Origin: Callorhinchus milii
Lineage: Eukaryota
NCBI RefSeq assembly: GCF_018977255.1
Contig: NW_024704743.1
Span: 25,236,001-25,300,000 of the forward strand
DNA: 64,000 nucleotides
Direction: 5' to 3'
This document shows, one piece after another, positions 1-64,000 of the stretch (the first letter of the stretch is position 1; each line of letters starts with the position of its first letter). The position numbers were made by a program, and so were the translations under genes. A model generated the notes under the pieces. The model did no database searches, was not told where the DNA came from, and was given only the letters and a program-made list of their open reading frames with translations.

Positions 1-1480
1 CCTTTTGCAATTAGAAATCTATCTATCTCAGTCTTGAATATGTCCAAGGACTGAGCATCAACAGCCCTTTGGGGTAGTGAGTTCCATACATTCACCAGTG
101 AGTGGAGTGAAGAAGTTGAGTGAAGAAGTTCTTTCTCAACTCTGTACGAAAGGGTTGGCCTCTGATTTTAAGGTTGTGACCCCTGGTTTTAGTTTCTCCA
201 ACCAGGGGAAACAATCTCCCACTATCTACTCTTTCATGCCCTTTGATGATCTTATAGGTTTCTATAAGATCCCCTCTAATTCTTCTATATTCTAGAGAAT
301 ATAGGCCCAAATTGGTCAGCCTATCCTCGTAACTCATCCCCTTCATCCCTGGTACTAACCTAGTAAATCTACGCTGCACCCCCTCCAAGGCAAGTACATC
401 CTTCCTTAAATAAGGAGACCAAAACTGGACACAGTATTCCAGGTGTGGTCTCACCAGGGCCCTATACAGTTGCAGCAAGACTTCCCTACTCTTATACTCT
501 AATCCTTTCATAATGAATGCTAACATACCGTTCGCCTTCCTAATTGCTGCTGCACCTGCAGACTAACTTTCTGTGATTGGTGTACAAGGACACCCAAGTC
601 CCTCTGGACGCTAACACATTCCAATCTCTCCCCTTCTAAAAAATAACCCGCTCTACTGTTTTTGCTACCCAGGTGGATGACTTTGCACTTCCCTACATTA
701 TACTTCATCTGCCACCTACCTGCCCAATCACCTAACCTATCTATGTCTCGCTGCATTTTTTTAATGTCATCCTCTGTGTTGACACTTTCTCCTAGTTTTG
801 TGTCATCCGCGAATTTAGATATATTAACTTTGATGTCCTCATCTAGATCGTTGATGTAGATGGTAAATAGCTGAGGCCCAAGGACTGATCCTTGTGGCAC
901 TCCACTAGTCACATCCCGCCAATCTGAAAAGGACCCGTTTATCCCTACTCTTTGTTTCCTACCCGTTAACCATTCCCCAATCCACGTTAATATGCTCCCC
1001 CCAATTCCATGGGCCCTTATCTTTTGGACTAACCTTTTATGCGGCACCTTATCGAATGCCTTCTGGAAGTCCAAATAGACCACATCCACTGATTCACCCT
1101 TATCTAGTTTACTCGAAATATCCTCAAAGAAACTCTGAGATTAGTCAAACATGACTTCCCTTTTGTAAAGTCATGTTGACTTGACCTAATTATATTGTGC
1201 TCTCCTAAATACCACACTACCACATCCTTAATCAATGATTCTAAAATTTTTCCTATCACTGATGTGAGACTAACTGGCCTATAGTTCCCCATCTTTTCCT
1301 TTCCACCTTTTTTAAATAGTGGTGTGACATTTGCGATCTTCCAATCCATGGGGACTGTTCCAGAATCCAAGGAATTTTGGAAGATCAGACATAAGGCCTC
1401 CACTATCTCATAAGCTACCTCTTTTAAAACCCTGGGATGCAAGCCATCCGGACCAGGGGATTTGTCACTTTTTAGTGCTA
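1..1480 (-). mobile_element. CR1-clade LINE ORF2 (RT) fragment, frameshifted, in a NOD1-B intron
   Basis: ORFs with [64 protein letters not shown]. Confidence 0.93.
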
Positions 1481-2351
1481 ACAGTAATAACTACTTTAGT
1501 TTTGTTGCATTTGTCTACAAATTGCAATTATTACACTTTACAGTATATCTGTGAAATACTTTGAAATGTCCTCCTGACGCGCGTGAAAGGCTGCGTGCCA
1601 AATGTAAAGATTATTATTATTTATCCTATCCAAATATTACAGCACGTGATCTCCATACATTTGAGCTACACTCATTTAACAAATTTTGTTTTGAAGCTAC
1701 ACTGTAAAATAGAGAGAACCTTACAGAAATAAACCCGGCTAGCTCTACTGCCTTTACAGCAGGGAATGGACATGGTACCGCAGGATAAAGGTATAAATCT
1801 TGAGAGGTTCAGATTATTGTTAATAATAATAACAATAATATTGGATAAGTTAGACCCTTTGACCCATTTGATCTCATCCTTCTAGAACACCCCCTTTACC
1901 ATCTGCCCATCATAGCATCAAGCGGTTTTGTCCTTGTCTCAACCACCCTTCCTGGCAACCTGTTCCAGCTGTTAATTAATGTAAAGAAAACTTTCCTGTG
2001 TCTGTTCTGACATTGCCCTTTGCGATTCTAAACCTATGTCCTCTTGTTCTACTCTCTCATTCAATCTGCAAGTTTTGTTTGGGTTTACTTTCTCAATCCT
2101 ATTTAAAATCTTATAAAGTCTCCTATGAGATTTCTCCTTTCAGGACAAAGAGTCGAATTGTTGCTCGTAGCTCATTCCTCTAAATACTGGGAATCTCCTC
2201 TGCACTGCCTCTAGGGGGCTGGGCAGCCCCCTTATGGTGTGGTGACCAGAACTGTTTCAGTACTTGAGGTGTGGTCTGAGGAGATCACCATACAGCTTAA
2301 GTATGAACTCAACCGATTTGTCAATATACCCCAGAATTCTGCCAACTTTAC

Positions 2352-2435
2352 CATAAGTTTTTCAGCGATGTGTTTATTTTCAACATTTCTGCAAAACTTT
2401 TTGCTGCTTCATCGTCTAAATAATTTTGTGTCAAC
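2352..2435 (-). CDS. NOD1: NOD1-B LRR exon 6
   Basis: 84 nt, [28 protein letters not shown]. Confidence 0.9.
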
Positions 2436-5400
2436 CTAGAAGAAAAACAAAATCCGAGTTTGTCATCATGACTTGTGTAATTCCTTCCCACCCTTTCTGT
2501 CTCTCTCTCTCTATCTCCCTCCCACCTTCCATCCCTCCCTCCATCCAGAGATGGAATAAAATTCTTGAGCCCCTTCACACAACGATTATGTGTTGAAGAG
2601 GAGACTTTTAAAATAAAAAAAATGTATGATGTAAGAAAAAAAAATATCAAACTTAGGTCTTTGATCACTGGCCACATAAAGCTCACATGGAATTGAAAAA
2701 CGTTATTCACATTATAGTTAATTAATCCTGTGCTGTACATTCACTGGTTCTATAACTGCATTTTACTTACAGTCACATGTGCTCCAGGTAATGCTATATA
2801 TCCATGTATTGGCAGATCAGGGTGTGTGTATACATTTAATCCCTGCACTAATCACATTTTCTACAAAACAGCCACGCTCATATTTTCTTAATAAATAGAA
2901 TATTTTAACTCAAAAATGCACTTGTGTGCTCCTTATAGTATAGTATAGTACAGTTAATCCTTGAGAGCTGAATCTTTTTGTCACTGCAGAAGGAAAACAC
3001 ACTTTTATTCAGCCTAATCACATTGAAATTTCTCAAAGAGCTTCCTGGGAAGAGTACAGTACTGTCAAGTACAGTGACTATTTGTGCAGTGGGGTGGCTA
3101 ATTTGTGTGCAGTGAAGGTCTTACAAACAGCCATGAAATTAATGGACACACTTTCTGTAGGATTGTTGTCCAGTACTTCCCTATCTTTTCAAATATCGCC
3201 TTAGGATCTTTAACAGCCACCTCAATAACAGGCAGCTAGGATGATTTAACGTCTCATTTGAAGGCTAGCCCACCAAACTACTTGTACTCACTACAGGAGA
3301 ATATTGCAATAAACAACATTTATCTCCTATAAAAGTATTAATTCTGAGTATTAACGTACAGACATTTCTTTCTTCCCAGTATTGATATTATGGTGATGTT
3401 TAGAAGCACACTCAGTGGTTCAGATCATATAGTGTATAGTGGAGTCCTGTAGCATATTGGTTCGACCCAGGTTCAATTCCCATGCAGGGTGAAATCTTAG
3501 GCAAGTTTTCTTACTCTACACACTTCTGCTTATCTAGCATTGAGTAGGAACCCAGTTGTTAATCGAATGGTGGATCGTTTTTCCAGGGGTAATAATCCCT
3601 TAAAAAAAAGATAATAATTTGTTCACTCAATCCACGACTGTTTGTGCGACACTGCTGTGTGCAATTGACTGCCGCGTTTCGCCAACAAAATACACAGTCA
3701 ATTCACTTCACAGATTATTCTGTGAAGTGTTTTGAGACGTCTCAACAACATGATACGGCGCTATATCAAATGCAACGATTATTATCCTACAGCCGTTCGC
3801 TGAGTGCCCCTGGTGATGCTTACGGCTTGCGTACCAGAATATCTTCAGGGAGCTGTTGCTGCGAAGGGCAGTGGCTAAGAGTTTCCCGCCTTCTGGTGAG
3901 ATCTGATTTGCTGCAAGGCTGAGAAGATATGAAAAGAATTGATTTTTCTTCATTGCCATAAATTCACCCATGACTATAATTTAACAGGTGTTACATTTCC
4001 AGACAAGAGAGAAAAAAAATCAATCTCAAAGTTGAGTTGGTTGCTAAAAGGCTGCGTAAGATGCTGGGGAAGATCAATGGAAATTAGATGAAGTAAGAAT
4101 ACAACCATCTCACCACAATACGCTCTCCTTTTCTGGGAATTAATGATTTTCTGTACGTTGCTAACAGTCTCACTTTTCTTTACACAAAATGTGATTTGCG
4201 GAATGAATATTTTACTGATAGGCAATAATAAGATATGTATTTGATTAAATGTGACCAAAAGTCATTTAATATCATATCCGATCAACGCGTTAGAGTTGAC
4301 CATTTTGCTTTGGTCTCCTCTCTCTGGTTCCAACGAACTTGAATGACTAGCAGAGAATGAAACAGAAGATTGCTGATTGTCTATATCAGGGTTGTGAAGG
4401 TGAGGCACTCTCAAATCCCAGAGGTGTCTTTAGTTATCAACTGCCTCAACCTTATTTATCAACAATGTAAGATTACAGAGAGAGGCTGCAATTTTCACAC
4501 CAACCTTTCAGTGGTGCTCAACTGCTGAAAACTCAACTTCTAGTATTAACTGCATCTATTTGCACTTCAGTTCCATGCATTCATCTAATTCCCTGAATGT
4601 CTCCTAAACCTCCAACGTGAGATTTGCTGCCTGATAAATTGAGGAAAATGACTAGGAGCAGTAAGGACTGTATATCAGATTCAATTTGATTCAGTTAGAA
4701 AAAAATTGATTCAATCTTTAGTGTAAATCGGACTTCATTCTGAGACAGATAAAACGCATTAAGGCAAGGGAGAAGAATCCCTAAACACCACTCAAAGGAG
4801 TGAAGCACAAAGGACACTGGCAAGATGTCCACAATCATATATTGCACTAGCAGAGACATGTATATAACACTCAACAATAGTTGATATGGGACAGTTTGTG
4901 ATTCTGAAATAAAATGCACTTTAGAGAAATGTGGTTATTTCTGGATGAGGACTAAGCTAAATACCAAGTCATATGGAGGTCTAATATGTAATATTTATTT
5001 ATAAACGTGGCAACTAATTTGTGCAAAGTAATGTCCCACAAACAGCCATAAAAGTGAATAACCGATTTTATCTGGAGGATTGTTTGCCAGGACACCGGGA
5101 GAAACTCCCTTCTCTTTTTACCATGGGATCTTTAAAGTCCACCTGGAGAGCAGACAGAACGCTGGTTTAATGGTATATCCAAAGGATGGCACCCCTGGCA
5201 ATAACCGATTTTATCTGGAGGATTGTTTGCCAGGACACCGGGAGAAACTCCCTTCTCTTTTTACCATGGGATCTTTAAAGTCCACCTGGAGAGCAGACAG
5301 AACGCTGGTTTAATGGTATATCCAAAGGATGGCACCCCTGGCAATAAAAGCATACCCCAGTTCTGCATTTGAGTGCCTAAACTATGTAAGTTCAAAGGCT

Positions 5401-8400
5401 TGACGTGGGGTTTTGTACATCCCAGAACTCAAATGCACCAATGGTGTTCAACTCTGGTGGTTTTCAGAAGTCATAATTAGCCTCTTTGGTTATTTTATAC
5501 CAAATCAGATAGCAAAATGGAAGTCACAATTAGTGCTGCCCACCCCTTTTGTGAATATCACAAATTTATTTGCCAATGTCCACCTAACTGCAACTATTTT
5601 AAGCAGCAAGTTGGTCGCTGAAGAGTTGGGTTGCAATCTCACTAGACAAGTGCTATGATGGGAATCTCTCTGAGCTAGGCTGTTAGAAGTATGCCAAGCC
5701 TTGGCTAGGAGAGGAGGGATTCAATCTTTGTTTCGCCTTCCCCGATGACAACACTAAGACGCACAATTTAACTTCAGCTAGCACTGCCGCTATTGAGTTG
5801 GGAGAGAGGAACGTCACATCGATGAGAACCTATAGTGTGGACTTTCATGTTTTTTCTGACAGATTGAACTGAAGCCGAACACAGCTGTTCTAGCTCCACT
5901 GCAAGTTTTCCTTAAGGTATTGATCTATGCTTTTAACCTTAATCCTCTTGATGGCTATACTTGGAAGAACATTAATTTAAAGGAAAAATCTGGTCTTGGA
6001 TTGAATACAGAGCACTCCTCATACTTAGCTCTAACTAATTTTATATTACATCTGCACAGAACACCAGTTGGAAGTAGATATAGGATTCACAGCCACAGAT
6101 GGATGGTCCTGGCAGAGGGGCAGAAAATCAAAGAGGACAGGCATTCTGGGCCATTCTTGTATATCTCCGATTGGATAGTTATATAGCTTGTTTGGAAAGG
6201 TTAGGAGTAGATCGAACATCTCTCTCCGGGATATTGATTTTTTTCAGCAGCCCAGAAAAGGAAGCAGTAAATGAAAAGCATTTGAAAAGCTTTTGAAAAA
6301 TGAAAAGCTAAACAAAAATAGGGTAAAATGATAGAAAAATTGGGACTGAGCATTGCACCACTACTGAAAGGCACAACCGACTGTGCACAGTAGTTGTGTG
6401 AAATTATTTATTTAGAACTAGTTAGAAGTTATGAGATAACCAGAGTAGGTAACCAGACGGACTCAGGATAATGATGTGAATAAGATGAAAAATGAAATAA
6501 TAATGATGTAATCCTTGCAATTGGTGTAGCACCTTTTACATTGAGAGGACATCTCAAAGCGCTTCACAGAATTTACTGTAAAGCATGTTTTTGTGAGCAA
6601 ATGACCTCATGTAACTAACAATTTTAAGCAGCAAGTTGGCCCTTAAAGAGTCGGGTTGCAATCTCACTAGACCAGTGCCATGATGGGAATCATTCGCACC
6701 AGGGAAGGAGTCCTGGAGCTCAGTGATTAGAGCACCCGACCCTTGCAAACAAGAGGCCTGGGTTCGATTCCCGGCAGGGCGAAACCTTGGGTAAGTTTCC
6801 TTACTCCACACATGACTGTTTACCTAGCAGTAAGTAGGAACCAGGTGGTCAGTGGATTGGTGAATCACTTTTCCCGTGGTAATATTTCCTTCAGAAAAAT
6901 AATAGTAATAAATTGGTCAATCAATCCACGACTGTTTGTGGGACACTGCTGTTTGGAATTGGCTGCCATGTTTCGCCCACAAAATATACAGTCAATTCAC
7001 TTTACAGCATATTCCGTGAAGCACTTTGAGACGTCTCAAAGACGTGATAAGGCACTATATCAAAAGCAAGGATTATTATTATCATGTACCATAAAACTGC
7101 TCCGTTAGGAGTTGAGGCTATTTGGGAGTTGTGTGCAATGGGTATAGGTTTACCTCAAATTCTTCAGACTGTGCTGATCCCTCAAAGCTTCTGCAAAGGC
7201 TTCCGCACCCCGGTCTCCTATCTGATTGCCCCACAACCTGACGAGTGTGAAAACAAATTCAATTCAGCAAATGGAGCTCTACAGTGAGATGCAATACGTG
7301 CAATACCTCATAGTGGATTGAGATGATTGATACAGTTGCCCGGCGTGCTCACAGTTCTCACATTGAAATGCTGGACTCTGATTTGGAAGACCTGGCTTCA
7401 GTTTGACTGTTACAGCGAGGAGGAAGAACAATAAGGCCCATAACGTCAATGGGCAACTGTTATAAAAAAAAGTATGCAGTGGCATTGATCACAGCCACGG
7501 ATGGACAAGTCTTTGGTTTATCTAGTACTCATTCTCTGACCTATGAAGAATAGCATCGACTGGGAAATGCCATGAACAATGGTTATATTTAAACTGTCCA
7601 TTCAACCTCTCCTTCAAACATTGAGATCCCCTTTGACTGTATTGAATAATTGGAGTCCAGCTCAACTATATTGTATAAAATATGGAAGACCTCAATAAGA
7701 TCATCAGCGGTCATCGTCTCTTCTCCAATGGAAGTATTTCAAGCTGCTGTAATCTATCCTCATATCTTAGGTGCCCATTCCCACGTATAATTCAATTCAA
7801 TCGGTTTTGTATCTTCTCTGTGCCCTTTTGAGATAGGCAGTAAACTGTCCTGGCCCACAGAAGCACATCCTACTCTCAGCCAATCACACAATGACATAGA
7901 TGGCTACAAAGACGTCCACAAGCTCAGAAGATCCAATGTTTCCTGTTGCTTTGTGAGTCCAAGAAGCAGCAACTGGGAAAAGAGGGAGAAATAAATACAA
8001 CATGTATTCTCTATATAAGGGAGTCTCTCTCTCTCAGTGCCCTGGCCAAAAGTCTCCCAAATAAAATTGGTCACTCACTCCATGGTTGTTTGTGGGACAT
8101 TGCTATGTACAAACTGGCTGCGATAATTGCCCCAAAAACACAGTAGCACCACTTCACATTGGATCCTGTGAAGTGGTTTGAGATGCCTCAACAGCATAAT
8201 AAGGTTCTACATCAAATACAAGGATTATTATTACTATATATTCAATTTAAATTCAAACCTTGACAGTGAAACTCCTTGTATTATCCAATCCCACATTGAT
8301 AACTACAAGAGTGGCTACTATTTTGGAATATATTTTGAGGCTTGTGTATTTACTCACCCAACATCCTCTATGGTTTTGCTATTCTGGATTGCTTTTGCTA

Positions 8401-11400
8401 GGTATGCGCCCCCTTCATGGGTGATCATGTTGGATCCCAGCCTGAATAGACATGGCAAATATGTTTAGGAACCTGTTATTCCTCGACCATTGCTCTAAAA
8501 CATCTTGAGATGCGTAATAAAATGTGAGTAAGTGACACAGAAGTGAATTACCTCAAGAAAACAAGACTGGGACAGCTTTCGACCAGCTGAGCGATGGCCC
8601 TGGCACCAACATCACTTAAATGATTTTTGTAAAGACTGAAAATAAGCGGACAGGTAATTAATCAAAACAAACTCAGTCTTAAACAAAAAAGGAACACGAG
8701 TATTAATGATGTGCCATTTTGAAAATCAATCTGATTTAGTTCCATTGAAGGGTTGAACTCATTGTACTCTTTGTACATAATAATAATTTGGTCACTCAAT
8801 CACCGACTGTTTGTGGGATACTGATGTGTGCAACAGCAACAAATTATATGTGTATAGCACCTTTCATGTCAGGAGAACATCCCAAGATGGAATTGGCTGC
8901 TGCATTTCACCCACAAAAATATACAGCCAGTTCACTTTACAATAGATTCTCCAAAGCACTTTGAAACATCTCAATGACTTGATAAGGCTCTATATTAAAT
9001 GCAAGGATTATCATTATTATTATTATTTATCTTTCAGATAGTGATTTACACGTTGTGTATGTCCAGAGGGTTTTTATTTAATATTAAACATGGATTTGTT
9101 TCATTTACCTTTGGAAGATCAATACAATACAATAGATGTTTTGCATGAGCAGAAACAATTAATGAAACATTAATAGAGACAGACTCCAAATAAATTAAGT
9201 TAGACATCTGGTGCAGGAACTCCTGTTAAATGATAAGAATTAAAATAGTGTAGTTGTAAATTTAAATCCCAGTCCAAGCCAACTATCTAACAATATCTGA
9301 ACAATGTTTTCTCTTGAAATGACTTTATTTAACTCGGTACATGAGGCATTCTATCAGGACAACTTGTGACACTAGGCAGGTGGCCTGCCTCTCCTGTGAA
9401 CCAGCTAAGGGCCAAAGCGCTGTCCAGCATTAATAGCAAGATGTGGAAGCGTTTGAAAATAGGGGTGTTTTGTTTGCAGGAAAGAAGGTAACACAGGGAG
9501 GAAACAATTACAACTTGCCTTTATTTAGTTTTTTAAAAAATAAACTTGTGATTACGTGAAGTGGGACAAAGTAGTTTGTTTTCTATTCCTGTACATTCCC
9601 ATGTTACAAGAGCTCTTAGGAACGGAAGTAGCAGATATCAGTCAAGTGTTGGGAAGAATTTTGGAGCACGATGAAACAAATATACCTTTGGAGATTTTTG
9701 AGAGCAGCAAGAGACAGGTCCCAAAGCAGTATCGACTTGGAAGTGAGTCTCAGAGAGCAAAGGCGTAGTGGCTAAAGGCTCAGGCAAAGGATAATGAGAA
9801 GTACACCGGATTCAAAAAGCAGAGAATATGGATTGGAGAAGTTTGGACAGGTAGGGTGGTGCAAGGGTATTAAAGAATTTGAGCACGAGAACAAAGGCAA
9901 ATAGTATTTCACATTTTACTATACATATAATAATGTAAAGCATTCTCACCCAAGTGACTTGATCTGATGATACTTTCTGAGTTCTTCTGCCAAGACACAG
10001 GCCCCATGGTCTGTGATCTGATTCACACTCAACCTGCATTAGAACATAGCAGTACCTAAATCAATAGTAATTTAGTATAGCTTCAGACAGATATGGACCA
10101 GTAGGTCCAACTAGTCTATCCATCCAATTTCCCCAAATATTGTTGAAAAATACAATTAGTTTATCAAATGCTATGAGGAACACAAGTTTCCTGTAATAGG
10201 CACAGACGGAAATGAAACAAACTTCAACCTGATATGTGAAAGCAGCCAAGTTGCACATTTTTTCTGGCTCTATATTTCATAGTTGATAGCTCCTGGATCT
10301 GGACACCATTAACAGCCAGGTATAGCCACCTGAACACCAAACTAAGCACTACAAGTTAATGTGAGAGGCAAGATTAATATTTGGTGGCAAAGCTTACCTG
10401 AGCACCGTAAGCTTACTGAAGGAGGGGAGCAGTTGTTCCACCCCGTAATCATTGATGTTGTTGTTGTCCATTTCCAATGCGATGGTGTTTGGGATATGAA
10501 GCAGAATGAATGTGAGAGCACTGCAGTCGGAGGAACAGATGTTGCAGTAGGTCAGCTTCATGTAAATGTTACATATTCCTCGGGCTGCAAGTTTGGCTAC
10601 AGCCTCGTTCTGCATTTCAAATATAAACCTGATCAGCCAGACAAAGCATGGCAGGATATGGATCTTGCAGCCATCCTCAAGATTTAATCGAGGGAGTCTC
10701 CTTATGTGCGATTTCACACAGTCATTAAGATAAGACGTCAATACTGAACGTTTCCCCTGAATAACTGTAGGACACGCCAGTTTCATTAACAGATTAATAT
10801 TACTGCTGGACAGGAGACCACAAAGGAACAGCTTGGTAAACCGAATGTGCTCACTGTGTGGCTTGGGGACATCTTTTGCGCCTTGCCTAACAGGGATTAA
10901 GCACTCAAAAAAAATAGTGCGGAGTTTCTTTGTAATTGAGCCGGTCACGTCACTATCATTAAATAACTTGAAGAGGCTCCTAGAGCTTATCTGATCATCC
11001 ACAGCTAATGAAAGTGCAGCAAAAAACGACTGCAGGGTCAAGTGAAGGAACTCATAGGTAGACTGGTTGCGAAGGCCATCATAATGGTCAGCAGCTTTGA
11101 TGAAACCCAATTGCAAGTCCTGCTCGGAGATCTCTGCTGCTGTGATTTGCTCCTGGTGGAAGAGAAAGTTGCTGTTTTCAATCCCATTTCGGGCTAATTT
11201 ACCCAGGTGCATCAAGGCACTCCTTTTTGTTCTGAACACATCTAGTTGGCTTCTGGCAGTTTTCCAATTCAAGTTCATTTTACAAGAATGATTAAGGAAG
11301 ACTTCTACCATTAGCAAGTAAACATCTGTCAGTGTGATATAGTCTGAGAGCTGGTGGGTGTTGGGCATGTTCAGAATGTGCTCATAAGATTTAAATATAA

Positions 11401-14400
11401 TCCAGCAGAAGAGTGGCACTGAACACAGGGTGCACAGGTGAGGGTTTGCTTCCAGCTGGGTCAAGACTGAACTTTGATAACTCTTGTTTTTGAAAAACTT
11501 CTTCAAATACTGCAGCAAATTGTCCTTCGAAAATCCTTTCAATACGACTTTCTTCCTCACGATTCTCAGCGGCAGAATTGTGCCAGTTCTGGCTGTCAAT
11601 ACCTTTTTAGAACCTTTTAATAATTTTCCTCGGAGAAGGTTCATCAACAAGGCCACAGGGTGAGTGGGGACAAAGGGCGAGGAAATGTCAGGGATGTCGT
11701 TCACGTCACAGTCAATGTTAATCTCATCAAACCCATCCAGTGTGAAGAGAACAGTCTCTGGATGTTGACAGATATATCTGAAGATTTCATCCACGTCTCG
11801 GTCAGGGTAACAGTTGTACTTGAAGAGCAAATCCTTGAGTGAAATCTTGTCTTCCTCCTTAAAGCTATTAAATATCCGGCACCTGAATTTGAAGAAGAAT
11901 TTGACATCAGCACACAGCTCTCCTTTGGACCACAAGCTCTGCAGTTTCTGAAGCAGAATAGATTTACCAACCCCAGCGTCACCGGTTACAATCACCGTTT
12001 CTGCCTCTTCACTGATGACTCCAAACACACTGAATAATTCATCCAAACAGGATACCATTCCTTTGGGTTCATTGACATTGTTGATTAATTCCATCAGAGT
12101 CTCCGTGTATGTATCTTCAAACAAGGTGTCCTGCTTTTGGGCATATGATGAAATGAACTTTGAGTCTCTTCCCAGTTCATGTCTGAGCTTTTCGGTGTAC
12201 TGGCAAACTGAAGCACACAAGCACTACATTAATAAAATATTTTGGACAATATAGTTTTAGAGAGTAAAATTTTTATTACTCTCCATGTTCCATAAGCATT
12301 ACATAAACACATCAGTTTTGGTGTTATAAACAGAGTTGGCGATTGAAGTGAACTTTCTTAAATTTGAGAAAAAAATATGGAATGATTTGTCATACAGCAT
12401 TAATCACGACTGTTTGTGGGACACTACTGTGCGCAATTGGGTTCCGCATTTAACCCACAAAACATACAGTCAATTCACTTTACAGTATATTCTGTGAAGC
12501 GCTTTGAGATGTTTAGAAAACATGCTAAAATGCTATATTAAACGCAAGGATTATTATTATGATTATTATCATCAATTTGAGCAATGCATTTCGAGCCTCC
12601 TGAGCTCAGCCCTTAGGTAAGCATTTATTATTTATCATTCTCTAAAGAGATCCCAAAATAATCCAAAGAAGTTTGATACAATGCAGTTTGTCTCTGCTTA
12701 ATACATAACTGAGCTCAGGAGGCTCGAAATACATTGCTTGAATTGATAATAATAATAATAATCCTTGCGTTTGATATAGCGCCTTATCAGATCTTTGAGA
12801 CGTCTCAAAGCGCTTCACAGAATATATTGTAAATTGAATTAACTGTATATTTTTGTGGACGAAACACAGCAGCCAATTGCGCACAGCAGTGTCCCACAAA
12901 AAGTCGTGGATTGAGTGACCAATTTTTTTTGAAGGAATTATTCCCTCAATAGTGTTTGGGTCATTCATAGCAACAACAACAACAAAATTACATTTATAGA
13001 GCGCCTTTCACGTTGGGAGGATGTCCCAAAGCGCTGAACAGTCAGGTGTTCGGGCCCGAGCATGAGGACTGGTGGTGTAGGGGTGAGGGAAGGCAGAGAG
13101 GTGGGAGGCAGACCAAAGGCACAGTCGAAGAGAAGGGTCTTGAGACCGGCCTTGAAGGAGGCAAGGGAGTAAGCGAGGCGAAGGGACCGTAGGATGGAGT
13201 TCCAGAGTGTAGGGGCAGAGAGGCTGAAACCCGACCACCGGGCGGGAGACATGGAGCAGGCCGGAGCCCGCTGAACGGAGGGAGCGGGCAGGTTGGTAGG
13301 GAGTCAGCAGGTCAGAGAGGTAGGAGGGGGCAAGGCCATGGATGGCCTTAAAGGTGAGGACGAGGATTTTGAACTCGATCCTCTGGGGAAAGGGGAGCCA
13401 GTGGAGTCGGGTGAGGGTGGGAGTGATGGGGTCACGGAGCCCGGTGTGTGTGAGTGCACGAGCTGCAGAGTTTTGGATGATCTGCAGCTTGTGAAGGGAA
13501 GAGTTGGGAAGGCCGCTGTGGAGGGACTTCCCGTAATCATGCCTTGATGTGACGAATGCATGGGTGAGGGTTTTGGCAGCCTGAGGGGTGAGGCAGTGAC
13601 GGAGTCTGGCAATATTGTGGAGGTGGTGGTAGGCAGTGCCGGTCATGGCGCGGACGTGGGGGAGAAAGGACAGTTCAGGATCAAACAAGATACCCAGGTT
13701 CCTGACTGGCAACCAAGAATAAAAGTGAGCCACCTCTTTGTGTTGATCACTGGCTAAATAATCTCCATAATTGATCAGACCATGTTAAACATATTCGATT
13801 GATTCTAGTTAAATTCATGTGGATCTCAAAATATTTCATTTAACGCTTGTGCCAAATATATCAAACTGATCTCTCACCAGCATCCGTAATAAGCACTGAT
13901 TTCTTCAGCAAGAAATCCGATGGGCAATAATGAATCTCTTCCAACCAAGGCTCCAGGTTTGAGTAAACATCTTTTGCACGATACATGATGTATATAAAGT
14001 ACTCTGCAGTCTCTTCTCCTTTACCTGATATAATATCCAGTATTTTACGATTCTAAAATAAATAGTGAGACGCATTAGCTTTAAGGTGACTACATTATTT
14101 TGTGCATTAACAGTTGTGTCAGTAAAGGAGAGATAGAGCAGAACTTACTGAGATGACTATTTGCATGAAGTATAACTGACAGCTTTTTAGCCCACTCATT
14201 GCATCGATCCAACCTTGAGGTACCTCTCTGTGCTAATACATCATTGTCTAGCCTCTGACAGATACTATTTGGCTGTAAAACATCAATCCAGGAAATCAGC
14301 AACATTTGGGGGACTGGTGCCCAATGATGCATCCAGTGGTGTCAATCTTCCACCTCCAGACCTCAAAGCAATCATCTCAATTGCAGTACTGCAAGGCCTG

Positions 14401-15619
14401 TGGGTTCCAGTCCCACATTGAGACTTGAGCTCCCAGTATGGTGACAACACAATCCTTAAATTTGATATAGCATCTTTCACGTCAGTAGATGCCTCAAAAA
14501 GTTTCATTTACTAAGATGTAATAATAAGAATACACATCCAACAATGCACCCACCCGCCCCCCAGTACTACACTGGAGTGTTGGCTTAAACTATATGAGTT
14601 CCAAGGTCCCACACACAGCTCTGACACTTCCAAATCTGATTTCTCTTTTCTTCTCCATCTCCGTCCTGCCTCTCGTTGCTCAATTCTAGTGTAGAATCGT
14701 TCTCCAGCAATTCCTCCCACCTCTCATTCGTTTCCCCTTCCTCCCAACTGGGTCCTCAACTGATTTGCTTCGTGACCCCTGCCCTATCAACAAGGGGGTG
14801 GCAGGTTTTCAGCCATTCTAGCCCTGCTCTCTGGAATTCCACCTCAGTGTCCCTCCCACTCAGTGGCCCTGGTTCACCTTCAAGGTCTGTGTCAAAACAT
14901 CGCTGCTTGACCATGCTTCGCTCATTTTTAGCCTCTCTCCCCTCCCCATTGGCTCCCACCCCCGGTTTGGATGCCTCGCTGGCATATCAAGTGGTTTGAG
15001 ACGTCTTCCTGACATGAAAAGCGCTGTGCGTGTGTAAATTGTACAGTGTTGTAACTACAGTCTCCGCCCCACTTCCTTCTCAGATATTTGTACACTTGTG
15101 CAGTGAACGGTTTGCCATCTTGTGACAGACTATCTGTCATCGCTGTACAAGCTGAAAATAATCATGACAATCACTCAAATTGTGAAGCAAAAACAGAAGC
15201 TAACCCAGTGACATCAAGCATTGCTTGAAACTTGCTCCAGTCAAATTCAGTCCTTCTTCTGCATTGTACCACTATCATTTACAGTGAACACGAAGACACT
15301 CCAGCAACTCACCCGAAAAGCTAACCTAACTCTCTCAGACGTTTGTAATATCAATTACCAGATCTGTGGAGAAAAATCACCTGGTCATCTAAAGGACTCC
15401 TAAGAGTCGACACTTGTCCTTTGCTACCTGTACCTTTCCATGTTGAGTTGCAGTCTGTTGAATAACTTCAGTATCTTCAAGTGTAAAATGGCCAGCCTGC
15501 AGCAGGTTATCCAGCAAGCATTCAGTGTTTTTAATGCCATTCACTAATTCCACCCGATGCGACCTCAGGAGATCGAGGTAAGAGGGACTCTTGTGTCTCG
15601 GAGTTGCTAGTTGCTCCAT
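2352..15619 (-). CDS. NOD1: NOD1-B, tandem NOD1 paralogue, 3'-incomplete in window; exons 15434-15619, 13878-14052, 10398-12207, 9950-10033, 8552-8635, 8358-8441, 7154-7237, 3835-3918, 2352-2435
   Basis: Same exon sizes and phases as NOD1-A, Kozak-like gtcaccATGg, uninterrupted frame through nine exons, intact Walker A and B. LRR7 and the terminal exon were not found in the window. Confidence 0.9.
3835..3918 (-). CDS. NOD1: NOD1-B LRR exon 5
   Basis: 84 nt, [28 protein letters not shown]. Confidence 0.9.
5057..5347. repeat. Perfect 143-bp tandem duplication within a SINE
   Basis: 5057-5199 = 5200-5342, bounded by aataa microhomology. Confidence 0.9.
6707..7083 (+). mobile_element. tRNA-derived SINE, long subfamily
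   Basis: Contains the extra tgtttacctagcagtaagtaggaacc segment; further copies at about 3442-3785(+), 28160-28465(+), 52995-53322(+). Confidence 0.82.
7154..7237 (-). CDS. NOD1: NOD1-B LRR exon 4
   Basis: 84 nt, [28 protein letters not shown]. Confidence 0.9.
8358..8441 (-). CDS. NOD1: NOD1-B LRR exon 3
   Basis: 84 nt, [28 protein letters not shown]. Confidence 0.9.
8552..8635 (-). CDS. NOD1: NOD1-B LRR exon 2
   Basis: 84 nt, [28 protein letters not shown]. Confidence 0.9.
9950..10033 (-). CDS. NOD1: NOD1-B LRR exon 1
   Basis: 84 nt, [28 protein letters not shown]. Confidence 0.9.
10398..12207 (-). CDS. NOD1: NOD1-B NACHT/HD1/WHD/HD2 exon
   Basis: Lies within ORF 10394..12220; 1810 nt, phase 1 to phase 2, ends SKLTVLR|gtaagc. 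Confidence 0.95.
12968..13710 (-). mobile_element. L2-clade LINE 3' fragment
   Basis: [42 protein letters not shown]; (TTG)n tail. Confidence 0.9.
13878..14052 (-). CDS. NOD1: NOD1-B coding exon 2 (CARD C-half)
   Basis: 175 nt, [58 protein letters not shown]. Confidence 0.9.
15434..15619 (-). CDS. NOD1: NOD1-B coding exon 1 (CARD N-half)
   Basis: [62 protein letters not shown]|gtaca; likely acceptor at 15660-15661. Confidence 0.88.
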
Positions 15620-16875
15620 GGTGACTCCCCGTGGAGGTAGAAGTAAAAAGTCAATTTTCCTAAAGAAGCAAATATCATCCAGTTTAATGTGGGACTATTG
15701 GTAATAAGAATTACTAGTGTTATTTTTTGACACAATTTGGATCATCCTGTTTGTAGAGTTTGATAAACAAAATTAATTTCAATGAGACAGAGCTGCATTC
15801 ATTTCCTTTTCTGTTTGTATCTCTGTCATTAGGCACTGAACTAAAAGGTAAAGCATGTAAGAACATGAAAAGAGGCTATTCAGCCTACTGAAGCACACCC
15901 TTTGATCTGCAAATGGACCTTTGTGCCGGGAAGATTAAAAGCATTAGGAACTACAGTGACAATCTCCTGTCTGACAAGAGAGAGAGTTCAGTTTGTACTG
16001 TACCTGTCTGGATCCACAAGTTCCTGCCTGCCTACTTCACGTCCTCAAGGTGTCTCCTCCTTTGAGATCATTTTACTTTCATTGAATCCTCAGGGTCCGC
16101 AGGCCTGTGCTGAGTGTCAGCTGTTTATCAGTAACACCGGGGGCAGGAACTTCTCAGGTAATTCGGTTGCGATATGTTTTCAGGAATCAGTCCCCAGCTT
16201 GTTCCTCTTCACCGTGAAGTTAGTGACTGCATTGATTTCCCCAAACCCTACCTCTTCCCTAAAACAACGTCACCTCTTCAGTCAAACAGGATGCAAGAGG
16301 CTACTTTGTGTTGCTCATATCAAACTTCTTGCGAAACATTTAACTGGCAGTTGCTGCAGACTGTCACCTAAGAAGTTTCTGAAGCAGAATGGTTTTACTA
16401 ACCTCAGGGTCACCGGTTCTGCTTCTTTTAGTTTGCTCAGTGCATTAAACGTGTTATGCCGTTCACACTGAATGACTAGCCAACGCAGCATAATGTAGTC
16501 ATACACTTCTTAAATAACAATCTATAGTTATTTGCTAAGAGTATCACCCAGTCAGTATTGAGCGCAAAAAAAACAATTAGAATAGTTCTCCTGCATGAAC
16601 AAGGAAAAGGTTAGGCTAGTAAAACATGATATGAAACATCTTAACTATTTGCTATGAAGGGCAAGGGGATAGACACAACCAAGGGCAATTTACACACCTA
16701 TCTACAGAAACCAGAGCCACCATACTGGGTTAACAGAAGGGGTAAAATGAACTCCTTAGGGGCTGAAATACTATTTATACATCAAAGCTAAAAGGAAATT
16801 AAATTCTGATTTGTTTCAGAGTATGTCACTCGTGGGGGAACAATTGATTTTTTTGTACTTTTTTGCTCTTCATAC

Positions 16876-17035
16876 ATTGCTATGTTGGGTGACATTCATC
16901 TTTGAATGTGAAATACTGTAGCAGGTTATCCACGGAGCAGTCAGTGTTTTAATTCCGATCACCAACTCCATCTGATGTGACCTGAGGTGACGAGGTTGAG
17001 ATGAGAGGCTCTGTTGTCTTCCCACCTGTCCACAT
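16876..17035 (-). pseudogene. Degenerate duplicate of the NOD1-B CARD exon 1
   Basis: Aligns to 15434-15619 (e.g. gcaggttatccacggagcagtcagtgttttaattcc vs gcaggttatccagcaagcattcagtgtttttaatgcc) with 1-bp frameshifts and deletions; GT donor retained at the homologous position. Confidence 0.8.
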
Positions 17036-17407
17036 TCAATTTCATCATGTTCTTTCTCTGTGCAACTAATTACATTAAATCTCCAGCTCCAAAACAAGCC
17101 ATTCTGCCCATCTAATTTGTTCTGGTATTGTTACTCACCATCCTAATCTTCCTTTCCTCGCCTCCTCCTTCCCATACCCATCTAATCCCTTCTCCCTCAT
17201 TACCTTATGGCAGAGTAAGCAGTTAGCTCTTCCTGCACTTTTGGAAACAGTGTCATGATGCGTAATCTCAAACATTGACCAACAAATCAAATTTTACCAA
17301 ACGGCTAATGCAAACTATTTACACTCTTTTCTTCCTTAAGTTGTCAAAGACTTCCTCAATGTGTTTTGCCACCAGCTCTTCAGTGACTTTTAATTTTCTC
17401 AACACGA

Positions 17408-17732
17408 TAATAATAATAATAATAATCCTTGCATTTGATATAGCGCTTTTCACGTCGGGAGGACGTCCCAAAGCGCTTCACAGAACACACTGTAAAGTGA
17501 ATTGACTGTATATTTGTGGGCGAACGCGGCAGCCAATTGTGCACAGCAATGTCCCACAAACAGTCGTAGATTGAAAATGACCAATTTATTATTGGTTTTG
17601 GTTTTTGGAGGGATTATTATTAGGCTCTGTGTGGAGTAAGGAAACTTGCCCAAGGTTTCGCCCTCTGCCTGGAATTGAACTCAGGTCTCTGGAATTGAAC
17701 CAGTGGTGCTCTAACCACTGAGCTACAGGACT
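17408..17732 (-). mobile_element. tRNA-derived SINE, short subfamily
   Basis: Near-identical reverse complement of 25990-26304. Confidence 0.85.
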
Positions 17733-18254
17733 CTTGATAAAGCCTGAAAAATCGAAACAAAATTGTAGATTTAAAAGCAAAAATACCAGGCCACAGGAGA
17801 GAACATTTGAGCAAATTTTGCTTTGAATCCCATTGATTATCACTGGTGTTAGCTTCCCATAACTGACTGTTGGTTTGCAAGTATTATAGTTTCAACTGCT
17901 ACTACCAACTTCCTCAATGGGTTTCTTCCCTAGCCCTTTAGCAGTTCTGCATTAATCCAGAATGTACTCAGACTTCATTTCAGAACGTGACAAGGTCAAA
18001 TACTTGTGTTTTTTCCTCATAAGAGTAAACCTTTGTCAGATTGTTTGGAAAAGTGATAGATTCCATACATCCAAGAACACAAAACAGACACTTTGCAAGA
18101 TTATTTCTCAGGGTTTTTTTTCATTCTAAGCAAGAGCTTCTTAAGATTCTCTGCAAAGGAAAGACTGCATGCACAAAATAACCCTCAATTGATGTGAGTT
18201 TGCTGATGTCATTGTAAACTCCTTCCACTCACACAAATGCTCAGGGCAATAAGA

Positions 18255-18790
18255 CAAAACCAGAGGCCCGCCTGCCAATAGTGGGGCGAGCGAGGCGGGG
18301 GACGTGAAACAGGCAGGAGCCCACTGAGCGGAGGGAGCAAACAGGGTGATAGGGGGTTAGGAGGTTGCAGAGGTAGGGGGGAGCAAAACCATGGAGGACT
18401 TTGAAGGTGAGGACCAGGATCTTGAACTGTATCCTCTGTGTGATGGGAAGCCAGTGGAGTTGGGCGAGGATGGAGGTGATAGGGTCATTGGGGCCTAGTG
18501 CGGGAGAGGACACGGGATGCAGAGTTCCAAATGATCTGCAGTCTATGGAGGGAGGAGTTAAGGAGTCCGACAAACAATGAGTTTGCATAGTCGAGCCTCG
18601 ATGTAATGAAAGCACGTATAAGGGGTTTCGGCAGCCTGTTGTGTGAGACAGTGGAGGAGACGGGCAACGTTGCGGAGGTCGGGGAAGGCAGAATGGGGCA
18701 TGGCGCAGATGTGGGGTAGAAAGTATAGTTGAGGGTCAAACAAGATCCCAAGGTTCCAGGATGGCTTAGCAAGGTGGAGTTGCATCCATG
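18255..18790 (-). mobile_element. L2-clade LINE fragment
   Basis: [43 protein letters not shown] across frames. Confidence 0.85.
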
Positions 18791-19188
18791 GATGCCTGAG
18801 GTGAGCAGTGCTCCAGGCTATATATAACAATGACTTGCATTTATATATCGTCCCTCACACTGGGTAACATTCCGAAGTGCTTGCATATATAGGGTTTCTG
18901 CACAGAGAGAACACCTACAGGATATATATTATTAATAATAATACTCTTTGCATTGAATATAACACCTTTCAGGTTCAGGAGTATGTCTCCGAGAATGTCA
19001 CAGGATTTACTCTAAAGTGTAGTCACTGTGTATTTTGAAGGCAAAATATAGGATAGCTGCCCAGAGCTTAAAAACCCCTCCAGGTTACATATAGAATCAG
19101 TTATTAGGTTGACTGAAATATATAGAAATTATAACACATTATAGCAATTATAACACATTAGTTTAAAATGTTAAGAGAACGCTGAGTC

Positions 19189-19749
19189 TGTTGGTTCCAG
19201 GTGCTGGGAGAAGCAGGTACAACCTATAGTCTTGGAGTATGAGGTAAGGGCCACCTGGAGATAGGGGGAAGACCATGAGCCTGGCACCAGGACAACGGAA
19301 CGTGTGTCTGAAAGCTTTTCTTGTAAACCAGTTACACTCTCAAGGATAGTACTGAGATACGGTTAAGCCTGTCTCAATTCCACATGGCCAAAAGAAGAAA
19401 ACCTCGTTAATCAGGTTAGACAGGACAAAGGAAGAATAAAATTCTGGTGACCATAATCTTATCTGGTCGGAGCAAAGCTTAGAAGGGAATTTAGTATAAT
19501 TGGGGTGCCACCGAACAGAGAGGGGTGGAAGCAGAGAGAAAAAGAGAACGTGAGTATTGCAAAAGCTTGAGCTTGGGAAGCCGACACGAAAGACTGAAAT
19601 CAGCCTCCAGACTACATAGAAGTGGTAGCATGACTATTTATCTCTTTTGCTATATACTCATAAACTGTTATTGAATAATAAACCATTATACCTTTATTAA
19701 GGATTGTTGAGTCATTATTTCGGATTCTCCGGTTCGGTATATCCCAACA
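19189..19749 (+). mobile_element. Candidate solo LTR
   Basis: TGTTGG...CCAACA inverted termini, TATAA at 19495, AATAAA at 19677; no clean TSD. Confidence 0.4.
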
Positions 19750-21277
19750 CAGTGCACAGAGAAAACAGCACTGACCAATTACGTAAGGTATTTCCACCAA
19801 GAAAATACATGTGTGGTAACACTCTTTTAAAAACATTTCTGAGCGCACTTAAATTATTTGTGTTTGAAACCTGACAACGGAGCAATACCGAGAGGTAGGT
19901 GGAAGAGGCTAAGCGAGGACTTTGTTGTGCTATGTTAACAAAAATAACTGGTAAAGCCTATGACCTGAAGAAGGAGCTGGACAACAAGCTGGAAAGAAAC
20001 AAGGGTCCGCTCCTCAGTGATAAGTTGTCACCATATACACAGAGTATTTGTCATCAGGAAAATTTATACAGACATACAGACAGCTGCGCTTATTGCGTTC
20101 TACCTGCGAATGACATTTTCTAAAATTCAAAATAGATGAGAGAAGACTCAGCTCCTTTCTAATATTAGAAACTTGAAAGTTGGCACGAAAAGCAGCTCAA
20201 CCTTTTTATTAAATGATCCAATTTCAGCTTAAAAATTCAGCTGAGCTGTGTTGGTTACTGTGGTCAACTGTGACACTGTGCGCAGAGAGACAGCCAGCAA
20301 AGGCCAGGCCTATCCAAATAGGAAGATGAGAAAAATTTTTGCAAAGATCTCCTAGTTTTTGTGGCCTGAGAACAGGTCATCTGCAAACCACCTCACCCAC
20401 CCCAACCCCCTCCCCTATTTGTTGATATGTGATACTCAGGCAGAAAAAAAAGGAAAAACGACTTTAAAAAGAATGAGACTAACACCCACAAAATATACAG
20501 TCAATTCACTTTACAGTATATTCTGTGAAACGCTTTGAGACGTCTCAAAAGCATGATAAGGCGCTATATCAAATGCAAGGATTATTATTTATTGTAACAC
20601 TCACCGCCAAAAATGTACACTGCTATAGACTGAAATTGTCTTGATAGACTTGCATAGATGGCATGGCATAGAAACAAGCTGCCTGTCCTGGTATTTATAC
20701 TCCACATGAATATCCTTCCCATAGCCTCTATTCCCCATTCCCTCATGTGTGGATCTGGTTTCCTCTTAATTGCATCTTTTGTATCTGATTCAACCACCGA
20801 TTTTCAAAACCAAACAATTGCAAATTGGATCAATTCATTTCCACAAGTTTATTCGTTTTTTAACCAAAAATAAATTCAACCGTTTGATGATTTTTTAAAA
20901 ATCCCCGCAAAAAATCCTGATTGCAAATATTGTCAATATAAGTCCATATTCCATTTTGTGTGAATTTCCTGTAACGGAGGAGTAGATGGAGCAGTCCCAG
21001 CCATTGTTTTATCTGGTGAAATGAAACAGTGGGTAGCAGCTTCAGCTTGTACATTTATGGAGTGCTGGGACCACTTTTTGGATATAGAATATATAAAATG
21101 CTATAGTTTTACATACTGTACCTAGTGTTATTTGATTTTATTTCCAAGTTTTTCATCTCATTCAACCCAAAACCCAACAATCATTATTTACAGAATATTT
21201 GGCAGTTTTTTTCATTCCTCTACGCAGTGTTAAAGCTCAGCTTCACGGTGGGCCAAGGCTGGATCCATTCCTGACGA

Positions 21278-21347
21278 TCAGAGCACAATTCTTGTGTCAT
21301 TCTCAAACGATTTGGCTTCTTCTGCGGATATGTTGTTGCCATTCAAG
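21278..21347 (-). CDS. NOD1: NOD1-A terminal coding exon
   Basis: [22 protein letters not shown]; candidate AATAAA on the minus strand at 21137-21142. Confidence 0.88.
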
Positions 21348-24300
21348 CTGAATTGGAAAGGACACACAATGAAGAGGTGAAGGGTTATCCATAAAACCAT
21401 AGCAAATATTGCATGATATGTCTATCAACCAAACTCAGAGAAAGACCCAGAGCAAAGGAACAAGGGAGGGAGAGGTGACCGCAGATGCAGTCAAAGAGAT
21501 AAGATGTTTAGGCAGGTTTCAAAGACAAGATTGAGAAGGAGCGAGACGGAGAGGTAGAGCGAGGGAGTTCCAAAGATTGGGGGCATAGTTGCTGAAATAA
21601 GAACGTAAAAGCTGAATAATTCAGAATCATAGAATTATACAGCACAGAAGGAGGCCTTTTGGCCCATCTTGTCTGTGCCGACTCTTTGAAAGGAGCTATC
21701 CAAATCATTCCCACTCCCCCGCTCTCTCCCCATATCCTTGCAAACTTGTCCTCCCCAAATAATTATCTACTTCCCTCTTAAAAGTCGTTATCGAATCGGC
21801 TTCCACCACCATTTCAGGCAATGCATTCCAGATCCAAACAACTCGGAAATAAAACACGACAGAGTGGAAATTCACCACAGGGTGATGAGCATTTGAAGAG
21901 ACATGTTTATAGATGCAGGGTCCCTGATGAAGGATCACAACCGCAAATGTTAATCACTCTTTCTCTATCAGGCACTGATTGATTCCCCTCCCTTCTCCTT
22001 GCATTTCCTGTAACGCAGCAAATATCTAAATATTTAACTTCCACTATTGCCAGTTGTACTGGCTCAATCCCCATGTAGAAATTGGCAGTGCTCGCTAAGA
22101 GTTTTATGATTGTTAGGTTAAGGCCGTGCATTGCCTCTTTGCTGAGACTCATTTTCAACAGAAAATACTCCAGACGCTTGATGTCAAGGTGACAGTAGTA
22201 TATTGGTGCTTTAACATGCTGTGTGTTAAGTGATTACTACCATTTATTAATTGCAATCCCCCACATCAGATATTTTAGTCTAAATCCTGTCTTCATAAGA
22301 ACAATTCCAACCTCATCTCCCCTAAGGTGAGTATGCAAGTCAGATCAGGCTGCTCCCTCACATCTACCAATTAGTCGGCTCCCAACAACACTGGCAGTAG
22401 CCTACAACAGTGAGCCTGCTGTCCTGTTGCAGGGAAGTAAGTTTCAGACACATCAAGGAGCAGAACAAGAGGGTTGCAAGGCCAATTTCAGGGCAGATTC
22501 ACCTGGAAGTATATATTTACGGCTGGAATGATTTTCCAGGAATGGTGGTTGAGCCCAGGATGTTTGACTTATTTAAGAAACCACTTGTTACTGCAATGGG
22601 AGGACAGTATGCTAGGTCTAATGGAAGTAATCAAACAGGCCTTTTTCATCCAAACTTCTCTTGTGATCTCGTGTGACGTATGGTATAGAGAAACTCAAGA
22701 GAAGTAAATGCTCATAAACAGAATGGAGATAGTTAAGCCATTATTCCCAAGTCAAATAGACATATCCTTACCAGATCTCTTCTATGAATGTGTTTTCTTT
22801 GAGTACATCACTGAAATACTTGGCTCCAAGCGCTGTAATTTTATTATTTATCAGCCTGCAAATAAGAAATATATTTGAGTGTTGTGAATAGAAAAAAAGG
22901 TTTCATTCCTGGATATGCTGAAGGGTGGCTTTGTGTCTTAATTGTTTGAGGAGCCTACACCAAGAGATACTGGATTGTGTATCCTGTAATAAACAGGGGT
23001 GTCTTCACTCCAGCAATTCCCCACGTGTCAAATGTTTTAAGCTCAATCATATCTTCAGCGTAAGGTTACCATCTCCCTTCAGAGAGGATGAGAATACTGG
23101 GAGGAATAATTAATCCAACTGCTCCTTCACATCTATTAGCAACAAGATGGTGTTTAGAGAGCATCTGGAGAGTAGAGTTCAATGGCAAGTCAGATTTTCT
23201 CCTCGTCAGCCTCACTAGTTTCACTCTCCAGAAGCTTCAACTCATTCAATACTTTGTAGCTTGGGTTTTCTCTCACACAAAACTCTCCACACTGTCCTTG
23301 CCAAGCTCCATTGGCTCTCAGTTCCACAGCAGATTGAGTTTAAGACCTTTTTCCTCGTTTTAAAATCTAAGCATAGTCTCACCACTCGCTGCCTATACAG
23401 TCTTCTTCAGCCCTAAATTCCAGTCTATATCTTCCATTCTTTCAATTGGTTTACATTAATTCACTCTCCATTTCCTTACCACTTTCCTCACCTCCTCTTT
23501 CCGCACCTGGTTTCAAAACAGTCCTAAACACATAGCTCATTAATCCTATCTTCTGCTGACATTCTTAAATCTATTATGTACCTGACGTGTGCATTTATCA
23601 AGTGTGAGATGCTCTTATGTGCAAATTGCTGTTTCTCTACTTTTAACCTATACAAACTCGCAAACTGTAAGTGGAAATCATAGCATTAAATCACATCCGG
23701 CTTAAATAACATCAAAATGCACAAGAGCAACGCTTTAGTGAAGACCCCTTCAGTGTGGTGAGCTCTGCAGCTGTCTCCTAGTTCTGAGTCACCTGAAGGC
23801 ATTGATTTGTCCTGTTTTAAGGTAAATTGCAGGCACTGTTCCAAATTGGTTTGGAAAGTTACGACTCAGCAAATGTTTTGCTCAGGTGCATGTTTCCCTG
23901 AGTGTGCATGCACCACACTTCAGGAAGCAAGGAAAACTGTAAAATTATACCCTGCCAATTTTTTTTATCTTAAAGAGCTAAAGAAACCAGAATTATAAAA
24001 ATTTCCCTTTTTTCACCTCATTACTGAAGTATTAACTTCCACAAACAACAACAACAACAAGATTCCATTTATAAAGCGCCTTTCACGTCAGGAGGACGTC
24101 CCAAGGCGCTGCACAGTTGGGTCATGACCCGAGCAGGGGGGAAATGGTCAGGGTGAGGGGAGGGAAGGGAGGGAGCGAGGAGGGGGGAAATGGTCAGGGT
24201 GAGGGGAGGGAAGGGAGGGAGCGAGGAGGGGGAAGAGAGTCGAGAGGGGAGCTGAAGGCTCGGTCAAAGAGAAGACAAACACCAGGGGGCCTCGGGCACC

Positions 24301-27300
24301 TTGCGTAGTGTTCATTTGTCCTTTGCACTGAATCTCAACCCCTGAATCCCCTCCGCCGTGTCAGAGATGGAGCTCGTGAATTCACCTGTGAGACAAGTGC
24401 TTTTTTGTAATAATAATCCTTGCATTTGGTATAGCACCTTATCACGTCTTTGATACGTCTCAAAGCACTTCACAGAATATACTGCATAGGGAATTAACTG
24501 TATATTTTGTGGGTGAAACACGGCAGCCAAGTGTGAAGAGCAGTGTCCCACAAACAATTGCCAACTGAGTGACCAAATTATTTTTAATTATTTTAAAGGA
24601 ATTACTACCCCTTGGAAAAGTGATCTCCCAATCGACAAACAACTGGGTTCCTATTTACTGCTAGGTAAACAGAGGCGTGTGGAGTAAGGAAACTTGCCCA
24701 TTGTTTTGCACTGCCGGGAATCAAACCCAGGTCTCTCGCTTGCGAAGTGAGTGCTCTAACCACTGAGCTACAGGACTCACTCCACAGCACAGCCACTGGA
24801 GAGCAAATTAACCATGCTCCACCTCCCTATTAATTCAACTCCCTCTCATGTTGATGGCCGACCATCCCTCAGGGTAGCTCCTCCAATTATCACCATCAGT
24901 ACAGTACAAACAGGCCAGGGGAATGCTTAGTTACACTCACTCTTCCAAGATACTGGTATGTAATTATCAAAGCAGTGAGAAATCTAGTCCAAGCCATTGG
25001 ATTTATAATAGTAATGATTTAATAATAATTTGGTCACTCAATTCATGACTATGAGTGGGACACTGCTGTTTGACTGCCGTGTTTCACCACAAAATAAACA
25101 GTCAATTTACTTTACAGTATATTCTGTGAAGTGCTTTGAGACGTCTCAATGATGTGATAAGGCACTATAGCAAAATGCAAGGATTATTATTATGAAGGAA
25201 GATTTATACATGAGACACTGTACAAAAACTTTTATATTAACAATAATATATTCTGTGAAGCGCTTTGTGATGTCTCGAAGATGTGATAAGGCACTACATC
25301 AAATGCAAGGATTATTATATAATCACTCCGAGACGGGCACTGTATAAATCCAAGTTACAAAATAATAATAATGCAAGTTATATAATATCAGGGGTGGAGC
25401 TTGATGCCGAACCAGGGAGAGAGGGCTCATAACCGTGCAAAACACACAATGCTTTTATTTTAAACCCACAGGACTACTTACCATAAATGACGCAGACTTC
25501 TGTTTACTTTAAGCATCACTGCCATTCTCTCTGCCGCTTCATCATTCAGCTGGTTTTCTGTCATCCTATTTCATAAAGAATATTAAAGATTCTCTATATC
25601 GCCATTTTCCATTTTCCAATCATAATTAAATACAGTTGTATATTCCCTCCCCCCTCCCTTCGCCTCTCCCCCATACCCACTTGAAATAGGGAGTGACTAG
25701 CAGGTTAAACCTAACAAGAGCTATTTACAAACTGGAAAAGCCCTGGGCACAGCTCCAATAGTGCATTAAATCCTTACCAAAATATCTGAAGGCAGTTATT
25801 CTGTTCCAGTGCTGCAGCTAAGATTTTCCCTCCATCTGCAGAAATGTCATTGCCTGCAAGGCTGGATAAAGAACATCGATGTTGTTACCTCGTAGAAATG
25901 ATACCTTTTGGATAAGACATATCAAGCATGATACTTGAGCACGACCTGATTTGTGACCCTGCCCTCATGAACCAAGTCTCTATATTCGTGGAGTCCTGTG
26001 GCTCAGTGGTTAGAGCACTCGCTTTGCAAGCGAGAGACCTGAGTTCAATTCCAGGCAGAGGGCGAAACCTTGGGCAAGTTTCCTTACTCCACACGCCTAA
26101 TAATAATCCCTCCAAAAAAAAATAATAATAAATTGGTCATTTTCAATCTACGACTGTTTGTGGGACATTGCTGTGCACAATTGGCTGCCGCGTTCGCCCA
26201 CAAATATACAGTCAATTTACTTTACAGTGTGTTCTGTGAAGTGCTTTGGGACGTCCTCCCGACGTGAAAAGCGCTATATCAAATGCAAGGATTATTATTA
26301 TTATAGTCGGAACTGTTCTATAACTGGCCATCTTTAGAAATTGGTAAGGAAGTGGTTCATGAAGACAGGGTTACATACCAGATTAGTCCATGAAGTTAGA
26401 ATTGACCTCCTGTCAGGAAATCACCTCCAGGAAATGTTACTTGAGAGGAATGAGCTGGATTCTCCCTCCTCTCTTCAGTGGGCTATTCTGCATGAGGTTC
26501 CATCTACTGGTACCTCAGTCGTGAATGCGAGAAGAGGGAACTAGACTTGAACATGACTAATTGCTTACTGTGGGACTTAAGGGAAATATAATTCAGAGTT
26601 CACCCTTTTTGATCTATATCCAGTGATCCCTGGGATTTGTGAATATCAGAATTGGGCTAAATTTCAATTCTCCTTCCCTCTCGAGTCAGGAGTTTGTGAG
26701 TTCAAGACTCATTTTGGGTCGTGGAAAACTCCCTTCTCTTTTGAAAGAGCAACAATCCAGTGCATAGCTGGGTGTGTGCTGCATTGTTCGAGCTACCGTG
26801 TTTTTGATGAGACGTTAAACGGGGGTCCATCTGCCTGTTCAGGTGGATGACAAAGATCTCATGGTACTATTTCAAAAGAGAAAGGAGTTTCTCCCAGTGT
26901 TCAGGCCAGCAATGTTGTTTGATAAATTTGGTCATTGACTTCGTGTCTGTTTGAGCGACATTGCTGTGCGCAAATTGGCTGATGCTTTTGCTCACAAAAG
27001 TCATTCTGTTTTACAATATATCCTGTGAAGTGTTTTGGGACGTCCTCCCGATCTGAAATGCGCTATAACAAATATCAGGATTATTATTATTAATATTATA
27101 TGTCCCAGCCCCTTGTGAGGCAAAGTTCTAATGGATAGGGCGCTCCTTTATTTGGATGAACGTGAGTTGATGCGCTGTTACGATTATGTCGTCAGTACTG
27201 GAAAGAATGTACATACCTCAGCTCATATAAAGCGGGATGGTGTCGCAAAGCTTCAGCAAAGGCGACTGCTCCCGGGTCCCCAATCTTGTTGCCCCACATC

Positions 27301-30300
27301 CTGTCAATCAATTCCAGGGATTTATCAAGTCACAAGACATGCAAACAAGGCCGGATGTACAGTGTGTAAATTCAAAGAGAAAAAACACATGACCGATAGT
27401 GCTCATTTCCCTTTCAAGAGAGAGCTGTTTTAGGCTTTTATTGTTGACATATGTCTGTCTGTATACCATTTAAATGAAGTTTGGACCGGAGTTTCTAAAT
27501 GAGTATTGCCAATAGGAGAAGTAAAAATTTGTGCTGAACTTTAAAGGAACAATAAAACTTAATTGGAATGAAAATACCGTAACAAATATATGAAGACCCT
27601 TTTCTATACTCACCCTATATCCCTGAAAGCCTTGTTTTTCTGAATTGCTTGTGCCAGTAATATCCCTCCTTTACTTGTAAGCTTGTTGAGTCCAATTCTA
27701 CAATAAAAATTGGGTAAAACTTTACAAAATGGAGTTTAAAAAAGTTTCTGAATATTATACTATTACAAATATTGTAACCCTTTCTGTTAAAAAAAACTTT
27801 TTTTTAAAGTCACCAGGTATCCGACATATGTGAAAATCCATCACTATGCTTGAGAGGTGCCAAACCAGAGGGGTTCTGCATATATATACCTTTATATACA
27901 TAAAATATTCTCTGTGCTTGAAATGGAATGTGCACTCAGTCTCTGGAAAACACACCGTGCTTACAACACAAATTTAGATGGCACCCTTCAAGTCAGAGGT
28001 CATCCAGGGCCCTTAAGAGTACTGGTTGGACTCCAGAGCTGGGTGCAGAAGCTCTTGAGGGTGGGAGGAGATGTCAGAAATAGTTGTCAAAGAGGTAGTT
28101 CTTGAGACCTTGAACAAGATGAGAAAAGGATCTAATGACTTAATTATTAACAAAGAGTTGGGCAAGTTTCCTTACTCCATACGCTGTTGTTTACCTAGCA
28201 GTAAGTAGAATCTGGTAGTTAGTCGATTGGCAGATCGTTTTTCCGGGGTTAATAAATCTTTCTAAGAAAAAATAATAATTTGGTCACTTAATCCACGACT
28301 GTTTGTGGGACACTGCTGTGCGCAATTGGCTGCCAAGTTTTGCCCACAAAATATATAGTCAATTCACTTTACAGTATATTCTGTGAAGCACTTTGAGATG
28401 TCTCGAAGACGTGATAAGGCGCTGTATCAAATCCAAGGACTATTATTATTTTATTTATTATTATTAGGTATAAATTGTCAAAAGCCATGGCATGGCTTGG
28501 GAACCCAGAATGTGGATTGGGAGGTTACTGCTGCAATTTAAACAGATAAAATAACATAGCTTGTCATTGCTGTTTTAACTTGTATTGTAAACAGCTTGTT
28601 TGGGAGTTTTGTTAAATGCAGTTTGATTTGATTTATTTCATGCTAAACATATGGGTGATACAGAGATGCCAAATATTTGTTATCAGTAAAAACTCTTCTT
28701 ACTTTAAAGTTCTAAGACTTGAACATTCTTCAACCACTCTGGCAATGTACTGGGCACCGACATCAGTGATCTGATTCCTGTACAGACTAAAGTGAAAACA
28801 TGTCTCATTTAGCAATAAAGAAAATGAATAAGTTATAGACTGATTGTGATTCTCATACAAACAGTTTGAAAATCTTCGGTCCTTTAGTAGTCAATAAGTT
28901 TGCAAAGTAAGTTTAAAAGTATTTAAATACAAACTTATTGACTTGCAAAGCCAATAAGTTTGCAAAAATGTCAGAACCATAACATTTAATATGACTTACA
29001 TAAAGTCCAAGTTGCAGGCAAACTTGGGTAAATCGTATAAAATCTGATTTAATCAATAATCTAGACTGCACACGCATAATTCAATGCAGCCGGTAAGTGT
29101 GAATGCGGTATTTTGTCACTGCTCATGCGGTGACAAGTCAAGACTATGTTTCCTGCAATTCAACGGCCTTGACCCGACCCTATGTGCACTTGCCGGCTGC
29201 ATTGCATTCACAGGAGATAAAGTTTTTCCATGCATGGGTGGAATCAAGACTACATTTCTCGTGATTCATCGCAGCCGGCTGATAAGCGCAAATGCGTCAA
29301 TGAGCCAGAGCGTCGTTTCCTGCAATCCAATGCAGTAAGTGCGGGATCAATGGAGGCCAGGGGAGAGAGCGGCCTTACGAGTTATGAGGTGAATGATATG
29401 AGCAATGCAAAGAAATTTAAGTGGTTTTGATAGGAAACTGAATGGAACTCGGGTGCATATGTGGCTTAGGTGATTATACAATTTATAAAGCTAAGACTTA
29501 TGCGAGCTTAACTGTCCAAGCAGTGCACAACTTGGTTGTGCATTATGTATTCAAATAAGGTTCCGCAAAATCTGGGAATTAAAAATGTTCTTTATACTTG
29601 ATGAAAAGAATTAAGAGATTCACATGGCCTGAGGTTAGCTGTTGTGACACTTGGGATACGCACAAAGCATGGGCTGATAAGTGTATGCTTAGGTTCCAAA
29701 GGGTAAGACTTCTGCTTGGTAACATCTACTGCAAGAGGCAATTGTGTTGAATGTTCAGAACAGAAATTAGAATGAACCTCACCAGCTTTCACTGGAATTC
29801 ATTGCTTGAATCTAGTAATCCTGCAATATGCAGCAATATTCTTCAAGTCCAAAATTCATTAATCAAAGTAGGTACAATTCAAAGAATATAAAATTAACAA
29901 ATGGTTATGTAGAGCATTAATCTATTTATAAACACAATTTGAAGTTTATCCTTCGGATGAGATGTTAAATTGAAGCCCGGTCTGCTCGTTCGGATGGATG
30001 TTAAAGATCCCATGGCGCTATTCAAAAAGAGAAAGGAGTTTCGCGCAGAATCCTGGCCAACAACGCTCCAATAAAATTGGTCACTCACTTGATGACTGCT
30101 TGTGGGACATTGGCTGTGCGCAACTTGTCTGCCGCATTTGTCCACAAAATATAGTCACTGCACTTTACAGTATATCTTATGAAGTTTGGGACATCCTCCT
30201 GACGTGAAAGTCGCTCTACCAAATGTAATGATTATTATTATTTAGGTTTATGCTTACCCAAGAAATTTTATAATTTTGTACTTTGTAAGTTCGTCAGCCA

Positions 30301-33300
30301 GTACTTTCGCTCCATCATCTGTGACCTGGTTTACACTCAACCTGCATTTAAAAACAATGCACATTTGAATGGCTTACGGCAGGTTTACAGCAGATATAAG
30401 ATTCTTTTAAATTATATATGAAGCTATGGTAGTATTGATATTAATGCCATGTTAATTCATCACGACACTGACATTCAGTTTGCTAACCTTTTGAGGAAGT
30501 GCAAAAAATTACGCGCATTCACCACAACTAAATGAGCTAAATTTCTGACTTGTAAATTGCTTTGCTCAGTATCTGTTTTTAAGCTTGTCCCATGAAATCA
30601 AATGAAAAAAATGGGGTAGGCAACACTGGTCATTAAAGTTACTTATAATAGAAACTTCACTAACCAGTGTAATTTTAGCACCTGGAAATGTAGTAGAGTA
30701 TGCAAGCTTAATTCTTTGTACTTTATTTGTGGGAGAGAGGAGATAAAGGAGTCTTCATGGGGTTGAAAGAGGCTCCGAGGACACGTCTGGAGTAATTGAA
30801 TGGTCCATCAATGAGTTATGGAAGTGTAGTGCAGTACACCAAAGCCCAAATGGCTAATGCAATCCTTAGCTTGATACGTATTGTTAAATTTACCTGTGCT
30901 TCAAGCTCTGCATTAAATTATTATTTATTATTATGTCTCAGTGTACATGGGACATTTGGTGTGAAAGAATGTACAACAAAACAATGTTGCACTTCTTGGA
31001 AATAATAATCCAGTTTAATGGAGAGATGGGTAGGTTTGCACTTTGACAGTGCTTTCCAACAGATGAAATTCAACCTGAATTATGTTTCCTTCACAGAGGA
31101 GACTCCATCTGTTCCACTGTTTACTGTTCCACTGTTTGTGGAGCCCTGTAGCTCAGTGATTAGATCACTTGCCTCGCAAGCGAGAGACCTGGGTTCAATT
31201 CCCAGCAGAGCGAAATGTTGGGCAAGTTTCTTTACTCCACATGCTTCTGTTTACCTAGCAGTAAGCAGGAACCCAGTTGTTAGTCGAATTGGTGGATCGC
31301 TTTTCCAGAGGTAATAATTCCTTCCAATAAAATAATAATAAATTGGTCACTGAATTCATGACTGTTTGTGGAACACTGCTGTGCAAAATTGGCTGCTACG
31401 TTTCGCCCACAAAATATACAGTCAATTCACTTTATAGTATATTCTGTGAAACGCTTTGAGAAGTCTCGAAGATGTGATAAGGCACTATATCAAATGCAAA
31501 GATTGTTATTATTAGAATGGTTTCAAAAAATATACCTTTCCAACACACCTACAATCCAACACTTAAACCTTCATTTAGCATTAAATATCTTTCACATCTT
31601 TCAACATAGGTAAATATATCTTCTATTCCTTTAACATATGCAAAACAAGTTTTGTAAATTTCTAAATGAAATTAAGTGAAAAGAATAACAGAAATATTTT
31701 TTGTTTCTGAAAAGACTCAAACTCTTAAAATCAAACAATATCACTTACATTGAATGCATTTATTTTCACTTTTGTTAGGGACAAGGTTTTTAATATCCAT
31801 GTCCATTGGCCAGAAATTTCTCTTGCTGCTAACTAGCATTCATGACATTGTGCACTTCTAAGGTGATTTTCCAATTACAAACCCACATTTGAACCTCCTT
31901 TTATAATGCAAAGGGTTTATTTTCTGAAGTTCCGTTTGCTAACGGAGAGGAGTGAGAGGAATTATATTTGAAGCAGAGAAGAATGAACGAACTTTCTACA
32001 GGATTATTTTACATAGGAAATTTAAGATTAAGTTGTTTATTCCCACAAAATAACTCGATATTACATCTTTGTTGTGGCTAGAATGAATAAGACATTAACT
32101 AAGGCTGCTTTCCATAACCACAGCTTGTGATGTGTTTTTTTGTGATGTTTGGGCCTCTCCAAACCGCAGAGCAAATTGAACCAGATTGGAATTGGGATGG
32201 GGGTTAGTGTGGACTTATGTTAAGTAAAGAGGCGAGGACCACTGACCCTGACCACTTGGACGCAGTTTGTCAGTTGGGAACACTCATGGATTCATACAGT
32301 ACAAGTTGCATTTAAACCAGCGATGGATCTTCTTCACAAAAGCATGTAAAATGAAATTTACCTGACCACGGTGAGCTTACTGAAACAGGGGATTAGTTCT
32401 TTCACTCCATAGTCGTTGATGTTGTTGTTGTCTAGTTCAAGCGCAATTTGCTCTTTGCGGTGTTGTAAAATGTTTGCAACAGCGCTGCAGTCAGCAGAAC
32501 AGGCGTTGCAGAAGGTCAATTTTAAGTAGTCGGCACAAATCCCCTTGGCTGCAAGCTTGGCAACTTCTTCACTCTGCGTTTCAAATATGTATCTCATCAA
32601 CCATACAAATTGAGGCAGAGCCTGCACTCTGCTATACTCTTCCAGCTGTGATCGGGGAAGAGACTTTAAGTGTGATCTGACCTCTTTGGCCAGGTAAGAC
32701 TTCAGTGCTAACCTCTTCTTCTGGATTATTCCTGCAGGAGCCAAATGTTTGAAGACATCTCGGTTACTTTTTGACACCAGGCCACAAAGGAAAAGAACAG
32801 TGAACTGATAGTGCTCAGTGCTTTCAAAAGGATCTTTTTTCTGATTCCTGTTGGAGCCCAGGCATTGTAACGCAAAGACACTTCCTTTTTCCTCAATCCT
32901 GTACTTATCACGTTCGGCAAAAAAATTTATCATTTCCTTTACGCTGATTTCATCATCTATGACTAAACAGAAAGCAGTGAAAAATGACTGCAGGGTCAAG
33001 TGAAGGAACTCATAAGTGGTTTGGTTCCCAAGACCATCGTAATGGCCAGCAGCTTTGATGAAACCCAATTGCAAGTCCTGCTCAGAGATATCTGCTTCTG
33101 TGATTTGCTCCTGGTTGAAGAGAAAGTTTCTGTTTTCGATTCCCTCTTTTGCTAGTTTTCCAAATCGCATTAGACTGTCCCTTCTCATTCTGAACGTCTC
33201 AGTTGGACTTTTGTTTCTTCTGTTCAATGTTACCTTTGAGGAGCGATTCAGGAAAACCTCCAGCATCAGTAGGTAAACATCGGTCAGTGTGATATAGTCT

Positions 33301-36300
33301 GAAAGCTGGTAGGTGTCGGGCATGTTCAGAATGTGCTCATAGCATTTAAATATAATCCAGCAGAAGAGTGGCACTGAACACAGGGTGCACAGGTGAGGGT
33401 TTGCTTCCAGCTGGGTCAAGACTGAACTTTGATAATTCTTGTTTTTGAAAAACTTCTTCAAATACTGCAGCAAATTGTCCTTCGAAAATCCTTTCAATAC
33501 GACTTTCTTCCTCACGATTCTCAGCGGCAGAATTGTGCCAGTTCTGGCTGTCAATACCTTTTTAGAACCTTTTAATAATTTTCCTCGGAGAAGGTTCATC
33601 AACAAGGCCACAGGGTGAGTGGGGACAAAGGGCGAGGAAATGTCAGGGATGTCGTTCACGTCACAGTCAATGTTAATCTCATCAAACCCATCCAGTGTGA
33701 AGAGGACAGACTCAGCATGTTGACAGATATATCTGAAGATTTCATCCACGTCTCGGTCAGGGTAACAGTTGTACTTGAAGAGCAAATCCTTGAGTGAAAT
33801 CTTGTCTTCCTCCTTAAAGCTATTAAATATTCGGCACCTGAATTTGAAGAAGAATTTGACATCAGCACACAGCTCTCCTTTGGACCACAAGCTCTGCAGT
33901 TTCTGAAGCAGAATAGATTTACCAACCCCAGCGTCACCGGTTACAATCACCGTTTCTGACTCTTCACTGATAACTCCAAACGCACTGAATAATTCATCCA
34001 AACAGGACAGCATTCCTTTGGGTTCATTGACATTGTTGATTAATTCCATCAGTGTCTCCGTGTATGTATCTTCAAACAAGGTGTCCTGCTTTTGGGCATA
34101 TGAAGTGACATATGTTGTATCTTGTTGAAGATCAAGCTTCATCTTTCGAATGTACTGAAAGACTAGGCACAAGAAAAGCAATCAAAGTTATGGTCTCAAT
34201 TGGAGTCAGATATAAGATAGTCATAGAATCATAGAATTATGCAGCACAGAAGGAGGCCATTCGGCCCATCATGTCTGTGCCGGCTTCCCACTTTTCCGTT
34301 TCTCCTCATAGCCCTGCAAACTTATTCTCCCCAAATAATGATCTACTTCTCTCTTAAAAATTGTTACCGAATCGGCTTCCATCACTTGGAAATTGTACTC
34401 CCTATACCCAAGTCCAGGTCATTTATATAGATCAAGAACAGCAGTGGTTCCAATACTGATCCCTGGGAAACTGCACACTTCCCTCCAGTCAGAAAAACAA
34501 CTGTCCACCACCACACTCTGCTTTCTGTCTCCCAGGCAGTTCGGTATCCATGCTGCCACTGTCCATTTAATACCGTGGGCTTCTATTTTGCTTACAAGTC
34601 TCTTATGTGGCACTTTATCAAACGCCTTTTGAAAATCCATATAAACTACATCAACTGCACCACCTTCATCCACCCTCTCCGTTGCTTCATCAAAAAAACT
34701 CTTATCAGGTTTGTTAGACATGAATTGCCTTGAAAAAAATCTGTGCTGAGTGTCCTTTATTAACACATATTTTCTAAGTGAAAATTTATTTTGTCCCACA
34801 TTATAGTCTCTAGAAGTTTACCTCTGGCACCACCCGGTGTCCAAGTAGGATTGAAAGATTGTGGCCAGATCCTTTGTTCTTTCCACCCTTACTTCCCTGA
34901 GTAACCTAGTCTGGACCGGATGACTTATGTACCTTGAGCACTGCCAACCTTTTTAGTACATCCTCTCGGTTTATTCTTATCTTGTCCAATTTCTCTACCC
35001 TCTCCTGCCATACTGTGGCATAGGCTGCATCCTCTTCTTTTGTGAAGACAGATGCAAAGTACTCATTCAATACATCAGCTATGCCTTCTGCCACCACAAG
35101 AAGATTTCCTCTTTGGTCCCTAATTGGACCCATCCTACCTTTTATTCTTTATATACTTACAAAATACCGAGGGTTCCCTTTTATGTTACCCACTAATCTT
35201 TTTTCATACTTTGCCCCTCTTATTTCGGTTTTCAGTTCTCTGTACTTTTTATATTTTATTTGATTATCTTCTATATTTTGGACCTGACATTTATCATAAG
35301 CCTCCTTTTTCTGTTTTATTTTAATCCCAATTTCCTTATTCATTCAGGGAGGTTTGGATGCCCTACCCATCCCCTTTGTGGGAATGTATTTGTTCTGACC
35401 CCAAACTATCTCCTCCTTGAAGGCTTCCCATTGCTTGTTAGCTGTTTTACCTGCCAATCTTTCTTTCCAGTCCACCTTGGCTAGGTCTCTTTTTAACTTA
35501 TTGAAATTAGTCCTCTTCCAGTTGAGTATCTTCACCTTTGATTGTTCTTTGTCCCTTTCCAAAGTACTATAAACCTAATGATGTTGTGATCGCTGTTGTC
35601 TAGGTGTTCTCCTACTGAAACCTGCTCCACTTGCCCCACTTCTTTCCCCATAACTAGATCAGCACTGCTTCCTTCCTCGTTGGGCTGGAAACATACTGAT
35701 CCAGAAAGTTATCCTGCAAACATTTCAGGAATCCTTCCCCTTCCTTGCCCTTTACACTGTTACTTTGTCAGTCTATGTTAGGACAATTGAAGTCCTCGAT
35801 TATCACTACTCTGTAGTCGGGAGCGGAGGTAGGAGAGCGCGGGGCGGAGCCGAGGCTTAGCCATGTATATAAAGCACAGCCAGGTGAGGAGCCGCTCAGT
35901 CGGGAGTGGAGGTAGGAGCTGAGGTAAGTGAGGGGGTGGGGCAGGCGCGTTTCACAAAGTGATGTCGGCTTGACGTCACAGTTAATAAAAAAGTTTTTTA
36001 AAAAAAAAAACCAGCAACAACAGTAACAATGGCCTGGCAGCCACTGCCACTCGGCCATGACCTGGGAGGCTAAGCCTGCGGGCTGATGCCGTCTTGCTGA
36101 TCGCTCGCTCCCGGTCACTACGTGCGCATTTTGGCTGCCGCCCCGACCCGAGCCTGCCCCTGAATGTCTCTCCTCCCATCCCCCTCTATGTCTCTCCTCC
36201 CATCCCCTTCTATGTCTCTCCTCCCAACCCCCTCTATCCGCTACTGCCCCTCTGTCCTTCTCTCTCAGCGCCCTCACTGCCTTCTCTCTCTCCTCGACCC

Positions 36301-39300
36301 CATCACAACTTCCCTCTGCTCCAGCCTGGGCATCCTCCGCCGGGCCCATCGTGGATTCCCGGCACTGGCTGGCTGTCCCAGAGCAGCAAACCCACGTATC
36401 CAATCATTCACTCCCTCCGCTCAAACTGCTATCTTAAGGCAAACCCAACTTCCCCTTCCCTCATACGTACCCTCCCCAACTCTCCACAACCATTTCTCCT
36501 GTACACGCCAAAATCCTCTCTGTACCACTCTCTCCTTCCCCCCCTTCCCTCCAGCAAACCCACCCGCATTTCCCTCCAAAATGTCCATTCGCTCTCAAAT
36601 AAAGCCCTCACAATCCACGATCTCATCCTGGACGAGCACCTTGACATTCTTAGGCTCACCGAAACCTGGCTCTCCCCCAATGACCGCGTCTCCCTAGTGG
36701 AAGCCTCCCCTCCAGGCTATACCTTCCACCACACCAACGTGGCGGCGGGGTGGCCCTCATTTCCAAAGCCTCCCTTAGTCTCACCCCCTACTCCTCTGGC
36801 TGCTTCCCCTCCTTCGAGCACCTCATCCTCTTCCACCCCTCTCTCCCTGTGAAAATCCTCCTTGTCTACCGCACCCCCCAAGCCTCCCGGCTCCTTCCAC
36901 ACAGACATCTCTACTCTCCTCTCTTGCCTATCCCTCTGCTCCGAGGGCCTACTCATAATGGGCGATTTCAACCTTCACCTAAACTGCCCTTGCACCACTT
37001 CTGCCGATTTCATTGCCCTCCTCTCCTCCTTAAATCTTACTCTCCATATAAATTCACCCACCCACAACCGTGGTCATGCACTTGATCTTGTCATCACCCA
37101 TGGCCTTGACATTTCCGACATCAGCATAGTGGACAAGGCCATCTTGGACCACTTTTTCATCTCCTTCTCCTCTCACATTCCTCTCTCCTCCACCAAGCCC
37201 TCAACCATCCTCTATCGCCCTTGGAAAAGGCTACCCCCTGAGACCCTCACAAAGGCCCTCTCATCATCAAACATCCTATCCCTCTGTCCCTCCACCCGTG
37301 GAGATCCTGAAGCAGCCGTCCAGCTGCTCCATGATCGCCTCTCCTCCACCTTCAACTCCCTCGTGCCCCTGAAATCTAGGACCATCTCCAAACCCACCCG
37401 ATCCCCCTGGTACAACAACCATCTCCACCGCCAAATAACCCAAACCCGTCTGCTTGAGCGAAGATGGCGGAAAACTGGCCTGACAGTTCACCGCCAACTG
37501 TGGCTCGAGCATCTCCACAGCTACCGCCGTTCTTTGACTCGTTCAAAAACGGCCTTCTATTCCAACATCATCTTGGAGGCTAAACACAATCCAAAAATCC
37601 TTTTTTTCCCACCACCCACTACCTCCTCCGTGCCCCCCCTCAGGCCTCCTCAATCTTCGTATCAAATGCCAAGTGCGAGGAGGTCATGGACTTCTTTTCT
37701 TCTAAAATACTTAACATCCACCAGGCATTCTCATCCACCTGCCCCTTGTCACCCACCGCCACACCCTCTCTGTCCCCTTCACCTTCCCCATCATCTGCTC
37801 CTACCACCACCCCCATTCTACATTCTTTCCAACTGCTGTCATCACCCCCATCCTGAAAAAACCCTGCCTAGATCCCTCAAACCCCGGCCACTACCGTCCT
37901 ATTTCTAACCTGCCCTTCCTCTCAAAAGTTCTAGAACACGTTGTTGCCAACCAACTTCGCTCACCTCTCCTCCCACTTCCTCTTCGAACCCCTCCAGTCC
38001 GGTTTCCACTCTGCCCACAGTACAGAGACTGCGCTTGTGAAAGTCACAAATGACATTCTCTCTATCTGTGACCAGGGCTCCCTCTGCCTCCTTGTCCTCC
38101 TGGACGTCTCCGCCACGTTCGACACAGTCCATCATGCCATCCTCCTCCACTGCCTTTCTTCCGTCATCCACCTCAGTGGGACCGCACCCGTCTGGTTTGA
38201 GTCCTACTTCACAAACCGCCAGCAGTACATCTGCACAAACGGCTTCTCCTCCCGCTTTTACCCAGTCACCTATGGGGTACCCCAAGGTCCATCCTTGGCC
38301 CCCTTCTCATTCTGATCTACATGCTCCCTCTTGGGGATGTCATCCGTAGACATGGGGTACACTTCCACATGTATGCAGATGACACCCAACTCTATTTTCC
38401 CACCTCTCTTTGCGACCCCCAGTCCCCTGATGTTCTGTCAGCCTGCCTGTCAGATCTCAGGGGCTGGATGAGTGAAAACTTCCTTCAGCTGAACGTTGAC
38501 AAGACAGAAGCCATACTCTTTGGCTCTCGTCAATGTCTAAAATCTCATGGCTCACCTCCTCCACCTACCCGACCTCCCCCTAAAACTCTCCAAACCCGTA
38601 CGCAACCTAGGCGTCAGTTATCCTTCCTCCCCCACATCCGGTCCCTCACCAGCACTGCCTTCTACCACCTCCGACGTATCACCCGTCTCCGCCAATAACT
38701 CTCCCCAAAAGCCGCTGAAACCCTGATCCATGCCTTTGTCACCTCTCGGCTGGACTACTCCAACGCTCTCCTCGCCGGTCTCCCATCCATAAAATCCAAC
38801 TCATTCAGAACTCTGCCGCCCGCATTCTTACCCGCACCAAATTCCGCTCACCGATCACCCCAGTCCTTGTCAGACTGCACTACCTGCCTATCCCAGAGAG
38901 GATCGATTTCAAGATCCTCACCCTTGTATTCAAGTCCCTGCACTCCTCTGCACCCCCCTACCTCTCTGACCTCCTCTCTCATCAAAACAATACCCGTTGC
39001 CTTCGTTCCTCTGGGTCTGGCCTCCTCCTCGTCCTCCGAGTTCTCCGCTACACCCTCGGCAGCCGTGCCTTCAGCCACTATGTCCCGAGGCTCTGGAACT
39101 CCCTTTCCTCACTCCCTTCGCCTTGCTCCCTCCCTTCCCATTTTCAAGTCTCTGCTGAAGACCTTTCTTTTTGACCGCACCTTTGGTCACCTTCCTCCCC
39201 CTCCCCCTGGCTCAGCCTTGGGATCCATCACTGTGAAGCGCTCTGAGACAAATCCAAGTTGTTGTTGTTGTTGTACTCTATTGGATTTGCATCTTTCTGG

Positions 39301-42300
39301 AATCTGCTTGCAGGTTTGCTCATCTATCTCCTTCCCCTATCTCCGAAGGCCTCCATCTGCACTATTTCTCCGACCATGCATTCATGTGTTTGATCCTGCG
39401 TTTTGTTACTCACTGCACGAGGCACTGGGAGTAATTCAGAGATCATCACCTTTGAAGTCTACTCTTTAGCTTTTTCCCTAACTTCTGATACTCTCTCTGT
39501 AGGATATCGACCCTTTTTTTCCCCCTACGTCATGAATCCAATGTGGACCATGACCTCTGGATGTTCCCCTTTCCCCTGTAGAACATTTTGCACCCGTTCC
39601 GTGATGTCTTCAACCCTGGCACCAGGGAAGCAACATACCATGCGAGAGTCACATCTTTGGTTGCAGAAACGCCTATCTTCTCCTTTCACCATTATGTCCC
39701 CAATGACAATTGCATTGACACTCTTCCCTGCGTCCCCCTGTGCATCTATTTGCTGTTGACTCCCCTCCCCAGAGGTGTAATCACTCTGACCGGTATTTAA
39801 TACAGTGCCACATTCTCAGGGGATTTCTGCACTGCCCGTCCCCTCTTCCTACCATGCCGGGTGGTCACCCACTCACTCTCCTTCTGAACCCTCTGTGGCT
39901 GTGGGGTGTTCAATCCATGAACTCTTCAGCCTCCCGTATGCTATGTAGAAACCCTGAGCTCAAGTCCAAGCAGCCGGGAGCATTTCCTACACACGCGTTT
40001 GTCCAGGACACACAAAGCATCCTGGAGTTCCCACATGGCACACACTGTGCATGCAACCAGTCTCAGCTGCCCTGCTATATTCCCAGACATGTTTTATATT
40101 ATTTTAATATAACTTATATATTTTAGAATTATGCACCTCTTTCCCACTCTCACCAAATTTCTTAACAGAATTCTCACTCTGTTCCCTCCTCACGCTGCTG
40201 AGCACTCGGCTCAAGTGAGACTCTCACTAGTCTTTCCCTTTACACAGGACTCAAACAAAAGCGCCCAGTCTTGACTGGTCAACACATTTATTAATCACCA
40301 ACATCTGGCCTATGATTAACTGATAACTGATTTATTTGCCTGCTTACATATAAGGTTGCCTCTACCTCAAGCAAGATTTCCCACTATTCTGCTGAATGAA
40401 AGAGTTCTCTCTTGTTGTCTGGTTTCTCTCTTGCTGAAGAATTCCCACTCTCACCAAATTCGTTAACAGAATTCTCACTCAGTTCCATCTCACTCAGTTC
40501 CCTCCTCACGCTGCTGGGCTCTCTGCTCAAGTCCAAGCACATAGGTAGCAGATCTACCTACTGGTACAGTGTAGGATGGATATATCAGGAATGGCAGCTC
40601 GGAGCATATTTTGACCCAAATGGCCTGTGTCTGTGCTGTATATTCTAATGTATTCTAATGTATATAATTACCAGCATCTGTGATGGTCACCGATTTGCTC
40701 TGCACGTGTTCTGACGGTTGATAACCTATTTCTTTTAGCCATGGGCTAAGTGCTGTATAAACTTCGCTGGCTTGATGAAGAATGTGTAGGAAATACTCTG
40801 CCGTTTCTTCTCCCTTATTCTCAATGAGATCCAATATTTTTCGAACCTGTAAGAAGAGAATTTACAGTCTGATTATCTCTATACTATCTACTGCAGTCTA
40901 GTGCTGTAATTTCTGGTCATCATAGCTGTCAAGAGTCTAACAAACACTAAACTTTCTGTAACACGTTGTTGCAGTATTTAAATAGCTGATAAGTGTGCAT
41001 TGATTTGTTCCCTCCCACAGGCCCAGGCTGGGCGAAACCTTAGGCATGTTTCCTTACTCCACACACTTCTGTTTATCTAACAGTAAGTAGGAAGCCAGTT
41101 GTTCATTGATTGGTGGATCTCTTTCCAGGCATAATAATACTTCCAAAAAATAAATTAATTAAAAAATTTGGTCACTCAATCCAAGACTGTTTGTGGGACA
41201 CTGCTGTGTACAATTGGCTGCCGTGTTTCAGCAATCCACGGCTTTGTCCCTTCCTACCTCTGTGACCTGCTAACCACACATCAACATGTCCGCTTCCTCC
41301 GCTCAGCAGGCTCTGACCTGCTCCACGTCCCACACCTGGCCAGCCATTGGTGGTCGGGCCTTCAATCTCTCAGCCCTCACCCTTTGGAACTCCCTTCACC
41401 TCACTCCCTCCCTTGCCTCCTTCAAGGCACGTCTCACGACCCTCCTCTTCGACTGCGCTTTCGGCCACCCCTCCTACCTTCCCTACCCTCCACCCCTCCC
41501 GATCCCAACCCCCAGCTCGGTTCCAAATCCCTGACTGTCCAGCACCTTGGGACGTCCTTCCAATGTGAAAGGTGCTATACAAGTATAATTTTGTACTGTA
41601 TATATTTGGCTGACCACATGGCAGCATAGCAGCAACAAAGTCCACTGGCATTAATTTCCTTCATTATGAAATGTTTTCCTGTCTTACACTTTGTGGTCTA
41701 TTCTCATGAGGAATTACTGTATCCACGTTCAGTGTTGTTTTTTTCAAACAAGTAATTTTTACTACTTCCTAAAATGAATAGACTTGATGGAAAAAATACT
41801 TTTTTTAAAAAAAATGTAATATTATCACAAGATTTTAAATGACTAAGTTATAAAGCACGATCTTGTTCGCATTTCTTAGTTAATTGATTATTGCCATGTG
41901 CCCAAACATAAGAAAACACAAGATAGGCAGGTTAATACAGTATTTGAATGTGACCCTTTGATAGAACTCAATGTGTAATTCTGCTTTGGATTCAGATCAG
42001 AGACCCTTGACTCAAGCAGCCTTAATTGTGGAACTTTAAAAATAATAATAATCCTTGCATTTGATTTAGTAACTTATCACATCATTGAAAGTCTCAGAGT
42101 GCTTCACAGTATTTTACTGTATAATGATGGTCATGCTTTCAGCCACTCTGTCCTGATTCTCTGGAACTCCTTAATGTGACTCAAAGTTTATTTCTAGGCA
42201 AACATGGCAGCAAAATAACCTCTCACAAACAGCCATGAAGTGAATGACCAATTTTATCTGGCGGATTGTTGGCCAGGACACCAGGAGAAACTCCTTTCTC

Positions 42301-43081
42301 TTTTTGAGTAGTGGCACGGAATCTTTAACATCCACATGAAACGGCAGATGGGACTTCAGGATCTCACCTGAAGGATGGCACCTCTGACAATACAGCAGTC
42401 CACCAGTAATGAACTAAGAGTGTCAGCCAAGCCTGTGAGATCAAACTCCAAAAATGTGGCTGAAAACCCATAACGTTCTGAATCACGGACAAGAGCGCCA
42501 TCAACTGGGCCAGGGAGACACCATGGACAGGACAAGTTATTGCGAACATGGTTACAATTAGTTGTTATAGTCCGATGCATTGTGGTTAACACTGATTATT
42601 ACAGAGACATGTACCATGGTTAGGACTAGTTAATTGAGTGATTGTGTTAATGGAGTAACCATTGGTGACCGTGCTTATAGCCACTTTGCTCTAACCCTCT
42701 GGAGCTCCTTGCCTCAATTCCTCTCTGCCTTGTCCATCTTCAGATCAACCTGGAGACTTTCCTCTGTGACTGTGCTCTACATTCACCACCCCTTTCTACC
42801 TGGCTTGGCATCATTGTTAAGCGGTCCAAAACAATACCCCATGTGAAGGGTGCAACATAAAGGCAAGTTATTGTTGAGCCTTAGTTAGGATTAGTTATTA
42901 CCTTAGCTGTCTGTGTGGGATGCTGTTGTGAAAGCTCAGCATCTTCATTTGTAAAGAACTCCTCTTTTACTAAGTTGTTCAGCACACACTCTGTGTTTTT
43001 GATGCAGCTGACGAGGACCTCCCGGTGCAACTTCAACAGCTTGATGAAGGACTGCTTTGCTATGGACGGTGCTTCCTCCAT
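21278..43081 (-). CDS. NOD1: NOD1-A, complete CARD-NACHT-LRR receptor; 11 coding exons: 42902-43081, 40672-40846, 32362-34162, 30258-30341, 28703-28786, 27614-27697, 27217-27300, 25778-25861, 25482-25565, 22772-22855, 21278-21347 (2814 nt, 937 aa + stop)
   Basis: All exons have GT-AG boundaries with compatible phases. Split CARD (180+175 nt), NACHT with Walker [10 protein letters not shown] and Walker [10 protein letters not shown], seven 84-nt LRR exons, terminal exon [22 protein letters not shown] resembling the recalled human NOD1 end LNGNLIKPEEAKVYEDEKRIICF*. Confidence 0.93.
22772..22855 (-). CDS. NOD1: NOD1-A LRR exon 7
   Basis: 84 nt, [28 protein letters not shown]. Confidence 0.9.
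24408..24779 (-). mobile_element. tRNA-derived SINE, long subfamily
   Basis: Reverse complement of the 6707-7083 family. Confidence 0.82.
25482..25565 (-). CDS. NOD1: NOD1-A LRR exon 6
   Basis: 84 nt, [28 protein letters not shown]. Confidence 0.9.
25778..25861 (-). CDS. NOD1: NOD1-A LRR exon 5
   Basis: 84 nt, [28 protein letters not shown]. Confidence 0.9.
25990..26304 (+). mobile_element. tRNA-derived SINE, short/young subfamily
   Basis: A box gtggctcagtggttagagc, B box gagttcaattcc, Deu-like core ctgtttgtgggacattgctgtgc, L2-like 3' end, (TTA)n tail. Confidence 0.85.
26682..27095 (+). mobile_element. Older Deu-domain SINE (SacSINE1/AmnSINE1-like)
   Basis: gatgagacgttaaac...ctgcctgttcaggtggat...aaagatctcatgg core; relatives at about 29950-30241(+), 42190-42510(-), 43370-43645(-), 51790-52100(-), 4990-5420(-). 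Family assignment from memory. Confidence 0.65.
27217..27300 (-). CDS. NOD1: NOD1-A LRR exon 4
   Basis: 84 nt, [28 protein letters not shown]. Confidence 0.9.
27614..27697 (-). CDS. NOD1: NOD1-A LRR exon 3
   Basis: 84 nt, [28 protein letters not shown]. Confidence 0.9.
28703..28786 (-). CDS. NOD1: NOD1-A LRR exon 2
   Basis: 84 nt, [28 protein letters not shown]. Confidence 0.9.
30258..30341 (-). CDS. NOD1: NOD1-A LRR exon 1
   Basis: 84 nt, [28 protein letters not shown]. Confidence 0.9.
31140..31513 (+). mobile_element. tRNA-derived SINE, long subfamily
   Basis: Full head, core and tail. Confidence 0.82.
32362..34162 (-). CDS. NOD1: NOD1-A NACHT/HD1/WHD/HD2 exon
   Basis: Lies within ORF 32358..34181; acceptor cctag|TC gives VFQYIRK; ends SKLTVVR|gtaaat. 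Confidence 0.95.
34220..40060 (-). mobile_element. Degenerate, internally deleted CR1 LINE (ORF1 esterase-like region about 39330-40060; ORF2 pieces 34400-35812), interrupted by an L2
   Basis: RT motif [19 protein letters not shown], tether [35 protein letters not shown]1 VIGD...CCFPGARV...VHIG remnants; CR1-type 3' tail near 34220. Confidence 0.82.
35813..39273 (+). mobile_element. Near full-length L2-clade LINE with TSD tactct
   Basis: APE ([28 protein letters not shown]), RT ([22 protein letters not shown]), (GTT)n tail; tactct at 35807-35812 and 39274-39279. Confidence 0.92.
40672..40846 (-). CDS. NOD1: NOD1-A coding exon 2 (CARD C-half)
   Basis: 175 nt, [62 protein letters not shown] flanks. 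Confidence 0.92.
41230..41595 (+). mobile_element. L2 LINE 3' fragment joined to a partial SINE (about 41025-41230)
   Basis: [26 protein letters not shown]; shared 3' tail. Confidence 0.75.
42902..43081 (-). CDS. NOD1: NOD1-A coding exon 1 (CARD N-half)
   Basis: [60 protein letters not shown]|gtaat, phase 0. Confidence 0.9.
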
Positions 43082-45621
43082 TGAGCCTTTGCTAGCATCA
43101 AAGGGCCTCTGTTTCTTTCAACCCTCTCTCTGTCCACGGAGGTGCAGAAGTCCAGGTTTGGATTCCATGCTAAGCATCTATGCAAATCATAGAGCACAAA
43201 ATGAATGGAAAGTTAAACTACTGCATGTAATCACGATTTACCAACCGATAATACATTGTATAATAATCAAGCAGCAGCATAAATATTGACATTTGACAAA
43301 TGACTTTGGAACAAGTGAAAATTGAATGCCACTCACCTGTCACTCCAGGGGTTGAGTGTTCCACTGGGCAGCCACGAAGTGACCAATATTATCTGGGGAA
43401 TGTTGGCCAGAATACTGATCTTTTTTTAGTATGGCACCTTTTAACGCACACCTGAACAGGCAGACGGAACCTAGGTTTAACGCCTCATCCGAAGGCTAAC
43501 ACTCCAACAATGCAGCAATCCCACAACATTGCACTTGAGTGTCAGCTTAGACTATGAGTTCAAAGTCCCGATGTGGGCTTTGAACCCTCAACCTTCTGAT
43601 TCAAGAGGCTAGATTGCTACCAACTAAGCCAGGCTGACACCTAAGTGGGAGAACAATTTTTTACTAAACAAAACTCACAGTCAAAATACTGCTAACTGGC
43701 AGCCGAAAACCATTAGCCACAAGCTCAATTCCATGGACCAGGCTTCCCTGTTACTGCCACGATTTTCACCGCCTGCTTATAACATTAAACAAAGAGCTGC
43801 AGTTCCAAGTGAGGCCAGACATTATTGTTTCTTCCTCATTCTTTAGTTAATTGCTGACTGAAGTTCCAGGGCTCACTACTTTATCAGACCTCTATGTTCT
43901 TATTGACCAGCCTCTCTCCTCCCCTCCTTGCCTCTTGCATCAGCCAAACCGCTTCAGTAACATGCTAATGCTCAGACATCATCAAAAAAAACAATATTTA
44001 AACTATCCCATAACTATCTGAGATTACAGGCCATCAGCATTTCACAGGAACAAATACATGCAAAGAATTTCCCCCCCACTTAACTCTCCCCTCCTTAAAA
44101 GTAGAATCTAAAAGTAATAATTTCCTTGTCTCTATCAAGTCTTGAAAAACAAAATTATTTCTTTCCCCTCTGCACCCCCTCCCCGGAAGTTACCTCTCCT
44201 ATTTCTGTTGGCTAAATTCTCAAAGAATTGATCTATGCCCTCCAATCTGTCAACAACATAATTGTTTAACATTGAGGTCTAATTAGGGAGATTTCTAAAG
44301 GATTTGTCAATGTGGAATCCTGCGGGTACTCAGATTTGCCTCAGGAACTCCGCACAGTTTTAACTTCTGTGAAGCCAGAGAGAAGTGAAAGTAGACTGTT
44401 GGTGGCTACAAGAAAAGGGCATTCGAGTGGAGCCATTCGGCATTCAAGTAAAGTTCTTCCAGAGAGCCAGTATAAAACATTTCTGGGTACCTACATGATT
44501 CACTAAATTACAATTCCATTTGCAAGTCCAGCAAATTAACACCCCTGTGGGATTAAGAGATATGGGGATAAGGCAGGCAAAAGGAATTAGGTTAGAGGAT
44601 CAGCCATGATCTTATTGAATGGCGGGCAGGCTCGAGGGGCCGAATGGCCTACTCCTTGTCCTAATTCCTATGTTTCTCTCTGTATCTGTCACCTTGAGTT
44701 CTTTCATTATCATGTACTACACTCCCTGCCAGAGAGTTAAAACGTAGTGAGGTCCAAAACATAATTAGTTGGGAGTCGTGTGCCAGGTCAGGGACTGCTC
44801 CCTCGCCACCTTCAAGACCCACCTCGACCGTGATCTCCCTGCTTCCCACCCTGTCCTCCACCCTCTCCCACCCCGACCCCTAGCTCAGGTCTGTAACTCT
44901 GTCTGTCCAGCGCCTTGGGCCGTCCTCTCGACGTAAAAGGCGCTATACAAATGTAATTTTGTTGTTGTTGTTGCTCAATCCTTTCGTATGTCAGTATAAT
45001 GGCAAGACTTTGCCAGCTACTGTGAGCACTTAAACTTATACAGTCTTACTACTGATATTAAACTGTCTGTAAAGTAGTATAATGCATTGTTATAACGCAT
45101 ACTTACTGTCAATTCAATGAAAAATATACTACTGCACAACTCCAAATGTGCTGAGTATAAATGGCATTAATGATGGACCGTGGCACAGTGACCAACCAAC
45201 TCGAGGGACTTCCCTGGGCTCCTCACAAATATCGCTGATATTCATGTTTGTTCAATGATTCATTGATGAGACAATCTAACCTAAAATTGTACAGAAAGGT
45301 TTTCTCCATTGACACCCAGTCAGATAGTCTTGACATAACAATCCTGTGGGTTCAGGATTTATCACCTGATTCACCAACACATAATGATGCTGGTCTCTAT
45401 TGTTTACACAACTTACTTATTAACTATCAACTTATTTATTATCTTATAACCACTAAAGCAACATAGATCTATGTGTTCAGCACTAGCTGGTCTTAATAAA
45501 TCAATCTTGTCTTCTGTTACCTTAACAGAGGTTTTAAACCACACCCTTAAGTGCTGCATTTATACTGCACTGTTGGTATTGGTACTATTCCAAGCTGAAA
45601 GTAGTATAAGGTAGGCTAAAG

Positions 45622-45891
45622 ATCACTTCTTGGCCTCTTGGCTAAGATCAAGTGTACAACAACAACAACAAGATTCCATTTAATGAGCGCCTTTCACATC
45701 GGGAGGACGTCCCAAGGCGCTGTACAGTTGGGTCAGGACCCGAGCAGGGGGAAATGGTCAGGGTGAGGGGAGGGAAGGGAGGGAGCGAGGAGGGGGTAGA
45801 GAATCGAGAGGGGAGCTGAAGGCACGGTCAAAGAGAAAGTCGAGAGGGGAGCTGAAGGCACGGTCAAAGAGAAGTGTAGTATCTGTTCTTA
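45622..45891 (+). pseudogene. U2 snRNA 5' fragment (about nt 1-48) split by an L2-tail insertion (45657-45871)
   Basis: atcacttcttggcctcttggctaagatcaagtgta[insert]aagtgtagtatctgttctta matches U2 ATCGCTTCTCGGCCTTTTGGCTAAGATCAAGTGTAGTATCTGTTCTTA. Confidence 0.85.
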
Positions 45892-48800
45892 ACATTACTG
45901 TTTGGGTTAGCACCTACCAGGAAAGTTCTGCTATTGAGATTCACTTGTGATACTTTGGCTCAACTAAATCTCACCCATAATTCAGGGGCTCTTATGGGAA
46001 GGATTATTGACTTATTGACAATCTTATTGCCCAACCAGGAAGGCCATCCTGTCACCTAATTTGTTCAGGTGGTCATGAAGACAGGTAACATGTCTGCATT
46101 GTCGTTTGACAATTTGGGGCGACAACAAGAACTTGCATTTATATAGCGCCCTTCACGCTGGATGACGTCTCGGAGCGCTTTGAGAGTTTGGGGGGATTGG
46201 GGGTAGTGTGCGCGCACAACCCTTGTTCCCTAGTGGAATGCAATTCGGTCTAATTTGGTTAAAAGAGGTGAGCAGGACCTAACCTCTCTCATCAATAATT
46301 TTTAAAAAATAAGACAGGCTAAAGTATGTCAGCATAAAAACTGGTCTCACACTGCACACAATACAAAGGCCCAACAAAAGAATAGGTTTTATAAAGAACA
46401 AGCTCTGGTGTCTTGCTGTACACAGCACTATTCATGTACATTGCAGTGACTAACAAAAAGCTGATGTTAGCTTCTTTTAAAACAATGTCAGAGGTCAGCA
46501 TGCAGCGCTCTGTGCAATGTTTGAGTATTGCATCCATGGAGCTCTGCCTTATTCCACAGCAAAAGGAACGGTAGTCAAAGTGTGGCTCACTGCTGACAAT
46601 AGAGTACAAAGAATAGCAAGTCACACCAATCCCAGGGCAGTTTAACTATCTGCCTCTCTTGCTGGGGCAGCTGAAAAGAAAAGACCCAAACTCAACTTAT
46701 CAGCAATGTTGCAGCTTGGGCACCCCATCTTAGGAAGGTTAAACTAGCCTTGGAAGCCGTTCAGAATTGATTTACTACATCAAAACTGTAAATACATTGT
46801 TTAAGAAATAGCTATTTCTGTACAGGAAGTACTTAAAATTGTAAGTGCATTAATAACACTGATCTGACATCCTGAACCCGCAGATCAGAAAGTTCTCATT
46901 CGTCGGACGCTATCAGATTCCTGCACCAGCATCACTTTGTCAGACATGAGCAAGAGGTTTTGAGGATAAGGTGTAACTACGCAGACAGCTGTTGTTTTGA
47001 CCTTTTGCATGAGAAAGGCACAGCGTCTTTTACCTGAGTGGTCATACTGTACCATGCATTACTGTTCAAAGCTTTTCATTCGACTTGTGCAGCTTCACAT
47101 TGAGACACAAGGTTGCGGCTTCAATTCCCCCAAACCGGGACCAGGGACTCACAGTCCAGGCTGACTCTAGTGCGGTCACCATTCCCCTGCCCACCCCACC
47201 AACTTTCCCACCTCAGAAGCCCAGCCACATCCTCTAGATGTGAAAAGTGCTATATGAATGAAAATTGTACCATATTGTATTGTATTGATAATATATCCTA
47301 TGGTTGACAGTCTTGAGGATCAGATATAATCTTTTACTTTTATTCAGCTGCCTCTATCTCTGCTGTCCCTTCCCCCCGGCCTCTACTCACAACCTTGATA
47401 CCGTCACCCCCACCCCATCCCTCTCCTCCCTCATCTCCCGTACGAAACCCACCACTTTCTCCCGAGACTCCATCCTCCCACGTCGCTCCTGGCCACCCAG
47501 ATTCCCCTCCTTGGGTCCCTGCTAGTCGATATGGGGTAGCACTCCGGGACGCTACCCCGTGTGAAGGGCGCTATATAAAGGCAAGCTGTTGTTGATTCAA
47601 AAATCAACCTGATACATTCCCACTTCACCCTTTCAAAACCACCGCCATCAACAACAACAAATTGCATTTATATAGTGCCCTTCCTGTTGGGAGGTACCCC
47701 AATCCCCTCTGCAAAAAGCCATCACTCAACCCTCAATCAGGCTTTCCAAGATCTCCAGATCCTCATACTCACCCCACCCTAACTCTTCAGCCTCCTGCAA
47801 CCCGACTGCCTGGGTTACTCCCTCTACTCAGCAAATGCTGGCCTGCTTCAGATCTCCTGTTCAATCCACCTCACCATCGTTGGATGAGCTTTCTGCCATT
47901 CCTCCTCCTTGCCCCTTCCCCCCCTGCCTTTAAATCCCGCCTTAAAACCCAACTTTTCGACTGCACTTTCAGTCATCTTTCCTTTCCCCACTCTGCTCAA
48001 CTCCCCCGCACCTCCAGCTCCAAGTCAACTCTATAAAGTAATTTGAAACATCCTCCCAAAGTGAAAGGCGCTATATAAATGTAAATTGTTGTTGGACACG
48101 TCTCCAAGTTCAACTCGGTTGACATTTTATTTTAAGTTATACTCTTGGTTTTTCCTTACATTTTCTCCCCCCCTTTTTTTACCCTGTTTATTGGTGAGCA
48201 GAATGTAGTCATGAATTTTGAAGCCAATTTCTGTCCTTAGAGGTCACAAGATCACAGAAGGGATTAGGATAAAGAAGACCCTTTTGCCCATTTAATCTCA
48301 TCCTTCCAGAGTACCCACCCTATCCTCCTTCCATTAAAGCATCCAGCTACTTTTTTAAAACTGCTCTTTAAATGATTCCAGAACCCTGGCCTCAACCACC
48401 CTTCCCGTTAACCTGTTCCAGTCATTAATTACCCTCTTGAAGAAATATTTCCCGATGTCTATCCTGAGATTGTCATTTTCATCCCTAAACCTGTGACCTG
48501 TTGTTCCACTGTCTTGGCACATCTGAAGTATTGTTCTGGGATCACTTTCTCAGACCCATAAAATATTAAATATCTCTATCACCTTTGTTCTAAAATGTCG
48601 TCTTTCAAGACTGAAAACTCTAGCTTGTCTAGTCGTTGTTCATAGCTCATTACCCTGACATGCTTCTTGCTCTTCTCTGCACTGCCTAGGGCCTGGGCGA
48701 TCACCTTATGTTGCCGTGGGAAGACAGGGAACATCCTCCCGATGTGAAAGGCACTATATAAATGCAATTTATTGTTGATTTCTTACACTGATCTATCTTA

Positions 48801-51374
48801 CTGAAATTCATTTGCCAGTTATCAACCCACGCACAAGCTCACTTTTAAGACCTTTGCTACCGCCTTTGATTCCACAGTTCTCTCCAATTTGGTGTCATCT
48901 GCAAATCTGAACCCGAAGAAAGAATTCTAGACTGATTATCTCTAAGCTATTGTAATGTGACAGTTTGTAAGTTGATCAGTAGTTCAGGATTGTTTTTTTA
49001 TCAACAAAAATACAACATTTTACATTTAGCTTAGCTTTTAGCCAAAGAAGTAGCAGCCCAGCCCTCTGTGTAAGTTACAACACACGTCTTACCCAACATG
49101 AAGTACAAACTTCTAAATGCAAACGCAACAGAGCTGAGCTGCAAAATCATGTCATAACTGGTTAAGAGACAAAACGATCATTGCGCAAATTCATAAGCAA
49201 ACTAGTAAGATGAAAGGAAAATCCCAAACTAGCAAACTCAAGAAAGGATATACTATACTGCAGGATGAATAGAGTATTAAGTCCAATCAACCCATCAGAA
49301 ATAGTTTAAATTCTGGGTGTGCCGCTTCATCAGAATTTCCCTATTTTGTTTTCAGATCCTGACTTAATTCCTCTTGCTCTAAATTTTCATCAATTAACAC
49401 ATTGCTTTCTATTTCCACATCTGCATACAGTAAACTGATAACCCATCACTCTTAGGGAAAGGGTTTATGTGACGAATTATCCAAAGTGGCGAGTTAGGCA
49501 TCTATATAAATACATAAAGAAATGTGACAGGAAAAAGGACAGCATGATAACTTAAAGTGGTAGTGACAAGTGAAGCCAGGGGCGAGTTAACAGCAGGCTA
49601 CGTATTTTATTAGCATTATTAAAAACAATAACAGTAATGTTAACCTTTCAAGAGATAGATATGAGATTCATCCAGCATTTCACTCTTTCCCCCCTTTTTT
49701 TGAGAGTTACAGTATTTTCTATCTCCCTTTGGGGGTCCCACATTACCAGCCCTTCCAGGGTTAATAGTTGTTAGGTACAACTCAGTAGTCTAATGGATGA
49801 CCTGTTTGATTTCTCTTGATTCCCCGCCACCCCCCCACCATATACTGACCTTCCTGTGGAAAAGGGTTTCCTCTCAGTACTGATCTCCACACCAACAACT
49901 CACTAAGTGGAGAACTGAAGATATGGATCTACCACCAGTAACACAAGGGCAGGAATTCCATCCAGGTTTAAATGTACTCTGCTTAATATAGCACTTGAGA
50001 GCATCCAGAATTTGGCAAACTCTTAATTTTGAAAGTGTTTTTTCGAAACAAAACACACAGAGATTTCAAACGAATTCAATGATTTGCTGAACTCTGGCTG
50101 CTCTAAGATGCTACATAATAATAGACCCCAGAAACTTTCCCCTTGTGGTGTGCACTGGACCCCACATCACCACACCACCTCCTGCTCCTCCGAGAAGTCA
50201 GCAACTATTTGAACGTTGTGCAGAGTTTTTCTCCCAGACAGAGTCAAGGATTTGTGTAGCCGCACCTACTTGAACCCGCTTTATGGCTGGATTCCTTTCT
50301 GCTTAGGTATTTGTTGTTGATACTTATTACTGAGTATATAATTATGCAAGTTTAAACTTTAAAAGATACACAAGAACATAAGAAATAGGAGCAGGAGTAG
50401 GTCATTCGGCCCCTCGAGCCTGCCCTGCCATTTAGTAAAATCATGTCTGATCTTCTAACCTAATTCCATTTATCCGCCCTATCCCCATATCCCTTAATCC
50501 CTTTAGTTTTTAAAAATCTATCGATCAAAGATACAAAGTACTATTACTTATTTCAGTACTTACACAGCACTCTGAAGAAGTTCTGCACGGATCTGCCGTT
50601 GACAACTTGAATTGCCTTGTAATACTAGTTGCAGTAACTATCACAGCAGTTTATGGGAAATGAAATTTGAGCTGTGAGACTGCCCATTTTGTGGTTAGAA
50701 TTGAACACCAGCCAGCAAAGCTGGAGACAAAACTGCAGGTCTTTCTCAAGCTGCTGACTCTTGTACATCAAGCAAAGAATTTCTGCCTATTGTTGAAATA
50801 TATCTACAATTTTTTTTGCATTCCTCTTCCACACTTATTGTACAATAATCCCACGCTATAACTATTTTACTTTCCAGAGGCCATATCACATAGTCCTGTA
50901 TAATACAACAGATACATACGGATTCTCTTTAATTTCTGACCAAATAGTGGAAGTTAATTTCTTACCAAAAAGGAACAATCTGCAAGAAACAACCTCAATT
51001 TGATCTATTTCAATAAACAAAATGGCTGTTTGCATCACTCAACAATTAACTTTTTTTTAGGACTGTTTATTTTTCCAATATAAAAGCATCAAAAACAGTA
51101 TCCAGGAATGAGGCAAGAGACTCAATCAACAGCCAATAGTCACTAATTATATACAAACAATATATAAATGTTAGTCAATATAACAAAAAACAGGCACAAT
51201 ATTTATATATAAAACTGCTTTTGAATGTTAATGTATTTTAAATGTTAATATGCTGGGTGCTTCAACTGTTGTTTAACTCAAAGAAATGGATTTCTCTGTG
51301 AGGAAGTTAAAAAGATTCCCCTTTCTCTGCTGCAGCTTGCTATATGAGCTTACATCTAATTGAGATTTTTAAAA

Positions 51375-51737
51375 TAATAAAGGGATTTGTTAGGGTAGAC
51401 ACAGAGAAACTATTTCCTCTGGTGGGGAATCCAGAACAAGGGGTATAATCTTAAAATTAGAGCTCAGCCATGTAGGAGTGAAATCAGGAGGCAGTTTTTC
51501 ACCCAAAGGATAGTGGAAATCAGGAACTCTCTTCCCCCAAAAGGCTGTGAATGCTGGATCCATTCACATTTACAAGACTGAGGTGGAGAGATATTTGTTA
51601 GGTCAGGGTACCAAAGGATATGGGGCAAGGACAGGTAATTGAAGTTGATGTACAGATTAGCTATGATCTTATAGAATGGCGGACAGGCTCGAGGGGCTGA
51701 ATGGCCTACTCCTGTTCCTATATTCCTATGTTCCTAC
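51375..51737 (+). mobile_element. CR1 LINE 3' end
   Basis: atttcctctggtgggg...agaacaagggg; 3' gaggggctgaatggcctactcctgttccta with (ttcctatg)-type tail; related tails at 44545-44675 (+), 50375-50525 (-), 21623-21850 (-). Confidence 0.75.
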
Positions 51738-53324
51738 TTGACCTGTTGAGCATTTCCTGTAAGCACTCTTGACCCATTCTGTAACAATAATAATAATTCT
51801 TGCATTTGATATATAGGAGCATCTTATCATGACACTGAGACATCTCAAAGTGCTTCACAGGATATACTGTCCAGTGGATTGATTGTTTATTTTGTGGGCG
51901 AAAAGCAGCAGCCAGTTACACACAGCAATGTCCCACAAACAGCCATGGAGTGAGTGACTGATTTTATTTGGGGTATTGTTGGGTCAGAACACTGGGAGAA
52001 ACTAATTTCTCTTTTCGAATAGTGACATGGGATCTTTACCACCTGAACAGGCAAACAAGACTTCGATTTAACGTCTAATCTGAAGGACGGCACCTCTAAC
52101 AAGTAATTTATGCTTGAGGAATTTGTTATTCCATGTTGGGACTTGTTATTCCAAGTCCTTCATCCAATTATCTTTCAACAGAGCACCTCATGTTGCACAA
52201 TCGTACGAAAAGCTCCTCTGTGAACAAACTTTTCTGTGACTGGCTGTTATCTTGTTTCACTGCATGGCTCACATGAATCATGGAAGGCAGACATGAACAA
52301 TTTCAAATCTCAGTTCACATGAAGTCATTCGAATAACTCAGCAGACAAGAATGAGCATCTCTATTCCACTGCCACAATGACCATGAGTGTCAGATATAAT
52401 AAGTGTGTGTGAGTGAAATATGAAGCTTCAGAGCCTCTAAGTGGTTTAAGAGTCAGACATTTTCTCACACCATTCAGCAAGCAACACGGTATTGCAAAAC
52501 ACATCTGTTTTCTGACCTGCTCACAGCAGCAAGATTGCCCTGGTTCAACCCACAGTGACATTCCTTCCACATGTGTCAGCCTTGCTCACGTCACACTCTT
52601 GCTTCCAAGTCAGAAGGTTATGCTTGTTGGATGTCTAACAAATAATTAGCGGCTAATTCGTCACAAGTGAGACACTGTGTTGCTTGCTGAATGGTTCTGC
52701 TGAGTGTGAGATTGATAGAAAATGTATCAATCAGATAAGCCTTAAAGCATCCCATGAGTAGCAGTAGCAAATAAGTCAACTTTGACTCTTGGGATATAAT
52801 CTGAGTCAAAGTCCATATCCCTGGGCACTGAAGGCAAGTGAGAACTGTCAACACATTAGGAGAGTGGAGTCGATGTGTGCATGGTCCTTGGAAATTTTTC
52901 ACAAATATTTTTTGGGATGACTGACCCAGTTCAGTTAGGTCTGAATACCGGATACCTGGAACCTGGTAGGCCAGGGTTTGCCAGGGTATATTTGGGAGTC
53001 CTGTAGAGAATTGGTTAGAGCTTCTAAAGCGAGAGGACCTGAGTTTGATTCCTGGGAAGGGCAAAACCTTAGGCTAGTTTCCTTACTCCACACACCTCTG
53101 TTTACCCAGCAGTAAGTAGGAACCAGGTTTTTTGTCAATTGTTGAATCGCTTTTGGGTTAATAATTCTTTAATAATTCACTAAATCCACGACTGTTTGTG
53201 GGACACTGCTGTGAGCAGTTGGCTGCTGCGTTTTACCTCAAAATATAGAGTAAATTCTATTTACAGTATACTCTATAAAGCGCTTTGAGATGTCTCAATT
53301 ACGTGATAAGGCGCTATATATGGC

Positions 53325-54390
53325 ACGTCCCGTGTGGTGTCCCTCAGGGCTCTGTCCTTGGTCCTCGCTTTTTCAACATCTATACCCCCTTGTGACACCA
53401 ACCGTAGACATGGGATCAACTTGCACATGTTTGCGGATGACACACAACTCTGCCACTCCGCCTCCACCCTCAACTCCAGGACCTCTGCTGTCCTCACAGA
53501 TTGTCTGTTGGACATTAAGTCCTGGATGAGAGCTAACTTTCCCCAGTTGAATATCAATAAGACCGAGGCTCCCCTGCTTGGCTCCCATCAGTGTCCCATA
53601 CCTCGGACGTTGACAGCATCACCTTTCATAGATGCACTCTACACCTCACAGCCAATACAGAACCTCGACGTCTTGTTCGACCCTCAATTGTCCTTTATCC
53701 CCAATATCCATACCATGATCCGCTCCGCTTTTCTCCACCTCTGCAACATTGCCCGACTCTGCCACTGTCTCTCATCACAGGCTGCCAAGACCCCCATTCA
53801 TCACATCCAGGCTCGACTACGCAAACTCCCTGCTTGTTGGCCTCCCCAACTCTTCCCTCCACAGGCTGCAGATCATCCAGAAATCTGCAGCCCATGTCCT
53901 CTCCCGCACCAGGCTCTGTGACCCTATCACCCCCATCCTCACCCAACTCCACTGGCTTCCCATCACACAAAGGACACACTTCAAGATCCTGGTCCTCACC
54001 TTCAAAGCCCTCCATGGCCTTGCTCCCCCCGCCACCTCTGTGACCTCCTAACCCCCTACCACCTTGTCCGCTCCCTCTGCTCAGTGGGCTCCGGCCTGCT
54101 TTACGTCCCCCACCTTGCAAGTCCCACTGGGGTGGGCCTTCAACCACTCTGCCCCCACCCTCTGGAAATCCATCCCGCAGTCCCTCTGCCTCGGCCCCTC
54201 CCTTGCCTCTATTCAAGACCGGCCTCAAGACCCCCTTTTCGACCGTGCCTTCAGTCACACTCTTACCCCTACCCTCCCCCGCCCTCCCCAATCCCAACCA
54301 CCAGCTCAGGTGCAGATCCCCCTGACTGTCCAGCACCTCGGGACATCCTCCTGACCTGAAAGGCGCTGTAAGAAATGGAAGAATTATTAT
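53325..54390 (+). mobile_element. L2 LINE 3' fragment
   Basis: HMFADDTQL, ITSRLDYANSLLVGLP, LHWLPITQR. Confidence 0.88.
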
Positions 54391-54811
54391 ATCCTCCTGG
54401 AGCCGCTTGCTTGGGTCTTGACAAGTTTGGCATTGCGAAAGCAGCTCTGATGCTCTGCAGTGACGATCAGCAAGGATTACACGGGGGGGGGGGGTTGGGG
54501 TGGTTCGAAACCACCCCTTGATGTGTGATCGCCATCAGCAACTGGGACACAGATGGTTTAAATCCACATCAGACCGCAAAACCTTTCAGGCTCTGAAAAC
54601 AAGGGAGAATTCTTCTTTTTTTATTATTATTTAGTATTTAAAAGAAGAAAAAAAATAAAAGGTTCATTCAGTCCAGGATCCAGAAAAAAAGCAAATGCTA
54701 TTCTCCCGAGCTGTGCAGGCAAGATTTTTTTTACATCCCCCCCACCCTACCCTGGGCTGAAACCCTCACTGTGTACGTGCGCAATATTACGAACACGTCA
54801 CAACTAGCGAA

Positions 54812-55139
54812 AATAATAATATAATAATCCTTGCATTTGATATAGCGCTTTTCACGTTTTCTAGACCTCCCAAAGCGCTTCACAGAACACACTGTAAAGT
54901 GAATTGACTGTATATTTGTGGTCGAACGCGGCAGCCAATTGCACACAGCAATGTCCCACAAACAGTCGTAGATTGAAAATGACCAATTTATTATTGTTTT
55001 GGGTTTTTTGGAGGGATTATTATTAGGCTCTGTGTGGAGTAAGGAAACTTGCCCAAGGTTTCGCCCTGACCTGCCTGGAATTGAACTCAGGTCTCTCGCT
55101 TGCAAAGCGAGTGCTCTAACCACTGAGCTACAGGACTCC
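54812..55139 (-). mobile_element. tRNA-derived SINE, short subfamily
   Basis: Near-identical to 17408-17732. Confidence 0.85.
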
Positions 55140-55373
55140 GCATCAGCAAAATGTGACAGCAACAGCGCAGTGAAGTGAGTGACAGTGAGGGAGAGAAGTG
55201 ACATTCAGCATTCAGCACCTCACTGCACCCAGGTGTCTGGCAATAACAAACTGCAGAGGGGGAGTGGTGGGGCGGAAAGAAAGTGAAGGAGAAACAATTT
55301 CCAAACCCAAAAAACTTTTACCTTTCAGGAAAACCCAAGGCAGAGGCTCAGCTCCCACTCGGGCTGGCTGTGC

Positions 55374-55578
55374 GTCACTCACTCACTCACTCACTCACTC
55401 ACTCACTCACTCACTCACTCACTCACTCACTCACTCACTCACTCACTCACTCACTCACTCACTCACTCACTCATTCACTCACTCACTCACTGACTCACTC
55501 TCACTCACTCACTCACTCACTCACACTCATTCACTCACTGACTCACTGACTCACTCTCACTCACTCACTCACTCACTC
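55374..55578. repeat. (ACTC)n microsatellite
   Basis: Visible tetranucleotide run. Confidence 0.95.
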
Positions 55579-55847
55579 CTTTATTTTTCTCCCCCAACAG
55601 CTTTCTTCTTGCAAAAGAGAGAGTAGAGAGTAGAGAGAAAAAAAAACAACCACAACATGTGGTTTCGTCCCTTCGCCACCCTCCCCGGATGCTTTTCTTC
55701 CTTCCGCTTAAAAACAAAAGTCGCCAAAGGATTTGAGCCGATTCGGCTCAGAGGCAAAGATGACGGGTTTCCTGAGAGCTGTGGGGGAGCAGCACAGAAA
55801 GAGAGAGGGGGAGGAGAGAGGTGGGACCTGGAGTCAGAGAGGCTCAG

Positions 55848-56592
55848 GGTGTGTGTGTGTCTGTGTGAGACAGACTCAGTGTGTGTGTGTGCGTGTGACA
55901 GACTCAGTGTGTGTGTGTGTGAGACAGACTCAGTGTGTGTGTGTGTGTGACAGACTCAGTGTGTGTGTGTGTGTGTGAGACAGACTCAGTGTGTGTGTGT
56001 CTGTGTGACAGACTCAGTGTGTGTGTGTGTGTGTGAGACAGACTCAGTGTGTGTGTGTGTGAGACAGACTCAGTGTGTGTGTGTGCGTGTGACAGACTCA
56101 GTGTGTGTGTGTGTGAGACAGACTCAGTGTGTGTGTGTGTCTGTGTGACAGACTCAGTGTGTGTGTGTGTGTGAGACAGACTCAGTGTGTGTGTGTGTGT
56201 GAGACAGACTCAGTGTGTGTGTGTCTGTGTGACAGACTCAGTGTGTGTGTGTGTGATACAGACTCAGGGTGTGTGTGTCTGTGAGACAGACTCAGTGTGT
56301 GTGTGTGTGTGTGAGACAGACTCAGTGTGTGTGTGTGTGTGACTCAGTGTGTGTGTGTGTGAGACAGACTCAGTGTGTGTGTGTGTGAGACAGACTCAGT
56401 GTGTGTGTGTGTGATACAGACTCAGTGTGTGTGTGTCTGTGAGACAGACTCAGTGTGTGTGTGTGTGAGACAGACTCAGTGTGTGTTTATGTGTGTGTGT
56501 GAGACAGACTCAGTGTGTGTGTGTGAGACAGACTCAGTGTGTGTGTGTGCGTGTGACAGACTCAGTGTGTGTGTGTCTGTGAGACAGACTCA

Positions 56593-56649
<57 letters not shown>

Positions 56650-56780
56650 ACTCAGTGTGTGTGTGATACAGGCTCAGTGTGTATGTGTGTGTGAGACAGA
56701 CTCAGTGTGTATGTGTGTGTGTGTGAGAGACTGTGTGTGTGTGTGTGTGAGCCTCAGGGTCTGTGTGTGTGTGTGTGAGA
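55848..56780. repeat. Compound minisatellite gagacagactca(gt)n
   Basis: Dozens of about 24-32 bp units. Confidence 0.95.
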
Positions 56781-56919
56781 CTCACTGGTACCAGTAAAAA
56801 TATGCCCATCTGGAGGGCAGAATACTGGTGGAGACAAATAACTGAAGCTACTTGCCATGGGGAAAGCTTAAAAAGATCCAGAAGTGTTTGATGTCTCACT
56901 GACCATGATGCCAAAATTG

Positions 56920-57520
56920 TGTAAGGCAGCAAAATAAAAGGCAGGTTGCTGGGCTATGTTGCAAAATCAATTGAGTTTATAACCCCAGAGTCATACTCAA
57001 GCCATAAAATCTGGACAGACTGCACCTGGAATATTGCAAACAATTCTGGTCCTGTACCATAAGGGGTGTTGCCTTGGCTGTAGAGCCAGTGGAGAGGAGA
57101 ACAACAAGGATGATCCCCAGGGTTAGAGGAATGAGCTATGCATCAGCAATGATTAAATAAGATAGGACTACAGTCTTGATAAGGATGTTTCGGAGGGAAA
57201 CTTACAGAGCTATACACGATTTTAAATGGGATTTAAAAAGTAAACCCAGAACAATACTTTCAGATGCACTTAAGTCAGGAGAACAAGAGGACATGGGTTT
57301 AGAGATGCTAAGGGAATTTCAGGGCAGACCCCAGGAAGTAGTTATTTACCCAGATTATTAATGACTGGAACAGGTTGCCAGGAAAGGTGGTTGAGGCCAG
57401 GATACTTGACTCATTCAAAAAACAGGTTCCTGCTGTGATAGGAGGACAGTGGGTGAGTATTCTGGAAGGATGAGATTAAATGGGCTGAAGGGCCATCGTC
57501 ATCCAAATGATCTTGTTCCA
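56920..57520 (+). mobile_element. Old CR1 LINE 3' fragment
   Basis: gactgcacctggaatattgc...caattctggtc, atgagctatg, acaagaggacat, matching the CR1 ORF2 C-terminal pattern seen at 92-526. Confidence 0.7.
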
Positions 57521-59138
57521 GGTATGAAACCAGCATGTATCCAATCTTTGAGCACCATCTCCTGGTGAAGGATTATTTGGCCCTTCTTGAAGGAGCTGCC
57601 AAATTCACGAGACGCCACACAGTGCAGAAGAGAGGTACGGGTGAAGAAATCTTCAACACAGAAGGTGGACATTCAGCTTATTGTGTCACCATTGGGAAGC
57701 GATTCCACCTGGATCTGGATTGACTATTTGTGTACTATCATTTCAGAGCATCCAGAATTTTCCAAATTCTGAAATACAGCCTTGAATTTGAAGCCAGCAT
57801 TCTGTCAGTTTCTGTCATTAATTACAGAAAGGAGCTTCAAAGTTAAGACTAAGTTCAATAACTTGACAAACTCTGAATGCTTTAAAATAGTACATAGAGT
57901 AAATCTAATCCCAGGTGGAATTTCTCCCCAACTATGTCTGTGTCACTGCTGTCTGTTTTATTAAGTCATCTCTTTTCATTAAAATCCCACTCTTCAGCTT
58001 GTTCTCCATATTCAGAAACGCCACCGGCTAAAACATCACCATCCCCAATCCCTAAAACATCAGCTTCCTACATTCAGCAGTAACAGACAAAATTAATAAA
58101 ACATCAATTAGAAGTTGCATAATTGATGATACCTATTATCTCACAGCGATTCCCCAGTGAGTGAACAAACCACTATTAAACTGAAAACCTAATAATTAGA
58201 TGCAAACTGTTTAGTTACCGGGGAAATCATTATAAAGTCAAACTGAGATTACAGCAGCTATTAAATCTTCACGGTGCCCAATTACTGAACATTTTATCAC
58301 TTTAGAGAGCTCTATGTCACCCAAACATCCAGAGAAAAAATTAGGTAATGCTATGGTTAAATAGTGCTGTTTAATTAAGATTTGATGCAAATTAATTTAT
58401 TAGTTGTTTCGTTCCAGTTGTTTGAAGTGGTTATACCTGTTTACAGGTCAAATCTATTTTTATTCTCATTTCCTTATTATTACTTGGGCAATGACTGTTT
58501 TAACAAACCAAATAAATGGTGACACTGGCAAGGTAATTATTCCCTTCTCGAAGAACAGAGGTGTTAAAGACTGTCAAACTCACAACTGTTTTTCCAGTGA
58601 TATGTAAGTATTCCTGTGAAGTGGTATCTATATTTTGCCTTAGCACCTAAATACTTGAATGGGGCTGGGTTGGGGGTGCAAAGAGAGTGAGAGTCAGCTT
58701 TGAGCTCGTTGCTCCATCAGTGTCTCACTGATTAGAAAATTCAGGAGATATTAATTTGCATTAATTAAACAGATTGCAACTCTTTCTCCTCTCCTGCAGC
58801 TATGCCAAAACATGCAGATATCGTTGTAGGAGGAATAATTTCTTCAGGCTGCCTAGCCTTAGCTACAATGACTCATTCCTCATATCTTTTTAATGTTTTC
58901 TTCAGTAAGTTGGGAGATCTTCCTGGCACGTGGTCATTTCAGTGCACGCTTCCAAACGGGACTCATTCTGTTGCGTTGATGCGCTTCCAACTCATCCCTG
59001 AGACTGCTGTCGGGGTCAGAGTCTCTTAGAGCTGACAAGAGTTTCAGGTGATCAAATACATCACATCGCTGATGTAAAATATGTCATTGAGACGTCTCAA
59101 AGCACTTCACAGAATATAAAGTGAATTGACTGTGTATT

Positions 59139-59455
59139 TGGAGTCCTGTAACTCAGTGGTTAGAGCACTCGCTTTGCAAGTGAGAGACCAGAGTTCAATT
59201 CCAGACAGGGTGAAACCTTGGGCAAGTTTCCTTACTCCACATGCCTAATAATAATCCCTCCAAAAGAAGAAAACAATAATAAATTGGTCATTTTCAATCC
59301 ACGACTGTTTGTGGAACACTGCTGTGCGCAATTGGCTGCCGCGTTCACCCACAAATATACAGTCAATTCACTTTACAGTGTGTTCTGTGAAGAGCTTTGG
59401 GACATCTAGAAGACGTGAAAAGCGCTATATCAAATGCAAGGATTATTATTATTAT
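59139..59455 (+). mobile_element. tRNA-derived SINE, short subfamily
   Basis: Same head, core and tail as 25990-26304. Confidence 0.85.
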
Positions 59456-60789
59456 CTTGTGGGCGAAATGGGAATTGGGGTAATAGGCATGTGGAGTCTG
59501 GTGAGGGCAGTGGAGTTTTAGATAACTCAATGTAGAAACACTTCTTTTTGCATAAATTCAATTCAACCTTTATTTTGATTAATTATGACAATATGACAAA
59601 CAATCATTACAACAACAACAAGCATTTATATAGTGCCCTTCACGTGGAGCACTTCATGATACACAGATGCGAGAAGGTTCAAGATGGTTCATCGCTTGGG
59701 TTAGTCACAAACAAATTGTTAGAGCATATAAAGGTACATTATTACCAAACTATCATTGAATAATATTTTCAGACATCGACTAAGCTAAAACAGTAAAACA
59801 GGGATAATGGGAGAAAGAATGCATATAGGTGCAACAACAATAAGTGTAACACTTTAGTCGTTTTATACTCGTTTACTGACCAACTGTGGTGCTGCAAGAT
59901 AGTGCACAAGTAAAATATTTTCACAGTGAATTGACCCTTACGAGGATTTTATCTGGAATGTTGACATATAATGTTAAAGCAGAAGGCAATATATTGGGTC
60001 ACTTATGGTAATTTGTGAAATCAGCTTAGATGGTCAGTTTCCCAAAGGATAAACAAGAGTCACTACTGAATAGGGCAAGGGTGGGTAACACAGCAAAAGT
60101 CTCCCCTATGCCTTCCTTTCTGAAAGATGGTGGCTTTTGCTGAGTTACTTTTCCACAGCTAGCCTCCAATACCTGGTTCAATCCTGGCCAGTAAACATTG
60201 GCGTCCTATTCAGCTGTAAGAGAAAGAACACCTCAGCTGAGCATGATACTTTCGCTTTCTTCCTTCAAACTCTACCTACATACATTTTAAATCAGGGTCA
60301 GCACGTTCCCTAATTGATTAGTTTCCCCTCTACAGTCTCGATAACGCTATAGTAACCGCCTTCCAACTGATATCAGTAAACTGAGCACAATCAAAGGATG
60401 AAACCTTCTTAATCTAGATTGTTCACGACCATACCACAGGATGCATTTATTTATTTATTCAGCCATTGCAAGAGCAACTGAAATGACTTGATTATGTACA
60501 TTGCCGAACGCACAAAAAACTTAAATGCTGTATTTTGCCCACAAAATACTGTCAATCCACCTCACAATACATCATGGGGAGCGCTTTGAGAAGCCTCAAT
60601 GACTTGATGAGGCGCATATCGAATGCAAGGATTATTATTACAGAAAGTTGGACAATGAATTTATGGCTCTTTGTGCATCATTGCTGTGTGTAAATTGGCT
60701 TCCACACGCGCCTACAAAATACACGGTTACTACAGTACAGTAAATCTTGTGAAGGGCTTTATCCTCCTGACATGAAAAACACATTAACA

Positions 60790-61184
60790 AATAATAATAA
60801 TCCTTGCATTTGATATAACGTCTTATCACGTCTTCTGGACATCTCAAAAGCGCTTCACAGAATATATTGTAAAGTGAATTGACTGTATATTTGTGGGCAA
60901 AAAGCGGCAGCCAATTGCGCACAGCAGTTCCCACAAACAGTCGTGGATTGAAGTGACCAATTTATTTTTATTGATATATTTTTTAAATTATTTTTTATTA
61001 TTTCTTTTATTTTTTGAAGGAATTATTACTCTGGGAAAAGCAGTCCACCAATCAACTAACTAGTTCTTACTACTAGGTAAACAGAGGCGTATGGAGTAAG
61101 GACAATTGCCCAACGTTTTGCCCTGCTAGGAATCGAACCCAGGTCTTTCGCTTACGAGTTGAGTGCTCTACCCACTGAGCTACA
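60790..61184 (-). mobile_element. tRNA-derived SINE, long subfamily, just 3' of the ZNFX1-like stop
   Basis: Reverse complement of the family consensus. Confidence 0.8.
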
Positions 61185-61267
61185 ATGGTTTGAGTGGTTA
61201 GAGTAAGGGATTATAAAAGCACAGCTCAAAATGTTATTCTAAAATTAAGTGGAAAGCGCAGGGTGAA

Positions 61268-63673
61268 TCAATAAAAATCAAGGAATTCAGAAGAGTCGGT
61301 TCTGATCATTTCAGAAGCTACCAAGTTGTCGGATAAAAGTTGACAATTTGTCCCACCAATTGTAGTGTGGCATTCTGGGCAGACACCAGTCTCCATCGCC
61401 ATTCCACAGTTTCCAATTGCATAAATGTGCCCATTGCGACACTTATACCAGTGACCCTGAGTCAGCTTCGTAGCATGAACTACCATCAGCTTTTCTCTCT
61501 CTGAAATCTTTCCCTTTGGTAACAGAAATTCCTTCTTCAGTTGATCGATACTTTCCTGTACCCACGGCTCCACACGCTTCTCTTTGTCTTGCAGCACTCG
61601 CAGAAGGTCATTAATTTTGCACTGTGTTTTCAATTCTAACAAACTTCCTTGTTTGTGTATCAAACTCTGTATGAAGTACACATCAGTTAAACATTCAAGG
61701 TGCGAGAGTACAAATTGGATATCTGAAAGCTCCTGATCTGCAAAGAAAACTCTTGGCTTCGTGATCCACTTTGCGCAGAGATTAGTTTCACCTTGAATCT
61801 TCATTTTCTGTACTTGGAGAAGCTGATCTGCTTTTGATTTTAGTTCTGCCACTTTAGAGAGGAGATTGCTTTGGTGTCCCAGCAGTAGCAGCAAGTGCAG
61901 GTTTGGGTTCTGCTCAGCCAACTGTTGCTTCAGGCTTTCAGTTTCCATTGGGAAATATATCAACATTTTCTTCTCTTCTTTTAGAAACTGATCAAGCTGT
62001 TTTCTACAGGTTTCAAGGTATTCTTCATCCCCCACAATTTTAGTTTTGACCATTTCTATTTCAGTCAGGGTCTTCTTAATGACACTGCCATATCGCAGGT
62101 TTCTCCGAATGGGGGTAGAGCACAGAGGGCAAACCTTAAGCTTTATCACTGCCTCATCAGCTTTGTCTTCCTGCATCCAGCTGTCAAATCCAGTCACTTC
62201 AAAGATATGCTGGCAGTCTTCCAGTTGAATAAACTTGGCTTCTGGGTCATCTTCTGTCCCGAAAAATATTTCGGTGACTTCACTCTCGTTGCAAAAGCGG
62301 CACTTGTTCGGACACGGTTCCCCGCACAGGCCAATGCAGGGGTGGCCGCACCCAAGCATTTGACGGCACGGCTTGTTGCACGGCTGCCGGTTGCACGGCT
62401 GGTGGCAGAGCTTTGTGCAGCTGTGGTGCAGGCAAACCCACTCGCAAGGCTCCATGCATGGGATGCACAACTGGCCACACTTCCTCGAACACTTGCTGTG
62501 GATGCACCGATTCTCGCAGGGCCGTGTGCAAGGGGGGCACTCTTTGGTGCAAGGCTCTCGGCACTCGTGCGAACACACCAGAAGCCGCTTGCACGGGGTC
62601 CTACAAGCCGTGTGAAGTTGGCCCTGGGCACAATCGAAGCAGTTGCCATTGCAGATGTGGCCACACTGCAGCTTGACTCTGCACTCCTTGAAGCAGAGCA
62701 GTGGCTCACCTCTCATCTCCGCCTCCTTCTGCCAGTAGCACGTGACTTGCCTTGTGTGGCCGCATTCCAACACAGTACTAACCTGCTCAGAGCACTTCAC
62801 GGTGCAAGGCTCCCCGCAAGATCGGGTGCATTGATGACCGCAATCCAAGGTCTTGGAACAAGGTATTTGGCAAGAAAATGTTTCCGGAGCTTGCGAGCAC
62901 TGCACCTCTTGCTCGTGACCACACTGAGGGATGACTTTGATCACCTTCACCTGGCATTTGCCGCATGGATCGCCACAAAGCTTCGGACACTTGTGTTTCT
63001 GGTCGCAGAGCGTCTTCTGGCATTCTCTGTTACACTTGTACGTTTTGTGCTCCATATCGTAAGGGTGGCAAACACGAGTGCACACGTGGCCGCAGTCAAG
63101 TCGGAAGTCACAGGGTTGCTTGCATCCCCCCTCGGGAACTTGGTCAAAGTCCACAGCAGTGGATACCAAGCTGATGGTTTTCGGATGATTTTGGCAGCAC
63201 AACTTGAGGGCCGGACCCACTCGGCCATTTCTGCGGAGTGTGTCGACTATTTTACCCCACAGCGGGACCTTTGCTAACATGGTCATGTTACCGATGCAGA
63301 ACAAACCTTTCTTTGCTCTGGATAAAGCTACACAGATACGATTCGCTATCTTCAGAAAGCCTGCCCTGCCCTCGAAATTACTCCGGACAAGCGAAAGGAT
63401 TACAATATCGTTCTCTTCCCCTTGGTACTTGTCAACCACACAGACTCGGACACCATTAAATTTGCTCTTAGGCATTTTTTTCCTCAAGCAAAACAACTGC
63501 CCCGAGTAGGTGGTGAGGACAGTTATCTGGGATGGGTCGTATTCTTGCTGGATGAAATAATGGCAGAGCGACTCCACAAACGATGCCTCATGGGAATTCT
63601 GAAAACTCTTTCCTTCCCGGATCTCATCTTCATGTTGCAGGTGTTCAATGAAATAGAGGTTGGTGGAGACTCC
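61268..63673 (-). CDS. ZNFX1: ZNFX1-like (NFX1-type zinc finger SF1 helicase / E3 ligase), last coding exon
   Basis: Acceptor ttttatatcag|GGA (GVSTNLYFIEH). UPF1-like helicase C-terminal motifs VDKYQGEENDIVILSLVRSN and RICVALSRAK, many NF-X1 Cys/His fingers, RING-like CQHIF...CPLC, C-terminal RZ finger HWYKCRNGHIYAIGNCG...CPEC. 2406 nt in frame to TGA; upstream exons lie beyond the window. Confidence 0.92.
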   Translation of the reverse strand, partial: GVSTNLYFIEHLQHEDEIREGKSFQNSHEASFVESLCHYFIQQEYDPSQITVLTTYSGQLFCLRKKMPKSKFNGVRVCVVDKYQGEENDIVILSLVRSNFEGRAGFLKIANRICVALSRAKKGLFCIGNMTMLAKVPLWGKIVDTLRRNGRVGPALKLCCQNHPKTISLVSTAVDFDQVPEGGCKQPCDFRLDCGHVCTRVCHPYDMEHKTYKCNRECQKTLCDQKHKCPKLCGDPCGKCQVKVIKVIPQCGHEQEVQCSQAPETFSCQIPCSKTLDCGHQCTRSCGEPCTVKCSEQVSTVLECGHTRQVTCYWQKEAEMRGEPLLCFKECRVKLQCGHICNGNCFDCAQGQLHTACRTPCKRLLVCSHECREPCTKECPPCTRPCENRCIHSKCSRKCGQLCIPCMEPCEWVCLHHSCTKLCHQPCNRQPCNKPCRQMLGCGHPCIGLCGEPCPNKCRFCNESEVTEIFFGTEDDPEAKFIQLEDCQHIFEVTGFDSWMQEDKADEAVIKLKVCPLCSTPIRRNLRYGSVIKKTLTEIEMVKTKIVGDEEYLETCRKQLDQFLKEEKKMLIYFPMETESLKQQLAEQNPNLHLLLLLGHQSNLLSKVAELKSKADQLLQVQKMKIQGETNLCAKWITKPRVFFADQELSDIQFVLSHLECLTDVYFIQSLIHKQGSLLELKTQCKINDLLRVLQDKEKRVEPWVQESIDQLKKEFLLPKGKISEREKLMVVHATKLTQGHWYKCRNGHIYAIGNCGMAMETGVCPECHTTIGGTNCQLLSDNLVASEMIRTDSSEFLDFY

Positions 63674-64000
63674 CTGATATAAAACCAAACAAATGAGTAC
63701 TTTTAACATGAGGTGCTCGACGTTAGCAAAACCACTGAAGAATAAGCTTACATGCAAGTGAAACATTCAACCATCTGTCTTGCATTAACACTGTCCCAAA
63801 ATTGAAGTTTATCTTTCTCAGCCTAGACATCGATCCTAAATAAACTAAACCAAGCTTAAAATGGAGCAACTTATTAGCCGACCGTTATAAAAATTGATAA
63901 TAATAATCCCTTGATTTCATATAGCCCCTTATCATGGCACTGAGACGTCTCAAAAGCTTCACAGAACATACTAGGAATTTTGTGGGCGAAATATAATAAT

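Follow-up and report, generated by a model that had tools for sequence, protein, structure and literature searches.

Recurrent gene conversion of the NOD1 core among tandem paralogues of cartilaginous fishes

How do two tandem NOD1 receptors come to share a near-identical core within proteins that have diverged on either side of it? The question is raised by the window analysed here, a stretch of 64,000 nucleotides from the elephant shark, for which a first-pass annotation had proposed an old duplication followed by recent, domain-restricted gene conversion. The old duplication and the restriction of conversion to one domain are supported by the contrast in dS and by the domain trees. The idea of one recent event is not, as conversion recurs across chimaera, sharks and rays.

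The NOD1 locus of the elephant shark

The window holds the elephant shark NOD1-A/NOD1-C tandem pair. These are the genes described by Tan et al. 2021 (PMC8455134), who reported NOD1-A, -B and -C as tandem duplicates from the cartilaginous fish ancestor, with A and C in the elephant shark, and proposed different ligand specificities for the copies. The duplication was therefore already published, and the gene first labelled NOD1-B is the NOD1-C of these authors; it groups with elasmobranch C in the HD2 and LRR trees.

21278..43081, (-) strand: NOD1-A, 11 coding exons, 937 aa, CARD-NACHT-WHD-HD2-LRR
NOD1-A exons 1-6, (-) strand: 43081-42902, 40846-40672, 34162-32362, 30341-30258, 28786-28703, 27697-27614
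NOD1-A exons 7-11, (-) strand: 27300-27217, 25861-25778, 25565-25482, 22855-22772, 21347-21278
2352..15619, (-) strand: NOD1-C, 9 coding exons within the window
NOD1-C exons 1-5, (-) strand: 15619-15434, 14052-13878, 12207-10398, 10033-9950, 8635-8552
NOD1-C exons 6-9, (-) strand: 8441-8358, 7237-7154, 3918-3835, 2435-2352

The spliced translation of NOD1-A equals XP_007887856.2 at 937/937 residues, and that of NOD1-C equals the first 892/892 residues of XP_042188096.1 (942 aa). The end of the last in-window NOD1-C exon was placed from its GT, and tblastn with the tail of the protein (last ~50 residues) gave no match within the 64-kb window. The Pfam domains CARD, NACHT, NOD2_WH, NLRC4_HD2 and LRR are present in both genes, and Walker A, Walker B and sensor 1 (TAR) are intact in both. 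Orthology to bony vertebrate NOD1, with which the elephant shark genes share 53-59% identity, is indicated by the named entries among the 120 matches listed, all of which are NOD1, NOD1-like or hypothetical. The trees presented here were built without NOD2, which was included in those of Tan et al. 2021 (PMC8455134).

Two decayed fragments of a third copy were identified between the genes:

16916..17019, (-) strand: decayed CARD exon-1 fragment between NOD1-A and NOD1-C, with frameshifts
16374..16418, (-) strand: decayed Walker A fragment, likewise of the third copy

The CARD fragment matches NOD1-C exon 1 (75% over 106 columns, E=6e-15; score 79 against a maximum of 32 among 20 shuffles) and has no match to NOD1-A exon 1. 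The Walker A fragment matches at 40/45 nt, with a score of 65 against a maximum of 31 among 20 shuffles, and its flanks are loose ends in the public run X1. Judged by these alignments, the relic is probably a lost NOD1-B. Only these two short pieces are claimed, because a permissive local alignment of NOD1-A exon 3 with the A-C intergenic region scored 149, below the shuffled maximum of 167.

A near-identical core in exon 3

Within the long third exon, converted and unconverted stretches alternate:

33344..34103, (-) strand: NOD1-A conversion tract, exon 3, residues 139-391, grading out to ~33282
11389..12148, (-) strand: NOD1-C conversion tract, exon 3, grading out to ~11327
32985..33137, (-) strand: weaker conversion patch of NOD1-A, winged-helix domain, residues 461-511
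11027..11179, (-) strand: matching winged-helix patch of NOD1-C
11180..11326 in NOD1-C and 33138-33281 in NOD1-A, (-) strand: unconverted island at the WHD start, A residues 413-460, with a one-codon indel

As originally described, the two main tracts align without gaps over 760 bp at an offset of 21955. A recount gave exactly 12 differences and a longest identical run of 268 bp; ten codons differ, six of them changing the residue (170, 179, 187, 268, 270 and 361 in NOD1-A numbering). The abrupt loss of identity noted before is sharp at 12148/34103 only, whereas the other end grades out to ~11327/33282 (pS 0.19). Outside the core, the six shared LRR exons are indeed identical at 99/168 aa, and CARD exon 2 at 35 residues, although over an aligned length of 57 and not 58. 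Synonymous sites are homogenised as well, as had been proposed: Nei-Gojobori dS is 0.043 in the tract (for a bin of residues 138-390, one codon off the tract) against 1.1-2.1 or saturation elsewhere, and fourfold sites differ at 4/88 positions inside and 72/115 outside (Fisher p=2e-19), a bounded homogenisation of the kind expected from interlocus conversion. Likewise, the introns of A and C show no unique similarity, because non-exon blastn matches between the genes all fall in sequence present 2-25 times within the window.

The tract had been taken for the whole NBD-HD1-WHD module, but mapping on the NOD2 structure 5irm assigns the 760 bp to NBD and HD1 only, residues 139-391 comprising HD1 and all but the first 19 residues of the NBD. 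The winged-helix patch (dS 0.30; 4/14 fourfold sites differ, p=0.02 vs outside) is a second conversion, older than that of the main tract. Between the converted stretches, the 144-bp island is saturated (pS 0.82, 7/8 fourfold sites differ), and exon-3 residues 661-719 are also unconverted in this pair (pS 0.59).

GC3 is 0.53 in the tract and 0.46-0.48 outside, a comparison made without a statistical test and showing no clear GC bias. Both elephant shark copies carry F148 and S406, which are C-type and give at most a hint on the direction of conversion.

Conversion across cartilaginous fishes

Core identity exceeds that of HD2 and LRR by >15 points in 43/43 paralogue pairs from 23 species; for sharks and rays the evidence is at the protein level, and at the nucleotide level it comes from the elephant shark and two read runs. 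The domain-partitioned trees suggested earlier as a check behave as conversion predicts, with the tract grouping by species or lineage and the flanks by paralogue: the core tree mixes paralogues, and the CARD, HD2 and LRR trees separate them. AU tests on the core tree rejected monophyly of A (p=1e-82) and of C (p=1.6e-5) but not of B (p=0.074). A clade of elephant shark A+C was rejected in the HD2 tree (p=2.6e-5) and in the LRR tree (p=7.5e-5), and in CARD, HD2 and LRR each elephant shark copy falls with the orthologues from sharks and rays. In the WHD tree the same clade was neither supported nor rejected (p=0.54). Recurrent gene conversion of the NOD1 core in cartilaginous fishes is, in our assessment, close to certain.

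Site patterns agree with the trees. The elephant shark pair was combined with each of 21 elasmobranch A/C pairs, giving non-independent quartets with rows in common; the counts of sites for the species grouping, the paralogue grouping and the third pattern were 774/0/0 in NBD-HD1, 18/198/15 in CARD, 28/230/14 in HD2 and 39/539/13 in LRR. Both elephant shark copies are separated from all three elasmobranch paralogues at 18 columns of the core and at none in CARD, HD2 or LRR. Columns diagnostic for A versus C amount to 2/274 in the core, 10/118 in CARD, 13/140 in HD2 and 30/277 in LRR, and those for A versus B to 0/382 in the core plus WHD. In two sharks the A and B cores are identical, which could be partly artefactual.

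Homogenisation is not uniform. The C core of carpet sharks has drifted (79-83% identity with the A core in 5/5 species), and its two rows in the core tree form their own clade (100/99). Skates and several close species pairs show paralogue grouping within the lineage; orthologues are often still nearest in recent splits, which indicates that conversion events are episodic. At position 148, elasmobranchs keep a paralogue-specific L148F (A is L in 22/23, C is F in 21/22). The core-to-LRR rate ratio is 0.82-0.94 in chondrichthyans and 1.35 in bony vertebrates; it was not used as evidence, because it is reversed for A against the exon-3 part of the LRR (1.66).

Tract ends and subdomain boundaries

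Subdomain boundaries of NOD2 map to NOD1-A residues 402-406 and 525. The A/C tracts end at a median residue of 398, with 16/22 pairs at 395-418, and the A/B tracts at residues 526-532 in 11/11 pairs. In pairs with NOD1-C the tract mostly ends at the HD1/WHD hinge, and in all A/B pairs at the WHD/HD2 boundary; residues 413-460 are converted in A/B pairs but not in C. Both ends lie in loops that are variable among single-copy NOD1. Distances among single-copy bony-vertebrate NOD1 are 0.45 for the core, 0.34 for the LRR and 0.36 for residues 631-719 of the same exon; the core is therefore not the most conserved part of single-copy NOD1, yet residues 631-719 stayed unconverted. With sizes of 84 bp and about 180 bp, respectively, the LRR and CARD exons are probably too short for conversion, irrespective of selection.

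Signalling, ligand and interface residues

In human NOD1, the CARD acidic residues E53/D54/E56 serve RIPK2 signalling (PMC3791470). With an offset to human numbering inferred from the EDAE motif, they correspond to E46/D47/E49 in both elephant shark copies, and every aligned row of A, B and C has E or D at each of these positions. The human iE-DAP pocket comprises K790, G792, D/E816, G818, W820 and W874 (PMC3791470), to which an offset of +15 was inferred from the residue spacing in that paper. The predicted pocket is canonical in NOD1-A, has R for K790 with the other residues kept in elephant shark NOD1-C, and is without K790, D/E816 and G818 in shark NOD1-B, where the K790 position is T/A in 11/11 and the G818 position is W in 11/11.

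Among the autoinhibition contacts mapped from NOD2, R325, E503 and H506 are kept in 56/56 and R229 in 54/56, and position H569 lacks the contact residue in half of the NOD1-C sequences (H 11, S 9, N 2). Of the 11 modelled protomer-interface residues of NOD2, 10 fall within the elephant shark tract. CARD and LRR are retained by each of the three paralogues, so that a division into sensor and helper is not apparent. A PDB search for NOD1 returned CARD structures only, and a modelled complex of A(120-530), C(122-533) and ATP scored 0.00 in two runs without alignments, which is evidence neither way.

What keeps the core alike

The explanation that we favour, by a modest measure of confidence and from comparative sequence data, is a tandem triplication followed by recurrent conversion of an interchangeable NBD-HD1, with selection keeping the sensors apart. 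The triplication (A, B, C) predates the chimaera/elasmobranch split, about 421 Ma, and the sequences show that repeated interlocus conversion in the single long exon has since copied the NBD-HD1 module among the paralogues. If this module is interchangeable among the receptors, converted alleles would be tolerated or mildly favoured, and conversions overwriting CARD, HD2, LRR and, for C, the start of the WHD would be selected against; the paralogue-specific parts may since have diverged too far for conversion. The outcome would be an engine shared by two or three receptors whose sensor surfaces differ, with CARDs that all retain the acidic residues and that would bind RIPK2 as in human NOD1. 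The retained autoinhibition contacts and the altered ligand pocket of B speak for this explanation. The H569 contact, missing from half of the NOD1-C sequences, and the shortness of the LRR and CARD exons speak against it, and as the tract ends lie in loops variable in single-copy NOD1, conversion would stop there without selection.

A possible but clearly less probable explanation is positive maintenance of conversion by a requirement for co-assembly of the paralogues. Once activated, any one of A, B and C would recruit the others via matching NBD-HD1 surfaces into a mixed ring, yielding a sensor/helper or signal-integrating nodosome. In pairs with C the tract corresponds to the NBD-HD1 rigid body described as rotating against WHD-HD2-LRR on activation (PMC4906405, PMC9520476), and homogenisation of the same region has lasted about 421 My in each of three lineages; the escape of carpet shark C, however, shows that some lineages do without near-identity. 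A similar multimer argument was put forward for zebrafish NLR groups by Howe et al. 2016 (PMC4852459). The 10 mapped interface residues inside the tract add weak support, because all 11 are in the NBD, and one position argues the other way: L148F, which maps to the NOD2 interface residue L228, stays paralogue-specific in elasmobranchs. The episodic timing of conversion also speaks against it. Tentatively, A, B and C might detect different bacterial ligands, B through a rebuilt pocket, with NBD-HD1 kept identical for ~420 My, by selection working through gene conversion, for cross-recruitment into a RIPK2 platform; the pair-specific tract ends would then mark real mechanical hinges of NOD1.

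It seems improbable that the pattern is purely passive, i.e. that identity in the first half of the single long exon always stayed high enough for conversion, the rest having escaped early by chance, with boundaries set by variable loops and indels rather than function. The short exons elsewhere, the position of the boundaries in variable loops, the episodic timing with the loss of conversion in carpet shark C, and the slow substitution rates reported for chondrichthyans (PMC3692497) would all fit. Residues 631-719 of the same exon, however, are equally conserved and unconverted, the boundaries differ by pair and have persisted for hundreds of My, and the saturated 144-bp island lies between two converted stretches. 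Fawcett and Innan (PMC3924837) take divergence peaks of this type to indicate selection.

An assembly or polishing artefact, in which reads from one copy overwrote the other, is very improbable and largely refuted. In the public runs X1 and X3, a C-specific contig over 12056-12400 crosses the 12148 junction with 0 differences, and at 11389-11418 C-type (0-1 differences) and A-type (13) contigs both reach 30 letters into the tract; the tract is not an assembly artefact, because contigs of two public runs bridge both of its ends. The recurrence of the signal in 23 species, with graded identities, argues likewise, although such an effect could contribute to the identical A/B cores of the two sharks. 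Six older database entries of the C gene show, at 268 and 270, the A-type residues in place of the P and T of the window, so that versions of the locus differ inside the tract; the X1/X3 contigs collapse small bubbles and leave these two variants unphased. Finally, strong purifying selection on the ATPase, for which the many invariant NBD residues might speak, or a recent duplication with fast divergence elsewhere, is already refuted by synonymous sites homogenised inside and saturated outside the tract, and by HD2 and LRR trees that reject elephant shark A+C and join each copy to its orthologues.

Related systems and implications

Literature searches found no report of gene conversion in NOD1. 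The homogenised cores, their boundaries and the relic of a third copy are not described in the main text of Tan et al. 2021 (PMC8455134), where the words 'conversion' and 'recombination' are absent, as is 'gene conversion' from its supplements. Two systems are precedents. In TLR1/TLR6, also tandem innate receptors, of mammals, about 300 aa have been homogenised independently per lineage with conserved boundaries, and the ligand-binding LRRs remain paralogue-specific (Kruithof et al. 2007, PMC2077338); in NOD1, by contrast, it is a mid-protein NLR ATPase module in three paralogues, the boundaries vary with the pair and lie at subdomain hinges, and the lineages separated about 421 Ma. In zebrafish NLR-B30.2 genes, conversion homogenises the NACHT separately from the sensor domain, and multimer compatibility was proposed as the reason (Howe et al. 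2016, PMC4852459). There, some 400 genes of fast turnover convert inside NACHT groups, unlike the two or three stable orthologous core-NLR lineages of NOD1, where conversion crosses functionally distinct paralogues at sub-NACHT resolution.

The cartilaginous fish NOD1 genes amount to a natural domain-swap experiment repeated over a vertebrate class, in which NBD-HD1, plus WHD between A and B, would be the interchangeable module and HD2-LRR the parts bound to change together with the sensor. The tract boundaries coincide with the rigid bodies of NLR activation, so that NOD1 autoinhibition and oligomerisation become testable by A/B/C chimeras. Tandem NLR paralogues with distinct sensors can act through NACHT-NACHT hetero-oligomers, as in NAIP/NLRC4, but each of the NOD1 copies A, B and C retains its CARD, so that no CARD-less sensor is recognisable among them.

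NACHT-based trees are the usual route of NLR classification, and they will misdate and misassign cartilaginous fish NOD1 genes; short reads or primers within the core cannot distinguish the copies. NOD1-B, without residues that human NOD1 needs for iE-DAP, may represent a NOD1-type receptor for another ligand.

Identity of the NOD1 genes and a relic of a third copy

The two genes in the window are already known and belong to the NOD1 family. When spliced, NOD1-A yields a 937-aa protein identical to P0121 (XP_007887856.2) and NOD1-C yields 892 residues that match the start of P0125 (XP_042188096.1) exactly, both database proteins carrying Callorhinchus milii NOD1 names. According to Tan et al. 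2021 (PMC8455134), tandem duplication had produced three NOD1 copies in the ancestor of cartilaginous fish, and in elephant shark A and C are adjacent and B is apparently lost; the gene called NOD1-B in the first-pass annotation is therefore their NOD1-C. Labels were matched to that study through the copy absent in elephant shark and the whale shark copy on a separate contig. Two decayed fragments lie between A and C:

17019-16916, minus strand, third-copy relic, CARD exon-1 fragment
16418-16374, minus strand, third-copy relic, Walker A fragment

Separated by just ~500 bp, these fragments are probably the lost NOD1-B of elephant shark. They occupy the position suggested for B in sharks by consecutive accession numbers, and the Walker A relic is GKT-like, as in elasmobranchs, GKS being present in both intact elephant shark copies and in 7/7 outgroups.

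The homogenised tract

In both genes the near-identical core is part of the third coding exon, which is long:

11389-12148, minus strand, conversion tract copy in NOD1-C
33344-34103, minus strand, conversion tract copy in NOD1-A

As originally counted, the copies align ungapped at offset 21955; the 760 bp contain 12 differences, which change six amino acids, and the longest identical run is 268 bp. The proposed homogenisation of synonymous sites was confirmed by fourfold-degenerate sites, which differ between A and C at 4 of 88 positions in the tract versus 72 of 115 outside (p=2e-19), and by a dS of 0.04 in the tract versus 1.1-2.1 elsewhere. Every intronic A/C match within the window was a multi-copy repeat, with no unique similarity, in agreement with the earlier impression of dissimilar introns. 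The abrupt drop in identity described before holds for the sharp 5′ edge, but the 3′ edge is graded over ~60 bp. It is followed by a saturated 144-bp island, beyond which a winged-helix patch shows a dS of 0.30 and is older than the main tract.

At residues 268 and 270 (window 11750-11761 and 33705-33716) six older NOD1-C database entries carry A-type residues, from which the C copy of the window differs; this reflects either a segregating conversion allele or collapse in an older assembly. Two inverted copies of a common short repeat (12400-12930), ~250 bp upstream of the C tract, might speculatively form a hairpin near the conversion boundary. An intron of NOD1-C contains a perfect 148-bp tandem duplication at 5057-5347 (5057-5204 and 5200-5347).

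Four public sequencing runs were compared as contigs over 10250-12400. X1 and X3 (organism A) contain a C-specific contig that spans the 12148 junction with 0 differences, and both C-type and A-type contigs enter the tract at 11389-11418, which shows that it is not an assembly artefact; a single collapsed contig covers 11389-12003, and a two-path bubble lies over 11974-12085. The X20 run (organism B) has a contig over 11412-12124 that differs from the window at 48 positions, and it also has a loose end exactly at 12148, where 29 of 30 letters match the A-copy flank. X17 contigs over 11572-12030 differ by 6-9% from the window and have a depth (not a copy number) of 10.6 versus 5.5-6.6 for most adjoining pieces. 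The X20 and X17 patterns fit a core homogenised within two related genomes, with the caveat that small bubbles are collapsed in such contigs. Over the same region, the C-type contigs of X20 reach a depth of ~160-190 versus 24 for the A-type contig and contain gaps that break the reading frame (8 nt at 11056; 1 nt at 11327, 11332, 11984 and 12081); they may represent an amplified, decayed NOD1-C.

Homogenisation across cartilaginous fish

One homologue search (best 120 of 598 matches), together with two look-ups of protein clusters (20 proteins), provided an alignment of seven bony vertebrate NOD1s with 56 proteins of cartilaginous fish. The latter come from 23 species, and each gene is represented by a single isoform (23 A, 11 B, 22 C). 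Core identity (A residues 139-400) is 79-100% in all 43 within-species paralogue pairs, and outside the core identity is 34-49% in HD2, 52-71% in LRR and 36-69% in CARD. Among these best 120 matches and two clusters, no B-type protein was present for any of the nine ray and skate species; this suggests a second putative loss of B.

Trees were built from 30 of the 56 proteins and three outgroups (Mobula hypostoma in the core tree, M. birostris in the others). The core mixes paralogues, with 17 label changes required and both elephant shark copies joined at 100/100 in a bootstrap not yet fully settled, while CARD, HD2 and LRR trees (quick searches) follow paralogue with two changes, the minimum, as the first-pass annotation had predicted for CARD and LRR. 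In AU tests on the core, monophyly was rejected for A (p=1e-82) and for C (p=1.6e-5), but for B it was not (p=0.074). A clade uniting A and C of elephant shark was rejected in the HD2 and LRR trees. Quartet site patterns (by species/by paralogue/third) were 774/0/0 in NBD-HD1 versus 39/539/13 in LRR.

At eighteen core columns both elephant shark copies differ from elasmobranch A, B and C alike. In several cases (S201T, K206R, K243R, K338R) 7/7 outgroups agree with elephant shark, and new substitutions therefore reached every paralogue in elasmobranchs. The Holocephali-Elasmobranchii split is dated at 421 Ma (PMC3692497), and conversion has acted over roughly the same time. It is episodic: in close relatives the core often still pairs by orthologue, and carpet shark C largely escaped homogenisation (core identity 79-83%).

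Fixed paralogue differences are present outside the tracts. B groups with C in the CARD tree (99) but with A in HD2 (90) and WHD, so that B looks mosaic; in the WHD tree C forms one group and A and B pair by species. The CARD acidic residues (as listed in PMC3791470) are retained in all copies. Relative to the ligand pocket of that source, three of six conserved predicted residues appear replaced in B, and C is near canonical. In NOD1-B (P0015, P0016, P0017, P0021, P0024 and others) human K790 is replaced by T/A, E816 mostly by H, and G818 by W in 11/11.

Tract ends and subdomain boundaries

According to change-point fits, the 3′ ends of A/C tracts have their median at residue 398; of the 22, 16 lie at 395-418 and one at 382, and those of five carpet sharks are at 358-359. 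The median for B/C is 397, and A/B tracts end at 526-532 in 11/11. Alignment to rabbit NOD2 5irm, with boundaries from PMC4906405, places the HD1/WHD boundary at A 402-406 and that between WHD and HD2 at A 525. The ends thus match subdomain boundaries, so that C exchanges the NBD-HD1 rigid body, and A and B exchange NBD-HD1-WHD. NLR activation has been described as rotation of NBD-HD1 relative to WHD-HD2-LRR (PMC4906405, PMC9520476). Judging from the alignment, the main NOD2 autoinhibition contacts are retained in nearly all copies, and module swaps would for this reason be safe.

Possible causes of the bounded conversion

Recurrent, bounded interlocus conversion is almost certainly what these patterns record. 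As to its bounds, we lean slightly towards a core interchangeable among paralogues, in which overwriting of paralogue-specific parts would be selected against, because in single-copy NOD1 conservation of the core does not exceed that of the LRR, another part of the core exon is conserved yet stays unconverted, and the saturated island separates two converted stretches; similar divergence peaks have been reported (PMC3924837). Selection for mixed oligomers, suggested earlier as co-assembly of the receptors, would explain why the tract matches a rigid body, but it is rather unlikely, the escape of carpet shark C and the lasting L148F difference being hard to fit. Against the favoured reading, the boundaries also sit in variable loops and the remaining exons are short, as would equally be expected of bounds set passively, without selection; such passive bounds are improbable.

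The NOD1 conversion resembles in its working that of TLR1/TLR6 (PMC2077338) and the homogenisation of NACHT domains among NLR-B30.2 genes of zebrafish (PMC4852459). Conversion is unmentioned in the text and 24 supplement files searched of Tan et al. 2021 (PMC8455134), of which Figure 2-supplement 2 might depict aligned cores, and a literature search with thin coverage of subscription journals returned no paper on conversion in these NOD1 genes. As far as these searches reach, three findings are new: that NOD1 undergoes conversion, that this recurs throughout the class over ~420 My, and that the tract ends, located at subdomain boundaries, are specific to the paralogue pair.

Other features of the window

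Decayed LINE-type reverse transcriptase fragments occur at 92-1490, 34419-34907 and 36853-39469, RVT_1 being confirmed only for 520-1137. At 61268-63766 (minus strand) a long last exon encodes AAA_12, a cysteine-rich region and an RZ-type zinc finger; we take it to resemble a ZNFX1-type gene, presumably a further innate immune gene adjoining the NOD1 pair.
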